Positions 1 through 64,000 of a stretch of DNA of 64,000 bases are shown here, piece by piece. The DNA lies in the NCBI GenBank assembly GCA_963840855.1, contig CAWJBB010000050.1, forward strand, positions 64,001 to 128,000, read 5' to 3'. A model generated the notes under the pieces. It was not told where the DNA came from, searched no databases, and was given only the letters and a program-made list of their open reading frames with translations. The DNA is from an uncultured delta proteobacterium (GTDB taxonomy: Bacteria; Desulfobacterota; Binatia; UBA9968). How positions within the stretch are numbered: the first letter of the stretch is position 1; the number at the start of each line of letters is the position of its first letter. Made by a program: the position numbers and the translations under genes.

Positions 1-30
1 GAAAAGCACCCGGAAATAGAAATATGAAAC

Positions 31-204
31 CTACTCTTCCGCGGCAGCCGAAAGAATCTCTTCTTGTGTCGCTTTCAGCCAGTATTCAGTAGGGTCGTTT
101 TTCAATTTCACTGGCGTCAGTGCGCCTTCAACGTCGTGCGTTACACGCTCAAAATTTTGAAAATTTACTTCAATCATCCTGCCGTCGGCGTTTTCAAATT
201 TCAT
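31..204 (-). CDS. Small hypothetical protein (57 aa, MKFENADGRMIEVNF...)
   Basis: Hand-translated ATG..TAG ORF starting 3 bp after the stop of 208..837; below the ORF-track length cutoff. Confidence 0.45.
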   Translation of the reverse strand: MKFENADGRMIEVNFQNFERVTHDVEGALTPVKLKNDPTEYWLKATQEEILSAAAEE

Positions 205-207
205 ATT

Positions 208-837
208 TCACTCATCATCCGAACTCTGCCATCCTGTTGGGAGATTTCCCTCTTTCCAGAGCTGCGTTAATTCGGCTTTGGCTCTCTGCCAGTAATCAGC
301 GTCCTGCCCGTCAGGCTGCCCATCATTTTTCCAGCTGTAATAGGCTGCAATAGAAATCCATTCCTCAGGGAAATCTGGCTCGTTTTCCAGCTTGCCGGTA
401 CTCATCCTCGGTTTGTTCATCGACTCCATCGGTTTGCCCTCCTTTGCACGAGCCTTTTGTGACCTGGGCCGTCGCTTTGTTTGGTTCTTGTCGTTTTCAG
501 GTGTCATTGGTTTAGAAATAACATGTTGGATGCCTTGATGTAAGCGTTCGGTGAGATCCGCCCAGAGGTGATCGATCACTTTTTGTTGAGGCTTGGTGAT
601 CATGTCACCGGCGTCGCGTGGTTTCTCTTGCTGGAAGTTTCTCTTGACCCAGAAGCCGATCGCCTTGAAGTGGTCGATGACCTTTTTAAAATCCTCGTCG
701 GTGAAGATGTCGAGCGCCGATCCGAGCTTCCCGGTGTGCTCGATCAGTACGTAGACGTACTCCTGATCGGTGAGCTTCAGCTCGCGCTTGGCGACGTGGA
801 GGAGCTTCTTTTTTTGGCTGCTAATCATCTGATCCAC
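208..837 (-). CDS. Chimeric protein: Mu GemA/gp16-like (DUF1018) N-terminus plus DUF2934-like C-terminus
   Basis: N-term LLHVAKRELKLTDQEY...TGK.S...DFKKVIDHFKAIGF resembles GemA; C-term ISIAAYYSWKNDGQPDGQDADYWQRAKAEL resembles DUF2934. Confidence 0.6.
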   Translation of the reverse strand: MDQMISSQKKKLLHVAKRELKLTDQEYVYVLIEHTGKLGSALDIFTDEDFKKVIDHFKAIGFWVKRNFQQEKPRDAGDMITKPQQKVIDHLWADLTERLHQGIQHVISKPMTPENDKNQTKRRPRSQKARAKEGKPMESMNKPRMSTGKLENEPDFPEEWISIAAYYSWKNDGQPDGQDADYWQRAKAELTQLWKEGNLPTGWQSSDDE

Positions 838-870
838 TCATCAACTAAGTCGCCTTGTTTTCACAAAGGA

Positions 871-1122
871 ATGAGAGTATTTTGCCGCCTCATGAGTAAA
901 GAAATTACCATCTGCTTGTATAGGGCGCAGTGGGAATGCTTAGAGCCACATCTTACCGGCATCTCGTGTACAGAGTTCACTGGGTCAGGGTTTCCTCCGT
1001 ACGATTGCTGCATTATCTGCGACGAGGCGGACTATCAGAAGGTGCTCCAGGCAGCGAAGGAATATTGCCCAACCTCAGTGAATCAGATTGAAAAGCAACA
1101 TACAGACTCTTTGATGTGGTGA
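871..1122 (+). CDS. Small Cys-rich hypothetical protein
   Basis: In-frame ATGs at 871 and 892; divergent from 208..837; no recognised family. Confidence 0.3.
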   Translation: MRVFCRLMSKEITICLYRAQWECLEPHLTGISCTEFTGSGFPPYDCCIICDEADYQKVLQAAKEYCPTSVNQIEKQHTDSLMW

Positions 1123-1483
1123 ATAGTTTCGTCGATGAGAAAGGCTCCAAAAAAGACCACGAGGTTGTGGCGCAGAGGATGCCCCGATCGCTGTTTCGAC
1201 TGGGACTCGTCCTATAAAAGAGCCCTGAATAAAAAAGAGCGATTGGAGTCATATTTTTAACGCTTCTACTGGTGCTGTGTTTCGCGCTTCGAAAAGATTT
1301 CAAGAGAAAAAAGCCGTTAAACGCCATCGTTATTTTCGCCTTGGCTATGCTGGGACTATGGTGCTTCGTCGCATTTGAGAAAGCGTACCTTAGTCTCCAT
1401 AACCTGTTGATGTAGCCAAATTGTTCTCCGTTATTGCCAACCATTAACTGAATTGGTCATCTGTAAATCGCCGTGGGATCGAC

Positions 1484-1536
1484 CGACGCCTCAGAGAAAT
1501 CTCACAGGATTAGTTCGAGGGAGAAATCAGTTCAAT
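1484..1536. repeat. Palindrome A, partial copy (spacer plus right arm)
   Basis: cgacgc...aaatctcacaggatt...ggagaaatcagttcaat matches the other copies. Confidence 0.75.
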
Positions 1537-1541
1537 TGGAT

Positions 1542-1665
1542 GGTTAACGACCAAGCTCAGCGACCGCCGCCCGAAACGCCCGGTCGGCTGCAACAGTCGC
1601 TGACAAATTACCGAACCGTCCGACTGCAAAGCGGGCGGCGGTTCGCTGCAGCGTTCTTGTTATGT
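1542..1665 (-). other. Integron attC site
   Basis: Minus strand reads ACATAAC-AAGAACGCTGCAGCGAACCGCCGCCC...GGGCGGCGGTCGCTGAGCTTGGTC-GTTAACC: R''/R'-like boxes, a long imperfect stem, 16 bp after the VOC stop codon. Confidence 0.85.
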
Positions 1666-1681
1666 GACGAAACGGCCACAA

Positions 1682-2026
1682 TTAGACCTGCCACAATCCA
1701 GATTCAATGCCTCCTTGAATCAAAATGGCGAATTTACCGCGTCCTGGGATCTCAGTTGGCTGCATTGCGATTTTTGCGCCGGATTGGCCTGCGGCGGCGA
1801 CGGCTGCCTCAATATCATGGACAAGGAAGTAAGGACGCACCACCTGGGTCTCGGTATGTCGCAGTGGAGCTCGAATCCCCAGCGTTCCGCCGTTCGCCAG
1901 GTTGGCAGTGCGTGCGCCCCCTAGACTCTCATCGGCGGCGCCGAAAGAAATGCCATGAATCTTGGAGTATAGCGCAACAGACGCGTCAACATCCGGTGTC
2001 ACTATTTCGAGGTAATGAATTTGCAT
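1682..2026 (-). CDS. VOC/glyoxalase-like protein (integron cassette gene)
   Basis: MQIHYLEIVTPDVDA...VVRPYFLVHDIEAAVAAA...PTEIPGRGKFA; RBS gaaaggga; attC downstream. Confidence 0.85.
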   Translation of the reverse strand: MQIHYLEIVTPDVDASVALYSKIHGISFGAADESLGGARTANLANGGTLGIRAPLRHTETQVVRPYFLVHDIEAAVAAAGQSGAKIAMQPTEIPGRGKFAILIQGGIESGLWQV

Positions 2027-2357
2027 TGTATTCCCTTTCTCAGTGTTCGTGTCCTCAACCGCCAATTGGTCGCCAGACAATTCGTTCGTACTTTCCGCCC
2101 AGACTATCATGATTTGGCGAACAACCAATGTGTAGGATGGCTGTCCACGGCATTGCAATAAAGGCAATACCAGCATGGAGAAGATTACGCCGATTGATCC
2201 TCTGCATAGTCCTTCGTCACATAACCAGTGCGTATACTGACCCATGTATTACCGATTCGAAGAATCACGGCTCCGTCAATCATTTTTCGTTCTCGTTCAT
2301 CCCAATATACCTGGTCAGCATATTACCAATATAGCTGCGAGCCGCAGCCGCAAGATG

Positions 2358-2429
2358 CAGGATTGAACTGATCGACGCAACGGACAAATCTCACAGGATT
2401 TGTTAGATGGAGAATTCAGTTCAATCCTG
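2358..2429. repeat. Palindrome A, full copy
   Basis: Perfect 14-bp inverted repeat caggattgaactga/tcagttcaatcctg; inner acaaatc-tcacag-gatttgt. Confidence 0.9.
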
Positions 2430-2453
2430 GCAGCGCAGCTTGGTTTTCTTTCA

Positions 2454-3419
2454 TCACCTGATCAGCTTATTCGCTCGCGCGAGCACGTCCGGCGGAATTG
2501 TCAGACCAATCTGCTTTGCGGTCTTGAGATTGATGACAAACTCGAACTTGGTTGGCTGCTCGACAGGGAGGTCGGCAGGCTTGGCTCCCTTGAGGATTCT
2601 ATCTACGAAATATGCGACGCGCCGGTGCAGATCGAGAAAGTCCCCGCTATAACTCATCAGCCCGCCATCGACAACGAATGGTGAATTGGGGTAGATAGCC
2701 GGTAGCCGCGTTTTAGCCGCCTGACTAGCGACCCGCATCCGTTGACCGTTCATCCAACCGCCCCCCGATATGATGAGCGCCTCGGTTTCGTTGGCCGCGG
2801 CTCGAAAGGACTTCTCCAGATCATCCGGCCCTTTCATTTCGATTGTTTTAAGCTGCAGGCGGAGCGCGCGCGCTGGGGCCTCGATCTCCCGGACGTTGGC
2901 CTTACCACTTAGACCAGTCCAGAGATGGCCAACCCGGGAGACTTTCGGAAAGGCTTCCTTCAAGAGCTCCAGCCGTTTTCCCGCGAGCCCCGCGCCGAGG
3001 CCAGTGTAACCCGTGATATTGCCCCCAGGCCGAGCAAGACTTTCTATGAGTCCCATCTCCACGGGATCGTCAGCTACGTTCATCACGATGGGGATCGTGC
3101 TGGTTACCTGTTTCGCCGCTCGAATTGCCGGAATCCCGGTGGTCACGATGCAGTCGACCTTCAGCCGGACCAATTCAGCGGCAAGGCCGGGAAACTGACT
3201 CGTGTCGCCGCCTTTCGTAAAGCGCCATTCGATGAGAATGTTTTGACCTTCGACATATCCGAGCGCGCGAAGACTCTCTCGGAATGGCTCAACGGCGGGC
3301 GATGCTGCCGGCGCGAGGTAACCAACGCGGTAAAGTTTCTTCGCCTGCTGCGCCTCTGCGGGAAGGCACAGCGCAAAGAACATGGCGCAAAGCGCAAGAC
3401 GGATAACGTTCTTTCTCAT
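2454..3419 (-). CDS. ABC-type substrate-binding protein (ABC_sub_bind-like)
   Basis: Signal peptide ending AEAQQ; SLARPGGNITG; KRLELLKE; [35 protein letters not shown]. Confidence 0.93.
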   Translation of the reverse strand: MRKNVIRLALCAMFFALCLPAEAQQAKKLYRVGYLAPAASPAVEPFRESLRALGYVEGQNILIEWRFTKGGDTSQFPGLAAELVRLKVDCIVTTGIPAIRAAKQVTSTIPIVMNVADDPVEMGLIESLARPGGNITGYTGLGAGLAGKRLELLKEAFPKVSRVGHLWTGLSGKANVREIEAPARALRLQLKTIEMKGPDDLEKSFRAAANETEALIISGGGWMNGQRMRVASQAAKTRLPAIYPNSPFVVDGGLMSYSGDFLDLHRRVAYFVDRILKGAKPADLPVEQPTKFEFVINLKTAKQIGLTIPPDVLARANKLIR

Positions 3420-3471
3420 GAGTTTTCTTCGGAGTTTTTGCTGCTCACTGCTTTCTGCTCACTGCTCACTG

Positions 3472-4470
3472 TCATTTAATGACCTTGTCCGCCCGATACA
3501 GCATCGACTGCGGAATCGTCAGGCCAATCTGCTTCGCGGTCTTTAGGTTGATCATCAACTCGAACTTCGTCGGCTGCTGCACCGGCAGGTCGGCGGGCCT
3601 GGCCCCCTTCAGGATTTTGTCCACGTACCAGGCGACGCGCCGGTAGCTGTCGCCGAGGTCCGCCCCGTAGTACATGAGCCCGCCGGCATCTACAGCTTCT
3701 CTTATGGCGTACACCGACGCTAACCGGCTCTTTAACGCAAAGCCCGCGATCCGTTTTTGGCTATTATTGATTAGCGGGCCGCCGGCGGGCACGTAGAGTC
3801 CATCCGGGCGCTCCTTGTTTAGCGCAGCGAATACCCGCTCGAAACCGTCCGCATCTCGTACCTCCCAAGGCTGAATAGCTAACCGCAGCGCACGCGCTGC
3901 GACTGGGAGAACCTCTTTCACCTCGACTACAACTTGCGAATTGGCCGGATCGTAGAGAACCGCGACACGGGCAACTTTGGGAACCGCTTCTTTGAGCAGC
4001 TCCAGCCGTTTCCCGCCTAGTTCTCTGGAAAGGTTTGTAAGGCCGGTGACGTTGCCGCCGGGACGGGCGAGGCTTTCAATTAAGCCTAGCTTGACAGGAT
4101 CGGACCCCTGACCCACCATGACGATGGGAATTGTCTTGGTCGCATTCTTGGCCGCCTGGATCACCGAGCGCCCTCCTGCTGCCACGATGATATCAACCTT
4201 GAGACGCACTAGCTCGGCTGCAAACTCAGGGAGCCGATCGACCTTCCCCTCCGTATATCGGTACTCGCTGGCGATGTTCTGTCCTTCTATGTAGCCAAGC
4301 TCGCGCAGAGCCAGCCGAATTGCCTCGGAACGGGTGGACTCAGTAGCTGGGTCGAGCTGCGATAGATACCCTATCCGGGTGACTTTCTTCGACTGCTGCG
4401 CCTCGGCTATCACTCCAAGAGCCAGTAGGATCACTACGGACAGGATTGCCAAGACACCAGATTTTTTCAT
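3472..4470 (-). CDS. ABC-type substrate-binding protein
   Basis: Same family motifs; start placed at MKKSG by comparison with paralogs. Confidence 0.93.
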   Translation of the reverse strand: MKKSGVLAILSVVILLALGVIAEAQQSKKVTRIGYLSQLDPATESTRSEAIRLALRELGYIEGQNIASEYRYTEGKVDRLPEFAAELVRLKVDIIVAAGGRSVIQAAKNATKTIPIVMVGQGSDPVKLGLIESLARPGGNVTGLTNLSRELGGKRLELLKEAVPKVARVAVLYDPANSQVVVEVKEVLPVAARALRLAIQPWEVRDADGFERVFAALNKERPDGLYVPAGGPLINNSQKRIAGFALKSRLASVYAIREAVDAGGLMYYGADLGDSYRRVAWYVDKILKGARPADLPVQQPTKFELMINLKTAKQIGLTIPQSMLYRADKVIK

Positions 4471-4574
4471 TGCAGACGTCATTTGCGTATTACGCGGAAG
4501 GTAGCAGAGAAAAGTGACATTTACGACAGAAGGCGAAAGATATCCGTCGAGTGGAAAAACCAGATTTTTAGCCT

Positions 4575-4594
4575 GAGATTGAACTGAACAACGC
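4575..4594. repeat. Palindrome A, left arm only
   Basis: gagattgaactgaacaacgc, following the conserved SBP leader. Confidence 0.8.
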
Positions 4595-4628
4595 TTCGTT
4601 CCAAACCCGCACGCAGGGCGAACCTGCC

Positions 4629-4811
4629 TCAGTGCGGGACTGGATTCAGCAATTTCTGGTAGGTTGCTCTTTCTTTGGAAATCTTCTGCAAGAACTCTTG
4701 TTGCGTGATAATGCCCTTTTCGATTAACAGCTTTGCAAGTGCATCGCTTTGGGCGAGGCTTGAAACCAGAAGCTCTTGAACTGTAACCGGTACCTTATCT
4801 ACGTTCGCCAT
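4629..4811 (-). CDS. Small hypothetical protein
   Basis: 60 aa, helical (DALAKLLIEKGIITQQEFLQKI); RBS ggag. Confidence 0.65.
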   Translation of the reverse strand: MANVDKVPVTVQELLVSSLAQSDALAKLLIEKGIITQQEFLQKISKERATYQKLLNPVPH

Positions 4812-4924
4812 TGTCTCTCCTTATGGATTAATCCGCCCACAGCCCACGGCGTTGCTCTCGCAACTGTGCAAGCAGCCCACACGGAGTTAGGTTTAATGGG
4901 CCAGGGACTTTGCACAAGCAGCCA

Positions 4925-5334
4925 TTTAACGGCTGTGGACCGGAAGGTGGAAAAAATACCAGAACAGCATTGCTGGAGTCGATTTTGAGGACTGTTGCCG
5001 TAACCACGACGACGACTTCGGGAATTGCGCGATGAGCCAGGACACGGCAGGATGGCGCTGGTACGAGTGCATGACTAACAAATGCGGTGATGCCTCGAAC
5101 TGGCCTTTGTATCTCGCTTCTATAGCTGCGGCCAATGCTAGTAAATGGCTACTTACGGAAACGCAAACATCATGGGACGCTTACAAAAAGTCACAGGATG
5201 AGTCTTGCTGGTGCTCTCCCTGTGGATGGCGGTTTAACTGTTTCTATGGTGGCACTGTTCCTAGTGGTCCGCCGATTCAACAGCCACCTTACGACCCTGG
5301 ATTCCCACCTCCAGGAGATTTTGGAGGGTTATGA
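4925..5334 (+). pseudogene. Orphan toxin C-terminal remnant, phospholipase A2-like
   Basis: FNGCGP, then a frameshift near the A-run at 4951-4956, then SIAGVDFEDCCRNHDDDFGNC...YECMTNKC; resembles the PLA2 NGCG...CCxxHD pattern. Confidence 0.5.
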
Positions 5335-5693
5335 AAACTTTAATCATCATCATCGCTGCATTGGCTATCGGCTGGTTTGCAGCTATGGAGGTGCTTGGGA
5401 TTTTTTGGTTCTGGAATGTCGCAAAGCCCGTTCATACCATTTTAGCAGCGATCGTTGTAATTCTGGGATCCTTTGGGCTCACCCTCGTCGATCCTTATCA
5501 TCGATGGTGGGCGGTAGCGATCGCCATGACCCTCCCGGTTTTATTCGTTGGGTTTTGGTTGTTTCTCTATCTTCCGGGTAAAATCTCGTTTTCTGATTGG
5601 GCCATACCCAGCGGCGGGACTTTCGTCGTGGCAGGGATATCGAGCTGGCTAGCGCAATTAAGTCACCGAAGATGGTGGCGCGACCATGGCTAG
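5331..5693 (+). CDS. Membrane protein with ~4 TM segments, putative immunity protein
   Basis: Hydrophobic segments; ATGA overlap with the upstream toxin-like ORF. Confidence 0.6.
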   Translation: MKTLIIIIAALAIGWFAAMEVLGIFWFWNVAKPVHTILAAIVVILGSFGLTLVDPYHRWWAVAIAMTLPVLFVGFWLFLYLPGKISFSDWAIPSGGTFVVAGISSWLAQLSHRRWWRDHG

Positions 5694-6097
5694 TTTTAGG
5701 CGAAATAATTTCCATGGAACTTTTGGGCGTTGACGCGGCTGGCATCGGTTGCTAATCGCCCGCTAGCAAATTGGCGACGCCGTCTTATATCACCAAAAAT
5801 TGCATTGGGGTGGGGTGTTAGACGGATATCCAACTTGGTGGGAGCCGCGGCGCCACGCTTCATTCACTCCCTCTCATTCTTCTCAAGCCTCGTCGAGTCG
5901 GTAATTCTAAGTCGCGGTTTCTTCTTCCAGACTGGCCTAAGCTCTAAGGGAAATAGAAGCTCAAACCCAGTCTATCCCTGATAGATTCACCCGAGGCTAC
6001 TTGTCAAGATTCGCCTCGCTCTGCAGGGACAAACAACTGGGCGGCTGGCCCTCTTTTCGCCGCGCAGTGAGGCGTGGGACACAAAGAGGACCAATTT

Positions 6098-7699
6098 ATG
6101 AAAAAGCTAGTTATTGTGGTGACCTTCGTTGTTTTTCTGGTCCGAGGTACACTTAGCGCGGTCTATGCGGCTCAATTTTTCTGCCCTGCAGGCAATGTGA
6201 CTTGTCTTATAGCCGCGATAACCCAAGCGAACGCAACGCCAGGAGAGCATATCATTACTCTCGCGCCGGGAACCTACACCCTTCAGGCAGTAAATAACGT
6301 GACTGATGGCCTAAATGGACTCCCATCGATTACAAGTTCGATTCTAATACAGGCGTCCTCGGAGAATCCTCCCACTATAATTGAGCGAGATCCAGCCGCG
6401 CCGCTGTTCCGTATTTTTCATGTCTCTGCTGGCGGCGAGTTGAGTTTGGAAAGCGTGACACTTCAAAATGGCGATTCAACGAATGGCGGATCCGCAATAC
6501 GTAACCGTGGTGTAACGTGGATTCGGAATAGCATTATCAGGAATTCGGGCAGGTCCGACGGCGAATTCGGAGCGATATACAATAGCGGTGAGTTAACCGT
6601 GAGTAGAAGCATCATCACTGAGAATCGAGCAGGGCATCAAGGCGGAGGGATAAATAATCAGCCTGAAGGAAATGTTTTTGTGGAGTATAGCACAATTTCC
6701 AACAACATAGTTGATGGTGGTGGGGGTATTTTTAACACTGGCACTCTCGTCGTGAGAAATAGTGCTATCGTTTTTAATGGCGGCGCTGCTAGTGGAGGCG
6801 GGGGTATTGTTAATGTAGGTTTCGGTTTTGTAGAGATCGTTAACAGTACCATCGCACAAAATCAAACTTCAGACGTAGGAGCGGGTGTATTCAACGGCGA
6901 CGACGGCCACGTTTCTATTATCAATAGCACTATTCGGGAGAACTTTGACATTGGCGGTAGTATTTTTAATGACCTCGGAAGCAGCATACTAGTTCAAAAC
7001 ACAATCATTGCAGGAAATACAAGCCCGGACTGTTTGGGCGTCATTTGGAGTCTTGGCAATAACTTAATTGGCGACCCGAGCGGCTGCACCATAAACCTTC
7101 AGCCCAGCGATCTCACGGGAGATCCGGGTCTCGGCGCGTTGGTAGGGGCTGGACAAGGCGACCCGGCAGGAAGGGCCTTTTATCCGGTATTGGCCGGGAG
7201 CCCAGTTATCGACGCGGCAAGTCCAGCCGCCTGTCCACAGATTGATCAACTGGGGAATCTCCGTCAGAACACCTGTGATATTGGTGCCATTGAGTTTCAA
7301 GGGAAAATGCTCGTTGCGATTGATGTTAAACCACGCAGCGAAGCTAATAAGATCAACCCGAAGAGCAAGAACAGTATCAATGTGGCAATTCTCAGCGTTG
7401 ACGGTTTTGACGCGACCACCGTGGATCCAAAGACCGTGCGTTTCGGCGCAACGGGGACAGAAGCATCTCCTATCCGCGTTGTGAAAAGGGATCCAGACCA
7501 CGACGATGACCGTGATCTGGTTCTGCGCTTTGAAATCCGAGATACGGAAATTGAGTGCGGGGATACTTCGGCTACTTTAACCGGCCAAACTTTTGATGGG
7601 ATACCAATTATCGGTTCAAGTCCAATTCAAACGGTAAGCTGCAAAAAACATAAAGGACCCCATCATGATTTCAACAGTAAAAGACGACACGAAAGGTGA
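6098..7699 (+). CDS. Secreted beta-helix (pectin-lyase-fold) protein with choice-of-anchor Q-like region
   Basis: Signal peptide; GGGIxN repeats with NSTI; DQLGNLRQNTCDIGAIEFQ; C-terminal IDVKP...INVAILS...DATTVDPKTVRFG domain. Confidence 0.85.
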   Translation: MKKLVIVVTFVVFLVRGTLSAVYAAQFFCPAGNVTCLIAAITQANATPGEHIITLAPGTYTLQAVNNVTDGLNGLPSITSSILIQASSENPPTIIERDPAAPLFRIFHVSAGGELSLESVTLQNGDSTNGGSAIRNRGVTWIRNSIIRNSGRSDGEFGAIYNSGELTVSRSIITENRAGHQGGGINNQPEGNVFVEYSTISNNIVDGGGGIFNTGTLVVRNSAIVFNGGAASGGGGIVNVGFGFVEIVNSTIAQNQTSDVGAGVFNGDDGHVSIINSTIRENFDIGGSIFNDLGSSILVQNTIIAGNTSPDCLGVIWSLGNNLIGDPSGCTINLQPSDLTGDPGLGALVGAGQGDPAGRAFYPVLAGSPVIDAASPAACPQIDQLGNLRQNTCDIGAIEFQGKMLVAIDVKPRSEANKINPKSKNSINVAILSVDGFDATTVDPKTVRFGATGTEASPIRVVKRDPDHDDDRDLVLRFEIRDTEIECGDTSATLTGQTFDGIPIIGSSPIQTVSCKKHKGPHHDFNSKRRHER

Positions 7700-8019
7700 A
7701 AGTGGAAGAGAAGATTGAAAGCCGAATTGAGGGAAAAAGCGCAATCAAAACTCAAGTCAGCCTAAAGACGCGTTGAATGCGAAAATCACACCGCGAAGCA
7801 TTGGTTAAACATCAACGAAACGCGAAGGTTTATTGCTCCCGGTTTGATCGGTGTTGAGCAGACAACGAAAAGGTTAGTCAAATCCCTGCTTGTATCAACA
7901 GCTTTTTATACGTTTAACAACGTATTTTGTATATCGTGCATTGGTCCGTAAATTGAAGCAGGACACCATTTTCTTAGGTCCGGGCTCATACCATGTTACC
8001 CCCTGCACCCGCTTCCTGC

Positions 8020-8226
8020 TTACCTGCCCAGCAACCTTTCTCTCCGCTGGTTGTATTCTCGCTCCGAGATGAGCCCCCTCTCATAGTCGGACTTGAGACC
8101 CTGGAGTTGTTCTCCCGTGGTCGGCGTTGTTGCCGGTGCGTCCGTTACAGTCCTTTCACCGCTTGAGATGGATATGCAACCAGACAGGAATACCGCGCCC
8201 CACATTAGAAATATTTCCTTTCTCAT
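8020..8226 (-). CDS. SHOCT-domain lipoprotein
   Basis: Lipobox LSGC; LQGLKSDYERGLISEREYNQRRERLL. Confidence 0.75.
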   Translation of the reverse strand: MRKEIFLMWGAVFLSGCISISSGERTVTDAPATTPTTGEQLQGLKSDYERGLISEREYNQRRERLLGR

Positions 8227-8257
8227 CGACAAAGCCTCCCCGCGTTTTTCTGAATTT

Positions 8258-8473
8258 TTATCTACCCAGTAGTCTGTCTCGTTGTTGATTATATTCTCGC
8301 TCCGAGATAATGCCTCTATCGTAGGCCGCCCTAAGGTCCTGAAGTTCCCGCTCCGTCGTCGCTGGCCGCTCTCGGACAACAGTCTCATCTCCTCCTCTAA
8401 ACGAGAAACAACCGGATAAGATCGCCGCTAATATTGACGCGCCTGCTAAATTACCTATTCTTGTACTTTTCAT
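8258..8473 (-). CDS. SHOCT-domain lipoprotein (tandem paralog)
   Basis: Lipobox LSGC; LQDLRAAYDRGIISEREYNQQRDRLL. Confidence 0.8.
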   Translation of the reverse strand: MKSTRIGNLAGASILAAILSGCFSFRGGDETVVRERPATTERELQDLRAAYDRGIISEREYNQQRDRLLGR

Positions 8474-9200
8474 TGAAGATCTTCCCTTCGCTTGTTTGAT
8501 TCAAAGTCTTTGCCTACCGTCGTTATCTTTAGAGCACGCACTGCAGCCTCGAAGTCTTTAAGCCCGCGGGTGTAGAGTTCGCATCCAAGAAAATTAAACG
8601 ACGATCATGTACAGCCGCGCACCAAAAGAGAAGAAGCAAAATCTCCGAAATCCAATCCTATTAAGGGCACCCGAAAGCAAATATTGATTGCTCAGACGCC
8701 CCTATGTTCGCCTTAACCCGACCTCGATTAGTAGAAGCAAACCCCATACCAATCCGACCATCGTTCTTCTTTTTGTCTTCATGTAGGAAACCCCTTCCAC
8801 TATGTAGGCGACGAGCTTTTCGGAAACGTCCCAGCTACGAGACACCGCGGTCATCGGACAATGCAAAGATGGGACGGAATTCTCTTAGGTTTGTGCAATG
8901 CGTCGTTGAATTTATCATCACGCCATACTGCACTTGACGGCTTTAAAACTGAGGTCTAGGTGGCGGTACTGGCGGAGGTGCACTAGATCACTGGGGCAGG
9001 ATAGACGCGCTCCCGTCTGTAGCGGGTAACCGCGCGATGACTCAATCCCTTTGTCGGATGAGACGCTGACCGAGCAGCTTCGAAAATCACTCGAACAAGC
9101 GCGAGCAGGAACCTGGTCAGTCGGTGACCGCAGGGACATGCCGAAAAATCAAAATATAATTCAGCCGTGAGGGCGGACGGAAGATTCGTGCCGCAGCTCT

Positions 9201-10190
9201 TTACCTTTCCACCTCCCGCACAACCTCACGCGGGTCTTTGTCTTCTCGCAAGCCGACGAAACTAGCGTTCCGTAGATGCGCGTCCGGCGTCCACTCGGCA
9301 AACTCGATCTGCGCGACCACCTCGGGCCTTACCCATGTGCAGTTTTTCATCTCTTCTTTTGTCAAAGCCCACTGGGTGCGCTTTCGTTCTGGCAGATTCG
9401 CAAATGGACAGCTGGCGATTTTTAGTCCCCCGAGCCTGGCTGCTACCGCACGTCGGGTGTGCGGAACAAAGCCGTTTCGCCCCTTGCCCGCGTACAACAG
9501 TGTGCCGTCTTGATAGTACCCGACGATGATGGAATCTATGGGGTTTCCCGAAACATATCCGCCGATCACTAACTCTTGGCCTCGGTTGATGCGATACTTG
9601 AGCCACGCACCGCTTCGTTTGCCGGATTCATAATACGAGTCCCTCAGCTTGGCGAGGATTCCCTCGAAGCCTAACTGTTTTGCGACGCGCACCAACTCGG
9701 TCGGCGTGGCATCAATCGTTTCTGACAGCTTTATGGGGAAATCTTTGCTACGGACTTTTTCAAATATTTCACCAAGGACCTTCCGCCGCTCTTTAAGCGG
9801 TACGTTCAAGAGGCTCTTGCCCCGGCAGATTAGAACGTCGAAGGCGTAAAAGAGCAGCGCCTGTGCTTTTGAACGATGATGCTGAAGAAGATTGAATGAG
9901 ACCCGACCACTTTCATCGACGGCCACAATTTCGCCATCGAGAAGCGTATCGGCTGGGAGCCGTTCGCAAGCGCGGGCAATATGCGGGAACTGGGCGGTAA
10001 AGAGATTTCCTCGCCGTGACCAAAGCGTTACGCCATCGTTGCGTTTTCCAGCAAGGCACCGGTAGCCGTCGAACTTTACCTCGTAGAGCCAGTCCTTGCC
10101 GGCGGGAAGCTGTCGCAGCGCAAGCGCATACATCGGCTCGATGAAGCGGACGGCGGCTTCCGGCTGGCTGCTACGTTTGACTCTTCGCAT
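9201..10190 (-). CDS. ligD: ATP-dependent DNA ligase (stand-alone LigD/LigC-type ligase domain)
   Basis: YEVKFDGYR adenylation motif, LDGEIV, FDVL, EGILAK, WLKY; OB-fold QIEFAEWT...LREDKDP. Confidence 0.9.
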   Translation of the reverse strand: MRRVKRSSQPEAAVRFIEPMYALALRQLPAGKDWLYEVKFDGYRCLAGKRNDGVTLWSRRGNLFTAQFPHIARACERLPADTLLDGEIVAVDESGRVSFNLLQHHRSKAQALLFYAFDVLICRGKSLLNVPLKERRKVLGEIFEKVRSKDFPIKLSETIDATPTELVRVAKQLGFEGILAKLRDSYYESGKRSGAWLKYRINRGQELVIGGYVSGNPIDSIIVGYYQDGTLLYAGKGRNGFVPHTRRAVAARLGGLKIASCPFANLPERKRTQWALTKEEMKNCTWVRPEVVAQIEFAEWTPDAHLRNASFVGLREDKDPREVVREVER

Positions 10191-10304
10191 TCATGCGCCG
10201 ACAGTCGGGCGCGCCTGGTAACGAATTACCGACCCATTGCGGCCCGCCTGGTAAACGGTGATTCAATCCGCGAATTTGGCTGACGGGATCGATTTTAGCT
10301 CGTC

Positions 10305-11156
10305 CTAGTTATTATTGCCCGCGTCCGTGCCACCTGTGTAAGGAACGGCGACTCCGCTCGTCAGATTGTCCCGAAATTTTCCGCTTTGGACGGTGAACTC
10401 AATCCCCGACGCCATGTTTGTAATGCGATTGTTAACGACCAACACATCAGACCCCGCAACGATAATACCCCCGGTGCGGGGCCTGGGAGGCGATATAGTA
10501 TTGCTGAGGCGATTATTTTCTACGACGGCGTTATCGGCATTAACTGCAATCGCAAATGCGCCTCCAGTTCCTTGTGCGTTGGTGTCAGTCACGTCATTGT
10601 TGAGAGCGCGGACACCAGAACCGGAGAGAAATATGCCCGTGGACGAAGAACCTGGCAGGGACACGTTGCCTGGTCCCGTGCTTACGATCATGTTGTTGCG
10701 AATGATGCTGTGCCGGTTGCTAACACGGATACCTACCGATGTATTGAGGTCAACGCGGACATTTTCTATGACACACACAGAGCCGAAGCTGATGTTAATG
10801 GCAGTAAAAAATCCCCGCACCGTTCCGTTCTTGACCGTGATGTTATTGCGTAAAAACGCGAAAATCCCTTGAGCCTGTGTTCCTATATTTTCCGATGTCA
10901 GTTCGGTCAATCCTCCAAGAGTAAACCCGTTTAAGTCTATCACGACGTTGTCCGCCGCGATATTGATGGCATTGACAGTGGTGATCGGCGTGCTCAGGTC
11001 ACGTTGGAGACAGTAAGTGCCCGGTATGGTGATAGTCACGGGGAGAAAGTCAATTTCGGCACAGTTTTCAGTCTGTGCTGAGGCAGTCGTCGCGCCAACT
11101 GCTACAAGCAAGGAACCACACAGAAAAGCCGCAGCTAATCGTCCTAAACTCTTCAT
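10305..11156 (-). CDS. Secreted right-handed beta-helix repeat protein
   Basis: Signal peptide ASAQ; LPVTITIPGTYCL...ADNVVIDLNGFTL; NITVKNGTVRGF; NN-rich repeats. Confidence 0.85.
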   Translation of the reverse strand: MKSLGRLAAAFLCGSLLVAVGATTASAQTENCAEIDFLPVTITIPGTYCLQRDLSTPITTVNAINIAADNVVIDLNGFTLGGLTELTSENIGTQAQGIFAFLRNNITVKNGTVRGFFTAINISFGSVCVIENVRVDLNTSVGIRVSNRHSIIRNNMIVSTGPGNVSLPGSSSTGIFLSGSGVRALNNDVTDTNAQGTGGAFAIAVNADNAVVENNRLSNTISPPRPRTGGIIVAGSDVLVVNNRITNMASGIEFTVQSGKFRDNLTSGVAVPYTGGTDAGNNN

Positions 11157-11669
11157 AGCGAACCTCCTTTAGACCAGAATGGTGAGGAGACTAACTATCG
11201 TCGTCGCGGCTGTCAATGAGAAAAGACTTCCGATGGGACGGGTGGCGTATGACAAGCGAGCAGCAATCCAGTTTCACTCGCAGCGGCGGTCGTACATTGC
11301 GTAATGCTGGCAGAATCGCAGGTACTCAACCCGGCTGGAGAATTGGGACTGCTCGTAGACCAAGCGCGGGAAGGGGCCGCAACCGACGAAAATAGCGGCG
11401 CAAAGAGCTACGGCGAGAACCATCGATGTAATATTCATGGTATTTTCCTTTCATCAAGCGGAGTGAATCAAATGGAAAACAAGATACAAGCCTAGGACCG
11501 AATAGACGATGGCCACGAAGGTCAAGCCCCGAAGCGGCACCATCGGTCGGTAACGACCAATCGAATAGAATAGGCAGCCAGTTGCAGTGCTTGTCTCACC
11601 GTTTGTTTTCCGAGTGAGTTGACACCGGCGAGACCGATGACGCAGTCCCACATTGTCAGCGGCACATTT

Positions 11670-12002
11670 TTATAATGCTGCTGGATGGCGTACTTCGTCG
11701 ACATCGGATTCGCCGTTTTGACGAAAAGTATTCGTCCTCCTTTCATAATTCAACTCTCTTTTTTTTCGGGCCGCGTCGGCGGACACGTCGCCGATCTCGT
11801 TGTGCGCGTTCAGGACGCTGAACACGGTTATCCTCTTCTCATAGGCGAGGCTGCTGGTCCGTTTCTCCTTCTTCGGAGACCAGCCCAACTTTGTGGCCAT
11901 GCGGTTTATGCAGGGGTTGGAACAATAGCCGCGCCAATCAGCCGTGTTTTTCGGATCATACGGCTTGTGGCACGACCGGCATCGAAGCAGTAATTCGCTC
12001 AT
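11670..12002 (-). CDS. Hypothetical zinc-finger-like protein
   Basis: CRSCHK...YCSNPC motif. Confidence 0.45.
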   Translation of the reverse strand: MSELLLRCRSCHKPYDPKNTADWRGYCSNPCINRMATKLGWSPKKEKRTSSLAYEKRITVFSVLNAHNEIGDVSADAARKKRELNYERRTNTFRQNGESDVDEVRHPAAL

Positions 12003-12189
12003 TGCTGCACCATGAAATCCTGGTTCGCCAGTTTCAACTCGTCGCGCAGCACCGCTATCGCTTCGAGCGCCGTTGGCGAGGCGCACTCCATCATGTCGTC
12101 CAAGGCGCCGCGAGACAGGATGAAATAGGACGCGGTTCCGTCAAATAGCTGGAGAAACAGGTTGAAGCCCAAAAGCTCTCGAAGAGTCA

Positions 12190-12465
12190 TCATGTCGCCC
12201 TCGCTGGTTGCGAAACGGACGTGGTGTCGAGTCGTTGAGAGATGGACCCCGGCACGATTATCTTTTTTGCTTGAAAGTATGCCGCCATCAGGGCAACGAA
12301 GGTGCAAATCCCGATGACCGCCAATCCAAGATGAACGATGCCCCGAAGCGGTGCCTCGCCGCTCAATTCTTTGCGCAGCGAGATGAGCAGGACGAAAAGT
12401 AGTGCTAAAAGCGCAATAGCGATTGTGGTGTGACTGATGGCCTTGAGTGCGAGTTCCGGTTGCAT
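12190..12465 (-). CDS. Small membrane protein
   Basis: Two hydrophobic helices. Confidence 0.4.
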   Translation of the reverse strand: MQPELALKAISHTTIAIALLALLFVLLISLRKELSGEAPLRGIVHLGLAVIGICTFVALMAAYFQAKKIIVPGSISQRLDTTSVSQPARAT

Positions 12466-12909
12466 CGCGGTTGGCCCTTCAATGCAAGGTTTCTGGCCAT
12501 TTGCTTTTTGCCTTAAAGAGCCATGTTGCTATCTTCTCCCTTTCCTGAAGTGACGAGGACTCTGCCGTGCCGTCTTTATTTCTGGGGAGTAATGCCGCGC
12601 CGTCGTCGCTGAAAATCCAATAGCGTAGCCACGCTTGACGAAGAGCGTATTTTTGCCTTTGCAGGGCTTGAAAGAAGATGCGCCACGGGAGCAATGTTGT
12701 CGGCATCGCGGAAGTCCCCCGATAACACGTAAAGCTAATGCTGTGCCGTGCCGATTTGACGTGTATTGGCGAACCGTGTTCCCAAAACCCCGCTTTTGCC
12801 GCGTGTTTGACGGAGGTTATTTCGGGCGCGAATTCACAAACGGGTGGTTTGGCCCTGTCAGAACTGACCGCAAAGCGCCGCCTCTGCTCGCAAATTGCGT
12901 CGAATTTTT

Positions 12910-13671
12910 ATGAATCACACGAGACAGCGAAAACACGTCACACTGCGCGCTCGACGAGACCTCGATAGCGATGACGGCATACAGTTTGTGCGCTGCCAGA
13001 TTTGCCGTGACTGCCTTCGCGTAATAAGCGGTCGCCACCTTTCAAAGCATGACACCGACCGTGAAACGTACATGGAGGCGTACGGTCTCAGCCCGGATGA
13101 ACTGATCGCCAAGGATTTTCGGATCATTCAAAGCTCACGCCGTGGGTATTCCGCGCACGGTAAGAGCGACTGGATCGCTGCGATCAAGAAAGTCTACGAA
13201 CAAGACGGCAATGTTTTTGCCAGGTATCTACAAGAAAAGCACCCGCACCTGTATAACCAAGGCACTTGGATTTTCGGCGATTGGGATAAAGCTCTGCGTG
13301 CAGCAGGCTTCGACCCAGAGCGGATGCGGAAACAAGGTTCATGGGACGATGAAAGAATCGTCAAAGAAATACGCGCCATGCGACATCAGAGTCTGCCACT
13401 CTACGCAAGATACGTGCTGATGAATCATACGAAATTGTTTTCTGCGGCACGACGCCAATACGGATTGTGGAGCAAGGCATTGATTGCCGCCGGCATTAAC
13501 GCGGCACAGGCGTCGGGAAAGTTGTACAAGAGCCCTCGCGGTGTTTTAAGAGCACTCAGCGACGCTCTAAAGAGACATACAGCAAACGATATTCCAAAGG
13601 TGCTAAAGTTACAGGCAGCGCATTATTTTGGAAGCCTAAGTAAGGCCATCACTGCGTTGGAAAAGGATTAA
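12910..13671 (+). CDS. Zn-finger (MucR-like) protein with homing-endonuclease-associated-type helical repeats
   Basis: CQIC...HLSKH...YMEAYGL; repeats FGDWDKALRAAG, YGLWSKALIAAG, FGSLSKAITAL. Confidence 0.65.
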   Translation: MNHTRQRKHVTLRARRDLDSDDGIQFVRCQICRDCLRVISGRHLSKHDTDRETYMEAYGLSPDELIAKDFRIIQSSRRGYSAHGKSDWIAAIKKVYEQDGNVFARYLQEKHPHLYNQGTWIFGDWDKALRAAGFDPERMRKQGSWDDERIVKEIRAMRHQSLPLYARYVLMNHTKLFSAARRQYGLWSKALIAAGINAAQASGKLYKSPRGVLRALSDALKRHTANDIPKVLKLQAAHYFGSLSKAITALEKD

Positions 13672-13721
13672 AGACTGCTATGTGGTGGAGCAAGCGTGGG
13701 ATGAATGCTGATTGTTTTGTA

Positions 13722-13742
13722 GGAGAAATCAGTTCAATCCTG
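13722..13742. repeat. Palindrome A, right arm only
   Basis: ggagaaatcagttcaatcctg. Confidence 0.8.
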
Positions 13743-13885
13743 CGATCGCGGCTAAGCGTTTCACTGTCTAATTTCGCGGTGCTTTGCTGTGCGCCCTATC
13801 CCGCCCGGTTGACTTTTTAGCGTGTCAAGAATAGAAGGCCCTTCTGCTCGTCGAGTGCCTTAAATGCACAAAAGGAGGGTTTGAT

Positions 13886-15301
13886 ATGTTTAACCGTTCT
13901 ACCATCATGGCGTCGTTTTTCTCCGTCATTGTGGCTGGGCTCATTTTCTCGCTCTCTCTAGCAGGGGTTGCTGCGGCGCAGAGCAACACCCGCCTGGGGA
14001 TAGGCGCACTTCAGAACAACACCACGGGCGAGCAGAACACCGCCATCGGGAACAATGCGCTCTTTAGCAACACCACGGGCAACGGCAACACCGCCAGCGG
14101 ATTCGATGCGCTCTTTGCCAACACCACGGGCAATTTCAACAGCGCCAGCGGTTTCCAGGCGCTCTTTAGCAACAACGGCGACGGCAACACCGCCAGCGGA
14201 TTCCGTGCACTCTTTGCCAACATCACGGGCATCAACAACACCGCCAGTGGGGCTAATGCGCTCTTTAGCAACACCACGGGCAGCCACAACACCGCCAGCG
14301 GACTCAATGCGCTCTTTAGCAACACCACGGGCAGCGACAACACCGCCAGTGGAGTCAATGCGCTCTTTAGCAACATCACGGGCATCAACAACACCGCCAG
14401 CGGACACAGGGCGCTCTTTAGCAACACCACGGGTGAAGCCAACACCGCCACCGGACTCGATGCGCTATTTAGCAACACCACGGGCAGCCTCAACACCGCC
14501 CTCGGTCTCCAAGCGCTCTTTAGCAACACCACGGGTGAAGCCAACACCGCCACCGGACTCGCTGCGCTCACTAACAACACCACGGGCAGCAGCAACACCG
14601 CTACCGGATCCAGCGCGCTCATTCTCAACACCACGGGTGAAGCCAACACAGCCAGCGGAAACAATGCACTCACTAACAACCGCACAGGCGGCAACAACAC
14701 AGCCATCGGAGTTGGTGTGCTCGATAACAACATCACGGGCAGCAACAACACCGCCATCGGGTTTGCAGCCAATGTGTCTGCTGGGGATCTGGTAAACGCT
14801 ACGGCTATCGGCAGTAGTGCCATCGTCAATGCCAGCAATAAGATCCGCCTGGGAAACGGTGACGTCACGGTGATCGAAGGGCAGGTGGCGTTTACTTTCC
14901 CTTCGGACAAGACCCAGAAGGAAAACTTCCAGCCGGTCGATGGAGAGGAAGTGCTGGGAAAGATTCGCGGCTTTGAGCTGTCGAGCTGGAACTTCATTGG
15001 CCACGATCTTAAGAAGTTTCGCCACTATGGTCCCATGGCGCAGGACTTCTATGCAGCCTTCGGCCACGACGGATTGGGACAGATCGGCTCGGAGAAGACG
15101 ATCAACTCGGGCGATCTGGCGGGGATTCTAATGATCGCCGTGCAGGCGCTGGAGAAGCGCACGGCGGAGCTAAAACACAAGGAGGCGCAGATTGCTGCGC
15201 TGGAATCGCGGTTGGAGGCGCTAGAGTTGCGAAATAATCACTCTATCCAGATAACAGCCGGGAAAAACCTCGGCGACAAGATGGTCGACGTGATGCCGTA
15301 A
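13886..15301 (+). CDS. Secreted fiber/adhesin-like protein with 14-aa repeats and a C-terminal peptidase S74 (intramolecular chaperone) domain
   Basis: RBS aggagg; signal peptide; repeated NTASGxxALFSNTTG; SDKTQKENFQPVD...HYGPMAQDFYAAFG followed by a coiled coil. Confidence 0.88.
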   Translation: MFNRSTIMASFFSVIVAGLIFSLSLAGVAAAQSNTRLGIGALQNNTTGEQNTAIGNNALFSNTTGNGNTASGFDALFANTTGNFNSASGFQALFSNNGDGNTASGFRALFANITGINNTASGANALFSNTTGSHNTASGLNALFSNTTGSDNTASGVNALFSNITGINNTASGHRALFSNTTGEANTATGLDALFSNTTGSLNTALGLQALFSNTTGEANTATGLAALTNNTTGSSNTATGSSALILNTTGEANTASGNNALTNNRTGGNNTAIGVGVLDNNITGSNNTAIGFAANVSAGDLVNATAIGSSAIVNASNKIRLGNGDVTVIEGQVAFTFPSDKTQKENFQPVDGEEVLGKIRGFELSSWNFIGHDLKKFRHYGPMAQDFYAAFGHDGLGQIGSEKTINSGDLAGILMIAVQALEKRTAELKHKEAQIAALESRLEALELRNNHSIQITAGKNLGDKMVDVMP

Positions 15302-15403
15302 GTGAATAATAAGAATTAAAAAAACAGTCTGATCTCCCCTGGAGGTTTTTGAACTTTACGGACAGAATGTATTCCTCGAGTGGAAAAACCAGATTTTTAG
15401 CCT

Positions 15404-15423
15404 GAGATTGAACTGAACGACGC
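15404..15423. repeat. Palindrome A, left arm, preceded by an SBP-leader fragment
   Basis: tcgagtggaaaaaccagatttttagcctgagattgaactgaacgacgc, as at 4548-4594. Confidence 0.85.
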
Positions 15424-15584
15424 GACGTTTCAATCATATCACTGTTAGATCATCCGTACCGTGCTATAGTGTGTGGCCCAATCTCCATAGTCTTTATAAA
15501 ACTCAAATAATCCCACCGCTTGGCCATACGATCCCACTCCCTGGCCCCTTTATTTCCTCGCCATCTTGATAACGCTTTTCGAGA

Positions 15585-16256
15585 TCAAAACTCTATACTG
15601 ACCGATGTAACAAAGGCGGGTTTCTTCTTGTCCGGATTAAAGACATGCCCGGTGACCTCTACTTTTTTGTAATTCACCCCGACGAGAAATCCTCGCTGGA
15701 CATTGAAATCGCTCTGATACACCTTGGTTTTTTGCAGCACCAGTCCAGCGCGCAGCCAGTCGAACGGAGACACTGTCAACTCCGACCAACCGTAGAGAAA
15801 GGAGTCAGAACGTTTGTCGGTGGTGATAACGAACTCACCCTCGCCGTAGAAGTAGAATCTCCACCAACTAAGTGAGCCACGGAGGCCGGGTGCGACGCCT
15901 GTTGTCTTACCAAAGACACCACCAAGCATCGGCGTGACGTTCAGCGAGAGCTTATTACTAGCACTGAAGTTGTATCCGACCCACAGGGATCCAGTTTCCA
16001 GAGCTTCGTAGTTGTAGCGTGCTTCGAGATGCAACCACCCGCGGTCGGCCTTAAATGTGGGCTGCGCATAGTTATGGCTATCGGGCACGATGTAGGTGTA
16101 GACCGATGCGGCGAAGGACCAATCGGTCGCTGGCTGTCCCGGTGGAATCGTAATGGATCCGGCAATGGCTTCCCGGGCGCTACGGGGCTCGGCCAGTAGG
16201 GCGAAGCAGATGATCGCAAGGCAAGAGACCCAAAAAAGTGCAACGTTGCACGTCAC
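15585..16256 (-). CDS. Putative outer-membrane beta-barrel protein
   Basis: N-terminal hydrophobic segment, amphipathic beta strands, C-terminal Phe (VSIEF). Confidence 0.65.
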   Translation of the reverse strand: MTCNVALFWVSCLAIICFALLAEPRSAREAIAGSITIPPGQPATDWSFAASVYTYIVPDSHNYAQPTFKADRGWLHLEARYNYEALETGSLWVGYNFSASNKLSLNVTPMLGGVFGKTTGVAPGLRGSLSWWRFYFYGEGEFVITTDKRSDSFLYGWSELTVSPFDWLRAGLVLQKTKVYQSDFNVQRGFLVGVNYKKVEVTGHVFNPDKKKPAFVTSVSIEF

Positions 16257-16369
16257 GATTCGGCGCGTCGGCTCAGAGATCGACCTTGCGCAAGACGGTC
16301 GGCCACAAAAAGATCTGCTGCCGTTGTCATCCTCTCACCCTCCTTTCATATACCCAAGGGCCTTACATC

Positions 16370-16540
16370 TACAACAAGGATTGATGACACCGCAGCCTTC
16401 TTCATTAGCGCACCTCGTTTCGAGCGTTTTGTATCACGCGGAGAGAGATAAAGGAAAGTGTGATTTACACGGAGGAAGGCGACAGGGATTCGTCGAGTGG
16501 AAAAACCAGATTTTTAGCCTGAGATTGAACTGAACGACGC
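16370..16540 (-). pseudogene. SBP 5' remnant (MKKAAVSSILV) with leader and left arm of palindrome A
   Basis: Matches the paralog start and leader; arm gagattgaactgaacgacgc at 16521-16540. Confidence 0.8.
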
Positions 16541-16721
16541 ATCGATCTAAATCGCCCATGGACTAGCACATTACGCGGAAGGTAGCAGTAACAATACTGA
16601 AGTCGCTGCCTGTTTTCCAGCAAGCGACGATAGCCCGAATCGTATTATCTCCTCATTGAGAGCGGAGGCCAGCGGAGACGGGGCGTGAGCCGGCACCTAT
16701 TCCGGATGCACTCTTTAAAAT

Positions 16722-17687
16722 CTAAGATTTCGAGTCTTTTCCCTGTGATCTCGTCAGCCGTCGCCGCGTCTTTTGTGGGCACAAGAAGGAAATCGAATGA
16801 GCCCCCATTCTAACATCGATGATTTTGGACTGCTTCTTTTTCTTGCGATCGTCATTTGACCACGGCTTATCATCAATGTGAACCGGAGACCCGTCCCATT
16901 CGATTTGTAGATGTCGGCCGCGTTGCACGGTAAGCTTCGCATCGACATTCCGTCCACGTATGCAGTGCGTGAGATATCGGCTCAGTTTCTTTTCTTCTCC
17001 GTGAACAAGCAGAACGACCTCGAGCAGACCATCGTTGGTGTCCGCAGCCGGAGCGAGATCCAGGTTTGGACCGACATATCGTATATTCAATGCCTGCAGC
17101 AGAATGTAATCGCCCGACAGATCCTCATCATCCAAAAGCACCGAAAGTTTCTTCGGAGTGTGTTTTTCTAGCCGTTCCTTTAGAATGGCGAGGACTCTCT
17201 CAATTTCGTCGTCGCGGCGAACATCAGCTGCCAGGAGGGGGTGGTTGCGTTGCTCCAGCTTCAACATTGTCGAGGCAAACAGACCGAATCCAAAACCTTC
17301 AATGAAGTAATATGAACCCCATGGCCCATCCACCTCGCCTACGTCAAAGTTGACTCGGCGCGCGGAATCCCAGTCGGCAATGAGGGTGTCTAAAGCCCTT
17401 CCGGTCAACCCCAAGCTGTGACCGACATTATTGGCGGTGCCCAGAGGGAGAATCGCAATCGGAGTCGGATTGCCGACCATTCGGCGGGCAACTTTTCCAA
17501 CGGTGCCGTCTCCACCGGCAACAGCGATAATATCTGTGGATTTCTTCAGCGCCTTGTTCCAATCATTGTCTTTAGAAGAATAATATTTGACCTTATGGCC
17601 CGCGGCCTGGATCATATCTGTAATCCGATCACCTGTAGGCTGTGAGTCGTCACCGGCGGATGGGTTATGAATCAATGTAACTTTAAT
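16722..17687 (-). CDS. Diacylglycerol kinase family lipid kinase
   Basis: IHNPSAG, AVAGGDGT, ILPLGTANN, DGLLEV; the codon where a start is expected after RBS aaggag reads ATT (alternative TTG at 17675). Confidence 0.88.
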   Translation of the reverse strand: MKVTLIHNPSAGDDSQPTGDRITDMIQAAGHKVKYYSSKDNDWNKALKKSTDIIAVAGGDGTVGKVARRMVGNPTPIAILPLGTANNVGHSLGLTGRALDTLIADWDSARRVNFDVGEVDGPWGSYYFIEGFGFGLFASTMLKLEQRNHPLLAADVRRDDEIERVLAILKERLEKHTPKKLSVLLDDEDLSGDYILLQALNIRYVGPNLDLAPAADTNDGLLEVVLLVHGEEKKLSRYLTHCIRGRNVDAKLTVQRGRHLQIEWDGSPVHIDDKPWSNDDRKKKKQSKIIDVRMGAHSISFLCPQKTRRRLTRSQGKDSKS

Positions 17688-18022
17688 TGGTTTGCTTCTC
17701 CTTCGTGTACAATTCGTAACCGTAGCCGAATGACTATCGCGAAATCCATCGACGAAGGCAAGATACTCGCATTGCGGAATTGAGGTTCGACTTATGGCTT
17801 CTGCTTCGATTTCGTAACACGGTCAAGCCGATGGATGTGTTACCTCCAGTTATTGCTTCTTTGGGTAATTGCGGCACCGTTCGGAGTTACGTTGAACGAT
17901 GGTCAGTCTCGGTTGAGTATCCGAGTAAATCTCCGAAGCCGCTCGATTTGATAATCGCCACGGCGTGGCTTATTTGTAATGCAAATCAAGCGCCATGTTT
18001 CAACGAAGCAATATCAAAGTAT

Positions 18023-18182
18023 TTACTTGATCACCCGATCCGCAGCGCCCGCTCTTTCATACGCCGCCCGAGCCAGCCGAAGCAACATCGGGATTTTCAT
18101 CAAACAGAAAGACGATTGACATCCCACCGGTCCGGCGATATTGCTCGGGCCAGAAAAAAGGAGGTTTAAACCTCCTATACAG
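18023..18182 (+). mobile_element. Repeat B: SBP stop-codon tail fused to an IS91/ISCR-like oriIS end
   Basis: Near-identical to 34063-34223 and 35309-35469; ends ggaggtttaaacctcctatacag; contains TTGACA. Confidence 0.7.
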
Positions 18183-18432
18183 AAAACTCGCAATTGATCG
18201 AGTCTCAATTGGCGCGAACCAATAAGAAACATACTCAGTTTCATTGATTTGATAGCACTGAGGTTGCAGAATGTCGTCGCCGATGAACGAAATCGGTTGG
18301 GTTCCTTGGATGGCCGGTTTACTTGTGCTGGCCCAATAAATATTTTCTGCATCGTTGCCCTGAGTGACTTCGTAAAAATAGCCGAACGATTTAGTGTAAC
18401 TTACCATAAGGGGTTCTCCCTGACTATACAGA

Positions 18433-18846
18433 GTGTGCTACTGGAAGTCACCGCGCGCCATCCAGTACATCCGGTCGAACTCACCGGCCCGCGTTCGTGC
18501 CGCTACTCGGGAGGCTCTTGCCACTCGGAGCGAGCAGCGGCGGCTTGAGGCATTGCGGGAGCTGAGGGGTGTGTCTGTCCCCATGGCTTCAGCCATCCTA
18601 ATGTTGCTCAATCCGAAACGTTACGGCGTGATCGACATCCGGGTGTGGCAGCTTCTGCACGAGGTGGGCACGGTCACCAAGAACGCCGACGGCGTCGGGT
18701 TCAATTTCAAGAACTGGTACCAGTTTCTGGTGGTTCTACGGTATTTCGCCAAGAAACTTGGAGTGACCGCGAGAGACATTGAGCGAACGTTGTTCATCGC
18801 TCACAAGGAATACCAGGTCGGACGTCTCTACAAATACGGGCAGTGA
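18433..18846 (+). pseudogene. 5'-truncated helix-hairpin-helix (glycosylase-like) protein
   Basis: WKSPR...LRELRGVSVPMASAIL...YGVIDIRVW; no good start or RBS. Confidence 0.55.
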
Positions 18847-18931
18847 CTGGCTGCTTAAATTAAGCCAGCCACAACAAATAGATATTGTCTGATCCGCCAT
18901 AATATGATAACGAAATGCGCAGGAGGTCGGT

Positions 18932-19534
18932 GTGCCTACGCTCCACATGAAGAGATTCTATTCTGCCATATCGGGGTGTCTCTTCTTCATTCTAGGTGCC
19001 CTCGCTTTCGCTCAAGGAGTCAGTATTTACGGGCCAGGAGCTGATCAACACTGGCGAGTGCGCTCAGGCTCAGGAAGATCGGGCGAGCCGATCCGTAGCG
19101 GAACACCGTATCGACTGGTCACCGCCGGCGGACAACTGGTAGGAAATTCTAAGGTCCGTGAGGGATTCCGAATTGTTCCAACCAGGGAGGCTGGCGAAAA
19201 CTTTCACATTCGAACCAGAGCGTCGGACGACGGCGGCGTCAAACTCAATGAACCAGTAGCGCTCTATCATTATGGCGCGGGGTATTTCATCGTTCACAAG
19301 AAAGGAGGCGCGGATAGTCTCGGCTGGGCTTTGTGGGATCCTTCACGCGAACCTCGAATGGAAATGCCGAAAGGTGTCTACCAGTGGGAGTTGAGGAGCT
19401 CACCCGACTCTCGCAGCAGAGATCATCGCAGCCGCCCAGCCATAACATTGGAGGTGCTGGGCCTCTTTAATACCTCTGCCAATGCTTATCTTGTGTCAGA
19501 CCGGAAGACGCAAGAGCTTCGTTGGAGGCAGTGA
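18932..19534 (+). CDS. Secreted hypothetical protein
   Basis: RBS aggagg; signal peptide ending ALAFAQ. Confidence 0.65.
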   Translation: MPTLHMKRFYSAISGCLFFILGALAFAQGVSIYGPGADQHWRVRSGSGRSGEPIRSGTPYRLVTAGGQLVGNSKVREGFRIVPTREAGENFHIRTRASDDGGVKLNEPVALYHYGAGYFIVHKKGGADSLGWALWDPSREPRMEMPKGVYQWELRSSPDSRSRDHRSRPAITLEVLGLFNTSANAYLVSDRKTQELRWRQ

Positions 19535-19586
19535 GGAAAGCCTCTAGCAGTTAGCACTGATGCCTATTCATATGACGATCCCAACG

Positions 19587-19925
19587 GGTGACCGTGCCAC
19601 TTGCGAGCATCACACATGACACATCGATGCCGCCAGAGGGGGTCTGGAACGCTCTCGGATCATGCGGCAGCCTGCACGTCAGCTGAGTAGTCAGCCGAGA
19701 AGTGGGGCCACAGGGTCGGCAAACGTTCACTCAGATACACGGCACGCCATGTGAGCGCGGCGGTCACGCCGTCCTCGTGCCACCGTTGCCCGCAGCCTTT
19801 TGCACGGATCATCACGACGGATTTGCACGCTCCCTCGGTCGCCCCGCTCCCGCATGGGAGCCCGACCCGGCACAACGTCGCGTAGCGCATGCGGTCGTTG
19901 TGGCGACGTCTCCCCAGTTTTGAGT
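19587..19925 (-). mobile_element. ISKra4/ISLre2-like transposase 3' remnant
   Basis: MRY...GLPCGSGATEGACKSVV..RAKGCGQRW motif; boundaries approximate. Confidence 0.7.
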
Positions 19926-19976
19926 AGCGCGTTGGTTTAGAGTCCGGCCTACGGAAAGGGTCGGACGATGAAGAAG

Positions 19977-20032
19977 CGGTCCGGCGATATTGCTCAGGCC
20001 AGAAAAAAAGGTGGTTTAAAATTCCTATACAG
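19977..20032 (+). mobile_element. Repeat B, terminal part (oriIS-like)
   Basis: cggtccggcgatattgctcaggccagaaaaaaaggtggtttaaaattcctatacag. Confidence 0.7.
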
Positions 20033-20170
20033 CGATGGGTACTGTGTTAGGTGTCGCATAACGGGGCTTCCGTCAAAGAATGGCCGTTCATCCGTCTTAT
20101 CGTCTCCGCGCCTTCTGAGGATTCCAGGTCGTAGCGAATCAGCGATCGTCTGGAAGCCGGGAGTACAGCA

Positions 20171-20953
20171 ATGACACTTCGCATTCCCAGTTCCTGGTTC
20201 GCGATTGTCATCGTCCCGCTGCTTCTCACGCCGGCGGTTGGCCATCCGGATGCCGCAGCCTTGCAGGACGCCAACAGCATTCGCAACTTCCGGGCTACCA
20301 GCCCCTCGACCGCCGAGCTGCGGGTTACCGTGGACTACACGTTCACGGGTGAGAATTCGGGCGAGGTCACCATCCACGCGGCACCGGAGGAGAGGGGCGG
20401 GGTCTTCAATCCACGGCTCGTAGAGTTCGACGAGATTCCGGTGCAACAGGGGACTCACACCGTCACGCTGACCATCAAACGGCGCGAGGGTGCGGCGGAC
20501 TTCCTGAGCGTGACGGTGCGGGTGTGCATCTCCACGACCGACCAGGCGATCCTGTGCCAGGACTTTCCCCACGAAAAACGCTGGACCGCCGCGGCCCCGC
20601 CAGCGCCGCCCACACCGCCACCCCCCTCGCCACCGGCGCCCGGGACATGCTCGATTAGGGGTGAGGTCACGGGACCACTGCAGGGGGTCATTTCGCCCGA
20701 CAGTCCGGCTTCGCAGCCCATCAAGGTCACACTGAGAAGAATGGTGCTACGGGCGAAGGATGGCGGCCAGCCGAGACGTGTCCCGCTCACCAACCGCCGC
20801 TACGTTTTCGAGAACGTACGCGCCGAAACGACCTACGAGATCTTCCCGGACGAAGGATTCCGATCGGATCCTCCTCGGCGCACCGTGACTTGCAAGGGGA
20901 ACATCCGCCATAGCGGCCTGGATTTCAGGATCACCGGACCGCCGGTGCACTAG
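20171..20953 (+). CDS. Secreted two-domain hypothetical protein with a Pro-rich linker
   Basis: Signal peptide; two beta-rich domains separated by APPAPPTPPPPSPPAP; RBS gggag. Confidence 0.7.
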   Translation: MTLRIPSSWFAIVIVPLLLTPAVGHPDAAALQDANSIRNFRATSPSTAELRVTVDYTFTGENSGEVTIHAAPEERGGVFNPRLVEFDEIPVQQGTHTVTLTIKRREGAADFLSVTVRVCISTTDQAILCQDFPHEKRWTAAAPPAPPTPPPPSPPAPGTCSIRGEVTGPLQGVISPDSPASQPIKVTLRRMVLRAKDGGQPRRVPLTNRRYVFENVRAETTYEIFPDEGFRSDPPRRTVTCKGNIRHSGLDFRITGPPVH

Positions 20954-22035
20954 AGAGCGGCAGCGGCGCCATGCCCGGAAGGTCGAGCTGATCTGCGAAC
21001 ATCCGACTGCAGCCGACGCGTTCGAGGCGATGGCGCGCTGGGCGGCGCAAAGCGCGACGATGGGGGGAAGTGTCATCGAGTGCCGGCGTCTAAGGCCTCT
21101 GGGCAGCGGCCACCGCTCGCTCGTAGAACGCCGTGGCGCTCTCGCACATCTTCAAATACTCCTCGACCGTCGTGCCGAGCCGAGCCATCTCTATCTGAAT
21201 GAATCGCGCCAGGAACGCGTCACAGCCATCCATGCGCGTCGTCAGTTGGAAATTCGTGAGGGAGAAAAAAACCCCGCTAACGCCCCACTCATCTTCCCGG
21301 CGGTTGGGAGCGTGATGCTGGTGTCATCTGTTGGCGTCGCGGATCTGGCGGCCTGCTGTTCGGCGAGCGCGAGCTTGCGCTTTTCGAGTTCGAGGCGCTG
21401 TCCCGCAAGTTCGGCCTCGCGCCGCTCGACACGAATCCGTTCGGCTGCGCCTGTAGCGCCGGCCCCCTGCGCCTACGAGTTGCGCATGAATCGGTGTGCC
21501 GATCGCCGTGAGGAGCGTCGCCGTGAGCACGATGGGACGGAGCAGGGTACGCACCACGGACCGAACTGCATAGCACAGTCGCCCGATGTAGCCGCTCACC
21601 TCGGGACGACGAGTCGCCACCCGACGCGTCCGTCGTCGTCAGCTACGGTCGCTAGACCCACATGAACGTGAGATCCATCCTGTGGCTCGATAAACTCACC
21701 TTGCCGAGGAGAATCGAGGTATAGCCAGTTAATTCAAAAAACCTCTTACCGAAGTCGGAAGCAGATGATCCAGCTCTGTGCGAAGTTGACATAAGACCAC
21801 CTTATCGGATAGTCTCCGGCCAAAGTGACGAATGGAGGCTGCTTTTCTTTGTCCGACTCGCTATCGGCCTGTTGACACCTGGCTCGCAAGCGGCTGATGG
21901 AGCCGGGTTTCAGTTATTCGCGTCGAGATCCAAAAAGCAAATTCCTATCATTCTATCATTTCGTTGGTGCTGCCGTGCTTGCGCGGATGGTTTAGTGTGT
22001 CGTTGCGTTTCAGCCTGCTGATTTGGAGGGCCGTC

Positions 22036-22992
22036 ATGGCGAGCTATATCAACGTCATCAACAACTGGAACAATGGGCAGGGACGGCTCACGGCATACTT
22101 GCACGGATTCGATGTCGGCAGTCATGTGCTGCGCTCCGAGCACAAGACGTGGCTACAGCAGATCGCCTCCGACATTCTCACGACGGGCGCCTTCAAGATG
22201 GCCACGAAGACGAACGCGTTCTGCTGCGTCTGGCTGCTCGGAACAGCGAGTCGAACTGCTCCGAACGCGACGAACGACAGGTTGTCCAAGGACCGAGCAA
22301 ACGAGGTCAAGAAGACGCTCGACTCGCTGCTCGCGAAGAAAGTGGCCTGTGTCATCAAGGAGACCGGCCTTGGCGAGACCATCCCGTTTCTGCAGGGAAA
22401 GCGCGATGGAACCGAGGATCCGCTCGACCGCTCGGTGCTGCTCGTCGCGGAATGGCACACGATTCCGAATTCACAGCCACCGATCATCAAGCGGCCCGAC
22501 CCCGCGACCAAGCCCATCGAAGCCGAGTTCCATGTCTGGGCACTGCGCCATACGGTCATCCTCGCGAAGAAGTGGGAAGTCCACCTCATTGCGAAATGGA
22601 GCGCAGCCCCGAAACCTTTGTATCGAGGTTGGCAGTTCACGGTGAGCGGTCTCGCGGTCAGCCCCGAGGACGTCGTGGACGCACCTCCGGGTGTTTCGCA
22701 GGACGGCATGTATGCCGGTCCAGCGAAGATCGGCTTTCCGTCCGCGAAGTCGCTCGACGGCCTCGACAACAAGAAGATCACGATGCGAACGCAAGGCAGC
22801 ACGCTCGTAGTCAGCATCAAAAGCGCGCTGGCGAACGGCAAGGATCTCGACCTGAGAATGCCGAGCACGACGGAGTGGGAGCTGTCTCAAGTCGGCGGGG
22901 GGTTGGGCAAAGGAAAGCCGCTGTCGGAGCGAGAGCAAGCGGAAGTGGAGGAAGCCTTGAGGATGCTGCGGGGCGAGGGGATTCCGACCTGA
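22036..22992 (+). CDS. OmpA-like domain protein
   Basis: FDVGSHVL...LLGTASRT...NDRLSKDRANEV...GLGE...DRSV; RBS ggagg. Confidence 0.65.
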   Translation: MASYINVINNWNNGQGRLTAYLHGFDVGSHVLRSEHKTWLQQIASDILTTGAFKMATKTNAFCCVWLLGTASRTAPNATNDRLSKDRANEVKKTLDSLLAKKVACVIKETGLGETIPFLQGKRDGTEDPLDRSVLLVAEWHTIPNSQPPIIKRPDPATKPIEAEFHVWALRHTVILAKKWEVHLIAKWSAAPKPLYRGWQFTVSGLAVSPEDVVDAPPGVSQDGMYAGPAKIGFPSAKSLDGLDNKKITMRTQGSTLVVSIKSALANGKDLDLRMPSTTEWELSQVGGGLGKGKPLSEREQAEVEEALRMLRGEGIPT

Positions 22993-23133
22993 CGACCCGG
23001 CAAATAGCGGATCGCCGTGTCGTCGACATCGGATCGCACCGCGACGAGTGAAAACTCGGCGCGCATTGCAACGGCCGCCCATGCGCTCGAGGCTATTGCA
23101 TCTCGTTTCAGAGCGGGCGATGAAAGTCCTGAG

Positions 23134-23200
23134 TGTATAGGAAATTTAACCCACCTTTTTTCTGCCCGGAGCTATATCGCTGAACTGGCGAGCCTGTCAG
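23134..23200 (-). mobile_element. Divergent repeat B / oriIS-like end in inverted orientation
   Basis: Minus strand reads ctgaca...gcgatatagctccgggcagaaaaaaggtgggttaaatttcctataca. Confidence 0.65.
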
Positions 23201-23461
23201 GAAGATGAAAAATTCACCCAAGAAATTCGAATCGACCGCATGACAGGCAACTACGAATGGAAAAGCCGCATAAAGCCCGATGTCCGAAACGGAGTGGATC
23301 AGTGGGGAAAATGCTCTCCCTGCATTGCAAAAAAGCAGTTCTGAGTTATCCGCAGGGCGCCGCGCCTGCTGTTGGAGACTATCCACTGTTCCAGCTCGCC
23401 ATTTATCCGCTCATTCCGTGATGCGCTTTTGCGTGGATCGAGACAATAGGTGACCGAAAGA

Positions 23462-24126
23462 CTAACAGTCCATAGGGCGCTCCCTGGTGATGGCAGCAAA
23501 GGCGTTTTCCAAGTCGCCTAGCCGTTCCAGCTCTACGGATTGAAGCTTAACGTCTAAAGTCTTGGCAGCCCCTTCGGTCTCTTTGAACTGCTGTCTCTGG
23601 CCCAAAAGGAGCTTCTGGACAGCTTCCTTCAGCAGCTCAATTCGTTTTAGGACTGTCTCTGGCGAGCGCGACGAAGCCGTCGTGACTATCGTATAGGTGC
23701 GCAAGAAACTTCCATCTGGTTGCTTCCAGGTATCCCATAAGCCGGCGAACGCGAACGGTTCACCTGACTTGAGCTTGAAGCGCATGGGAACCTTGCCCTT
23801 TCCTTCCTTCCGCCATTCGTAAAAACCATCGGCTAGAACGAGACAGCGGCGATTCCCCAGCAGCGCCTTGAAAGCCGTTTCTCGGCGAGCGTTTCAGCGC
23901 GAGCGTTGATCATCCTGTTACCGATCGCCGGATCTTTAGCCCACCATGGAATCAACCCCCACCGAAACATCTCAAGGTTTCGTTTTCCCGCGGCTTGAAC
24001 AATTACGGGCGCTTCTTGAGTCGGAGCGATATTGTAGCGGGGCTTTAAATCAAAGACTTCGTCGACATCCCAGGTAAGGCGAAGGTCGGAAAATTCAGCG
24101 GGAAAATACGTGTAGCGACCGCACAT
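23462..24126 (-). pseudogene. SRAP (SOS response-associated peptidase/HMCES-like) pseudogene, 3' end fused to an internal SBP fragment
   Basis: MCGRY, RYNIAPTQ, INARAET, frameshift, FAFAGLW...TIVTT, then KRIELLKEAV...DLENAFAAITRERP (SBP-like). Confidence 0.85.
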
Positions 24127-24195
24127 AAACCTTGTCCTTGCCCCGTTTGCGAAAGCGGAAACCTCTGGGGCAAACCCGCATACCACCCAAACGAT

Positions 24196-24633
24196 CTAGC
24201 GATGAATACCTGCACCCGCCTGCGTGAGACCCAATTCCTTATAGGCTTGGTTAAAACAAAATGCGTAAGTGCGGTTTTGGCTCTGGCCAAGGCATTTGCT
24301 GAGCCTATCCTTCACATGTTCGAACACCGCCGTCTCTGAGCGTATCGTAACTGTATGGGTCTGTTCCTTTTTGATATCGCCGCCCAAGGTAACGACCTTG
24401 AGATTAACGCTTCCTGTTGCGCCTTTCTCGACGACAAATGTGATACTCATTTCGAAGTCCTTTACGAGAAACATCGGGACGAGGTCGGCTTGAGTCTGAC
24501 GCCTTTGCGCCTCAATCAAGCCATTTCGAACAGCAAGAACCAAATCAGCGATATTAATTGCGTCTTGGGCAGACGAAGTGCCTACTCCTCCCACAATCAG
24601 CACAAATAAAGAAGCCACAGATCTAAGTTTCAT
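24196..24633 (-). CDS. Secreted Trypco2-like domain protein
   Basis: Signal peptide; IADLVLAVRNGL...FLVKDFEMSITFVVEKGATGSVNLKVVTLGG...THTVTI. Confidence 0.65.
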   Translation of the reverse strand: MKLRSVASLFVLIVGGVGTSSAQDAINIADLVLAVRNGLIEAQRRQTQADLVPMFLVKDFEMSITFVVEKGATGSVNLKVVTLGGDIKKEQTHTVTIRSETAVFEHVKDRLSKCLGQSQNRTYAFCFNQAYKELGLTQAGAGIHR

Positions 24634-24734
24634 GCCTCACCTCATGTAGTTGGCCGTTCTCGGCTTACGCGGGGCCTAGTGTATAACGTCTTATCCTCCA
24701 AAGTCCGAACACAATCAATCCCTGGAGCACTCGC

Positions 24735-24938
24735 CTAATTTCCATCCCAAAAAACTCGGCCAACCCGCGCATGCCCTGATCGAACCTGATACCAGTATCT
24801 TGAAATCGTACGACTTCCACCACGGAGCCCAGGCGGCCGTCTTTGAGGATCTTTCCGAAGGGGATGCCAATAATGGGTATAAGGCGGCCCAGGAACGGCG
24901 CTGCCGGTGATCCAATAGCCTTTGTAGCGTTCCATCAT
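24735..24938 (-). pseudogene. Frameshifted copy of the small SRAP-coupled ORF
   Basis: MMERYKGYWITGSAVPGPPYTHYWHP identical to 38283..38522, then out of frame. Confidence 0.75.
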
Positions 24939-25611
24939 AGCAGTTTGCCTTCAGCCGAGAGGATGCATTCCGGCGAGTCATTTCGGGGATTGTTCACGAT
25001 CGGTGGTACGTCGTAGCCTTCCATCTTTTCCGGCGGATATGGTTTCAGCAAAGTGAGCGCGTGGGCGATTTCGTCGCCAACCGCAATCCATTTCAGGGCG
25101 TCGTCGTTACTCAGCATAGCGGGCATCCGGTCATGGATCGGGCGTAGCACGTCGTTGGGTTCCGTCGTGACAATCGTATAGGTGCGCAAGAGATTTCCAT
25201 CCGGTTGTTTCCAGCTATCCCACAAACCGGCGAACGCGAACGGCTCTCCAGACTTGAGCTTGAAGCGCATGGGGGCTATTCGCTTTCCTCCTTTCCGCCA
25301 CTCGTAAAAGCCATCGGCAAGAACGAGACAGCGGCGATTCCCCAGCAGCGCCTTGAAAGCCGTTTCTCGGCGAGCGTTTCAGCGCGGGCGTTTATCATCC
25401 TGTTTCCAATGGCCGGATCTTTGGCCCACCAGGGAATCAATCCCCAGCGGAACAGCTTAAGGGTTCGTTTTCCCGCCGCTTGAACGATCACGGGCGCTTC
25501 TTGAGTCGGGGCGATGTTATAGCGGGGCTTTAAATCAAAGACTTCGTCGACATCCCAGATAAGGCGAAGATCGGAGAATTCACGGGGAAAATAGGTATAA
25601 CGACCGCACAT
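24935..25611 (-). pseudogene. SRAP pseudogene (single frameshift)
   Basis: Two ORFs, 25276..25611 and 24935..25270, jointly align to the intact 38519..39196. Confidence 0.88.
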
Positions 25612-25635
25612 GCTGTTGTTTCATATCGCTATGCC

Positions 25636-25832
25636 GGACCGCGGTCAAATTCTCCCCGCGCATCATGCAGAAGGCGCGCAGGGACTACGGACAGGAATTT
25701 TGGTGGACGCCGGGCGACCCTACGCCGGCCAGGGCGCCGGATGTGGAGGCGGCGGTGGCAGACTGAAAAGATCGGATAACTATCGACCTGTCGGCACTTA
25801 GAATATCGAGAACGTTGCGGGCCACTGAAACG
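25636..25832. repeat. Repeat C: ~200-bp element upstream of SRAP
   Basis: Near-identical to 39218-39416; partial copy at ~27590-27683. Confidence 0.85.
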
Positions 25833-26428
25833 CACTTATGAACGAAGTCTGCCTCGAGTCTGCCGAACGGATGACCTTTCGCCATGACCACCTCTTTGAT
25901 TCTATCCCGCATGGCACACTCGTCCATGGCCAAACCGTGATCCTTATGATACTGACTGACGAACTCGTAAAATTTCGCCGTATCGGTATCGTTTAAGGAA
26001 TCCCATGTGCTTGGGCTAACCCAATGGTCCAACGCTCGCTCTGTAAGCGATGAAAATATCATAATTGTGGATAGGGGTATCGGTTCAGTTTGATGCGATT
26101 GATTTACTCTTTTGTAATGCGGCTCGGCTGAATGATTTTTTGACTTTGTCTCAGCAGCTCAATGTCTTCCAAATATTTGTGACTGGTTACAACGTTTAGA
26201 ATCTAACAACCTTTTTTGTGTGATCGTCGATATCGTGCAAGTTGTCCGGCCCTAGAGCAATCCGATCCTCTGGGAGCAAGCCTTGTGCCGTCTTATGCGG
26301 AAATATGGATTGCTTGCTTTTCAGGAGGTTACAGATGAAGCTCGCCGGGGTGTCCCACATCAGAGAAATTGAACGTGACTGAATGTCCGAGTTATGAGAA
26401 TCGGTCTTCCTTGTAAGAGTAAGTTCGC

Positions 26429-26746
26429 TCAATTCGCGCTGAGGGAATAACGCTGGTATCTATTATTCGAAAAAAAAATTACCACGCGATTGAAAGTTTT
26501 ATCGGTCTGTGGATCGTAAATCAGCAATCGCTTATATAGCCATGTATCATCATTCGGGGTAGATGAGGTAACGTCATCCGGTTTGCCGAGAATCTTTACA
26601 ATCTCCTCTTTAGTTTTACCGATAAGCCACTTTTCAGATTCGTCCCTCGTATAACGCCGTGAATCGGTGCTGAGAGCGTGCGAAGCCCAGAGGAAAATGA
26701 ACAGGGCAGCTATGAGCCCCATCCGATGTACGTTTATTGTTGCCAT
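26429..26746 (-). CDS. Secreted BamE/SmpA-like domain protein
   Basis: Signal peptide; LIGKTKEEIVKILGKPD...WLY. Confidence 0.65.
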   Translation of the reverse strand: MATINVHRMGLIAALFIFLWASHALSTDSRRYTRDESEKWLIGKTKEEIVKILGKPDDVTSSTPNDDTWLYKRLLIYDPQTDKTFNRVVIFFSNNRYQRYSLSAN

Positions 26747-27074
26747 AGCTAAAACTCAATTTCTGGCCGATTGTGACGCAATTTTAGTGCCACAAATTGG
26801 AGATATATTTTGCCACTGATCAGGGAATCGATCATCGATGTTGCCGCCTCCGGTGCCAGAATAGCCAGCCAATCAATAGCGGGATTAAGATACCAACCCG
26901 CGCTGCCAAGGAAGCAAATGTTACAATTCCCATTGTTGAGTTTGCCTGATCAGCAACCTGCTGACCGATATATTACAATCCCGAAAAACCCGCTTTTGCA
27001 CGAGATCTAGCCCTTTGATCATCGCCTTGTCAATCCGGTCTTATCATTCCCCTCACATTCGTCACCCAAAGGCA

Positions 27075-27338
27075 CGGTTTCAGCAAAGTGAGGGCATGGG
27101 CGATTTCGTCATCAACAGCAAGCCATTTGACGGCTTCGTCGTTGCTCAGCATGGCGGGCATCCGGTTATGGATCCGCCGCAACACGTCGTTGGGGTCCGT
27201 CGTGACAATCGTGTAGGTACGCAATAGATTTCCATCCGGTTGTTTCCAGGTAGCTTTAAACCGAAGATTTCGTCGACATTCCAGGTAAAGCGAAGGTCGG
27301 AAAATTCACGGGGGAAATAGGTGTAACGGCCCGCACAT
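27075..27338 (-). pseudogene. Internally deleted SRAP remnant
   Basis: SRAP start segment (..GRYTYFPREFSDLRFTWNVDEIFGLK) joined directly to the WKQPDG..RTYTIVTT..HNRMPAML segment. Confidence 0.8.
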
Positions 27339-27772
27339 GATGGGCAGGTATTAGTTCGGGCCAATAGGAAATCAAGGCGCGCGGGATAGGGGCGGCGATC
27401 ACGAATTAGACTCAAAGAGCAATCTCGCCATGAATTGCGATCTGCAGCAATCTGCCGGCAGCTTGAGCCCAATCTAACTTAAGCGGCTTGATTTCGTTCT
27501 TGTAGGCTTCGCTTGATAGATGGCGCTTCAGTTCTTTCTCGTCGGTTACAGGCATCGTTCATTTTCCTTTCTATGTCCTGGTGACGTTGTGCCGGCGAGG
27601 GCGCCGGAGTTAGGGGCGGCGGTGGCAGACTGAAAAGATTTGGATGACTATCGACCTGTCGCACTTAGAAAGTCGAGAACGTTAGAGCAATGACATTTAT
27701 TCTTGTGTTCAACTGTTTAGTATCGCGGCGCGGCTCTGCTGAATGATTTTTTCACTTTGTCTCAGCAGCTTT

Positions 27773-28057
27773 TTAATTTTTTTCAAAAGTTGATGACTGG
27801 TTGTATTTAAACGTTTCGATTGAGCCAACGTTTATTCTATATCGTGCATTTGTCCGACTCCTAGAGCAAGAGATTTCCTGCAATTTTCTTATGTTGTGAC
27901 CCCATGCCGGTTGACGCTCGCGCATAATATCCCGGCGCGCCTGAAACCAGGTCCCTTTGGGCCAGTCCCAGTTGCAGTGGGGTAGCTCGTCCTCGTCGTA
28001 GTATCCGCTATTTACCGGGCTCTGCGTGAAAATGTTCTGCCAAGTATCAGCAGCCAT
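27773..28057 (-). CDS. Hypothetical protein
   Basis: 94-aa ORF with RBS aaggagga; its 3' part is homologous to ~26160-26260. Confidence 0.45.
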   Translation of the reverse strand: MAADTWQNIFTQSPVNSGYYDEDELPHCNWDWPKGTWFQARRDIMRERQPAWGHNIRKLQEISCSRSRTNARYRINVGSIETFKYNQSSTFEKN

Positions 28058-28401
28058 CGGGCTTTCCTCCTTTATAAGGTTTACGTTTGGAGAAATCCAA
28101 ATATATCATCAATCTAGGCCGCAAGTTCGATGCCGTTGCTTACGGCCCGATAAAGGAACGTATCCCGATGGTGTTTTTATCTCTGTTCAGAATTGGACCG
28201 TTTTGAAATATAATTTGAGCAGCAACCCTATACGCGCGGATGCGCCGGAGTTAGGGGGGCGGTTGGAGATTAGTAGCGTGGGCTTCGTTTTTGATAAAAC
28301 GTCAAGCGTGCATTTAAGGAGCCAACGAGGCTGTTGTATATCGAAGAACCAAGCGGAAACAAAACTTTTTGCGAGCGTTCGGTTGTACCCTGGACAAGCA
28401 T

Positions 28402-28485
28402 CTACGCCTGCTGCGCTTCGGCTGCAACTCCAAGAGCAAGCAAGACCACTACGAAAAGGATTGATGGCACCGCAGCCTTCTTCAT
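28402..28485 (-). pseudogene. SBP signal-peptide-only remnant (MKKAAVPSILFVVVLLALGVAAEAQQA*)
   Basis: Matches the paralog N-terminus; conserved leader upstream. Confidence 0.85.
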
Positions 28486-28595
28486 TGCGCACCTCGTTTC
28501 GAGCGTTTTGTATCACGCGGATACAGATAAAGGAAAGTGTGATTTACGGCGGAAGGCGATAGGGATTGGTCAAATAAGAAGGCAAGGGCCACCCT

Positions 28596-28664
28596 GAGAA
28601 TTGAACTGTACGCAACAGTCTCGTCTTGTAGGATGAAGTCGTAGGAGAATTCAGTTCAATCCTG
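28596..28664. repeat. Palindrome A, divergent spacer
   Basis: attgaactgt...ggagaattcagttcaatcctg. Confidence 0.8.
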
Positions 28665-28688
28665 GCAGGGCTGCTTGGTTTTCTGCCA

Positions 28689-28815
28689 TCACTTGATCAG
28701 CCTACTCGCCCGGGCAAGCACCTCCGGCGGTATCAGACCGATCTGTTTTGCGGTTTTGAGATTTATCACCAGCTCGAACTTTGTCGGCTGCTCCACAGGC
28801 AGGTCGCCTGGCTTG
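28689..28815 (-). pseudogene. SBP C-terminal remnant
   Basis: [40 protein letters not shown]. Confidence 0.85.
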
Positions 28816-28876
28816 CAGTGGAGATGTGATGAGTTAGCATGAACAGAGCAATTCATCATTAATGCGGAGGTGATCT

Positions 28877-29188
28877 ATGCGATTTCTAGTCAAGGTGAAC
28901 ATTCCTGTCGAAGCCGGGAACAGGGCTGCGAAGGCGGGAAAGCTCGGCACAACCATCCAATCTATACTGGCGGATTTGAAGCCCGAGGCCGTGTATTTCA
29001 CGGACGACAATGGTCAACGGACGGCGTTTCTCTTCCTCGAAATGCAGGACGCTTCGCTGATCCCCGCAATTGCGGAGCCGTGGTTCCTCGCGTTCAATGC
29101 GAGCATTGAGATTCACCCGGTGATGGTACCTGACGACCTTGCTAAGGCTGGAGGCGCGATCGAGCAAGCAGTCAAGAAATACGGCTGA
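28877..29188 (+). CDS. Small hypothetical protein (ferredoxin-like / DUF3303-like fold suspected)
   Basis: RBS ggaggt; LKPEAVYF.DDNGQRTAFLFLEMQDASLIPAIAEPWF. Confidence 0.8.
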   Translation: MRFLVKVNIPVEAGNRAAKAGKLGTTIQSILADLKPEAVYFTDDNGQRTAFLFLEMQDASLIPAIAEPWFLAFNASIEIHPVMVPDDLAKAGGAIEQAVKKYG

Positions 29189-29276
29189 TTGATCGGCGCC
29201 ATCTAACCGCCGCGGGAGCCGATAATTGAGTATGCTATTTTACTTAGTCACGACTCAACGGCATAGCGTTAGCCTT

Positions 29277-29337
29277 GAGATTGAACAACGGACAAATCTC
29301 ACAGGATTTGTTAGACGGCGAATTCAGTTCAATCCTG
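29277..29337. repeat. Palindrome A with a small left deletion
   Basis: gagattgaacaacggacaaatctcacaggatttgttagacggcgaattcagttcaatcctg. Confidence 0.88.
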
Positions 29338-29361
29338 GTATCGCCGCTTCGCTTTCTTTGC

Positions 29362-30348
29362 TCACTTGATCACTCTATCCGCTCTCGCCAGCACGTTTGG
29401 TGGAATCGTCAGGCCGATCTGCTTGGCGGCTTTGAGATTGATGATGAAGTCGAACTTCTTCGGCTGCTCCACCGGGAGATCGGCAGGCTTGGCGCCTTTG
29501 AGAATCTTGTCAACATAGGTCGCGGCGCGGCGGAACAAGTCGGTAATGCTCACGCTATAGGTCATAAGCCCGCCGTCCTCTACATTTTCTGGCCAAGAAT
29601 ATATTGCGGGAAGCCGGCTCTTTACCGCGAATTCTGCAGTCTGCGTTCGCTGAGAAAGGAAGACGGGGCTTGTCAACACCAGGACGGCGTCGGCACGCCC
29701 CTTGCTCGAGGCTTGAAATGCACTCTCAATATCCTTCGGAGCTAATACTTCCAGGTACTGAAGCTGCACCTTCAACGCCTCTGCGGCGAGTTCCGTCTCT
29801 TTTAACATTTGTGCCGTGCCCGCTCTGGTCGAATTGCCGATGACGGCCACCCGCGTGAGCTTCGGAACGATCTCTTTCAGAAGCTCTAGTTGCTTTCCGC
29901 TTATCTCCGGGGCGAGAGTCGACAATCCAGTAATATTCCCTCCCGGTCGCGCAAGGCTGGCGACGAACCCCGAGCCGACAGGGTCATCATCAAGCGCCAT
30001 GACAATAGGAATCGTGGAAGTTGCTTCCTTGGCGGGACGGGTAACTGTCGGACCGGCCGAGACGATGATGTCCACCCTGAGACGCACCAGTTCGGCTGCA
30101 AGCTCACTTAGGCGATCTACTTTTCCCTCCGCATATCGCCACTCAATGGCGATGTTTTTCCCCTCCACGTATCCCAACTCGCGTAGCCCCTGCTTGAATG
30201 CCTCGATGCGGGCCGAGATAGTCGAAGGGGAGACAGCGCTTAGGAACCCTAGGCGTGGGACTTTCTTCGCCTGCTGCGCCTCGGCTGTAACTCCAACAGC
30301 AAGCAGTATCACTGCAACCAGGATTGATGGCACCGCAGCTTTCTTCAT
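29362..30348 (-). CDS. ABC-type substrate-binding protein
   Basis: Family motifs as above. Confidence 0.93.
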   Translation of the reverse strand: MKKAAVPSILVAVILLAVGVTAEAQQAKKVPRLGFLSAVSPSTISARIEAFKQGLRELGYVEGKNIAIEWRYAEGKVDRLSELAAELVRLRVDIIVSAGPTVTRPAKEATSTIPIVMALDDDPVGSGFVASLARPGGNITGLSTLAPEISGKQLELLKEIVPKLTRVAVIGNSTRAGTAQMLKETELAAEALKVQLQYLEVLAPKDIESAFQASSKGRADAVLVLTSPVFLSQRTQTAEFAVKSRLPAIYSWPENVEDGGLMTYSVSITDLFRRAATYVDKILKGAKPADLPVEQPKKFDFIINLKAAKQIGLTIPPNVLARADRVIK

Positions 30349-30457
30349 TGCGCACCTTGTTCTTGCGGGTTTTTATCACGGATACGGTAGCTGAGAAAAG
30401 TGTTATTTACGGCAGAAGGAGAACCAGATTCATCGAGGGGGAAAAGGCTAATTTCGA

Positions 30458-30533
30458 CGCAGGATTGAACTGTACGACGCAACGGGCAAATCTCAGAGGA
30501 TTTGTTAGATGGAGAAATCAGTTCAATCCTGCG
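30458..30533. repeat. Palindrome A, full copy
   Basis: cgcaggattgaactg / cagttcaatcctgcg. Confidence 0.9.
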
Positions 30534-30557
30534 ATTCGCTACTAAGTGTTTCTGCCA

Positions 30558-31531
30558 TCACTTGATCACTCTATCCGCTCTCACCAACACATTCGGCGGA
30601 ATCGTCAGGCCGATCTGTTTCGCGGTCTTCAGATTGATGATGAACTCAAACTTCGTCGGCTGCTCCACCGGCAGGTCGGCAGGCTTGGTGCCCTTGAGGA
30701 TCTTGTCTACATAATACGCCGCACGCCTGAAACTTTCAGCTTCGTCGGCTGAATAGGACATCAGGCAACCAGCCTCCACGTAATCACTTCTTTCACACAT
30801 GGATGGTATTCGGTTCTTTATGGCAAGGTCAGCGATTAACTTTCGATGACTAATGGTCACACCCTGGGTATCGACAATGAGCGCGCTCACACGCCCGCTG
30901 GTCGCCACTTGGAATGCTCCCTCGAAATCAGGGTTTGGACCGCGAACCTCTAGCGAGACAATCTGCACCTTTAGTGCACGCGCCGGAGACTCGTAATCTG
31001 TCGTCAATCCACCCAGGACTCCAATGCGCGACACTCCCGGAATCGCCTCGTTAAGCAATTCCAGCCGTTACCGCTTAAGTCCCTGGTGAGTCTCGTGAGC
31101 CCTGTGATATTTCCGCCTGGATGCGCCAAGCTATCGATTAGCCCAAGCGCGACTGGATCGCCGGTAATCATCATCACGATGGGAATCGTCTTGGTCGCCT
31201 GTTTGGCTGCACGGATACCTGAATTAGCTGCGGAGACAAGCACATCGACCTTGAGCTGTACGAGCTCAGCCGCGAAGCCTCGAAGACGTTCCTCCACCCC
31301 CTCAGCATAGCGATACTCGATAAGGATGTTTTTCCCCTCAATATGACCGAGATCCCTTAGCCCTTGGCGGAATGCATTCTCGAACAGATCGGGACTAGTA
31401 GGCGTCGGCTTGACCCTGTTCGACAAAAATCCGATCCGCGGGCCTTTGCCCGGCTGCTGCGCTTCGGCTGTAACTCCAAGAGCAAGCAACACCACTGCAA
31501 TCAGGATTGATGGCACCGCAGCCCTCTTCAT
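30558..31531 (-). pseudogene. ABC-type SBP with a 1-bp frameshift; near-duplicate of 39577..40551
   Basis: 974 bp versus 975 bp; cagccgttacc versus cagccgtttacc at ~31069. Confidence 0.88.
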
Positions 31532-31646
31532 TGCGCACCTCGTTTCGAGCATTATGTATCACGCCGATAGAGATAAAGGAAAGTGTGATTTACGGGCGGA
31601 AGACGACAGGTATTAGTTGAGTGAGAAAACCCGATTTTAAGCCTGA

Positions 31647-31716
31647 GATTGAACTGATCGACGCAACGGGCAAATTTCACAGGTTTTTGTTCGATGGAGA
31701 AATCAGTTCAATTCTG
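31647..31716. repeat. Palindrome A, full copy
   Basis: gattgaactga...aatcagttcaattctg. Confidence 0.88.
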
Positions 31717-31740
31717 GCATCGCTGCTTGGTTTTCTGCCA

Positions 31741-32739
31741 TCACTTGATGACTTTGTCTGCTCTCGCCAGCACATTCGGCGGGATCGTTAGGCCGATCTG
31801 CTTTGCCGTCTTCAAATTGATTACCAGCTCGAACTTCGTCGGCTGCTCCACCGGAAGATCCGCAGGTTTGGCTCCCTTCAGGATTCTGTCCACGTAGTAT
31901 GCGACGCGCCGGTAGCTGTCTGCTTCGTCCGCCCCGTAGGAGATGAGCCCACCAGCTTCTGCAAAATTTCTGTTGTTGTACACCGACGGCAAGCGGCTCT
32001 TAAACGCAAAGACCGCGAGCCGTTTTTGGTTAGCAAACACCAGCGGGCCCGAGGGGAGCACATAGAGTCCATCCGGTCGCTGCTTGTTTAACGCAGCAAA
32101 TACCTTCTCGAAACCGTCCACATCTCGTACCTCCCAAGGCTGAATAGTCAACTTCAGCGCACGCGCCGCGACCGGGAGAACCTCTTTCATGTCGAGTTCA
32201 GCGCCTAGATTGGCCGGATCGTAGAGAACCGCGACACGGGCAAGTTTGGGAACGGCCTCTTTGAACAGCTCCAGCCGCTTGCCGCTTAGTTGTCTGCTAA
32301 CGTTTGTGATGCCGGTGACGTTGCCGCCGGGACGCGCAAGGCTATCGACCAGGCCTGACTCGACAGGATCGAGGCCACGGCCCACCATAACGATGGGAAT
32401 CGTCTTGGTCGCATTCTTGGCCGCCTGGATCCAGCTGTTCCCTCCTGCTACTACGATGACATCGACCTTGAGGCTTATCAGCTCGGCCAGAAACCTCGGG
32501 CCTCGATCGCGCTTCCCCTCCGCATATCGGTACTCACTGGCGATGTTCTGTCCTTCTATGTAGCCCAGCTCGTGCAGAGCCAGCCGAATTGTCTCAAAAA
32601 AGGTGGACTCAGTAGCTGGATCGTTCGCCGACAGATACCCTATCCGCGGGACCTTCTTCGGCTGCTGCGCGTCGGCTATGACTCCAACAGCAAGTAGGAT
32701 CACTACGAACAGGATTGACGAGACACCAGCTTTTTTCAT
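31741..32739 (-). CDS. ABC-type substrate-binding protein
   Basis: Family motifs; start placed at MKKAGV. Confidence 0.93.
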   Translation of the reverse strand: MKKAGVSSILFVVILLAVGVIADAQQPKKVPRIGYLSANDPATESTFFETIRLALHELGYIEGQNIASEYRYAEGKRDRGPRFLAELISLKVDVIVVAGGNSWIQAAKNATKTIPIVMVGRGLDPVESGLVDSLARPGGNVTGITNVSRQLSGKRLELFKEAVPKLARVAVLYDPANLGAELDMKEVLPVAARALKLTIQPWEVRDVDGFEKVFAALNKQRPDGLYVLPSGPLVFANQKRLAVFAFKSRLPSVYNNRNFAEAGGLISYGADEADSYRRVAYYVDRILKGAKPADLPVEQPTKFELVINLKTAKQIGLTIPPNVLARADKVIK

Positions 32740-32846
32740 TGCAGACACCATTTGCGCATTACACGGAAGGTAGCAGAGAAAAGTGACATTTACGACAGAA
32801 GGCGAAAGGTATTCCGTCGAGTGGAAAAACCAGATTTTTAGCCTGA

Positions 32847-32885
32847 GATTGAATTGAACGACGCATCCGGCAAATCTCACAGGAT
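32847..32885. repeat. Palindrome A, left arm plus part of the spacer
   Basis: gattgaattgaacgacgcatccggcaaatctcacaggat. Confidence 0.8.
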
Positions 32886-32926
32886 GCAGTCAACAGAGAG
32901 GGATTAGTTCCGCGCCACGTTTAACG

Positions 32927-33058
32927 CTCGCCTCCCGCACAACCTCACGAGGGTTTTTGTCTTCACGCAAGCCGACGAAAGCGATTGCCGTAGATGCGCG
33001 TCCGGCGTCCACTTGGCAAACTCGATGTGGCCACTTTCATCGACAGCCACAATTTCGA
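32927..33058 (-). pseudogene. Internally deleted remnant of the ATP-dependent ligase gene
   Basis: EIVAVDESG joined to IEFAKWTPDAHLR; matches ~9907-9932 and ~9210-9309. Confidence 0.8.
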
Positions 33059-33103
33059 TCAAGAATTTGAAGCTCTTGAATGAAGCCTTATGGAGGAAAT
33101 GAC

Positions 33104-33532
33104 TCAAGAGCTGCGTCGATAGTCCAGAAACAATCCAGCTACTCTTTTGACGAGATCATCTATAACACGCCGGGTGGATTCGAGCTGCGCGCCAGCTTCT
33201 TTCCTAGGATCGGAAACCGGCCAATATTCCCATCTCGTCCGTGATGGAAAACTTGGAACGGGACCATCGAGGCTTCCCACGACTATGATTAAGTCAATAT
33301 CGTCGCGAGAGATTTCACCTAATCCTTTGCTGGCCCGCGTCAGTTTGATTCCGCGTTCCGCTAACGCCTCAACCGTTCCTCTGTCGGTGGGTCCAGGAAT
33401 AATACCTGCGCTGAAAATTTGCACTTGAGGAGAGTCTAGCCGCATTGCGATCGCTTCTGCTATCGGACTCAGGCAGGCGTTGTCCTGGCATAAGAACAGG
33501 ATTCTCCTATCGCGAATAATGTTTCTGACCAC
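33104..33532 (-). CDS. ArsC/LMW-PTP-fold protein
   Basis: ILFLCQDNACLSPIAEA, FSAGI, EYWPVSDP. Confidence 0.8.
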   Translation of the reverse strand: MVRNIIRDRRILFLCQDNACLSPIAEAIAMRLDSPQVQIFSAGIIPGPTDRGTVEALAERGIKLTRASKGLGEISRDDIDLIIVVGSLDGPVPSFPSRTRWEYWPVSDPRKEAGAQLESTRRVIDDLVKRVAGLFLDYRRSS

Positions 33533-33945
33533 TTTCTCCCCCCAATGATTTCAATGATTGACCCGAATTGTTTTACAGTACTGGTGCGGCTCTCAATTTT
33601 AGGAACGGCTTCCAGGCAACACCCTTTGGCGAGTGATCCGGCCAACGGAAAAGCTTCAGCCCAAAATCTATGGAACCGGGAATAGTAAGACTCCATCCGG
33701 AATTTGTCTTGACATTGTGCGCCATTCGATTGATATCTGCGGCGGCCTGGGTTGAGTTGGCGAGAAAGGTTTGACAAATCCACCGCACAAGGACAGGAGA
33801 TGAAAGAGGGTGCGTTACACGTTTTGTGATAATAAGAGCAGTCTGAGACGGCTAATGAAAGGCGCAACGGTTACTCGGCCACGCATATCATAACGACCAA
33901 GATGTCGGGGTGCCGCTCTTGGCAGCCAGAAGGCCAGACCACCAT

Positions 33946-34048
33946 GAGACTGAACTAAATGACGCGCGTCAATCGAATGCGACGTAGGATTGGTTTTGCG
34001 ATGGGGATGAATTCAGAGCGCTCAGATGGAGAATTCAGTTCAATCCTG
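33946..34048. repeat. Palindrome A with a longer, divergent spacer
   Basis: gagactgaacta...agatggagaattcagttcaatcctg. Confidence 0.7.
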
Positions 34049-34062
34049 AAATCGCCGCTTGG

Positions 34063-34223
34063 TTACTTGATCATCCGATCCGCAGCGCCCCTTTTTTCAT
34101 ACGCCGCCCGAGCCAGCCGAAGCAACATTGGGATTTTCATCAAACAGAAAGACGATTGACATCCCACCGGTCCGGCGATATTGCTCAGGCCAGAACAAAA
34201 GGTGGTTTAAAATTCCTATACAG
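34063..34223 (+). mobile_element. Repeat B (SBP tail ADRMIK* plus oriIS-like end)
   Basis: Ends ggtggtttaaaattcctatacag. Confidence 0.72.
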
Positions 34224-34341
34224 AAAATCGCCTTTGGACGATCTGTCCTTTAATGGAAGGCTCTAAAGATCGGCCAAACAAAAGTTCAAATGTGATCGGT
34301 GTTTAATCCAGTGGATAGAAATAGCTCATTGGCAGAGTCGC

Positions 34342-34810
34342 ATGCTTGGATTGTTCAAGTCAGCATCATTTGTTGACCCACAGCTTGGCGAGTTACATCG
34401 CTCGCGCGGTGCATGGCGCGGAACACTCAAACTCGACGGTGAAGCGCCGGTAACTCTCATATTAAGCGGGAGCCGGCGCCGAAGCGTTGCGCATCGCACG
34501 GTCCTTGCCTTCAGACTACGCGTCCTGGCGGCCTGCTATCGAACGGGAGCTATTCGATCACTACTCACCATACGCGGAGACTGTTGCCGCAGGAGAACTG
34601 GATGCCCCTTCTTCGGGTCTACCGCCTATCGATGCTCCCTCCTCGGTCTGGGGTCATACGACCGTGGCGTTTGTTCAGGTAACTCCCCTTGGCGGTGTTC
34701 TCACTGTCGAGCTCGGTTATCGGGTCGCCTGGGATGAAGAACACACCTTGGGTGCTCGCTTTCGGGCTGGCCAGCTGTTTGAGTTATGCGGTAGTGTGTT
34801 AGCGCCATGA
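34342..34810 (+). pseudogene. Frameshifted hypothetical protein, cassette-like
   Basis: MLGLFKSASFVDPQLGEL... continues in a second frame to ...YRVAWDEEHTLGARF; GCCCAAC (attC R''-like) lies just after the stop. Confidence 0.6.
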
Positions 34811-35152
34811 CAGCGGCGCCCAACAACAGAGACGTTAACACTCTATCGAATTGTTTCTCCTCAATCCAAGAGTGCGCGTGAGTAGATTCGCCAGGCAAGG
34901 TTTTTAAAATGCGATTGGCGCCCAATCCAAGGGATAAAAGTAGCTCGTTAGCAGGGTCGTCGAGTAAAAGAAAACTAGGAATGTCAGGGTCGCCAGGGAT
35001 AGGCGAAGAAGTTTTGCCACGGATAAATCCTCCCTGTGTTGTTGCTTAGTGCCCGATATCGCAAATCCACGCCAAACGCCAGAGTTTCTAATTCGAGGGG
35101 AACACGTAGAGAGGTTCTGAGGCGTCGATCAGTTAGGCGATCTCTCCGAGGC

Positions 35153-35210
35153 TTCGACATCGACATCGACATCGAACACTGCCCGAACTGCGGCGGCAGC
35201 TTGAACATAG
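35153..35210 (+). mobile_element. IS91/ISCR-family transposase C-terminal scrap
   Basis: FDIDIDIEHCPNCGGSLNIA resembles the VFxIDIxxCPxCGGxLxIIA motif of IS91/ISCR transposases. Confidence 0.7.
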
Positions 35211-35226
35211 CACATTCGCATAACCG

Positions 35227-35294
35227 CAGAATTGAACTGATCGACGCAACGGGCAAATCTCACAGGATTTGTTAGACGGAGAAATTCAATCCTG
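35227..35294. repeat. Palindrome A, near-full copy
   Basis: cagaattgaactgatcgacgcaacgggcaaatctcacaggatttgttagacggagaaattcaatcctg. Confidence 0.88.
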
Positions 35295-35308
35295 GCATCG
35301 CCGCTCGG

Positions 35309-35469
35309 CTACTTGATCACTCGATCCGCAGCGCCCCCTCTTTCATACGCCGCCCGAGCCAGCCGAAGCAACATTCGGATTTTCATCAAACAGAAAGAGG
35401 ATTGACATCCCACCGGGTCCGGCGATATTGCTCAGCCAGAAAAAAAGGTGGTTTAAAATTCCTATACAG
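35309..35469 (+). mobile_element. Repeat B (SBP tail ADRVIK* plus oriIS-like end)
   Basis: Ends ggtggtttaaaattcctatacag. Confidence 0.72.
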
Positions 35470-35522
35470 CTATAGTTTAAATTTAAACGATAAAAGTCTA
35501 TCTACTCTCTTGGGGGGCATGA

Positions 35523-36239
35523 ATGACCCGTAGCGCGACGACAGGTGGCCTGGTCCAGGACCTGGTTCTGGCCAACCGAATTCTTGCAGATCAGGGCGTA
35601 TTGGACGGATTCGGGCACGTCAGCGCCAGGCACGATTCCGACCCCGGCCGGTTCCTGATCAGTCAGTCCCGGGCACCATCCGCCGTAACGGCCATGGATA
35701 TCATGGAAATCGACTTCGCGGGCAACCCCGTGCCCGGGACCGGTCTAAAGCCACCTCTAGAGCGATTCATTCACGGCGAAATCTTCAAGGCCCGCCCCGA
35801 CGTGATGGCGGTAGTTCACAGTCACTCGCCCTCGATAATTCCGTTTGGCGTTACGGGCGGCAACTTGCGCGCCATATGCCACGTTTGCGCGTTTCTAGGT
35901 AGCAAGACCCCGATATTCGAGATACGGGACGGCTTTGGAGACGCTACGGACCTCCTGATCAGGAATATCGAGACGGGAGCGGCATTGGCGAAGGCCCTCG
36001 GGGCAGCCCCTGTCATACTCATGCGAGGGCATGGAAATGCCGTAGTTGGCACGAGCATCCGGCATGCGGTGTATCGAGCTATTTATACGGAACTGAACGC
36101 CCGGCTCCAGTCGGAGGCGATGCGGCTTGGCGACGTCACCTTCTTGAGCGAGGCAGAGTCGAAGAACGCGACCCTGGGCGTGGAGGCGGATCTGTCGAAG
36201 CCTTGGGAACACTGGGTGAAAAGGGTGCGGGTCGATTAA
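35523..36239 (+). CDS. Class II aldolase/adducin family protein
   Basis: GFGHVSAR, ERFIHGEIFKARPDVMAVVHSHS, LMRGHG. Confidence 0.92.
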   Translation: MTRSATTGGLVQDLVLANRILADQGVLDGFGHVSARHDSDPGRFLISQSRAPSAVTAMDIMEIDFAGNPVPGTGLKPPLERFIHGEIFKARPDVMAVVHSHSPSIIPFGVTGGNLRAICHVCAFLGSKTPIFEIRDGFGDATDLLIRNIETGAALAKALGAAPVILMRGHGNAVVGTSIRHAVYRAIYTELNARLQSEAMRLGDVTFLSEAESKNATLGVEADLSKPWEHWVKRVRVD

Positions 36240-36336
36240 CACGAGCGCCGGCTACGAACCGAGCAACGCGTCGTTGAAAACCATTTGTCAGAAACCCGCT
36301 AGCAATCGCATTCGGAAGTGATATGAATCGCGCGCC

Positions 36337-38286
36337 GTGAGGATACTGGAGCCAATTACGTCTATGTCATCCAGCCCAATAAGCGATAGCCGCGTGCCGC
36401 TAGACGCGGTCCTGTGTACCGAGGAATTGAATCGACGGCCGCCGCGCCCGCCGGACTACGAGACGGAAATCCGCGCCCTGGTGACCCTGGCTCAAGCGCT
36501 GGCCGACTCGCCGCGAACCATTCTTCAGACATTGGCCGACAAAATCCTGGAAGTTTTCCAAGCTGGCTCAGCGGGCATCAGCCTGCTGACCAAGGACGAT
36601 GGCGGAAAAAGGTTCCACTGGCCGGCGATCTCTGGCGTGTGGAAACCGCACATCGGCGGCGGAACGCCGCGCGACTTTGGCCCCTGCGGCGACGTGCTCG
36701 ACCGTAACGCCGCGCTACTGTTCCGGCATTTCGAACTGCGTTACACCTATTTCCTGCCGGTGACGCCTCCAGTCGAAGAGTGCCTGCTCGTTCCTTTTTA
36801 CGTCGAGGGGAAAGCAGTCGGCACGATCTGGGCGATCGCCCACGACGCTCGCCGCAAGTTCGATGCCGAGGATCTCCGGCAGCTTGAAAGTCTCGGCCGG
36901 TTTGCATCAGCGGCATATCAGGCCGTGGAGTTTCTTGATGCATTGGAGCAACGATCCGAAGCATTGCGGCGAAGCAACGCCGAACTCGCCGAGCGCATGG
37001 CCGAACTCCGGAACGCCAACGCACAGGCTGAGGAAGCGCGCCGCGCCGCGCTCAACGCGAATGCCGATCTTGAAAACCGCGTCGCGGACCGAACCGCCGA
37101 CCTGCGGCGGAGTATTGCCGAACGCGAGGAACTCCAGGACCAACTGCTGCAATCGCAAAAGATGGAGAGCGTAGGCACTCTCGCCAGTGGTGTTGCCCAT
37201 GATTTCAATAACCTTTTGAATATTATATTAAGCCACGCCACCAGTATGCGCTTAGACGGCAAGAACCCTGCGACCATTTCCGAAGGTGCCGCTGTCATTG
37301 AAGAGACCGTCAGGCGGGGAGCCAGCCTGGTCCAGCAGCTCATGACGTTGGGCCGAAAGACCGAGACCAAGTTTGAGCCTGTAAGGCTTAACAGCTTAGC
37401 CGAGAAACTGACCAATCTTCTCACAAAAACCTTTCCCAAGACGATCATCATAATTCTGGATCTGGAGCCGGGGCTTCCTGTGATTAACGGCGACGAGAAC
37501 CAGCTACATCAGACTCTGCTCAATCTCTGCGTCAACGCGCGCGATGCCATGCCCGAGGGCGGCCGCATGTCACTCAAAACCGAAACGGTTTCGGGAACTG
37601 ATCTGCGACGCCACGTCCCGGAAGCAGCAGCAGAATGCTATGTCTCCATCAGTGTAACTGATCGTGGCATCGGCATGGACGATGCGACTCAGCGGCGCGT
37701 TTTCGAGCCGTTTTTCACGACCAAGCCGGTAGGAGAGGGAACTGGGCTCGGTCTCGCAGTGGTTTACGGCATCGTAAAAAATCACGATGGTTTCATAGAA
37801 GTAAAGAGTAAGCTAGGTCACGGGACGACCTTTTGGATCTACTTGCCGATTCCGAGCGAAGCCACACGGCAAACATCTGCAGCGGGATCAAACTACACTG
37901 CGCTAAAGCGAGCGGGTAGTGGGGAGACGATTCTTTTCGTCGACGACGAGGAGAGGCAGTTGAATGTCATGCGGCGTTTTCTTGAGAACGAGGGATACAG
38001 AGTTCTCAGCGCCCAAGACGGCGTTGAGGCGGTGGAGACTTTCAAGCAACACAAAGACGCGATCGCCGTGGCGGTGCTGGATTTGGGTCTCCCGCAACTC
38101 GACGGTTGGCAAGCATTTCAGCAAATGAGAGAAATTCGCCCCGAGCTAAAAGCGCTCATCGCTACAGGCCTGATCTCCCCGGAAGTCGAGGCTGAAATCG
38201 CGCAAGAAAAATTGTGTGCAGTGCTTTCCAAGCCGTACCAGCTAGATGACGTTCTAGAGAAAATTTCGCAGGCGATCCATGGTTAG
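36337..38286 (+). CDS. Hybrid sensor histidine kinase (GAF-HisKA-HATPase-REC)
   Basis: QSQKMESVGTLASGVAHDFNNLL, NARDAM, FFTTK..GTGLGL, ILFVDDE; start may be the ATG at 36364. Confidence 0.92.
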   Translation: MRILEPITSMSSSPISDSRVPLDAVLCTEELNRRPPRPPDYETEIRALVTLAQALADSPRTILQTLADKILEVFQAGSAGISLLTKDDGGKRFHWPAISGVWKPHIGGGTPRDFGPCGDVLDRNAALLFRHFELRYTYFLPVTPPVEECLLVPFYVEGKAVGTIWAIAHDARRKFDAEDLRQLESLGRFASAAYQAVEFLDALEQRSEALRRSNAELAERMAELRNANAQAEEARRAALNANADLENRVADRTADLRRSIAEREELQDQLLQSQKMESVGTLASGVAHDFNNLLNIILSHATSMRLDGKNPATISEGAAVIEETVRRGASLVQQLMTLGRKTETKFEPVRLNSLAEKLTNLLTKTFPKTIIIILDLEPGLPVINGDENQLHQTLLNLCVNARDAMPEGGRMSLKTETVSGTDLRRHVPEAAAECYVSISVTDRGIGMDDATQRRVFEPFFTTKPVGEGTGLGLAVVYGIVKNHDGFIEVKSKLGHGTTFWIYLPIPSEATRQTSAAGSNYTALKRAGSGETILFVDDEERQLNVMRRFLENEGYRVLSAQDGVEAVETFKQHKDAIAVAVLDLGLPQLDGWQAFQQMREIRPELKALIATGLISPEVEAEIAQEKLCAVLSKPYQLDDVLEKISQAIHG

Positions 38287-38522
38287 GGCTGGGGCAAACA
38301 ATGATCAACGAATATTCGGCCAAATTCCATCCCGTAAAACTCGGCCAACCCGGCTAAGTCGAAGCCGAATGTAATACCAGTGTCTTGAAACCGTACGACT
38401 TCCACCACGGAGCCCAGGCGACCGTCTTTGAGGATCGACCCGAAGGGATGCCAATAATGGGTATAAGGCGGCCCAGGAACGGCGCTGCCGGTGATCCAAT
38501 AGCCTTTGTAGCGTTCCATCAT
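38283..38522 (-). CDS. Small hypothetical protein translationally coupled to SRAP
   Basis: ATGA overlap with the SRAP stop; duplicated at 24735..24938. Confidence 0.7.
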   Translation of the reverse strand: MMERYKGYWITGSAVPGPPYTHYWHPFGSILKDGRLGSVVEVVRFQDTGITFGFDLAGLAEFYGMEFGRIFVDHCLPQP

Positions 38523-39196
38523 AGCAGTTTGCCTTCAGCCGGGAGGATGCATTCCGGCGAATCGTTGCGGTGATTGTTCACAAAGGGTGACACGTCGTAG
38601 CCTTCCATCTTTTCCGGCGGATACGGTTTCAGCAAAGTGAGAGCATGAGCGATTTCGTAGTCAAGGGCAAGCCATTTAAACGCGTCGTCGTTACTGAGCA
38701 TGACGGGCATCCGATTATGGATCGGGCGCAACACGTCATTCGACTCCGTCGTGACAATCGTATAGGTCCGCAATGAACTTCCATCCGGTTGCTTCCAGCT
38801 ATCCCACAAACCGGCGAACGCGAACGGTTCCCCGGACTTGAGCTTGAACCGCATGGGGGCTTTTCGCTTGCCCCCTTGCCGCCACTCGTAAAAGCCATCG
38901 GCAAGAACGAGACAGCGGCGATTCCCCAGCAGCCCCCTGAAAGCCGGTTTCTCAGCGAGCGTTTCAGCGCGGGCGTTGATCATCACGTTACCGATGGCCG
39001 GATCATTCGCCCACCAGGTAATCAACCCCCACCGAAAAAGCTCGATTCTTCGGTTTGAGTCCGCTTGAACGATTACTGGCGCTTCTTGACTCGGAGCGAT
39101 GTTATATCGGGGCGTTAAACCGAAGATTTCATCGACATTCCAGGCAACGCGAAGGTCGGAAAATTCACGGGGAAAATAAGTGTAGCGGCCGCACAT
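38519..39196 (-). CDS. SOS response-associated peptidase (SRAP/YedK/HMCES family), intact
   Basis: MCGRY (catalytic Cys2), RYNIAPSQ, INARAET, RCLVLADGFYEW, HNRMP. Confidence 0.93.
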   Translation of the reverse strand: MCGRYTYFPREFSDLRVAWNVDEIFGLTPRYNIAPSQEAPVIVQADSNRRIELFRWGLITWWANDPAIGNVMINARAETLAEKPAFRGLLGNRRCLVLADGFYEWRQGGKRKAPMRFKLKSGEPFAFAGLWDSWKQPDGSSLRTYTIVTTESNDVLRPIHNRMPVMLSNDDAFKWLALDYEIAHALTLLKPYPPEKMEGYDVSPFVNNHRNDSPECILPAEGKLL

Positions 39197-39217
39197 CACT
39201 AAGTATATCGCTACGGC

Positions 39218-39416
39218 GGATCGCGGTCAAATTTCACCTGCGGCGTATGATGCAGAAGGCGCGCAGGAACTACGGACAGGAATTTTGGTGGGCGCCGGGC
39301 GACCCTACGCCGGCCAGGGCGCCGGATGTGGAGGCGGCGGTGCCAGACTGAAAAGATCGGATAACTGTCGACCTGTCGGCACTTAGAATATCGAGAACGT
39401 TGCGGGCCACTAAAAC
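39218..39416. repeat. Repeat C upstream of SRAP
   Basis: Near-identical to 25636-25832. Confidence 0.85.
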
Positions 39417-39517
39417 GACCTCGTTCTAGGCTATCACGCACACGGCAATTGCGAAAAGGATTTGCGGCAGAAGAGAACTACGTTTCGTCGAGAGAAAATA
39501 GGCCAAATTCGGCCTGA

Positions 39518-39550
39518 GATTGAACTGAAGGAGAATTCAGTTCAATCCTG
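39518..39550. repeat. Palindrome A with the spacer deleted (arms only)
   Basis: gattgaactgaaggagaattcagttcaatcctg. Confidence 0.88.
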
Positions 39551-39576
39551 CGATTCGCTACTAAGTGTTTCTGCCA

Positions 39577-40551
39577 TCACTTGATCACTCTATTCGCTCT
39601 CACCAACACGTTCGGCGGAATCGTCAGGCCGATCTGTTTCGCTGTCTTCAGATTGATGATGAACTCAAACTTCGTCGGCTGCTCCACCGGCAGGTCGGCA
39701 GGCTTGGTGCCCTTGAGGATCTTGTCTACATAATACGCCGCACGCCTGAAACTTTCAGCTTCATCGGCTGAATAGGACATCAGGCAACCAGCCTCCACGT
39801 AATCACTTCTTTCACACATGGATGGTATTCGGTTCTTTATGGCAAGGTCAGCGATTAACTTTCGATGACTAATGGTCACACCCTGGGTATCGACAATGAG
39901 CGCGCTCACACGCCCGCTGGTCGCCACTTGGAATGCTCCCTCAAAATCAGGGTTTGGACCGCGAACCTCTAGCGAGAGAATCTGCACCTTTAGTGCGCGT
40001 GCCGCAGACTCGTAATCTGTCGTCAATCCGCCCAGGACTCCAATGCGCGACACTCCCGGAATCGCCTCGTTAAGCAATTCCAGCCGTTTACCGATTAAGT
40101 CCTTGGTGAGTCTCGTGAGTCCTGTGATATTTCCGCCTGGATGCGCTAAGCTATCTATTAGCCCAAGCGCGACTGGATCGCCGGTAATCATCATCACGAT
40201 GGGAATCGTCTTGGTCGCCTGTTTGGCTGCACGGATACCTGAATTAGCTGCGGAGACAAGCACATCGACCTTGAGCTGTACGAGCTCAGCCGCGAAGCCT
40301 GGAAGACGGTCCCCCACTCCCTCAGCATAGCGATACTCGACAAGGATGTTTTTCCCCTCAATATAACCGAGATCCCTTAGCCCTTGGCGGAATGCATTCT
40401 CGAACAGATCGGGACTAGTAGACGTCGGCTTGACCCTGTTCGACAAAAATCCGATCCGCGGGCCTTTGCCCGGCTGCTGCGCTTCGGCTGTAACTCCAAG
40501 AGCAAGCAAAAACACTGCAACCAGGATTGACGGCACCGCAGCCTTCTTCAT
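39577..40551 (-). CDS. ABC-type substrate-binding protein
   Basis: Family motifs. Confidence 0.93.
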   Translation of the reverse strand: MKKAAVPSILVAVFLLALGVTAEAQQPGKGPRIGFLSNRVKPTSTSPDLFENAFRQGLRDLGYIEGKNILVEYRYAEGVGDRLPGFAAELVQLKVDVLVSAANSGIRAAKQATKTIPIVMMITGDPVALGLIDSLAHPGGNITGLTRLTKDLIGKRLELLNEAIPGVSRIGVLGGLTTDYESAARALKVQILSLEVRGPNPDFEGAFQVATSGRVSALIVDTQGVTISHRKLIADLAIKNRIPSMCERSDYVEAGCLMSYSADEAESFRRAAYYVDKILKGTKPADLPVEQPTKFEFIINLKTAKQIGLTIPPNVLVRANRVIK

Positions 40552-40658
40552 TGCACACCTCGTTTCGAGCGTTACTTATCACACGGACGGAAATAAAGAA
40601 AAGTGTGAGTTACGGCGGGAGGCGATATGCGTTCGTCGAATACAAAGGCCAGAATCAC

Positions 40659-40734
40659 GCTAGGATTGAACTGAACGACGCAACGGACGAATCTCACAGG
40701 ATTTGTTAGACGGAGAATTCAGTTCAATCCTAGC
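40659..40734. repeat. Palindrome A, full copy
   Basis: Perfect 17-bp inverted repeat gctaggattgaactgaa/ttcagttcaatcctagc. Confidence 0.9.
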
Positions 40735-40756
40735 ATCGCCGCTTTGTTTCTTTCGA

Positions 40757-41743
40757 TTACTTGATCACCTGATCCGCCCGCGCCAACACGTTCGGCGGGA
40801 TAGTCAGGCCGATCTGCTTCGCCGCTTTCAGACTGATAATGAACTCGAACTTCTTCGGCTGTTCGACGGGAAGATCGGCGGGCTTGGTCCCTTTTAGGAT
40901 TTTGTCAACGTAAGTGGCGGCGCGCCGCCACATATCAGCAAGGCTTGCTCCATAGAACATGAGGCCGCCGACATCCACAAATTCCCTATGTGCGTACATC
41001 GCCGGCAACCGGCTCTTGGCCGAAAGGGCCACAATTCGTCCTGCCTGACTAACGAACATCGGGTCTGGCAGCACCATAAGCGCCCTGGCTCCCTCGCGGG
41101 TTGTGGCCTCGAAAGCCTTGTCAAACTCGGTTGGATCGCGGACCTCTTGGACCCGAATCTGGACTCCCAATGCTCGGGCCGCAACCTCCATGCCTTTTAG
41201 CGACAGCTCACTGTCTGGATTCCTTGGATTCGAGAGCACAGCCACCCGGGAGACCTTCGGGACGGCTTCCTTGAGCACCTCCAACCGTTTCCCGCTTAAC
41301 TCTTGCCCGAGAGCGGTCAGTCCCGTGATGTTTCCCCCAGGGCGCGCAAGGCTAGCAACGAGCCCGCCCGCGACAGGATCGCCGGTCGTCACCATGACAA
41401 TGGGAATCGCACCAGTGGTGTTTTTCACAGCTATAATCCCTGGTGTAGACCCTACTACGATCACGTCCGCCTTAAGGCGGACAAGCTCAGCAGCGAAACC
41501 TGCGAGACGTTCGATATTACCTTCAGCATACCTAGGCTCAAGCTTGATGTTCTGTTCCTCCACGTACCCGTGTTCGCGTAACCCTTGTCGAAGCGCGTCG
41601 ACCAGTTGAGGAGCACCAGACGCGCTGGCGGGAACAAAGGCGCCTATCCGGTGAACTTTCTTCGGCTGCTGCGCTTCGGCTGTAACTCCAAGAGCAAGCA
41701 ACACCACGGCAACAAGGATTGATGGCACCGCAGCCTTTGTCAT
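40757..41743 (-). CDS. ABC-type substrate-binding protein
   Basis: Family motifs. Confidence 0.93.
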   Translation of the reverse strand: MTKAAVPSILVAVVLLALGVTAEAQQPKKVHRIGAFVPASASGAPQLVDALRQGLREHGYVEEQNIKLEPRYAEGNIERLAGFAAELVRLKADVIVVGSTPGIIAVKNTTGAIPIVMVTTGDPVAGGLVASLARPGGNITGLTALGQELSGKRLEVLKEAVPKVSRVAVLSNPRNPDSELSLKGMEVAARALGVQIRVQEVRDPTEFDKAFEATTREGARALMVLPDPMFVSQAGRIVALSAKSRLPAMYAHREFVDVGGLMFYGASLADMWRRAATYVDKILKGTKPADLPVEQPKKFEFIISLKAAKQIGLTIPPNVLARADQVIK

Positions 41744-41854
41744 TGCGCACCTCGTTTCGAGCGTTATGTATCACGCGGATAGAGATAAAGGAAAGTGTGA
41801 TTTACGACGGAAGTCGACGACGTTTTGTCGAGGCAAAAGACCAAATTTGGATTG

Positions 41855-41927
41855 ACACTGAACTGTACCAATAGCGTGAGGTGAATTTAGCAGGTTTGAG
41901 CCGATAGAGAATTCAATTCAATCCTAG
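41855..41927. repeat. Palindrome A, degenerate copy
   Basis: ctgaactg...gagaattcaattcaatcctag, with the same spacing as the other copies. Confidence 0.7.
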
Positions 41928-41950
41928 CATTGCCGCTTCGTTTTCTTCGA

Positions 41951-42928
41951 TTACTTGATCACTCTGTCCGCTCTCGCCAACACGTTGGGCGGGATCGTGA
42001 GACCGATCTGCTTCGCGGCTTTCAGATTGACGATGAATTCAAACTTCTTCGGCTGCTCGACGGGCAGATCCGCGGGCTTCACGCCTTTCAGAATCTTGTC
42101 GACGTAAAAAGCGGCGCGGCGATACAGATCGGAAATGCTCGTCGCATAGGTCATGAGCCCCCCGGCGTCAACAAATTCCTGCTCAGGATACATCCCCGGC
42201 AACCGGTATTTGACTGCCAACTTGACCAATCCTTTTTGATGAGTAACGAAAAACCCACCTCTGTCAGGGATGAAAGCATCTGCACGGGTCCGAACGATCG
42301 ATCGGAACCCGTTTTCCATATCTTCAGAACTTTCTACCGCAACAGAGTTGATGTGTACTTTGAGCAACCGCGCCGCGGCCTCGGTTTCTTTAAGATCACT
42401 GGACGGGCGGCGCACGTCCAAGAAAAAGGCTACGCGAGAAAGCTTTGGAATAGCTTCCTTGAGCAACTCAAGTCGCTTGCCTGCTAGATCGGAAACAAAA
42501 TTGCTCAGTCCCGTGATGTTTCCGCCGGGCCGTGCCAGGCTGGCGATGAATCCCTCGTTAACAGGGTCTGCCGTGTTGGCCATGATGATCGGAATGGCGC
42601 CGGTGGCTTGCTTGGCGGCACGAGTCGGAGACCCGCCCGCGGTGACGATGCAGTCGACCTTGAGACGCACGAGGTCGGCCGCCAGCTCCGGAAGGCGATC
42701 GATGTTTCCTTCCGCCGAGCGGTACTCAATAGCGACGTTTGTTCCTTCTACGTAGCCAAACTCTCGCAGCCCTTGGCGGAAGGAATCGAGCCGGGATGCC
42801 AACGAGGAAAGTGAGGCGGTCGAAATAAAACCTATCCGCGGAACTTTCCCTTGCTGCTGCGCCTGAGTGGGAACGCTGAGCGCCAAGAGCAAAGCGCTAA
42901 GAGCCAAAGCAAAAATGTGTTTCATCAT
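41951..42928 (-). CDS. ABC-type substrate-binding protein
   Basis: Family motifs. Confidence 0.93.
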   Translation of the reverse strand: MMKHIFALALSALLLALSVPTQAQQQGKVPRIGFISTASLSSLASRLDSFRQGLREFGYVEGTNVAIEYRSAEGNIDRLPELAADLVRLKVDCIVTAGGSPTRAAKQATGAIPIIMANTADPVNEGFIASLARPGGNITGLSNFVSDLAGKRLELLKEAIPKLSRVAFFLDVRRPSSDLKETEAAARLLKVHINSVAVESSEDMENGFRSIVRTRADAFIPDRGGFFVTHQKGLVKLAVKYRLPGMYPEQEFVDAGGLMTYATSISDLYRRAAFYVDKILKGVKPADLPVEQPKKFEFIVNLKAAKQIGLTIPPNVLARADRVIK

Positions 42929-42964
42929 TCTTTCCTCTCACGCCTTACGCCTCACGGCTCACGC

Positions 42965-43945
42965 CTATCGAATCACTTTGTCCGCCCGCGCCAGCACGTT
43001 CGGCGGAATCGTCAGGCCGATCTGCTTGGCGGTTTTTAGATTGATGACGAACTCGAACTTCATCGGCTGCTCGACGGGGAGATCGGCGGGGTTGGCGCCT
43101 TTGAGGATTTTGTCCACATACGTAGCGGCGCGGCGGGCCAAGTCGTTGAGGTTCACGCCGTAGGTCATAAGCCCCCCGGCTTCCACAATTTCTCGATTGC
43201 GGTATATCACTGGGAGCCGGCTCTTTGCCCCGAGTTCTAGAATCTCGGCTCGGCGAGGATCGAGGTTGGGGCCCGATACCTGGACAATGACTGCCTCAGC
43301 CCGCCCCTTGGCTGCGGCTTGGAAGGCACTCTCAAAATCCTTGGGACTTTGGATGTCAAGGTATTGAACCTTCACTCCGAGCGCCCCTGCCGCGAGGTCA
43401 ATCTCTTTTTGAATTTGCGCGTAGTCCGGGGTGGCGAAGACGGCCACGCGCGAGAGCTTGGGAACGATCTCCTTCAGAAGCTCCAGTTGTTTGCCGCTCA
43501 ACTCCGGGCGAAGGGTTGCCAATCCCGTAATGTTTCCACCAGGCCGCGCTAGACTCGCCACGAAGCCGCTCCCAACAGGATCGCCACCTTGAACCATGAC
43601 AATGGGGATTGTGGCAGTCGCCTCCTTGGCCGCGCGTATATCTCCCGAACCGCCCGCAACGATGACGTCTATTTTGAGACGCACCAGGTCGGCCGCGAGC
43701 GCGCGCTGGCGATCGCGGTTTCCCTCACCAGATCGCCACTCAATGATAATGTTTTCCCCCTCAACGTACCCAACCTCGCGCAGCGCCCGCCGGAATGCCT
43801 CGCGTGAGGCCGACGCAGCGGACACAGGCGTATTAGTTAGGTATCCTATCCGCGGGACTTTCTTCGGCTGCTGTGCCTCGGCCAGGACCGCAACAGCAAG
43901 CATTACGACTGCAACCAGGATTGATGCCCATCCAGCTTTTTTCAT
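42965..43945 (-). CDS. ABC-type substrate-binding protein
   Basis: Family motifs; start placed at MKKAGW. Confidence 0.93.
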   Translation of the reverse strand: MKKAGWASILVAVVMLAVAVLAEAQQPKKVPRIGYLTNTPVSAASASREAFRRALREVGYVEGENIIIEWRSGEGNRDRQRALAADLVRLKIDVIVAGGSGDIRAAKEATATIPIVMVQGGDPVGSGFVASLARPGGNITGLATLRPELSGKQLELLKEIVPKLSRVAVFATPDYAQIQKEIDLAAGALGVKVQYLDIQSPKDFESAFQAAAKGRAEAVIVQVSGPNLDPRRAEILELGAKSRLPVIYRNREIVEAGGLMTYGVNLNDLARRAATYVDKILKGANPADLPVEQPMKFEFVINLKTAKQIGLTIPPNVLARADKVIR

Positions 43946-44052
43946 TGCGCACCTCGTGCTGGAGACTATCACGCGCACCATAATTCCGAAAACAATTATT
44001 TAAGGCAGAAAAGGCAACGACTCGTCGAGAGGAAAAATACGAAATCCGACGT

Positions 44053-44122
44053 AGGATTGAACTGAACGACGCATCGGACAAATCTCACAGCATTGCGTCG
44101 TCGGAGAATTCAGTTCAATCCT
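44053..44122. repeat. Palindrome A, full copy
   Basis: aggattgaactgaa/ttcagttcaatcct. Confidence 0.9.
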
Positions 44123-44147
44123 GGCTTCGCATTTTGCTTTTCTTCCA

Positions 44148-44768
44148 TCACTTGATCAACTTGGTCGCCCGCGCGAGTACCTCCGGCGGAATCGTGACGC
44201 CGATCTGCTTCGCGGTTTTGAGATTGATCACCAGCTCAAACTTCGTCGGCTGCTCCACCGGAAGTTCAGCGGGCTTGGCGCCTTTAAGAATCCTGTCCAC
44301 GAAATATGCGACGCGCCGGTAGCTGTCCGCTTCGTCCGCCCCGTAGTACATGAGCCCGCCGGCGTTTACAGCTTCTCTGTTGCCGAACACCGACGGTAGC
44401 CGGCTCTTAAACGCAAATTCCAGGATCCGTTTTCGGTTAGGACGCATTACCCTGCCCGCGGTCACCGGGTAGAGTCCATCCGGGCGCTCCTTGTTTAGCG
44501 CAGCAAAGACCTTATCGAAGTCGTCCACCGCTCGTATCTGCCAAGGTTGAATAGTCACCTTTAGCGCACGCGCGTCGGCTGGGAGAAGCTCTTTCACCTC
44601 GTGTAAACTTTGCGGATTGGCCGGATCGTAGAGAACCGCGACACTGGCAAGTTTGGGTACCGCTTCTTTGAGCAGCTCCAGCCGCTTCCCGCCTAGTTCT
44701 CCGGTAAGGTTGGTAACGCCCGTGACGTTGCCGCCGGGACGGGCAAGGGTTTCAACCAAGCCTGCCTC
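44148..44768 (-). pseudogene. SBP truncated at its 5' end by an IS21-like element
   Basis: Homology stops at ..EAGLVETLARPGG, where the IS end begins. Confidence 0.88.
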
Positions 44769-45016
44769 TGACCGATTTCACGGAACGTACCCACCCAATT
44801 TCAACGAAGGGACCCACCTGATTTCAAGGAAGGGACCCACCCAATTTCAGGTGGTCCCCTTCGTTTCTGAGCGAGCCGACGAACGATGCTACCTTGGCCA
44901 ACTGGAGGAGGATCCAGTTAATGGCCAAAGAAAGGACCAGCGTTCGTATGCGAGCTCAAATCAAAACCCTGTCCGAACAGGGGCACTCCGTTCGCCGTAT
45001 TGCCCGGATACTTTTA
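44769..45016 (+). mobile_element. IS21-family left end plus istA N-terminal fragment
   Basis: Starts TG; three tandem atttca..gaagggacccacc-like repeats; RBS ggaggag; MAKERTSVRMRAQIKTLSEQGHSVRRIARIL (HTH start) from 44921. Confidence 0.75.
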
Positions 45017-45062
45017 TCGGGCTCCTCGGGTATAGCGATGCGCGCGTTTAGGAGGGCTCAAG

Positions 45063-45180
45063 TTGGTACACCTAGAAGGGGGCACACCTTGGTACACCTA
45101 GGGGGGCTCACGTGGGGGTACCCGTCACAATACATAAGAAAGTACATTCTTAAGTACATTACTAGAGAATTATTCTCTTA
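45063..45180. repeat. Iteron-like direct repeats followed by an AT-rich tract (possible replication origin remnant)
   Basis: ttggtacacctag at 45063 and 45089, then AT-rich sequence. Confidence 0.45.
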
Positions 45181-45212
45181 TGTATTCTTTCTTGTGGGTA
45201 GATAGGTCGGTG

Positions 45213-45641
45213 ATGGGTAGCAAGTCTAAAGTTGATGTTACGAAGTATTCTTGGCCGGCATCACTACCAGAGAAGCCAAACCTTCGATTGGTAGGAACGA
45301 GGCGCCGGATAAAGTTGAAGGGGGAGTTTTTTGGGCCTGTCCCAGCCTGGTGGTTGATCCAGGCTTTACGGGCAGGGATACGAAAAAGCTATGGTGCGGT
45401 TTTTATTGGGCTGCTGTTATGGCGGCAGTATTGGCTTGAACGCCAGAAGCAGCCGTTAAAATTGACCGGAGCGGTATTGAAGAAATTTGGACTCGAGAAA
45501 CGTTTTGCGCGGCACGCCCTAGACGCCCTGGAGAAAGCCGGCCTGATTTATGTGCAAAAGTTTAATTACCGGTCTCCACTGATAACGATCGTGACACAAG
45601 AAAAGGACTATCTTTCATGGACGAAGCGATTAGATACATGA
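45213..45641 (+). CDS. Putative winged-HTH protein, phage/satellite-like
   Basis: FFGPVPAWW...LKKFGLEKRFARHALDALEKAGLIYV. Confidence 0.65.
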   Translation: MGSKSKVDVTKYSWPASLPEKPNLRLVGTRRRIKLKGEFFGPVPAWWLIQALRAGIRKSYGAVFIGLLLWRQYWLERQKQPLKLTGAVLKKFGLEKRFARHALDALEKAGLIYVQKFNYRSPLITIVTQEKDYLSWTKRLDT

Positions 45642-45833
45642 ACGAGGCTTGGCGAAAAGTAATCGCACATGAGGCGCGGGAGCTCGTGGAGCGAAAGTGT
45701 CAGAGATCCCACAACCAGGACAAAAAAAGGTCGGACTCGATGACCACTTTGTTGCAGGCGGGCGCATTGAGGACTTGGAAACGTTCACGCTTGGCGGGCA
45801 GACCTTCCGGTCGACGTCGTTCTGGTATGGGCA

Positions 45834-46064
45834 ATGGAAGTTAAAGGCGTAGTTAGCAGCATGACACGGTTTGCTTGTGCGTGGAAAGGGTGCAGCGAAA
45901 AGTGGGCGGGAAGTTTCGAGACGATGCCTATGGAATGGGGATGGCCGTCCCGTGCCAGCATCGACTTCATGAAACAGCGCGGACTCATCGATCAAGAAAT
46001 AGATTCTCCGTATCTCTGCCCAGCACATACGCACGAACTTTTGAGTATGAAAACTCAAGCCTAA
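45834..46064 (+). CDS. Small Zn-binding hypothetical protein
   Basis: CAWKGC...LCPAH. Confidence 0.5.
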   Translation: MEVKGVVSSMTRFACAWKGCSEKWAGSFETMPMEWGWPSRASIDFMKQRGLIDQEIDSPYLCPAHTHELLSMKTQA

Positions 46065-46088
46065 CCAACGGAAAACCAACGAAAACCG

Positions 46089-46397
46089 ATGAGATTTGAA
46101 AAGGGCAACAAGGCAGGCCGCGGCGGCAAACGCAATCCGCCCGGTGGTCGGCCGACGAAAGCAGCTCTCGAAGCGCAGGAAGCTAGACTCGCCGTCTGGC
46201 AAAAGGAATTGGAGAAAAACGAATTGATACTTGCGCGACGCTACATCAAGCGAGCCATGAAATCAGACCGGGTTTTGATCGACGCACGAAAGGCGACTGT
46301 GCCGGATGCCAAGCACACCGTAGTGCTCGAGGACGGCGGGCTGCTCGAAAAGGCAATCAGGATAGCCGAGGAGCGAAGGCGTGGCCGTAACGGCTGA
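46089..46397 (+). CDS. DUF5681-like / small-terminase-like protein
   Basis: MRFEKGNK...NPPGGRP N-terminus. Confidence 0.6.
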   Translation: MRFEKGNKAGRGGKRNPPGGRPTKAALEAQEARLAVWQKELEKNELILARRYIKRAMKSDRVLIDARKATVPDAKHTVVLEDGGLLEKAIRIAEERRRGRNG

Positions 46398-46432
46398 AAC
46401 CATCGTATCGAGTAAACCGACATAAAACCGAC

Positions 46433-46732
46433 ATGCCTTTTAAGAAAGGAAACAAGTTAGGACGGCACGGCAGGCAGAATCCTCCTGGTGGCAGGCCGAC
46501 CAAGGAACAAGCCGAGATCAATAAAGCCTTGATTGAAAAGTACTGGGTCGAGGTTGAGAAACGGATTAACTCGTTATTGACCAACTATTTCAAAGAAAAG
46601 GGAGCAGCTCGAGACGTTATAAACAGGCTCATTCCGTATGCGAAGCAGGGAATCGGGCATAGTGGGGAAGTTGGTGTTTGGCGCATAGATGCTTACGATC
46701 CTAAACACCCTGAACGAAACCGAAAAACCTGA
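46433..46732 (+). CDS. DUF5681-like / small-terminase-like protein (tandem paralog)
   Basis: MPFKKGNK...NPPGGRP N-terminus; GHSGEV near the C-terminus. Confidence 0.6.
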   Translation: MPFKKGNKLGRHGRQNPPGGRPTKEQAEINKALIEKYWVEVEKRINSLLTNYFKEKGAARDVINRLIPYAKQGIGHSGEVGVWRIDAYDPKHPERNRKT

Positions 46733-46773
46733 TTGTGTTTATTGGTCTGGGCCAGTCAGTGAACCGGGAAACG

Positions 46774-47121
46774 ATGAAACGAGAAGTAACCTTCAAAGAC
46801 TTCGCAACCGTGGCCAAGAAGCGCGGCCATACAGCCGAATCACTGGCGGATAGATTCAGGGGCAAGATCGAAAACCCCTCAGACTTTTTCGAGCGGATAA
46901 TGAGCTGCAGGTACAAGGGCGAGGATCGCTCATGGGTCGTGCTTCCCTACCGATCCGTCATTGAGTTCTACAACGAGGAGCTTCACTACTTCCGGGACTC
47001 AAACCAGAAGCACAGACAATGTGCTTGCGGCTGTGGGGCGCCAGTCTTTGACCGTAAAAAGTGGGCATCGCCAGCGTGTAAAAAGCGGATTCAGAGAAAT
47101 GGCGAACGTCGAGCTGCCTAG
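46774..47121 (+). CDS. Hypothetical protein with a CACGCG motif
   Basis: RQCACGCGAPV...WASPACK. Confidence 0.55.
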   Translation: MKREVTFKDFATVAKKRGHTAESLADRFRGKIENPSDFFERIMSCRYKGEDRSWVVLPYRSVIEFYNEELHYFRDSNQKHRQCACGCGAPVFDRKKWASPACKKRIQRNGERRAA

Positions 47122-47449
47122 AAGGCCACGGACATGCAAAAGGGGGTCGCGGAAGTGCTTGATTTCATTGAAGCCAAACCGGGACAAAATAGCGGGGTGG
47201 CTACTGAGGTATTCACCTACTCCCAAACCGGGACAAACGGGCCGTCAAAAAAGCGATGCCCGCTCCCATTTCGCGACGATTTTTCACCCAGCGACGAGAT
47301 TCTGGTATTTTACGCCAGCGAGCTGCTGTTCCTCCGCCAGATGACACCGGATGAACTGAGGCGCCGGTATGCCGAGAAGCGGGCTTTAGGCGGTGGCTGG
47401 ATACGAGATCGGATCGACGAGCCGAGGAAAGATTAAAGCGTCGAAAGGC

Positions 47450-47728
47450 ATGAGCGATTCAAACCCCACCCTCGAAACCGTCCTCGAATCGCTTCTCCGG
47501 CGCATTGTGCGGGAGGAAATTGCGGCCGTGGCCCGAGAGGCGACCCATCAGGACAGGTTACTTGATGCCGAGGAAGCTGCGAAGACCCTTTCCGTCTCGG
47601 TAGAGTGGCTTTACCGAAACGCCAAAAGACTACCGTTCACTCGGAAGCTCGGACATAAGATGCTGAGATTCTCCAGCGTCGGGATTCAAAAATATCTTGC
47701 TATCAGAGCACCTGGTTGCAATTCATGA
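47450..47728 (+). CDS. Excisionase-like HTH protein
   Basis: LLRRIVREEI...RLLDAEEAAKTLSVSVEWLY...LPFTRKLG. Confidence 0.8.
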   Translation: MSDSNPTLETVLESLLRRIVREEIAAVAREATHQDRLLDAEEAAKTLSVSVEWLYRNAKRLPFTRKLGHKMLRFSSVGIQKYLAIRAPGCNS

Positions 47729-47736
47729 TGGTTTGT

Positions 47737-47751
47737 TGTACATGATGTACA
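47737..47751. promoter_or_regulatory. Palindromic operator-like site before the XRE-integrase pair
   Basis: tgtacat-g-atgtaca, 2 bp upstream of the XRE ATG. Confidence 0.5.
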
Positions 47752-47753
47752 CC

Positions 47754-47948
47754 ATGACAGGTAAAGATATTCGACGCATCAGAAGAGCGATGGGTCTGAC
47801 GCAGAGCCAGTTAGCCAAACGGCTCGGGATAACATCGACTTCAGTGGCGCGCATGGAAAGGGGTGAGCAAAAAATAATGCAGGTGACCACACTGGCCGTC
47901 AAGTACCTCGATGTCGTGGAATCCAAAAAGAAAGGCAAGAAAAAATGA
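47754..47948 (+). CDS. XRE-family HTH regulator
   Basis: IRRIRRAMGLTQSQLAKRLGITSTSVARMERG; ATGA overlap with the integrase. Confidence 0.85.
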   Translation: MTGKDIRRIRRAMGLTQSQLAKRLGITSTSVARMERGEQKIMQVTTLAVKYLDVVESKKKGKKK

Positions 47949-49045
47949 GAGGCGAAGGGAGAAAATTTCAACGCGGCGCTGTCTGGTGGATCGCCTACTC
48001 GCGCAACGGTCACGAGTTCCGCGAGAGCGCTGATACCACGGACGAGCGCAAAGCGCAGCAATACTTGCAGAGACGACTGGAAGAGACCAAAAAACCGGAG
48101 TTTGTCGGGCCGAGTGAAAAGCGGCTTGATATGGACGACCTAGAGAGGAAAATCGAGGCGGACTATGTTCGCCACGGGCGGCGCTCCTTGGGAACCGTGA
48201 AGCAGTGCCTTAAGCCGGTCAAAGACTTTTTTCAGTTTGACCGTCTGGTGTATATTGCGCCATCAACAATCGAAGCATATCAGGATCACCGCTTGAAACA
48301 GGGCAAAGCACGGGCAACTGTCAACCGCGAAGTCCGTTACCTGCTCCATGGGTTTAAGCTCCTATTCGATGCCCATGAAATTTCATTTTTACCAAGGGTG
48401 AAACTGCTAGAAGGAGAAAACGTCCGCGAAGGCTTTGTGAATCGCCCAGAGTTTGACGCCGGCGCCGGGTTGATTAAGAATGAAGACGTGCGGGATATTG
48501 TCCAATTTCTCTATAACTCGGCGTGGCGTAGCGGTGAGGCAAAAAAGCTGGAATGGTCCAAGGTCGATACTCACGACTGGGTAATTCGCCTCAGCCGTAA
48601 AAACGAGAAGACTAAAAAGCCCCGAACGCTCGTGCTAGTCGGTGAACTGCGGGAAATTATCGAGCGGCGACTAGTGAAACGGACTCCAGAATGTCCCTAC
48701 GTTTTCCACCGGGGCGGTAAGCTAATCAAGTCATTCCGGCGAGCATTCAAGACGGCATTCAAAGACGCCGGGCTCGAAGGGACAGTACCACACGATCTGA
48801 GGCGGTCCGGGGTGCGCAATTTTACCAAGGCAGGCCTAAGCGAAAGCGAAGGGATGAGCATTAGCGGCCACCGAACCAACGCCGTATACAAACGCTACAA
48901 CATCATAGACGAAGATCTGCAACGTCAATCACTGGAACGGGTGGCGGAACAGCAGAAGCGAGAAATTGCGCAGCGAAAGGTCGTGCCGATCCGAAAAATA
49001 GGCTCTCGGACAAAACTCGGACAAAAAGCCAGTGTTAAGAGGTAA
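47945..49045 (+). CDS. Tyrosine recombinase / phage-type integrase
   Basis: AWRSGE (R), EKTKK (K), HDLRR, ISGH, KRYN (Y). Confidence 0.93.
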   Translation: MRGEGRKFQRGAVWWIAYSRNGHEFRESADTTDERKAQQYLQRRLEETKKPEFVGPSEKRLDMDDLERKIEADYVRHGRRSLGTVKQCLKPVKDFFQFDRLVYIAPSTIEAYQDHRLKQGKARATVNREVRYLLHGFKLLFDAHEISFLPRVKLLEGENVREGFVNRPEFDAGAGLIKNEDVRDIVQFLYNSAWRSGEAKKLEWSKVDTHDWVIRLSRKNEKTKKPRTLVLVGELREIIERRLVKRTPECPYVFHRGGKLIKSFRRAFKTAFKDAGLEGTVPHDLRRSGVRNFTKAGLSESEGMSISGHRTNAVYKRYNIIDEDLQRQSLERVAEQQKREIAQRKVVPIRKIGSRTKLGQKASVKR

Positions 49046-49128
49046 AGTGAACTTGACTTTTATCGGACAGGCTTTTGACTGGAAACCAATGAGTAGGGGT
49101 AAACCGCTGAATATGAAAGCAAAATATT

Positions 49129-49220
49129 TGGCGGAGAGGGAGGGATTTGAACCCCCGGTACGGTTCCCCGTACACTTGATTTCGAGTCAAGCGCCTTCAA
49201 CCGGGCTCGGCCACCTCTCC
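49129..49220 (-). tRNA. tRNA-Ser(CGA)
   Basis: GGAGAGG...CTTGA-CTCGAAA-TCAAG, long variable arm, GGTTCAAATCC, CCA end. Confidence 0.95.
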
Positions 49221-49705
49221 GCACTGGACGGTTTTTTTGTTTCCCGTAAAGCTTTGAAGAAACTCGCCAGCAGATCAGCGCTCTCGCGCGCCAGCACGCC
49301 ACCGGCTACGGGCAGCCGGTGATTCAAGCGCGCATCATCACATAGCGCGAAAAGCGATTCCACGGCGCCGGCTTTGGCGTCCAGACAGCCGAAAACCAAG
49401 CGCCGGATGCGGGCCTGCAGGATCGCCCCGACGCACATCACGCAAGGCTCGAGCGTGACGTAAAGATCACATTCGCTCAGGCGCCAGTTGCGCAGCCGGC
49501 TGGATGCCTCCTGGATCGCCAGGATTTCCGCGTGGGCCAGGGGGCTCTGCTGAGTCTCCCGCTGGTTATGACCTCGCCCGATGACTTCCCCTTCGCACAC
49601 CACCACAGCGCCGACCGGCACCTCGCCCTTCTCAGCCGCATTGCGCCCTTCGTCCAAAGCGAGCCGCATGTAGCTAACGTCAAAGTCTGTACGGGGATGA
49701 TTCAT
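49187..49705 (-). CDS. tadA: tRNA adenosine(34) deaminase
   Basis: EVPVGAV, HAE, LYVTLEPCVMC. Confidence 0.95.
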   Translation of the reverse strand: MNHPRTDFDVSYMRLALDEGRNAAEKGEVPVGAVVVCEGEVIGRGHNQRETQQSPLAHAEILAIQEASSRLRNWRLSECDLYVTLEPCVMCVGAILQARIRRLVFGCLDAKAGAVESLFALCDDARLNHRLPVAGGVLARESADLLASFFKALRETKKPSSAERWPSPVEGA

Positions 49706-49747
49706 CGGATCGCAGTGACGATAGCATAGAACGGAGCGGGAATAAAT

Positions 49748-50566
49748 TTATGGGTGCATATATTCGATGGGCGGCGGCTCGATGTCGGTTATGACCTCGG
49801 TGACCCCGGGTACCTTCTTGGCGATATCCACGATCTCTTTTTCCAGCTCAGTATCGGCGAGAATGCCCGAGATTTTCACGCGTCCGCCGTCCGCTTGAAC
49901 GTTGAGAATGACGTTGCGCGTGCGCGGCGCGATGATCAGCGCCGCCTGTACTCTCGCCGTCGTGGTAAGATCGGCAAACGCCTTTTCGGATTCCGGGGTG
50001 GACTGGGCGTCAATACGGCGCGCGGCGTCGGTAACGAGCAACGCCGCCGTGTCGTTGCTAACGCGGGTCGTGTTGATTACCAGGTCGTAGAGCAGCGGGT
50101 CCTGCCAATCGATATTAAACAGCGAACGCAGCCGCCGGCTGCGCACTCGGTCCAGTTCTTTTAGATACCGTTTGGCGCTCTCCTCATCCCCTCCCCGCTG
50201 GGCCCTGGCTCTTTGCGCCCGAGTATCGGCGTCAGCAATGGTCAGAACTTTCAAGACGCTAGGAACGCCGGGGAAAAACGCCTGGCCCGCCCGGCCGTGA
50301 TAAATCAGATTGCCGCCCTGGGCGACTTCGCACATGGCCGCCTGCAGCGTGATGCGGTAGAGCCTGAGGCTCTCCAACCAGCGCTCCCACCAGTGGCCCT
50401 GGGTTTCCAAAACCTCGGTGAACTTGGCCTCGGCAATGCCGTAACGTTGGCTTGCTTCGAGCAGCACTTCGCGGCTCACACTGCGGTAGTTCAGGTTAGC
50501 AGCCACCTTTCCGGCGATCTCGCCGCCCCCGGTGTAAGCCCCATGCGATATGGTTATAATGGCCAT
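49748..50566 (-). CDS. Cytidylate kinase-like family protein with a C-terminal BON domain
   Basis: IITISHGAYTGG.EIA, YDLVINT, VKISG...AKKVPGVTEV. Confidence 0.85.
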   Translation of the reverse strand: MAIITISHGAYTGGGEIAGKVAANLNYRSVSREVLLEASQRYGIAEAKFTEVLETQGHWWERWLESLRLYRITLQAAMCEVAQGGNLIYHGRAGQAFFPGVPSVLKVLTIADADTRAQRARAQRGGDEESAKRYLKELDRVRSRRLRSLFNIDWQDPLLYDLVINTTRVSNDTAALLVTDAARRIDAQSTPESEKAFADLTTTARVQAALIIAPRTRNVILNVQADGGRVKISGILADTELEKEIVDIAKKVPGVTEVITDIEPPPIEYMHP

Positions 50567-50911
50567 GCGCGCAACCTCCTTCCAGAATCCAAAGTCGCCA
50601 AAGTTACGAAGATAACGCCACCCTTATGCCGCGAACTCTACGCCATTATATCCCATTGTCAAAGCACCAGGGTCAAGGCAAATTTTCCGGCGCAATAAGA
50701 CGGTAATTCGCCCCAAAGGCGAGGAAGAACGATGCTAAAGAATGGCGCGCCCGGAGGGATTCGAACCCCAACCCCCAGATCCGTAGTTGGCTCTAATACA
50801 ATTTCACAAGAAATGGCAAGGGGAAGAAAGCCCGTTTCTCATAGGAGAGCGGGCTTTTCTTTTCCCTTGATTAAGGTACGTTCCTTGTGTGGAAACAAGT
50901 TTAGAAACAAA

Positions 50912-51268
50912 TTATTTAGTAGCGGGATTGAATTCAGTGTAAGCGGTAGGGTCGAATAAGTTGATCGATTGGATCTCGGAAACCGGGATGACGATTTCAA
51001 AATCACTGACGCCTGTTTTTATCATCTCTAGTTCTTGGCGGATAATCTTTGCATAAACTGCTGCGTAATCCACGGCCAAGTTTAATTTAAATGATGTTGA
51101 ATCCCTGTATCCGCTCTTAATTGGCAGCAGTTGAATATATTTGCGATCGTACATCGGGTTAATCGTTCGCGTCACTAAACCGATGTATACCTTGCGACTT
51201 CGAGGTTGTGAGAATGGTCGGTATGATTTTGTCGTTGTCCTGACAATCGCGCAGGTGATGCTCACCAA
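50912..51268 (-). pseudogene. C-terminal fragment of a hypothetical protein
   Basis: Plausible protein-like C-terminus (RKVYIGLV...LLPIKSGYRD); disrupted 5' end. Confidence 0.4.
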
Positions 51269-51838
51269 GCGCGCCGTCGTCGGCCGTAACCCGCTGGCAA
51301 TAGTTCGGGTCCTTGCTCGTCTTCATCTGGTTGACGAAGTCGCGCACGGCCGGGCGTGATTCTGCGTGGCGCAGAGTTAACATGCAAAAAAACCCTTACA
51401 GGGGGAAGAAAAAAACCACGCCAAAACAGGTGTGGGCTTTGAATAGTTAACAACAATTGTTGATAACCCTGTTGATAACATCACGCGCAGGCCGATTTAG
51501 GGTGCAGGCGAGCGAATTGCATAAATTTTCGGCACAAAATATCCCACAATTAACGATGAGTTATAAATTTCGAAAAAAGTGTACAGCTTTGTTACACCTT
51601 GGTTATTGCAATATTTCAGCAAATAATTCTTGATTTTTACAGAAAAAATAAGATTAGTTAAAAGTGTTGTTTGATGCGCAATAAATGAGCCATTAAAATC
51701 GCCTCGTCGCATTTGCAAGACATGTTAAGAGCTAAGAGCGGACTTGACCCATCTTCCTGACGAAGAAACCGGTAGCCGGCAGGAGTGCGGTGAGAATAAG
51801 CAAGCTAAGCTGTGTACGAATACGGGTGCATAATGCCG

Positions 51839-53302
51839 CTATCTTTCTAGACACCGATCCAATCTTCGTCGCCAATTTCTCGATTTGGCCCTCGGTTGAT
51901 CGCCACACGGACAAACTTGGTCGTTTACAGTTCCGAAAATATCGTTGTCAATTGCCACGGGCAAGGTAACAGTGAATGTTGATCCTTTGCCAACTTCACT
52001 CTCAACTTCCACCTTGCCCCTGAGTAGCTCCGTGTACTTCTTGACGATATAAAGCCCCAGACCCACTCCTCCTTGGACTCTCGTATCAGAGCTATTTGCC
52101 TGGCCGAAAAGCTCGAAGATGTGCGATTTCAGCTGCCCTGGTATTCCGATTCCTGAATCTTGCACTTTCAATTCAATGGCTTGTTCAGCCCGAAGATACC
52201 GTACGAATACGCTGACTGAACCTTGCTCGGTGAACCTAATCGCATTGTTCAGCAGATTTTTTATAATTGCTTTGATCTTGTCGACATCTGTTCTTATTGC
52301 AGGGAGCTCGGGGGGCAACCGCCACTCCAAGGTAATATCTTTATGCAGCGGCGTGTTGTAACCTGCCTTAAGATCCTCTATGAGTTTCGCGAGATCAACT
52401 TCATGCGTCTCCACCATGACCTTCCCTGTCTCAAGTCTCGTTGCCTCAAGAACGTTGTCGATTAATGTAAAGAGTTCGGTCGACTGCCCTTGGATGGCCC
52501 TCACTGCCTTCGATTGCTCTTCTGACAACGAGCCCAGGAGTCCATCCAATAGCATTCCGGAATAACCAAACAAGGTGGTCAGCGGGGTACGGACTTCATG
52601 CGACATGAAGCGCAGAAACGTTGATTTTACTTCGTTCGAACGTTCCAGTTCAGCATTCTTTTCTTGAAGTTCGCTCGCCTGCCGCTTGATTTGCTCATAG
52701 AGCTGAGCCTGGCAGGCGGATAGTTTCGGGCAGAGATATCCTATAACCTCATGGGCATAAGCTTTCTGAATCGCAATAGCTGCTTGAGCGGCGAGCGCCG
52801 AGAGAAACTCAATTTCCTCTTCGGTGAACAGGTGCTTCTCTTTCGTATAGTATTCAAGCACCCCCAAGAATTCGTCCGAAACAACTAAAGGCACACCGAG
52901 ATACGAGACCAGGGCGTGCTCACGAAAGAAAGCGGTTTTCCGGGTTCGCGAACCACGCTGAAGATTCGCAACTACTAGCGGAGTCTTAGTTTTTCTCAGT
53001 TCCCTATCGAAGGGGGAATCCGCGATCTGCCACCGCTTCATATCAATGTTCCGGGACGCTTCAGGCTTTAATGTTCCTGTTTGTCTGTTCCACAACCTAA
53101 CCGCACTCGCATGGGAAAATGGGAGAAAGCGCTCAACATTCTCCAGCAGAAGATAGAGGACCGTGCGCAGGTCCAATGTCGAGGTGATCGCCGTAACGAT
53201 CTCGCGAAGGGCCCTGATACGCTTGAGATTGTGTTGCGTTTCTTCGAAGAGGAGGGTCTTTCCTCCTTTATTCGGTTGGGCACGGCTTGTAATACGAGAC
53301 AT
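51839..53302 (-). CDS. GAF sensor histidine kinase
   Basis: YLGVPL, MSHEVRTPL, NLLNNAIRFT, DSGIGI, GVGLGL. Confidence 0.9.
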   Translation of the reverse strand: MSRITSRAQPNKGGKTLLFEETQHNLKRIRALREIVTAITSTLDLRTVLYLLLENVERFLPFSHASAVRLWNRQTGTLKPEASRNIDMKRWQIADSPFDRELRKTKTPLVVANLQRGSRTRKTAFFREHALVSYLGVPLVVSDEFLGVLEYYTKEKHLFTEEEIEFLSALAAQAAIAIQKAYAHEVIGYLCPKLSACQAQLYEQIKRQASELQEKNAELERSNEVKSTFLRFMSHEVRTPLTTLFGYSGMLLDGLLGSLSEEQSKAVRAIQGQSTELFTLIDNVLEATRLETGKVMVETHEVDLAKLIEDLKAGYNTPLHKDITLEWRLPPELPAIRTDVDKIKAIIKNLLNNAIRFTEQGSVSVFVRYLRAEQAIELKVQDSGIGIPGQLKSHIFELFGQANSSDTRVQGGVGLGLYIVKKYTELLRGKVEVESEVGKGSTFTVTLPVAIDNDIFGTVNDQVCPCGDQPRAKSRNWRRRLDRCLER

Positions 53303-53314
53303 CTTGTCCTCTCC

Positions 53315-53710
53315 CTATGATTTTTGTTCGCTAGCGGAACTTTCGAGCGAGCGCCCTAGAGCAGCGAAAAGTTCCTCGGGCTCGAATGGTTTCTGCAGGA
53401 ATTCACTTGCACCCACGCTCTGCACCTTTTCACGTAGGTAGAGAGCGCTAAATGCAGACATTATGATGACCTCCGCCTTGGGGCTAATCGACTTGATCCC
53501 AGCCGTCAGCTGAAAACCGTCCAAGCCGTCCATAACTACATCCGTCAGTACAACGTCGGGAAGATGGGTTCTAAAGAGCCCGAGTCCGTGAATACCGTTC
53601 GAAGCCTCTAAGACCTGCCATCCACAGAACTGAACAGCCTCTGCAATGCCCTGCCGCACTGCTTCATCGTCCTCTACGATCAGGATTGTTTTCGGTTTGG
53701 ATTGCTCCAT
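53315..53710 (-). CDS. Single-domain response regulator
   Basis: ILIVEDD, LTDVVM, KPF. Confidence 0.9.
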   Translation of the reverse strand: MEQSKPKTILIVEDDEAVRQGIAEAVQFCGWQVLEASNGIHGLGLFRTHLPDVVLTDVVMDGLDGFQLTAGIKSISPKAEVIIMSAFSALYLREKVQSVGASEFLQKPFEPEELFAALGRSLESSASEQKS

Positions 53711-53910
53711 TTAAATTTTTGCTCCCGAGCGTAGTTGAGCAATTCAGGTGCCAGTTTTTTCGCAACGGGTTTTTACAGGCAAATATGAAAACTGCGGCGA
53801 TACCACTATCGCCGCCCGGCTATAGCAAACTGGAAGGTCGTCGTAATCAACACAGGAATGAGAAAGGGTTTTTCGTATCGCCGGACGGCGATAGCAGCGT
53901 ACAGGGGTTG

Positions 53911-55239
53911 TTAGGACTTGAGGCCGTACTTTTTGATGAGGCGGAAGAGAGCGTTCTGGTTCATCTTCAACAGAACCGCCGCCTTAGAGACGTTGCCTTC
54001 GGTCAGAGCCAGGGCCGTTCGGATGGCCCGTTTCGACCATTCCTCCGCAGCGTTGTCTTTCGCCGCTTTGAAAGACAGCAAAGGGAACCTGCCCGGCTCC
54101 GGATCAAGATGCTCAACTTCAATCCGTGCTGCACCCGATGTCTTGCTGCGCAGGACTGCTTTTCCCAGCACATTCGCTAGTTCACGTACATTGCCCGGCC
54201 ATGGACGGCTTACTAAGGCAGCCAGCGCCTCCCCCGATATTTCCGTGGCTCCGCGGCCGCCGCTCCTATCATTCATCTTCGCTCGGTCCACGAGCATCCG
54301 GGCAATGATCGGGATGTCTTCAGGATGGTCTCTTAACGGGGGCATAAATATACGGTGCATGTTAAGCCGATAGTAGAGATCTTCACGAAAAGTTCCCTCT
54401 CTTATCATGGTTTCAATATTGGCGTTGGTGGCCGCTACGGACCGCAATTGAACTTGCTCTGGCTTTTCCGCGCCAAGACTCCAGATCTCTTTAGTTTCGA
54501 TGGCGCGAAGGAGCTTCGGCTGTAATTCAAGGGGGAGAGAAGTTATCTCATCTAAGAATAATGTTCCTCCCTCTGCCAGCGCGAAGCGCCCTCGTTTTCT
54601 CGCGTCGGCACCCGTGAAAGCTCCTCTTTCGCGACCGAAAAGTTCGGATTCCACAAGCTCCTTGGGCAAAGCTCCCATATTGACCGCGATGAACGGCTCT
54701 TTTTTTCGCGGCGAGAGGTCATGAATAGCGCGCGCGGCCAGCTCTTTTCCGGTGCCGGTCTCTCCCGTGATCAATACGGGCCAGTCCGAAGTCGCGGCCA
54801 AATCGATTTCCTGATAGACCTTTTGCATCAAGGGGCTGGAGCCCACAAGCTCTCCGTGGGAGACGCGAAAGGCCATTTCCCTCAGTTTCAGCGTTTCTTC
54901 TACGGTTCGGATATGGGAAACGAGCTCTTCCGGGTCAAAAGGTTTGGTGAGGTACGCCCGGGCTCCGCGACGCATGGCTTCAACTGCCGAGGGGATTGTT
55001 CCATACGCGGTCATTATAACAACTTCTATTTCCGGCTTTCGGCGCCGCGCTTGCTCGAACAGCTGCGTCCCATTCATCCCCGGTAGTTGAAGGTCGGTGA
55101 CCAGTAGATCCACCTCAGGGATCTTTTTTAAGGCGGATTCGCCGTCGGTCGCGTAGTCGATATCCAGCCCGGAATCTTGAAAGGCCTCTCGTAGAGCATC
55201 GATTACAGCGGCGTCATCCTCTACCACTAAGGTTCTCAT
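53911..55239 (-). CDS. Sigma-54-dependent response regulator (NtrC/AtoC-like)
   Basis: REC domain, GETGTGKE, ESELFG..GAFTGA, FREDLYYRL, WPGNVREL, Fis-type HTH. Confidence 0.93.
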   Translation of the reverse strand: MRTLVVEDDAAVIDALREAFQDSGLDIDYATDGESALKKIPEVDLLVTDLQLPGMNGTQLFEQARRRKPEIEVVIMTAYGTIPSAVEAMRRGARAYLTKPFDPEELVSHIRTVEETLKLREMAFRVSHGELVGSSPLMQKVYQEIDLAATSDWPVLITGETGTGKELAARAIHDLSPRKKEPFIAVNMGALPKELVESELFGRERGAFTGADARKRGRFALAEGGTLFLDEITSLPLELQPKLLRAIETKEIWSLGAEKPEQVQLRSVAATNANIETMIREGTFREDLYYRLNMHRIFMPPLRDHPEDIPIIARMLVDRAKMNDRSGGRGATEISGEALAALVSRPWPGNVRELANVLGKAVLRSKTSGAARIEVEHLDPEPGRFPLLSFKAAKDNAAEEWSKRAIRTALALTEGNVSKAAVLLKMNQNALFRLIKKYGLKS

Positions 55240-57657
55240 CGCTCCTCGTGCTTGTTGGCGAGTGGGAGAATAATCTCAAAACAAGCTCCGCCTCCGTTTC
55301 TGTTTTCCGCTGTGAGCGTTCCCCCGTAACTTTCACAGATTCTTTTTGCAATGGGAAGGCCCAAGCCCGTGCCCGTGCTCTTCGTCGTATAGAAGGCTTC
55401 AAATAGCCGCTCTGGATCGAGCCCTAATCCAGGTCCGTTGTCTTCGATCCTGATGACGATCTGAAGATCTCGGGTTTGCGCGGATACATGCAGGTCGTTA
55501 TCGCGCCCCAGCGCCTCCCGCTCGTTCTCGAGAAGATTGATGAGAACTTCTTGCAATTCGTCAACACTGACGGAAACGCCGGGCAGCGAATGCGGCAGGT
55601 TCACGATGACCCGGACTCCCTTTGCCTCGAAACTTGGCTCAAACAGATCGGTGGCAGCGCGTATAACTTCAGCGTATGAAACCAGCTTCGAATTAGCAGT
55701 GCGTTGCTTAAAAAACCCGAGCATCGATCGCGTCGCCCGGCCGATCCGATCCAATTGCCCAGTCACAAGATCCAGCCGTTCAGCGATCTCGGGTCGGTCA
55801 GCCATAGTTTTCTTTAAGGTATGTAGCCGTGTCTTGATAGCAAGGAGAGGATTGTTGATTTCGTGCGCGACGGAGGCGGCCACCCGGCCAAGAGTTGCCT
55901 CTCGTTCGGAGATATGCAAGGCCCGCTTCGCTTCTATCAGTGCGGTAATATCTTGGATCGTTCCGCCCAAGCGGACAACCCGCCCTTCCCCGTTCTTTGT
56001 CGCGTGGAAAATAGCGTTGAAGTGTCGCAAGGGACCACGCAAGGGGTTGCTGCGAAACTCTTGGGTGAACGAGTCACCCGTTTGGACGGCCCGCGTGAGT
56101 CCTTTCTCAATAAAGTGACGGTCATCGGGATGCACCATCTCTAGAAATTGCACGAGCGTCGGGGCTCCACGCGCCGGGTCACAGTCAAACAAGCGAAACA
56201 TCTCCGCCGACCACGAGCCCGTCTGCGTTGTCAGATCCAGTTCCCAACTACCGAGCTTGGCGCGCTCTTGGGCGGCGCGGAGGTCTGCTTCGCTTTTGCG
56301 CAGCTCCTCCAGCATGGTCTCCCGTGTCTGTCTGGCCCGCCCGCGCTCAAGAAAAAAACTTGCCAGCGTGATCGCAATGAAGCTAAAGGCGAGGGCGACA
56401 CCCGGAAATACCGGCGAGATGAACAGCCCCGTAGAACCCATCAGCCAGCCGGTCGCGATCCAAAGCCCGCCAGCCGCGGCGACCAACATGACGCCGCCCC
56501 ACGCGACTCCAGCCACAGGGGCAATGAGCGCGGCAATGGGGCCAGCAGCCATTACAAGCGCAAGCTCGATGGCAGGTGCCGCGGGAGATCGCCGGATGAA
56601 GTCACGCCGCAAGATACTATCGGCTACAGTAGCGTGGACCTCCACGGCCGGAAATGTCGTGTCCAAAGGTGTTGCAACGCTGTCGCCAAGTCCGGGGGCA
56701 GAGGTGCCCAGAAACACGATGCGGTCGCGCAACTCTCCCTCGGCTACACGATCCTCGAGAACATCGGCAGCGGAAATGTAAGGAAAGGTCTGCTTCTGAC
56801 CACGGAAGTGCAGGAGCACTCCGCCTTTCGGATCGAGAGGCACAATGATGTCTTCCAGGGCGAGTGATACCGTTCCGCTACCAGTCGTTCGGAGAACAAA
56901 CTGTCGGAGGCCAAGAGCGGGAATCAGGGTGGCTAAGCCGAGGCTCGGATAAACGAGCCCTTCGCGGGCGATGATGAGCGGCATCCGCCGGACAATCCCG
57001 TCAGCGTCGATCGTCACATTCGAGAAGCCTGAGCCGGATGCCGCCTTTCCAAGACCAGGAAGGCTGCAAAGCGTCGCCGACGACTGGAAAAGCGCAGGTT
57101 GTCCCCTGGCGCCTGGTTCCTGCAAAGAGACTGCAGGAATTGGATGGAGCACGCAGCTCCTTCCTTCCTCCCGCTCCGCGCCGAACCGCATTTGGTATCC
57201 GAGGACAAAAACGCCGCCACCAAGCACCGCGGCGAGCGCTGCGTCGTTAGGCGTCAGCGCGCCCGGATCCCCCCGCGGTTCCTTGGCAAGTGTCGTGGAT
57301 GGTCGCTCCGTCAGAGACGGTGGGGTCTCGTCTGGCTCAGCGAAGATCATGTCGATTCCGACGCTCGCAGCGCCAAGCGCCCCGATCTTTTCCACGAGCT
57401 GCGCGAGCCGGCTGCGCGGCCACGGCCATCGACCAAACCGCGTCAGGCTTCGCTCGTCGAGGTTCACGATCACGACTCGTCCCGACGTCTGAAAGCGGTG
57501 CGCAGACTGGAGCAGGACATCGTAGGCCTGCCGATCCAGTTCAGGCTAGGAGGAACGGCGGATGCAGATAGAGCCCAGCTACTAGCAATGAGGCGATTAG
57601 TCCCCACGCACCAAGATACCCGTAAGAGGGCCGGTCTCTGTCGAGCGGTGTTACCAC
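55236..57657 (-). CDS. CHASE2-PAS sensor histidine kinase, apparent frameshift near 57544
   Basis: GRWPWPR, DADGIVRR, VEVHA (CHASE2); PAS; AHEINNPL; FYTTK.GTGLGL; the N-terminal TM segment is in another frame. Confidence 0.85.
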
Positions 57658-58283
57658 ACGGTGATCTCAACGCGGCGATTGCGAGGCTCCAGAACCTCGT
57701 CGCCGGTCTTGACCAGAAGATTATCCTCACCGTGGGACTCAATCTCGAGGATATTCGGGTCGATGCCCTGGGCGGCTAGTAGGTCAGCGACTTTTCTGGC
57801 GCGTCCCAATGACAGCTGATAATTGTAGCCACGATCCCCCGTGGTGTCCGTATGGCCGATGATACTGATGACCGTGGCGCTGCGATCCCGCGCCGTCCAA
57901 AGAGCTTCTGGGATCAACGCCTCGGCTTCTGGCGTCAAGTCTTCCGAATTTTCTCTGAAATAGAGGATGAAACGTGCGGGCCCGGCAGGCTGCACCTCCA
58001 AAGCCGCCCCGAATATCCGGCTGATCTCAGTCTGCTCGAGAGCTAACGGCGGGCTCGGTGCATTGTCGGCACTTCGGACTGTGGAGGCTTGGCGGGCTTG
58101 GTCTAGGACTTGACTGCCTGTCTGATTCGTCACCGTGATCCTGCCGACCTCACCCTCCAAGTCGGGAATCAAGACGAACATGCTCTGCTTCGGCGCTGCG
58201 CACCCGGCAAGCAGGATGAGACACACGGCCCGCCCAAGCCGCGATGGGCTGCACTTCTCGTACCATCGTCCTCCAGTGTGCAT
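57651..58283 (-). CDS. OmpA-family lipoprotein
   Basis: Lipobox LAGC; IGHTDTTG...NYQLSLGRA...NRRVEI. Confidence 0.9.
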   Translation of the reverse strand: MHTGGRWYEKCSPSRLGRAVCLILLAGCAAPKQSMFVLIPDLEGEVGRITVTNQTGSQVLDQARQASTVRSADNAPSPPLALEQTEISRIFGAALEVQPAGPARFILYFRENSEDLTPEAEALIPEALWTARDRSATVISIIGHTDTTGDRGYNYQLSLGRARKVADLLAAQGIDPNILEIESHGEDNLLVKTGDEVLEPRNRRVEITVW

Positions 58284-58293
58284 TGGCCTTGTT

Positions 58294-58788
58294 CTACGGT
58301 GTCTCCACTTTTGCCAGGAACTGAGTTCCCCGGACTCCGAGAATTGCTACGGGTGTCTCGACGCGGACAGCGTCATGAGACAGCTTGGCGATGTTCCCCG
58401 AGACAAAGGCCATGACGCCGCGAGCCATCTTGACGACTAGTCCCAAACGGCCCTTCGCTGGCGCAAAGACGAAATGGTCGATCCGGATCTCGCTTTCGGG
58501 TCCGAGCGACAACCTTGTGTCGTCGCGCAGCACTACCCCCATTCGACCGTCGGCACCTGTCCGGAGGACGTCTCCTTCCTGGAGAGCAAGCCCCAGGCGG
58601 GCTGGCAGCGTTTCGTCTCCGCGTTGTACGGTGGCCACCCCTTCGGTCAATTTGACAAGACCTATCGGAGACGAAGCGCCCGCGATCGTTTCGAACAGGA
58701 CTAGAACGAGCACCATAGCAACCGCCATGATAGGCAAAGCTCTCATAAGCCCTTCCCACCCGAGGCGGCTATCCGGGAGAGGTGACAC
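58294..58788 (-). CDS. FecR-domain periplasmic protein
   Basis: LQEGDVLRTGADG...DDTRLSLGP...VETPVAILGVRGT; true start likely at MRALP. Confidence 0.88.
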   Translation of the reverse strand: MSPLPDSRLGWEGLMRALPIMAVAMVLVLVLFETIAGASSPIGLVKLTEGVATVQRGDETLPARLGLALQEGDVLRTGADGRMGVVLRDDTRLSLGPESEIRIDHFVFAPAKGRLGLVVKMARGVMAFVSGNIAKLSHDAVRVETPVAILGVRGTQFLAKVETP

Positions 58789-59202
58789 GCTGTAAAAAAG
58801 CGCTATCGGGAAGTCAAAATTCCTGTCAAAACCAATTGTGCAGAGCGGGAGGACGATCCCACTTCACTTCGACCGGGAACATTTTGTCCCCGTCAGAGTT
58901 CATAGGTGTTCATAAGTGTTGGATAACGTATAGATAAACGACAAGGTGGAAAAAGTCAAATGACCCAGATTGACAACGAGCAGTTAAACAAGCACGTGAA
59001 AAACATGATTTTGTTGTCCAGCCGACTGTCTTGAGCCGTCTCCATAGGGCTTTCGGCGGTGGCGCGGAGACATGGTCGCGCCTGCGGGGTATGATCTTGC
59101 GCAGGCGGAAAAAGAAGCCGACAAGATCAAAGTGCGCCGAGTAGCGGTTTGAAAAAGATGCGCAAGAACATGGCCACTGATTATTTTCATTGAATTAAAG
59201 AA

Positions 59203-59279
59203 TGGCGCGCCCGGAGAGATTCGAACCCCCAACCCCCAGATCCGTAGTCTGGTGCTCTGTCCAATTGAGCTACGGGCGC
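59203..59279 (-). tRNA. tRNA-Arg(ACG)
   Basis: GCGCCCG TAGCTCAATTGGACAGAGC, CCAGA-CTACGGA-TCTGG, GGTTCGAATC, CCA end. Confidence 0.95.
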
Positions 59280-59291
59280 GTTCTGATCAGC

Positions 59292-59647
59292 CGTCCGCCC
59301 TTCGACGAGCTCAGGACGAACGGCCAAAGCTTGAATTTTGGCATGTCAGCATCCGTTCGTGGTGAGCATGGCGAACCATGAACGGATCTAACGACACAGT
59401 CTCTTATGGGAACGGAGAAATAGCGGCGCTGTCATGCCGCAGGAACGCCAAACTACCATAGCCCACAGGCAAATTCCACAAATTGCGCCGACTTCCGATT
59501 TCATCCCTATTGCCTAATGCCTGTTGCCTATCCGGTTTCCAAAAAACTCCCTAGGAGTCCTTCGACGCGGCTCAGGACGAACGGAGGGGATTTCATATCA
59601 TTGATGATTTTCCGTTCATGTTGAGGCTCTCAAAGTATTCCGAACCG
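59292..59647. repeat. Two REP-like palindromic units
   Basis: ccttcgac..gctcaggacgaacgg paired with ccgttc.tg.tgag, at ~59298-59385 and ~59559-59647. Confidence 0.6.
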
Positions 59648-59668
59648 TTTTTCAGCAACTGCAAGTGC

Positions 59669-60886
59669 CTATTTCTTAAACCAGGGCAACGGGTCGACGG
59701 AACGGCCGTCCTTGCGCAGCTCGAAGTACAGCTTGGCTCCGGCAAGCGAGTCGCTGTCGCCGGCCAATCCGAGGGTCTCGCCCCGTTTAACGCTGTCGCC
59801 GTTTTTTTTGAGCATCTCGGAGAGATGCGCATAAACGGTGTAATAGCGCTCGCCGTGATCGACAATGATCATCTTGCCGTAACCGGCGAAGCGGTCGGCA
59901 AAAGCCACCGTGCCTTTTTCCACGGCTTTGATATCCTGGCCGAGGGCCGCCCTAATATCGATGCCGTTGCGGAAGACCTCGGCGGCGAACTCGCGGTGCC
60001 GGGTCTTGCCGAAGCCGCTCAACAACTCGCCTTTCACCGGCCAGTCAAGCTTGCCATAGAGCGCGCCGAGGCCGATCCCCGGCGGCGTTGCCGGCGGTTT
60101 CCTCACGGCCCGCCGCGACAGCTCATCGATCATCCGTTGTAGCCTGAGCGCCGCCTGCTCCAGTTCCTTTAGCGCGCGCGTACGCGTCTCTTTTTCTTGC
60201 CGGACGCTGGCGAGCAGCTCTTTTTTCTTGTCCCCTTCCCTGCGTATCGCCTCGCGGGCGCCGGCGAGTTCTTTTCTCTGGCCGTCCAGCTCGTCTTTTT
60301 TTTGCGCCAGCTCTTCTCTCAGCTGTTCTTGGACTTTCGCCTCCTCGCTGAGCTGCGTGACCAGATCGCGGTCGTAAAAGAGCGCCGTTTCCAAATAACG
60401 CTTGCGTTGTAGATAGACACCGAGGGGAACGTCGCCGCTGAAAATCATGAACGGACTGCCGCTTCGATGCCAGCGGTAAAGCGCCACGGCGCGTTCTCTG
60501 AACAGCTGGCGCCGTTTCTGGACCGACGACTCGATGGCCGCGGCTTTCGCCTCCTTTTCCTGTAATTCAGCGGCAATCGATTTGAGCTTACTATTCGCTT
60601 CTTTCAGTTCGCCGGTTTTGCGCCCGAGCTCGCTCTCGATTTTCTCCAGAGATTGCAGGAGAGAGCCTTCCTGCTTGCGCGCCTGGGAAATTCCTTGCTT
60701 CTCTCTTTCGATCTTTTTTCTGATTGCCTCCAAATCCTTCTCGACGCTGGCGGCCTGGAGGACCGGGGCGGACGTCAGAAGGAGCGATATCATCAGCACG
60801 GCCCTCACCCTGACCCTCGCCCAGAGGGCGAGGGAAGAGAGCCGCACCGGTTTTAAGGACGGGTGGCGCTTTTTAAAGCTCGCCAT
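59669..60886 (-). CDS. envC: EnvC-like murein hydrolase activator (coiled coil plus M23 domain)
   Basis: Long coiled coil; WPVKG, NGIDI, GYGKMIIVDHG, LYFELR; directly downstream of ftsEX. Confidence 0.88.
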   Translation of the reverse strand: MASFKKRHPSLKPVRLSSLALWARVRVRAVLMISLLLTSAPVLQAASVEKDLEAIRKKIEREKQGISQARKQEGSLLQSLEKIESELGRKTGELKEANSKLKSIAAELQEKEAKAAAIESSVQKRRQLFRERAVALYRWHRSGSPFMIFSGDVPLGVYLQRKRYLETALFYDRDLVTQLSEEAKVQEQLREELAQKKDELDGQRKELAGAREAIRREGDKKKELLASVRQEKETRTRALKELEQAALRLQRMIDELSRRAVRKPPATPPGIGLGALYGKLDWPVKGELLSGFGKTRHREFAAEVFRNGIDIRAALGQDIKAVEKGTVAFADRFAGYGKMIIVDHGERYYTVYAHLSEMLKKNGDSVKRGETLGLAGDSDSLAGAKLYFELRKDGRSVDPLPWFKK

Positions 60887-61782
60887 GTTCGAATGAAGCT
60901 CCGAAGCGAGAACAGGCTACCGGCGGACCCTAAAAACCAGCCGAGCAGCAAGATGAGCGCCATGCCGTTGATATCGAGAAATTGCCATTGCTTCGGCGCG
61001 CCCCACATCCCTCCGGAAAGGGAAAATTTTTGCTGCGCCAACTCGAAAGCGCCCCACAACCCCGCAACCGCCAGCACGCCGCCAACAAGCCCCAGAACCA
61101 TGCCTTCCAGCACGAACGGCGCCCGGATCATCGTCCGTGACGATCCCACTAGTTGCATGATTTCGATTTCGTCCCGGCGGGCGAGGATCGCCAGCTTCAC
61201 CGTACTGCCGACGATGAAGAAAGTAATGGCGAACAACCCTCCGGCTAGAATCCATTTCACCCACTCCACCGCCAGCACCAGCAGGCTCAGCCGGTCGATC
61301 CAATCCCGCGGGTATTCGACGAGGGTAATCCCCTTTTCCAGCTTGAGGCGCGCGGCCAGGCGCTCCACCAGCGGCGTGTCACGAAAGGCGGGCTGCACCG
61401 CGATTTCGAGAGAAGACGGCAATACATCGGCGGGCAAACCGTCGAGCACATTGGACTGCGCGCCCAGGGCAGCGTGAAAATCGCGCCACGCCTGTTCCTG
61501 GGTAATATGGCGCACGCGCAAAACCTCAGGAAGCGCGCGCACGCGATTCAACAAACTTTCGGTTTCACTGACGCCGAGCCCGCGCTCTAAATACGCATTG
61601 AGCTGAATCTGATCGCCCCACCCTTTGAGCAAGCTCTGAAGATTGGTTTCCAATAGCATGAAGGAGCCAAAAATGAACAAGGTCATCGCCATGGTCCCCG
61701 ACGTGAGCATGTGGGTCCAGAGCAGCTCGCGCAGATTGCTCGACGCGCGGCGCACTACAAAGGACATTTGCGACCAGCTCAT
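60853..61782 (-). CDS. ftsX: Cell division permease FtsX
   Basis: RRDEIEIMQLVG...IRAPFVLEG; synteny with ftsE. Confidence 0.92.
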   Translation of the reverse strand: MSWSQMSFVVRRASSNLRELLWTHMLTSGTMAMTLFIFGSFMLLETNLQSLLKGWGDQIQLNAYLERGLGVSETESLLNRVRALPEVLRVRHITQEQAWRDFHAALGAQSNVLDGLPADVLPSSLEIAVQPAFRDTPLVERLAARLKLEKGITLVEYPRDWIDRLSLLVLAVEWVKWILAGGLFAITFFIVGSTVKLAILARRDEIEIMQLVGSSRTMIRAPFVLEGMVLGLVGGVLAVAGLWGAFELAQQKFSLSGGMWGAPKQWQFLDINGMALILLLGWFLGSAGSLFSLRSFIRTWRALKSATRP

Positions 61783-62468
61783 GCGCCGCTGCCTTTTTTG
61801 ACCTTGCGTTCCAGATCTTCCGCGAGCAGCCCGGCGCGCAGGTAAATGATGCGCGTGCCGTAACGCTGGATGAGGTCGAGATCATGGCTCGCGATAATCA
61901 GTGTCGTGCCGCGCCCGCGGATGGCGAGAAATAGGCGCATGATTTCGTCGGCGATCTGCGAATCGAGATTGCCCGTGGGCTCGTCCGCAAGTACGAGCCA
62001 TGGTTCGTTGACCAGAGCCCGGGCGATGGCCACCCGCTGTTGCTCTCCGCCCGATAATGCCAACGGCCGGGCGTCAGATTTTTTTTGCATGCCCAGCTCG
62101 CTGAGCAACCGATAGGCGCGATTATGACTTTCCTTCCTCGGCACGCCGATCACTTCAGCCGCCAGGGCAACGTTTTCCAATGCGCTCAGGCGCGACAGCA
62201 GCTTGAATTCTTGAAACACCAAACCGATCCGGCGGCGCAACCGGGCGACTCCGCGGCTGTTTAACCGGCCGATATTTTGGCCGTTTAACGATATCTCCCC
62301 TTGGCTGGGCTCTTCGTCACGGAAGAGCAACCTGAGCAGCGTGGTTTTACCGGCGCCGCTGGGGCCGGTGACGAAAACGAATTCCCCTTCGTCGATTGTC
62401 AACGTAATGTCGGTCAGAGCCGCCGAATCGGGCGGGTAGGCTTTAGAAACGTGGTGGAACTGGATCAT
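61779..62468 (-). CDS. ftsE: Cell division ATP-binding protein FtsE
   Basis: GPSGAGKTT, LSGGEQQRVAIARA, ADEPTGNLD. Confidence 0.92.
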   Translation of the reverse strand: MIQFHHVSKAYPPDSAALTDITLTIDEGEFVFVTGPSGAGKTTLLRLLFRDEEPSQGEISLNGQNIGRLNSRGVARLRRRIGLVFQEFKLLSRLSALENVALAAEVIGVPRKESHNRAYRLLSELGMQKKSDARPLALSGGEQQRVAIARALVNEPWLVLADEPTGNLDSQIADEIMRLFLAIRGRGTTLIIASHDLDLIQRYGTRIIYLRAGLLAEDLERKVKKGSGA

Positions 62469-62690
62469 CGAAACAGCGTCGACAGGGCAGAAGCGAGCGC
62501 CGCGGGCACGGCCCTGATCCGTCGATAAAGGGCGCTTGCTTCGTTGTCACGTCGGACTCGCATCCTCACGTACTGCCGATGTACGCTCCGGTGCGAGCCC
62601 TCGCTCCGCCTCGCACCGACCGCCTCTCGACGGCCAGGTTACTCAGATAGATAGGACCTTACACACGGATTATGGGCACGAACAAATTGC

Positions 62691-62719
62691 TTGACATGGA
62701 AAAACTCGGTTGTTAGAGT
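62691..62719 (+). promoter_or_regulatory. Sigma70-type promoter
   Basis: TTGACA-17bp-TAGAGT with TGn extension, 35 bp before the ATG at 62755. Confidence 0.6.
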
Positions 62720-62754
62720 CACTAAACTCAAACCGCCTGCTTCATTTATAAAAG

Positions 62755-64000
62755 ATGCTCGGCCAAGTTACAAGCAATCATCGCGTCGCCGCGGACGTAC
62801 CGGCTCATATCGCCGCGCATAAATTTCGCGTCGTTCTGATCAAACCTTCTAAATACGACGACGACGGCTACGTCATTCGCTTCTGGAGAGGCGTGCTGCC
62901 CAGCAACACGTTGAACGTATTGCATGGTCTCACCGATGACGTGCGCGAGCGCCGGTTCCTAGGCGATCTGCCCATCGAAGTGACGACCTTCGACGAAACC
63001 GCTGAAAAAGTTCCCGTCAAGAAGATACTCCGCTGGGGCCGCGAGGCCGGCACCAAACTCCTGGTTTGTATGGTCGGAGTGCAGACCAACCAGTTCCCCC
63101 GCGCCCTCGACATGGCGCGCATTTTCCGCGCCGCGGGCATCACCGTTATCATGGGCGGCTTTCATACCAGCGGCACCATCAATATGCTGGGGGAGCAGGA
63201 GCCGGATATTCAGGAACTGGTCCGTGAATCCATTTGCGTGGTTTCCGGCGAAGTCGAAGGTAAATGGGAGATGATCCTGTCCGATTTTCTCCACGGCCGG
63301 TTGCGACCGATTTACAGCTTCGCCCAGGACTTGCAGAGCCTGGTGGACATTGGCGACGCGCCGCTGCCGAAAACCAGTCCGAAGACCATGGAGCATTTCG
63401 CCCACCCGGCGTGGGGCACCGCCGATACTTCGCGCGGCTGCCCCTTCGCATGCACGTTCTGCACGATCATAAACGTGCAGGGGCGCAAGATGCGTGAGCG
63501 CAGCCCGGAAAGCATCGCCGCGATGATGCGCCGGAACTACCTGGCCAGCGGCATCACTTTTTATTTTTTCACTGACGACAATTTCGCGCGCAAGAAACTC
63601 TGGCGCGAGACTTTCGAAGAGATCATCAAGCTGCGCGAGGAAGGCATCAAGATTACCTTCATGATGCAGGTGGATCTGGCGCGCAAGCCCAAGGACTTCG
63701 TCAGGCTGGCGGCCAAGGCCGGCTGCACACAGGTCTTCATCGGCATGGAAAGCGTCAATCCGCAGAACCTGAAAGCCGAAGGCAAGCAGCAGAACCACGT
63801 CGAAGAGTACCGCGCGATCATTAAGGAATGGCACGACGCGGGCGTGGTCGTGCACGCGGGCTACATCATCGGTTTGCCCTGGGACTCCAAGGAGCAGGTG
63901 CCCCAAGATATCCAATTTCTCATCAATGAAGTCGGGCCGGATCAGGCTTCGTTCTTCATGTTAACCCCGCTGCCGGGGTCCCATGACCATCGTGAGATGA
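62755..64000 (+). CDS. B12-binding radical SAM protein (3' end outside the window)
   Basis: Hand translation: LIKPSKYDDDGYVI..., GVQTNQFPRA, SRGCPFACTFC (CxxxCxxC), TDDNF, IGMES; absent from the ORF track because it has no stop in the window. Confidence 0.92.
   Translation, partial: MLGQVTSNHRVAADVPAHIAAHKFRVVLIKPSKYDDDGYVIRFWRGVLPSNTLNVLHGLTDDVRERRFLGDLPIEVTTFDETAEKVPVKKILRWGREAGTKLLVCMVGVQTNQFPRALDMARIFRAAGITVIMGGFHTSGTINMLGEQEPDIQELVRESICVVSGEVEGKWEMILSDFLHGRLRPIYSFAQDLQSLVDIGDAPLPKTSPKTMEHFAHPAWGTADTSRGCPFACTFCTIINVQGRKMRERSPESIAAMMRRNYLASGITFYFFTDDNFARKKLWRETFEEIIKLREEGIKITFMMQVDLARKPKDFVRLAAKAGCTQVFIGMESVNPQNLKAEGKQQNHVEEYRAIIKEWHDAGVVVHAGYIIGLPWDSKEQVPQDIQFLINEVGPDQASFFMLTPLPGSHDHREM

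Follow-up and report, generated by a model that had tools for sequence, protein, structure and literature searches.

Binding-protein genes and hairpin sites in the window

The window, i.e. the whole 64,000 nt stretch of contig CAWJBB010000050.1 that was analysed, derives from an uncultured soil delta proteobacterium (Binatia; UBA9968) and carries binding-protein (SBP) genes, all of which lie on the minus strand, in the single orientation that a sequence-only reading of this DNA had described. The ten tested all match the Pfam family PF04392 (ABC_sub_bind). They include a pair (2454-3419 and 3472-4482) with no hairpin site between the two genes, a group at 29362-30348, 30558-31552 and 31741-32880, each with its own conserved leader of ~110 nt, and a run at 39577-40551, 40757-41743, 41951-42928, 42965-43981 and 44148-44759. 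Some are damaged, i.e. 30558-31552 is frameshifted, 44148-44759 is truncated, and a short 3' remnant ends at 28689. The N-termini look like Sec-type signal peptides, none with a Cys, in agreement with the signal peptide lacking a lipobox Cys that had been proposed. The SBPs are also the orphans they were taken for: the stretch 1484-44768 contains neither an ABC ATPase (E<=1e-10) nor a BPD_transp_2 permease match, the sole ATPase match in the window lying at 61974-62417, and the genome tally stands at 128 SBP-like frames vs 11 permease-domain matches.

A conserved DNA hairpin of ~70-72 nt separates SBP and some other genes into one-directional arrays in this uncultured soil-bacterial family. 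An nhmmer profile built from seven window copies gave 13 matches in the window, to which arm searches added three left-arm-only copies (4577, 15406 and 16523) and a 30-nt mini-site (39518-39547), together the same 17 palindrome copies as had been counted before. The central motif occurs six times vs 0.24 expected, and the arm motif 39 times vs 17.6 expected, counts attained by 0/100 shuffles in either case.

All copies in the window are on the minus strand. Full copies lie at 2354..2440 (28 nt past the stop of SBP 2454-3419; nhmmer 95.6 bits; DNA fold -18.7 kcal/mol, z -6.0), at 30453..30536 after the frameshifted SBP and at 31638..31727 after SBP 31741-32880 (both nhmmer), as well as at 40656..40743 after SBP 40757-41743 and at 44046..44132 after the truncated SBP (both nhmmer and fold). 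Less complete copies that still follow SBP genes are found at 28595..28675 (alternative centre, after the 3' remnant; nhmmer and an R1 match), 29270..29348 (distal arm shortened by a 10-nt deletion, behind SBP 29362-30348; nhmmer), 39518..39547 (the mini-site, which keeps both arms but has lost the centre, after SBP 39577-40551) and 41854..41937 (degenerate, after SBP 41951-42928). Further copies comprise one with a degenerate distal arm at 1468..1537 (nhmmer 47.1 bits; R1 39.7 bits), a distal arm alone at 4566..4600, upstream of SBP 3472-4482 (exact arm GATTGAACTGA at 4577), a gene-proximal half at 13710..13753 (nhmmer, profile positions 48-91), a distal arm with the centre deleted at 15395..15435 and another distal arm alone at 16512..16545 (both from arm searches), and the distal two-thirds of a copy, its remainder replaced, at 32839..32899 (nhmmer, positions 4-64). 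Two copies are associated with IS91-like sequences, namely a degenerate one at 33945..34059, joined to an IS91-like terminal segment (34102-34225), and one that lacks 4 nt of the proximal arm at 35221..35305, inside the 3' region of an IS91-like element whose parts surround it (35160-35208 and 35306-35469).

The palindrome lies 28-33 nt downstream of 9/9 PF04392 stop codons, measured from the GTTCAAT arm to the stops at 2454, 28689, 29362, 30558, 31741, 40757, 41951 and 44148, and to that at 39577 (30 nt). The association with SBP stops first noticed is present at all nine, at a larger distance than the 24-26 nt then given, a figure explained by the site end having been drawn a few bases further out. 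Past the other arm, a conserved SBP start follows after ~95-115 nt, close to the ~105-120 bp reported earlier.

Distribution and cassette contents in the genome

A profile search with nhmmer, extending the scan from the window to the whole genome, located 74 copies over 15 contigs. Their strand is uniform within each of the 15 contigs, none having copies on both strands, and 26/59 within-contig spacings are <=1.5 kb. The palindrome does behave as a delimiter of one-directional gene units, as had been suggested, and the arrays consist of at least two co-oriented sites, close together, with intI absent nearby, i.e. they have the make-up of CALINs (attC clusters lacking an integrase).

The units are not confined to SBP genes. 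Only 27/74 copies directly follow an SBP reading frame, of the 67 copies that have a proximal arm 34 are flanked by an SBP 3' end, and entire site clusters on C27 and C75 separate other genes, so that the supposed exclusive tie to SBPs has to be abandoned. Non-SBP genes between copies include glyoxalase-like, low-molecular-weight phosphatase (e.g. 33104..33532 in the window, minus strand), DUF4440/SnoaL-like, DUF1801, YHS-domain and GAF-kinase genes as well as unknowns. Tight tandem arrays of SBP genes without the hairpin site also exist, for example on C6. Where SBPs are linked to the site, the site, a 28-nt spacer and the leader are conserved as one block, and the site-linked SBPs do not make up a single clade, with 10 changes on a tree of 52 proteins, at least five of which are forced by supported branches.

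Anatomy and folding of the site

Arm-to-arm length is 54-74 nt (median 66; 39 genomic copies), in keeping with the 57-141 bp given for attC imperfect palindromes in PMC5027507. AAC and GTT are invariant in 24/24 aligned copies, which were themselves picked by exact arms, whereas the core ATTGAAC...GTTCAAT departs from RYYYAAC/GTTRRRY at position 4 of both arms. An outer stem of 11-15 bp is followed by a bulge of 6-9 nt and an inner stem that is paired in some copies only; in the copy at 44046..44132, for instance, the inner CGACGCA/TGCGTCG stem pairs and one arm bears an 8-nt GGAGAA bulge. The hairpin is strong in five of eight folded copies, with z between -5 and -7.

Conservation is lowest in the centre, which varies in sequence and length among the 24 aligned copies. 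The 6-bp central spacer had been likened to that of a tyrosine-recombinase core; a crossover there is not supported, as the centre varies among relatives and the informative junction (see below) falls in the outer arm. The outer-base co-variation was not borne out in the form first given: the two copies originally cited are complementary, but the outer flanks are so in only about half of the 24 aligned copies (hand count), and RNAalifold found compensatory change at 0/12 pairs.

Purines make up 59% of the inner part on the strand opposite the genes, so that the genes point away from the purine-rich strand. This non-transcribed strand folds better in 30/39 copies, and 30/39 show the extrahelical-base polarity expected of attC; the same purine/bulge polarity is described for the recombined bottom strand of attC in PMC5027507.

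Flank reassortment and canonical attC sites beside the hairpin site

Evidence for shuffling at the site, which had been postulated, comes from comparing flanks. The copy C46:104621 has 630 nt plus the site in common with C50:93270 on one side (93%), and 1565 nt in common with C75:18683 (98.7%), beginning where the ATTGAA arm begins, while its other flanks are unrelated in both comparisons. Five more pairs with one common flank are identical up to the arm. Judged from sequence, the C46:104621 junction is compatible with an IntI exchange at the A/C step of AAC in the bottom strand. One further exchange breakpoint (C69:68123 vs C85:101446) lies inside an SBP gene, away from the site, and therefore indicates homologous exchange.

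Ordinary integron arrays with canonical attCs co-exist in the same genomes, downstream of IntI and separate from the hairpin-site arrays, and hybrid R boxes between the two kinds of site were not seen. A surrogate covariance model (R2), for which 22 canonical attCs from this family were used, found 0/17 window copies, its only overlap being marginal (35218-35277, E 2.6-4.2), which agrees with the expectation that attC models would miss the site. R2 does detect canonical attCs that abut the site in the window: one on the minus strand at 1542..1665 (ACATAAC...GTTAACC, long variable centre; 35.7 bits, E 2e-5), after a glyoxalase-like gene (1682-2245; Pfam) and 5 nt from the hairpin site at 1468..1537, and a canonical-attC-like hairpin on the plus strand at 29201..29274 (19.4 bits, E 0.056), again 5 nt from the next hairpin site. 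Such abutment recurs at 4/17 other copies not flanked by SBPs, with one additional weak case, and the offset to the ATTGAAC core is constant at ~5 nt on either side of the hairpin site.

Integron integrases and distribution across relatives

The genome encodes an integron integrase on C1 (440.7-442 bits vs the TIGR02249 cut-off of 265), which lacks the last 17 model positions and is adjoined by three other recombinase genes, as well as a truncated second integrase fragment on C21 (218.8 bits). A covariance-model scan of relatives, as the first reading had recommended, detected the hairpin site in 36/60 genomes of the same family, 3/5 and 0/28 genomes of other families; the figures for IntI are 33/60, 3/5 and 0/28. 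The picture of an isolated system with no enzyme candidate is therefore contradicted, since IntI is present in the genome and in 33/60 relatives, and canonical attCs co-exist with and abut the site.

Co-occurrence within the family is nevertheless weak: 22 genomes have both, 14 the site alone, 11 IntI alone and 13 neither (odds ratio 1.86, p 0.30). No hairpin site was found in 18 upstream IntI flanks (<=10 kb), in 12 IntI-centred loci or at eight further loci (among them the flanks of five more IntI loci and those of the genome's own loci on C1 and C21), and no array adjoined an integrase at the loci examined. The 18 downstream flanks yielded two weak half-sites only, both in the same-genus genome G007. 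They lie 5-7 kb past IntI, on the side where the family's canonical attCs are found, and one of them comes 4 nt after ...GTTAACC.

A search for another enzyme tracking the site gave no co-distributed candidate. In three places a half-site stands before a gene for a Xer-like recombinase, but this gene occurs in only 5/101 genomes, and of the 36 family genomes with the site 21 lack the IS91 transposase (odds ratio 2.7, p 0.16), although an IS91-like variant with a captured hairpin site exists in about four copies.

Possible origin and mobility of the arrays

We consider the best explanation, with a probability of roughly 0.45, to be that these are non-canonical attC-like sites forming integrase-distant cassette arrays that are recombined in trans. 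The cassette unit would consist of the hairpin site and the gene upstream, mostly an orphan PF04392 SBP with its own leader, and units would be stacked one way, far from the integron integrase, as CALINs. The strand opposite the genes is predicted to form an imperfect hairpin. Its outer stem would be 11-15 bp long (ATTGAAC.../...GTTCAAT), followed by an internal loop made asymmetric by a purine bulge (GGAGAA) and, at the apex, by a stem-loop that varies. While anatomy, arrays, distribution, flank reassortment and the company of integrases and abutting canonical attCs are observed, cleavage as such, its position and the enzyme are inferred: an integron integrase whose gene lies at another locus would cut in the outer-arm AAC and thereby excise and re-insert units, so that the binding-protein repertoire would be reshuffled and amplified; homologous exchange between paralogues and IS91-like elements probably add further rearrangement.

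The one-strand arrays, the AAC/GTT of the exact-arm copies with their variable centre, the length and strand polarity, the reassortment at the outer arm, contents other than SBPs, the lack of a T-tract after the hairpin, and the presence of IntI, of abutting canonical attCs and of the G007 half-sites downstream of IntI all argue for attC-like sites. Against them count the blindness of R2, the distance and weak co-occurrence of IntI, the separateness of canonical arrays with no hybrid R boxes, the deviating core position 4, the long outer stem and a 6-9 nt bulge vs 2-3 extrahelical bases, the ~110-nt leader of SBP units (cassettes are usually promoterless), the breakpoint inside an SBP gene and the incomplete C1 IntI. 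Of the recombination-delimited array first proposed, the delimiter, the reassortment and the orphan SBPs hold up; the isolated new system, the 6-bp core and the SBP-only content do not.

Two main rivals compete with the attC-like reading, namely a REP-like 3' hairpin that is duplicated together with its gene, and a recombination system distinct from integrons. As to the former, which seems rather unlikely, the hairpin would bind RNA or protein and end or stabilise the SBP transcript and the leader start the next, arrays arising without site-specific recombination, through gene conversion, tandem duplication and the action of IS91. REP hairpins do occur downstream of binding-protein genes (malE, hisJ), and the frequent SBP 3' ends at the proximal arm, the joint conservation of site, spacer and leader, the homologous exchange within an SBP gene, and the presence in the genome of another dispersed hairpin-repeat family and 10 Y1 (HUH) transposase matches would suit such a module. 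Yet the copies form clusters of strictly one orientation instead of being scattered, some clusters lack SBP genes, solo copies lie ~5 nt (ATTGAAC core) from canonical attCs, no array contains or adjoins any of the 10 Y1 matches, the purine-rich strand, which folds better, is not the transcribed one, and the site-linked SBPs are not a single clade.

A separate system we regard as less probable still. The palindrome would then be the site or end of a non-autonomous mobile unit, handled by a non-IntI enzyme and docking beside hairpins, including canonical attCs, an idea favoured by the blindness of the lineage's attC model, the arrays never adjoining IntI at the loci examined, the constant ~5-nt offset on either side, the IS91-like variant and the half-sites before the Xer-like gene. 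Neither that rare gene nor the patchily distributed IS91 transposase tracks the site, however, and its anatomy and strand polarity agree with attC rules. Similarly doubtful is a second hairpin-site cassette system beside ordinary integrons, invisible to attC models, with its own promoters, ~5-nt docking by canonical attCs and an unknown or repurposed recombinase, mainly amplifying and diversifying a set of orphan SBPs. That the site is just a terminator or operator copied whenever its gene was duplicated is very improbable, since despite strong hairpins 28-33 nt past stop codons no T-tract follows, 0/14 terminator-like matches of a consensus scan fall at a site, no Rfam family matched (at the gathering threshold or E<=10), and the site also occurs away from SBPs and beside attCs.

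If integrases recombine the site, the known structural range of attC widens and current attC models may miss whole cassette arrays in uncultured soil lineages; an integron-type platform would then be given largely to one ligand-binding family, each member expressed from its own leader. Should the site not be an integrase substrate, a lineage-wide structured element ~5 nt from canonical attCs would need a new explanation.

Comparison with known systems

The closest known counterparts are the attC sites in CALINs (definition and frequencies in PMC4889954) and sedentary chromosomal integrons with their homogeneous attC repeats (for taxon-specific attC conservation, see PMC8352920). Shared features are an attC-length imperfect palindrome after each co-oriented gene, AAC/GTT in inverse arms, a variable centre, high conservation within the lineage and the location of arrays at a distance from intI although the genomes encode IntI. 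The hairpin site differs from attC in its ATTGAAC/GTTCAAT core, outer stem and 6-9 nt purine bulge, in escaping the model of the lineage's own attCs, and in lying ~5 nt beside complete canonical ones; a further difference is that over half of the units carry paralogues of one gene family with their own leader.

REP/BIME and REPIN palindromes are lineage-specific extragenic hairpins as well, often located just after binding-protein genes, but the hairpin sites are clustered and one-directional and no RAYT gene was found beside copies. IS1111-attC insertion sequences and group IIC-attC introns target attC at a fixed position and orientation, and the hairpin site holds a comparable fixed place relative to canonical attCs, although the palindrome encodes nothing and neither a transposase nor a reverse transcriptase accompanies it. 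Finally, the excess of SBP genes over transporters recalls the Bug/TctC proteins, expanded families of orphan solute-binding proteins whose genes far outnumber the transporters, the differences being that the family here is PF04392 and that part of its expansion is organised by a conserved hairpin site.

The site and its copies in the window

The window spans C50:64001-128000 of an assembly of 7.1 Mb in 93 contigs (completeness 94%, contamination 8%); G+C is 56%. On its plus strand the site reads GGATTGAACTGA - (A/T)CGACGCAACGG - ACAAATC TCACAG GATTTGT - TAGATGGAGAAT - TCAGTTCAATCC, i.e. an imperfect palindrome, whose centre and arm each occur much more often than in shuffled sequence. The 17 copies in the window comprise 13 nhmmer matches, three single-arm copies that retain the low-coordinate arm only (4577, 15406 and 16523) and one 30-nt mini-site (39518-39547). 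The GTTCAAT arm ends 28-33 nt short of nine stop codons of genes for orphan binding proteins (SBPs), and about 95-115 nt separate the other arm from the next conserved SBP start. All ten of the minus-strand genes tested next to the site matched Pfam PF04392 (ABC_sub_bind), with zero matches to an ABC ATPase or a BPD_transp_2 permease in 1484-44768; genome-wide, 128 frames match an HMM of the window SBPs as against 11 permease-domain matches. Copy number, stop-codon spacing, gene family and the lack of transporter genes thus confirm what the sequence-only reading had observed, i.e. a repeated site set among SBP genes.

That reading had also seen co-variation of the outer bases. The two copies cited for it are truly complementary, but by our own count complementary outer flanks occur in just about half of 24 aligned copies, and RNAalifold gave a compensatory change in 0 of 12 pairs; the outer flanks simply fall into two classes that reassort. 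Rfam returned two tRNAs alone at the gathering threshold, and zero matches in 39400-44300 at E<=10.

Genes between the copies and distribution of the site

Throughout the source genome, nhmmer located 74 copies on 15 contigs, none of which carries copies on both strands. The near-full copies number 44 and the gene-proximal halves 17, while seven copies lack the proximal end. An SBP frame immediately precedes only 27 of the 74. In clusters on contigs C27 and C75 the site separates non-SBP genes (DUF4440/SnoaL-like, DUF1801, YHS-domain, GAF histidine kinase and unknowns), and a glyoxalase-like gene as well as a low-molecular-weight phosphatase gene lie between copies in the window. Half-sites of the window have phage-like genes (GemA-like, HNH-repeat protein, tail-fibre chaperone domain) between them, as well as a gene for an ATP-dependent DNA ligase (208-837, 12895-15301, 9201-10190), suggesting insertions into the array. 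Contig C6 holds a dense tandem array of 12 or more PF04392 genes without the site (G000:C6:801-15168, G000 being the source genome), with gaps of 0-100 nt, and this run is a second, operon-like architecture of the family. The 19 site-linked proteins are scattered over a tree of 52 full-length SBPs, site linkage requiring 10 changes, at least five of them forced by supported branches, compared with a shuffled mean of 15.7; some of these labels are noisy because certain units contain two SBP genes. The possibility that the conserved leader of about 110 nt before the SBP start is a decayed canonical attC was dropped, its inverted repeat being confined to one leader subclass.

With a covariance model (R1), the site was detected in 36 of the 60 genomes from the window's family, in three of five of a sister family and in none of 28 of a third family, which consists of one single genus; these tallies take in one unpublished genome (G014). 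Public genomes with the exact site pattern include 18 loci where the site and PF04392 genes alternate. The record titles name Binatia, delta proteobacterium, Blastocatellia, Verrucomicrobiia and Actinomycetota, but we do not claim a cross-phylum spread, since at least one 'Verrucomicrobiia' record is a genome (G053) that the genome search assigns to the window's own family. No syntenic array was common to the source genome and four same-genus and one same-family genomes, in which the best SBP matches show 78-85% identity. The best public read sets contain 20-30% of the words, in short contigs. Compared with 28000-45000, these contigs showed joints between paralogous SBP genes alone, matching over 21-37 nt on each side, and no joint at a site was usable. 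Literature searches with the arm sequences returned only unrelated primers, and among the matches listed no paper covered integrons together with Binatia/Binatota or PF04392/COG2984.

Integron integrases and canonical attC arrays

The source genome encodes an integron integrase (IntI) on contig C1, with a score of 440.7 bits (TIGR02249 cut-off, 265); its match ends 17 positions short of the model end, and the gene adjoins three other tyrosine-recombinase genes. Within C1:42546-47012 (extracted locus L009:2216-7012), the IntI 3' end is followed by these three genes and then by an inverted copy of the IntI C-terminus (72% identity across 69 aa). A C-terminal fragment of an integron integrase lies on C21. 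IntI-like matches (E<=1e-30) were obtained in 33/60, 3/5 and 0/28 genomes of the three families, i.e. IntI and the site show the same pattern across them. Inside the window's family, IntI and the site are weakly associated: 22 genomes have both, 14 the site alone, 11 IntI alone and 13 neither (odds ratio 1.86, p 0.30), the test being rough either way because the genomes are incomplete and related.

Arrays of the site were not found beside any integrase: R1 had no match in the 18 upstream flanks or at the 12 integrase loci searched and found just two weak half-sites in 18 downstream flanks, and nhmmer gave zero site matches at eight further IntI loci, those on C1 and C21 included. In relatives, a series of canonical attCs of the form GYCTAAC-5-...CAGNCGAC...GGCTGAGC...-5-GTTAGRC follows downstream of the IntI 3' end. 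Many relatives' contigs stop 0.2-1.3 kb past this end, which probably leaves the cassette arrays of these MAGs under-assembled. A covariance model of 22 canonical attCs of the same family (R2) finds arrays on three contigs of the source genome, i.e. C26 (eight matches), C58 (three) and C21 (three), those on C21 lying downstream of the truncated IntI. Run without filters at E up to 10, R2 matched none of the 17 window copies save for a marginal overlap at 35218-35277; the expectation that attC models would miss the site is therefore supported in the sense that the lineage's own canonical-attC model misses the window copies. Of the full window copies, a crude attC finder recovered three, and upstream of IntI it detected no arrays; with stricter core rules, it found canonical attCs downstream of IntI.

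In two places in the window an R2 match directly adjoins the site, leaving about 5 nt to the ATTGAAC core: one match (1542-1665, E 2e-5) stands behind the glyoxalase-like gene, the other is 29201-29274 (E 0.056). Such a match also stands beside four of 17 other copies without an SBP flank, plus one weak case, and the pattern GTTA(A/G)SC-N4-5-ATTGAAC is common to 13 of 67 proximal flanks. In a same-genus genome, two half-sites are located 5-7 kb downstream of IntI, on the side where canonical attCs follow it in this family; each precedes a Xer-like recombinase gene, and one lies 4 nt behind ...GTTAACC. By estimate, chance adjacency of 23 R2 matches and 74 sites in 7.1 Mb is negligible, so the site lives at integron cassette boundaries. 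Hybrid R boxes between the site and canonical attCs were not seen; where the two adjoin, a complete palindrome stands immediately after a complete attC. A system apart from integrons, as originally proposed, is not borne out: IntI and canonical attCs occur in the same genomes, and the attCs adjoin the site. We tentatively favour, at a probability of roughly 0.45, that the site is a non-canonical attC-like element forming integrase-distant arrays.

Reassortment of flanks at the site

Many pairs among the 44 copies with both flanks are near-perfect on one flank and unrelated on the other. The copy at position 104621 of contig C46 matches C50:93270 at 93% over its distal flank (630 nt) and the site, and matches C75:18683 at 98.7% over 1565 nt beginning at the first base of the ATTGAA arm, with the opposite flanks unrelated in both comparisons. 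The junction accordingly lies in or at the outer arm, resolved to about eight bases since every copy has this arm; three mismatches occur within the next 17 nt past it. This position would agree with the predicted integrase crossover at AA|C. The crossover had been placed at the centre of the site, which is not supported, given a variable centre and a junction at the outer arm. Another exchange ends about 170 nt within an SBP gene and hence is not site-specific, which fits the mosaic look of the SBP proteins. The reading as a recombination-delimited cassette array is partly supported, in that genes are delimited and flanks reassort at the site. That the site is cut, at which position and by which enzyme, we infer.

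Some copies share the gene-proximal flank but differ in the site interior because of an IS91-like element, about four copies of which have captured, within the 3' region of the element, a site together with 60 nt from an SBP 3' end. The IS91-family element is present in many copies (window 34102-34225, 35160-35208, 35306-35469 and 18023-18191; G000:C35:32582-34530; many on C1:66-100 kb). On C35 a Xer-like tyrosine-recombinase gene precedes the IS91 transposase gene, and one variant, with about 160 nt of site and SBP 3' end captured, has spread to about four places.

Alternative explanations and candidate enzymes

A REP-like 3' hairpin and promoter module copied along with the gene would account for the close tie of the site to SBP 3' ends and for the conserved leader, and is the rival that we would give perhaps one chance in four. 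However, it leaves unaccounted for that copies are clustered and strictly co-oriented, that some clusters are free of SBP genes and that attCs adjoin the site; moreover, the purine-rich, better-folding strand is the non-transcribed one, and none of ten HUH (Y1) transposase matches falls within an array.

Still less probable is a separate system served by another enzyme. The candidates tested do not track the site: the IS91 transposase is absent from 21 of 36 site-positive family genomes (a tally that takes in the unpublished genome G049), and the Xer-like recombinase was rejected as a general enzyme, since just 5 of 101 genomes have it and the gene of the source genome is broken. The Xer-like gene is always preceded by a gene-proximal half-site (GATTGAACTGAWTTCTCC; G000:C93:38155-38633 and, in locus L134, 5090-6092 and 7250-8250); it is frameshifted in the source genome, and intact and duplicated in a same-genus genome. 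A plain terminator is highly improbable, the site having no T-tract and 0 of 14 terminator-like scan matches lying at a site.

The array region is bordered on its high-coordinate side by a gene for a phage-type tyrosine integrase (47945-49045, plus strand) next to tRNA-Ser (49129-49220, minus strand), and G+C is 50-55% on the array side compared with 56-61% at 56-64 kb; the arrays may therefore lie in or beside a tRNA-linked island. This integrase was set aside as the site enzyme, showing the usual tRNA-island arrangement without a tie to the sites. GTTCAA-repeat hairpins near several IntI genes (L009:517-693, L099:260-350, L119:130-220) were dropped as attI candidates, being members of a dispersed repeat family, of which the source genome has well over 100 loci (e.g. 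C50:131972-132048, C61:17704-17778 and C34:42088-42164). Each arm of these repeats is built from three or four 9-nt units NNNGTTCAA in tandem. Records titled Chloroflexi, Bacteroidetes and Acidobacteria contain look-alike hairpins of GATTGAAC units.

Comparison with attC sites

As far as described in PMC5027507, attCs are 57-141 bp long, with R and L boxes, an unpaired spacer between them and extrahelical bases on the arm opposite the AAC; exchange occurs on the bottom strand between A and C of the conserved AAC, the terminal structure is variable, the bottom strand is purine-rich and more stable, and the attCs of one chromosomal integron are highly similar. In copies with a paired CGACGCA/TGCGTCG inner stem, our site folds into an outer stem, an 8-nt GGAGAA bulge on the 3' arm, the inner stem and a loop. 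It differs from attC in that position 4 of both cores violates the R/Y rule, the outer stem measures 11-15 bp, the bulge is far larger than two or three extrahelical bases, and the inner stem is absent in many copies. It is 54-74 nt long, with AAC/GTT at the expected places and a centre that is the variable part (24 copies from several genomes, chosen by exact arms). As to the strands, the one opposite the genes has 59% purine in its inner part, is the better-folding one in 30 of 39 copies, and has its surplus unpaired bases on the 3' arm, facing the 5' AAC, in 30/39.

Follow-up and report, generated by a model that had tools for sequence, protein, structure and literature searches.

ISCR-like oriIS ends surviving as gene-less stubs in a Binatia genome

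Judged from its sequence, repeat B, which occurs five times in the 64-kb stretch of DNA analysed here (the window), forms the right (oriIS) terminus of an ISCR-like, rolling-circle insertion sequence from the IS91 family. As it survives here solely as five gene-less stubs, it is not a new type of element; it is a relative of the ISCR elements known from antibiotic-resistance plasmids. Its family identity, terminal position, sharp outer boundary, variable inner boundary and lack of a transposase gene are firmly established. We put at roughly 70% the probability that the five copies are relic right ends of an ISCR-like element with the following history. The parent element would have come in by rolling-circle transposition starting at oriIS. 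Incomplete (one-ended) transposition would have made some of the stubs, and later deletion and recombination on the inner side at least as many. A chimeric stub, in which the end is fused to the final codons of an SBP gene, would then have been copied or recombined to three places. The SBP codons and a palindrome (A) would be passenger DNA, like the constant 3'-conserved segment of ISCR1, rather than a transposition terminator, and the chief present role of the stubs may be to provide dispersed homology and a putative outward promoter for the co-oriented gene downstream.

For IS801, Bardaji et al. (2011, PMC3189936) report transposition of fragments from the right end, 229, 360 and 679 nt long, and judge most genomic fragments to be homology-supplying reorganisations. 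For ISCR1, POUT promoters with co-oriented downstream genes are described (PMC6218425), and the 3'-CS is reported as always joined to the element (PMC13393415). Outward oriIS promoters, target tetranucleotides and one-ended transposition, which the initial annotation had named for this family, are likewise documented (PMC6218425, PMC13181058).

Five copies with one outer end

The features of the window are as follows.

18024..18061, + strand: left part of B1, reverse complement of the last 7 SBP codons plus stop (ADRVIK*), then about 18 nt of filler
18062..18182, + strand: B1 core, last ~121 nt of an ISCR-like element, ending at oriIS, with TTGACA-N15-GATATT at 18116-18142; 95% identity to locus L012
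19977..20032, + strand: B2, 55-nt oriIS stub, too short for the -35 box
23134..23200, - strand: B3, 66-nt oriIS stub, inverted, of a second subfamily, with CTGACA-N16-GATATA at 23200-23173; 91% identity to locus L017
33984..34048, + strand: palindrome A left of B4, decayed; dG -9.1, z 0.0
34064..34102, + strand: left part of B4, SBP 3' end (ADRMIK*) and filler, junction as in B1 and B5
34103..34223, + strand: B4 core, ending at oriIS, with TTGACA-N15-GATATT at 34156-34182
35162..35209, + strand: transposase scrap DIDIEHCPNCGGSLNI, residues ~433-448 of 486-aa relatives; profile positions 2-33, E 0.0055
35225..35294, + strand: palindrome A left of B5, its right arm shortened by a 4-nt deletion; dG -7.5, z +1.5
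35310..35348, + strand: left part of B5, SBP 3' end (ADRVIK*, TAG stop) and filler
35349..35469, + strand: B5 core, ending at oriIS, with TTGACA-N16-GATATT at 35402-35429

All five copies end at the same 22-mer. A pattern search for GGNGGKTTAAANNTCCTATACA gave five matches in the window (0.00 expected from shuffles), with ends at 18181, 20031, 34222 and 35468 on the + strand and one match at 23134-23155 on the - strand; the alignments agree with the initial description of five oriIS-like ends. A profile of the family's 3' region recovered the same copies (profile positions 250-372 for B1, B4 and B5, 318-372 for B2 and 307-372 for B3) and no sixth in the window. The sharpness of the end also held up: by local alignment, the right flanks are unrelated in 10 of 10 pairs (p 0.29-0.99). 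One qualification is that the flanks of B1 and B4, when anchored at the end, are alike at 18 of 24 bases with two gaps, which ranks third of 406 flank pairs. The cores have no significant fold (z +0.19 and -0.21), and the part of the family's tail that forms a strong 13-bp hairpin is further inward than the window's copies reach.

The four bases that follow ...CCTATAC are AG, AT, AA or AC plus two more; the CTTG/GTTC reported for IS91, IS801 and IS1294 is not seen after B. In this absence of a target tetranucleotide beside oriIS, B is unlike IS91 and IS1294, with which it is otherwise comparable in oriIS initiation, imprecise termination and lack of inverted repeats. Non-autonomous Helitrons are also transposase-less rolling-circle elements with one defined end and gene fragments acquired at the other, but they are eukaryotic, depend on a Rep/helicase enzyme and have no homology to the B element.

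Kinship with ISCR elements

Of the 26 terminal nt of B, 24 agree with the plasmid-read oriIS of ISCR1 (AAAAAGGTGGTTTATACTTCCTATAC against AAAAAGGTGGTTTAAAATTCCTATAC), and the ISCR/IS91 consensus given in the initial annotation was borne out by the plasmid-read termini of ISCR1 (...AAAAAGGTGGTTTATACTTCCTATACCC), ISVsa3/ISCR2 (...GGGCGTTTATTCTTCCTATACG) and the ISCR upstream of rmtC (...AAAAAGGGCGGTTGAACTTCCTATACCC). Longer copies of B in soil MAGs are contiguous upstream with the C-terminus of a Y2 transposase; at L004, L008, L012, L016 and L017 homology reaches inward for 323-405 nt and takes in an ORF tail ...CGGSLKIIAAIEDPPVIVKILTHLGLPTRAPPRAPAQRFDLFQTI*. The oriIS end lies 232 nt past the stop codon in ISCR1 and about 220-230 nt past it for B, and the window's copies are the final 55-121 bp of this ~220-230 bp untranslated tail after the transposase gene.

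The transposase scraps match NCBIfam ISCR_clade_Ia and Pfam Y2_Tnp. Among 248 longer transposase relatives many have 483-493 aa with PF14319 and PF04986, full-length ones being about 485 aa. The protein P0027 scores 499.6 bits on ISCR_clade_Ia and 125.7 on transpos_IS91 (cutoff 125 bits), and is 50-53% identical to the ISCR1 and ISVsa3 transposases over 93-96% of its length. No full-length element with the exact B end was seen as DNA, and the proposed connection of B to an intact transposase is thus drawn from C-terminal fragments and from proteins for which there is no genomic context. Within the window, the IS91-type scrap left of the last unit proved genuine: DIDIEHCPNCGGSLNI matches full-length IS91-family transposases by tblastn (E 2e-5 to 8e-5), and weaker similarity may start already at about 35075.

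Besides its terminus and the spacing of about 230 nt from the transposase stop, ISCR1 has outward promoters in the oriIS region (putative in B), variable co-oriented genes past oriIS, a constant foreign inner partner and no terIS, in all of which it resembles B. It differs in that the transposase family here is just ~50% identical, the hosts of B are soil MAGs rather than clinical gammaproteobacteria, with neither an integron nor a resistance gene, B is partnered by the 3' end of an SBP gene plus palindrome A rather than by the 3'-CS, and all B copies seen are stubs without transposase. ISVsa3/ISCR2 and its relatives (52-53% identity) and the ISCR upstream of rmtC (45% over 72 aa) have transposases of the same clade as the B relatives and a ...TTCCTATAC terminus about 236-257 nt past the stop codon, the rmtC element also having a gene start 40-60 nt past its end; in contrast to B, they are intact elements on plasmids, and their sequence before the last ~25 nt is unrelated to it.

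Variable inner boundaries and loss of the transposase gene

At least two subfamilies are represented among the window's five right-end stubs, none of them a working copy, and one 48-bp transposase scrap is also present. A whole transposase gene is absent from the window and from 27 of 27 related loci, and any transposase stretch beyond residues 318-486 occurs at none of these loci and nowhere in the window. Inner breakpoints fall at 41, 42, 55, 56, 65, 66, 69, 74, 78, 79, 95 and 107 nt, and further ones at 120-121 (four copies), 136, 228-234 (four), 255, 276, 323 and 370-405 nt (four). L010 and L011 have a common right flank and inner extents of 78 and 107 nt; L020 and L022 likewise share a right flank, with 69 and 74 nt. 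The junction of L002 lies within a GCCGCC microhomology with an SBP gene. These observations point to erosion after insertion. No common tetranucleotide or GAAC-like motif was found at 31 inner boundaries, whereas the IS801 fragments, which resemble B in that they derive from an IS91-family element, keep the same right end while differing in length and come, as some B stubs may, from one-ended transposition, are reported to start with a GAAC-like tetranucleotide; their mobility was demonstrated by entrapment, while the B stubs are known from sequence data (PMC3189936).

The differing inner extents of orthologous insertions, the lack of a common tetranucleotide, the weak similarity of B1 and B4 past their ends and the conclusion of Bardaji et al. 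for most IS801 fragments (PMC3189936) would all suit pure decay, in which five independent full-length insertions eroded in place and the chimeric trio arose by segmental duplication, with no later transposase role and no present function. This is the least probable of the readings weighed here. All three chimeric copies stop at oriIS, a boundary that segmental duplication would not keep thrice; the cores of B1, B4 and B5 show 94-97% mutual identity, and ~95% identity with copies from MAGs that carry the labels of other phyla, against 68-90% for adjacent DNA; and the downstream genes show a strong co-orientation bias. The high identity of the cores relative to adjacent DNA points to recent spread, conversion or constraint.

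One chimeric stub and the role of palindrome A

As the initial annotation had recognised, B1, B4 and B5 start with the last codons of an SBP, read as the reverse complement of ADRVIK*, ADRMIK* and ADRVIK*, respectively. These starts correspond in alignment to 3' ends of PF04392 SBP genes in the window, the gene ending at 40760 being closest to that of B1. The three copies have a common breakpoint and filler, with a 10-nt deletion common to B4 and B5, and the A/SBP-B junction is therefore one ancestral event, the outcome that the initial annotation had itself named as counting against its mobile A+B unit. By alignment, B1, B4 and B5 evidently descend from one chimeric stub made of 121 bp of the IS end, the last SBP codons and the usual 3' palindrome A. 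As to the copying route, the sharp outer end favours transposase action; the weak 24-nt similarity of B1 and B4 past the end and the far greater divergence of A than of the cores favour recombination or selection on the core.

Palindrome A had been proposed as a surrogate terIS, making A+B a 240-280-bp non-autonomous rolling-circle element moved in trans, with such copying also building the SBP arrays. A carries GAAC and GTTC in its arms, and terIS of the IS91 family pairs a palindrome with such a tetranucleotide; two A-SBP3'-B units (B4 and B5) stand in non-SBP contexts, and right-end mini-fragments of IS801 do transpose (PMC3189936). B and A also co-occur elsewhere, since L010 and L011 have in common a segment that begins within B and extends to the first arm of an A copy. 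We nevertheless regard this proposal as highly improbable. A lies beside just two of the five B copies and occurs without B at 13 of its 15 sites in the window; it is a dispersed repeat 3' of genes, belongs to the SBP 3' flank, is present in a Binatia MAG and is found 3' of unrelated genes in other genomes. The initial annotation was right that A precedes B4 and B5, but the two are not directly joined: about 55 nt separate them, made up of 15 nt, then 21 nt from the SBP 3' end and ~18 nt of filler. Decay has affected both A copies, which fold no better than shuffles (z 0.0 and +1.5 against -5.8 for a canonical A copy). The DNA between A and B includes the SBP stop codon, and A therefore came along within the SBP 3' flank. 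Whereas the cores of B4 and B5 are 0.97 identical, their A copies are 0.68 identical, no more alike than unrelated A copies, and that of B5 is nearer to copies in the arrays (0.87). B1 has the same junction without A, and the A copies of L010 and L011 stand past oriIS, not on the side where a terIS belongs. Nor did a pattern and profile search of the window find any B end inside the SBP arrays, whose paralogues are old (just 51-66% protein identity), which speaks against their rolling-circle origin.

A capture platform of the ISCR1/3'-CS type is unlikely, though it deserves more weight than a terIS role for A. Here the terIS-less stub fused to SBP3'-A would make circles of SBP3'/A, B and adjacent genes by one-ended rolling-circle copying, and their integration by homologous recombination at SBP3'/A repeats would yield the tandem A-SBP3'-B4, Y1, A-SBP3'-B5, Y2, A-SBP39580. 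The order in the window fits (A/SBP3'/B4, 1.0 kb, A/SBP3'/B5, 4 kb, then A and an intact SBP gene at 39580), as do the constant inner partner with variable DNA past oriIS, like ISCR1 with its 3'-CS, and the difference between the A copies of B4 and B5, expected if one is resident and one incoming. L010 and L011 have in common a block of 71 nt of B plus a hydrolase gene, 96.7% identical and bounded by B and A, while their other DNA differs, and VBKE01000280 carries three direct B copies with different genes after each. Yet the fit is structural: the A at 39536 is not specially close to those of B4 and B5 (0.67 and 0.65), neither a circle junction nor an empty site was seen, the B copies of the VBKE01000280 array lack a constant partner on their left, and the active transposase that such a platform requires was not found.

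A putative outward promoter

Under the favoured reading, relic right ends with a copied chimeric stub, the outward-facing TTGACA...GATATT of B may serve as a promoter today. This motif, noted initially for repeat B as a whole, is present in B1, B4 and B5 and in variant form in B3 (CTGACA/GATATA), and is missing from the short B2. TTGAC is invariant in 19 of the 19 copies long enough to contain it. A promoter consensus scan detected B5 alone, with its spacer of 16, and missed the copies with a 15-nt spacer. The conservation of the motif suggests a putative outward promoter, with the genes downstream mostly in the same direction: in 24 of 29 copies the longest ORF close by is co-oriented (P 2.7e-4), a conservative count giving 22 of 27 (P 7.6e-4). 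Such co-orientation could instead arise if single-stranded DNA is inserted with a strand bias at replication forks. The downstream ORFs had a Pfam match at E<=1e-5 in 14 of the 17 tested.

Repeat B is an IS91/ISCR-type oriIS end

Repeat B, read in the initial annotation as the oriIS end of an IS91/ISCR-like element, occurs in the window in five copies that align as had been described and share a sharp outer end; past TATACA their DNA differs. The terminal 22-mer GGNGGKTTAAANNTCCTATACA, in the form that covers all copies, has five matches in the window, with 0.00 expected from shuffles.

Copies of repeat B in the window (coordinates, strand, name, position of the 22-mer)
18023-18182, + strand, B1, 22-mer ending at 18181
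19977-20032, + strand, B2, 22-mer ending at 20031
23134-23200, - strand, B3, 22-mer at 23134-23155
34063-34223, + strand, B4, 22-mer ending at 34222
35309-35469, + strand, B5, 22-mer ending at 35468

Compared by local alignment, the right flanks of these copies are unremarkable in all ten pairs (p 0.29-0.99); B1 and B4 have a weak additional likeness (18 of 24 bases beyond the end), which ranks third of 406 anchored flank pairs. A 372-nt nucleotide profile of the right end, run over the window, found the five copies and the transposase-like scrap at 35162-35209 that had already been reported, and nothing further. A reading of repeat B as a MITE was rejected, as the repeat search found no inverted-repeat pair at the copies, which have one constant end only.

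The oriIS consensus was checked on the DNA 3' of three annotated plasmid IS91-family transposase genes. The conserved terminus (...GGTTT.A..TTCCTATAC), a few hundred nt past the transposase stop, is shared by repeat B.

Termini of plasmid ISCR elements and of repeat B (element, terminus, distance after the transposase stop)
ISCR1, ...AAAAAGGTGGTTTATACTTCCTATACCC, 232 nt
ISVsa3 (ISCR2), ...GGGCGTTTATTCTTCCTATACG, about 236 nt
ISCR upstream of rmtC, ...AAAAAGGGCGGTTGAACTTCCTATACCC, about 257 nt
Repeat B, ...AAAAAGGTGGTTTAAAATTCCTATACA, about 220-230 nt

The terminus of B matches that of ISCR1 at 24 of 26 positions, and the distances from stop codon to end are similar (220-230 nt compared with 232-257 nt), so that the central identification of B as an oriIS end of this type was right. 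The first base past ...CCTATAC is A in the copies of B, the second is G, T, A or C, and the next two vary; the CTTG or GTTC target tetranucleotide that abuts oriIS in IS91, IS801 and IS1294 is absent after them. The flanks of the plasmid ends (CCGG for ISCR1, GTTG for ISCR2 and CCAG for the rmtC-associated ISCR) also differ from CTTG/GTTC, and the tetranucleotide rule therefore may not hold for ISCRs.

Folded as DNA, the core of B (the last ~121 nt of the element) gave no signal on either strand (z +0.19 and -0.21), and a search of the whole window at Rfam gathering thresholds returned two tRNAs only, with no match at B or at the dispersed repeat termed palindrome A. Inward of the portion kept by the window copies, the untranslated tail of the family (L012:1420-1560, - strand, and its equivalents in other loci) has a perfect 13-bp hairpin with the loop TGAGTTC (segment dG -37.1, z -2.2), a candidate for the second palindrome that is known from the oriIS of IS91 and IS801.

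Relatives and transposase identity

A 22-mer scan of genomes, one per species, gave 27 loci (28 rows), and homology extends inward from the end in all but L007 (27 loci). That locus, from Nitrososphaeria, has the 22-nt pattern match only and was dismissed as chance, because a 19-base pattern in 596 Gb should give a few such matches. According to the MAG records' own labels, the loci come from Binatia, 'delta proteobacteria', Verrucomicrobia, Acidobacteria, Methylomirabilota, Pseudolabrys, a gammaproteobacterium and others, and the window cores are ~92-95% identical to several loci in MAGs labelled as several phyla. This near-identity would be an indirect sign of mobility by rolling-circle transposition.

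Homology extends furthest in L004, L008, L012, L016 and L017, where it reaches 323-405 nt inward, into the tail of an ORF ending in ...CGGSLKIIAAIEDPPVIVKILTHLGLPTRAPPRAPAQRFDLFQTI and a stop codon. These tails match the NCBIfam 'ISCR element clade Ia family transposase', and a longer transposase scrap in L002 matches Pfam Y2_Tnp as well. A protein search with the L002 scrap found 248 longer relatives, taken as proteins without DNA context, many of them of 483-493 aa with zinc-binding and Y2 domains; at the C-terminus they have ...VFDIDIEHCPNCGG.LKIIAAIEDPPVI..., to which the window scrap corresponds. One full-length relative, P0027, passes the NF033538 transpos_IS91 model (125.7 bits, cutoff 125) and fails the ISCR clade Ia model NF052416 (499.6 bits, cutoff 925). 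Judged by these scores, clade Ia is the closest model for P0027, yet the protein lies outside that narrow clade. Its identity to the ISCR1 and ISVsa3 (ISCR2) transposases is 50-53% over 93-96% of its length. Within the IS91 family the element belongs close to the ISCR elements, outside NCBI's narrow clade Ia model, and probably works as they do. Against plasmids, neither A+B (207 nt, blastn) nor the 69-aa transposase tail (tblastn) had a match; a longer transposase piece of 136 aa and P0027 did match.

Right-end stubs and their inner breakpoints

Across the window and the 27 loci no whole transposase gene adjoins any copy of B. By tblastn, P0027 is represented contiguously with B in 8 of 27 loci, by residues 318-486 at most, and in the window by a 16-residue scrap alone. 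In L017 a putative IS110-type transposase gene (4574-5800, assigned by its N-terminal motif) splits an ISCR-like remnant, with transposase residues 415-451 and 451-486 on either side.

The inner breakpoints, on the side away from the oriIS end, are scattered (41, 42, 55, 56, 65, 66, 69, 74, 78, 79, 95, 107, 136, 255, 276 and 323 nt), and some positions recur: 120-121 nt (three window copies and L002), 228-234 nt (four copies, at the transposase stop codon) and 370-405 nt (four copies). No shared tetranucleotide (GAAC, CGAG or similar) was found at 31 inner boundaries. L004, L016 and L017 all begin at CAT(C/T)GAA, at two different element positions, and CGAG lies ~8 nt inside the 120-nt breakpoint; both are leads only. 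Two pairs of loci hold the same insertion, with identical right flanks and unequal inner extent (78 and 107 nt in L010 and L011, 69 and 74 nt in L020 and L022), which indicates that at least part of the length variation arose after insertion. In L002 (558-1351) a GCCGCC microhomology marks the joint between a 120-nt stub and a substrate-binding protein (SBP) gene, which is entered at codon ~105 and has 81-85% DNA identity to the window SBP genes; the element breakpoint is that of the chimeric window copies and the SBP position is different.

For IS801, right-end pieces of 229, 360 and 679 nt are described as transposing by one-ended transposition, and most genomic fragments are said to resemble reorganisations supplying homology (Bardaji et al., PMC3189936). 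The scattered stub lengths and the reorganisation seen here agree with that picture.

Contig VBKE01000280 holds three direct copies of B (L025-L027) that are 255, 228 and 56 nt long, at spacings of 2.8 and 1.4 kb. Different co-oriented genes follow each of them; the second leads to a SIR2_2 protein and the third to a lactonase. DNA of this contig recurs in L005 and L023; the MAG concerned belongs to the same series of samples and bears the label of another phylum, which makes the binning doubtful.

A probable outward promoter beside accessory genes

The putative outward-facing -35 element TTGAC is invariant in all 19 copies that are long enough, and GATAT varies little. A spacer of 15 nt is typical of the family, below the 16-18 nt range of the promoter scan, which accounts for its finding B5 only and neither B1 nor B4. 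In 24 of 29 copies the longest ORF close to the end points the same way as the end (P 2.7e-4), or in 22 of 27 on a conservative count (P 7.6e-4). This crude count understates the co-orientation, as L014 was scored as opposite despite a co-oriented 333-aa PLD gene that begins 13 nt past the end. Within 300 nt of an end there are 18 starts of co-oriented ORFs with 100 aa or more, several of them at 2-40 nt, and 14 of the 17 downstream ORFs tested have Pfam matches at E<=1e-5, to families that include alpha/beta hydrolase, amidohydrolases, lactonase, radical SAM, acyl-CoA dehydrogenase, CoA-transferase, subtilase, SIR2_2, TIR_2 and PLDc_2.

The present role of the stubs is probably that of an outward promoter for co-oriented downstream genes. 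The co-orientation could alternatively come from strand-biased insertion of a single-stranded intermediate. A promoter role would give the same picture as that drawn for ISCR1, where POUT promoters lie in the oriIS region with co-oriented variable genes downstream (PMC6218425).

A segment composed of 71 nt of B and a hydrolase gene is 96.7% identical between L010 and L011, in different surrounding DNA, and is bounded by B and A. This suggests that both repeats act as recombination handles.

Palindrome A and the SBP arrays are distinct from the stubs

B1, B4 and B5 do begin with SBP-like codons, and the palindrome to the left of B4 and B5 is present, as initially recorded. The three share one structure, of ~121 nt of element end, ~18 nt of filler and 21 nt with the stop and last codons of an SBP gene, and the nearest match to the 21 nt is the PF04392 gene ending at 40760. 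A further feature common to B4 and B5 is the loss of 10 nt between SBP stop codon and A. The three copies are one ancestral junction, present three times. Only B5 among the window copies has the transposase scrap; there, 137 nt made up of A, SBP end and filler stand in place of profile positions 34-249. By eye, convincing similarity between the filler and the SBP region fused in L002 was not found.

SBP arrays and palindrome A sites
2457-4470, 28405-32739 and 39580-44765, - strand, three tandem SBP arrays (PF04392 ABC_sub_bind)
30561-31531, - strand, frameshifted array copy
28405-28485, 28692-28862 and 44151-44765, - strand, array fragments
2358-2429, 28596-28664, 30460-30531, 40661-40732, 44052-44123 and 10 more, palindrome A sites in the window
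L017:2748-2815 and L011:2781-2791, palindrome A outside the window

Palindrome A had been proposed as the terIS of 240-280-bp non-autonomous elements made of A and B, and nothing ties it to the termination of transposition. It is a repeat of ~75 nt, with 13-15-nt arms ~42 nt apart and a second small hairpin within, and the window contains 21 matches to its arm motif, against 1.8 expected, at 15 sites. Thirteen of these do not adjoin B, only two of five copies of B have A, and nine sites lie directly 3' of SBP genes or gene fragments. Its orientation relative to the upstream gene is constant. The same holds for a half copy 3' of a hydrolase gene in L011, and L017 (Binatia) has the same repeat, including the inner hairpin sequence, 3' of an unrelated gene; A is not a specific companion of B. 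Nor can the copies beside B be credited with a hairpin: a canonical array copy (30450-30545) folds at -21.5 kcal/mol (z -5.8), whereas those beside B4 and B5 reach -9.1 (z 0.0) and -7.5 kcal/mol (z +1.5). Copying of A and B as one unit is likewise contradicted by a gradient of identity among the chimeric copies, which falls from 0.94-0.97 in the core through 0.90-0.95 in the SBP part and filler to 0.77 in A over aligned columns (0.68 over its length), and the A of B5 is nearer to the array copies (0.87 to that at 40718) than it is to the A of B4. The chimeric copies could have arisen either through a transposase acting at oriIS or through recombination with later homogenisation of the core. 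Palindrome A is a lineage-wide 3'-of-gene repeat that was carried along with an SBP 3' end; it might represent a REP-like element or an RNA structure in the 3'-UTR.

The suggestion that rolling-circle copying built the SBP arrays fails on two counts: the B end is absent from them, and their members are only 51-66% identical in protein. Two members, ending at 3475 and 42968, have no A, and at the DNA level the window SBP genes share 81-85% identity with the SBP genes of a Binatia MAG. The arrays and A are distinct from the stubs and need their own explanation.

A possible gene-capture platform

The mechanism of ISCR elements is still argued from sequence contexts, in particular for the variable genes on the oriIS side and the origin of stubs, and a model of ISCR1 capture is said to be due to Toleman et al. 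To our knowledge, ISCR elements are known almost only from the resistance plasmids of clinical bacteria; among the titles that literature searches brought up, none concerned such elements from soil MAGs, a weak sign that they are unreported. There are precedents for each of three features: stubs that keep the right end constant, promoters that face outward, and an unvarying foreign partner on the side of terIS.

We consider it unlikely (a probability of roughly 15%) that the stubs are alive, in the sense that a terIS-less ISCR right end and the SBP 3'/A repeat together form a platform for gene capture and promoter delivery in the chromosomes of soil bacteria. One-ended rolling-circle copying would then yield circles of repeat, oriIS and neighbouring genes, which would integrate by homologous recombination at any copy of the repeat. 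Every integration would set the conserved outward promoter directly upstream of diverse accessory genes (hydrolases and SIR2-, TIR- and PLD-domain proteins), and the units would spread between phyla. If true, the stubs would form an environmental counterpart to the complex integron of ISCR1 and the 3'-CS.

The window and 26 related loci represent a soil lineage of the ISCR clade in which every copy seen is a right-end stub, often directly upstream of a co-oriented accessory gene. The family is natural material for asking whether oriIS stubs are mobilised in trans and act as portable promoters, and whether ISCR-type capture generally involves a constant inner partner. In the annotation of the window, five repeats and one pseudogene scrap are explained and set apart from A and the SBP arrays.

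Neighbouring features of the window

Between the convergent copies B2 and B3 (20033-23133) the GC content is 0.61 and 0.57, compared with ~0.53 nearby, and the ORFs have no family matches except a weak OmpA-like one; this stretch may be foreign DNA. Beyond it, at 23462-25611, an SRAP (SOS-response-associated peptidase) gene is present twice, each copy broken into N- and C-terminal ORFs, with a Trypco2-domain ORF (24196-24633) between the two copies, and repeats of 88-90% identity extend from this region to ~27.3 kb. The DUF6985-like gene that follows B4 (34342-34810) is split over two overlapping frames and so is probably a pseudogene; an aldolase is encoded at 35523. A 471-aa ORF at 13886-15301, beside the stub-rich region, matches phage families of virion structural and tail-spike proteins (PHROG E 1.6e-69) as well as the Peptidase_S74 chaperone domain, and probably remains from a prophage.
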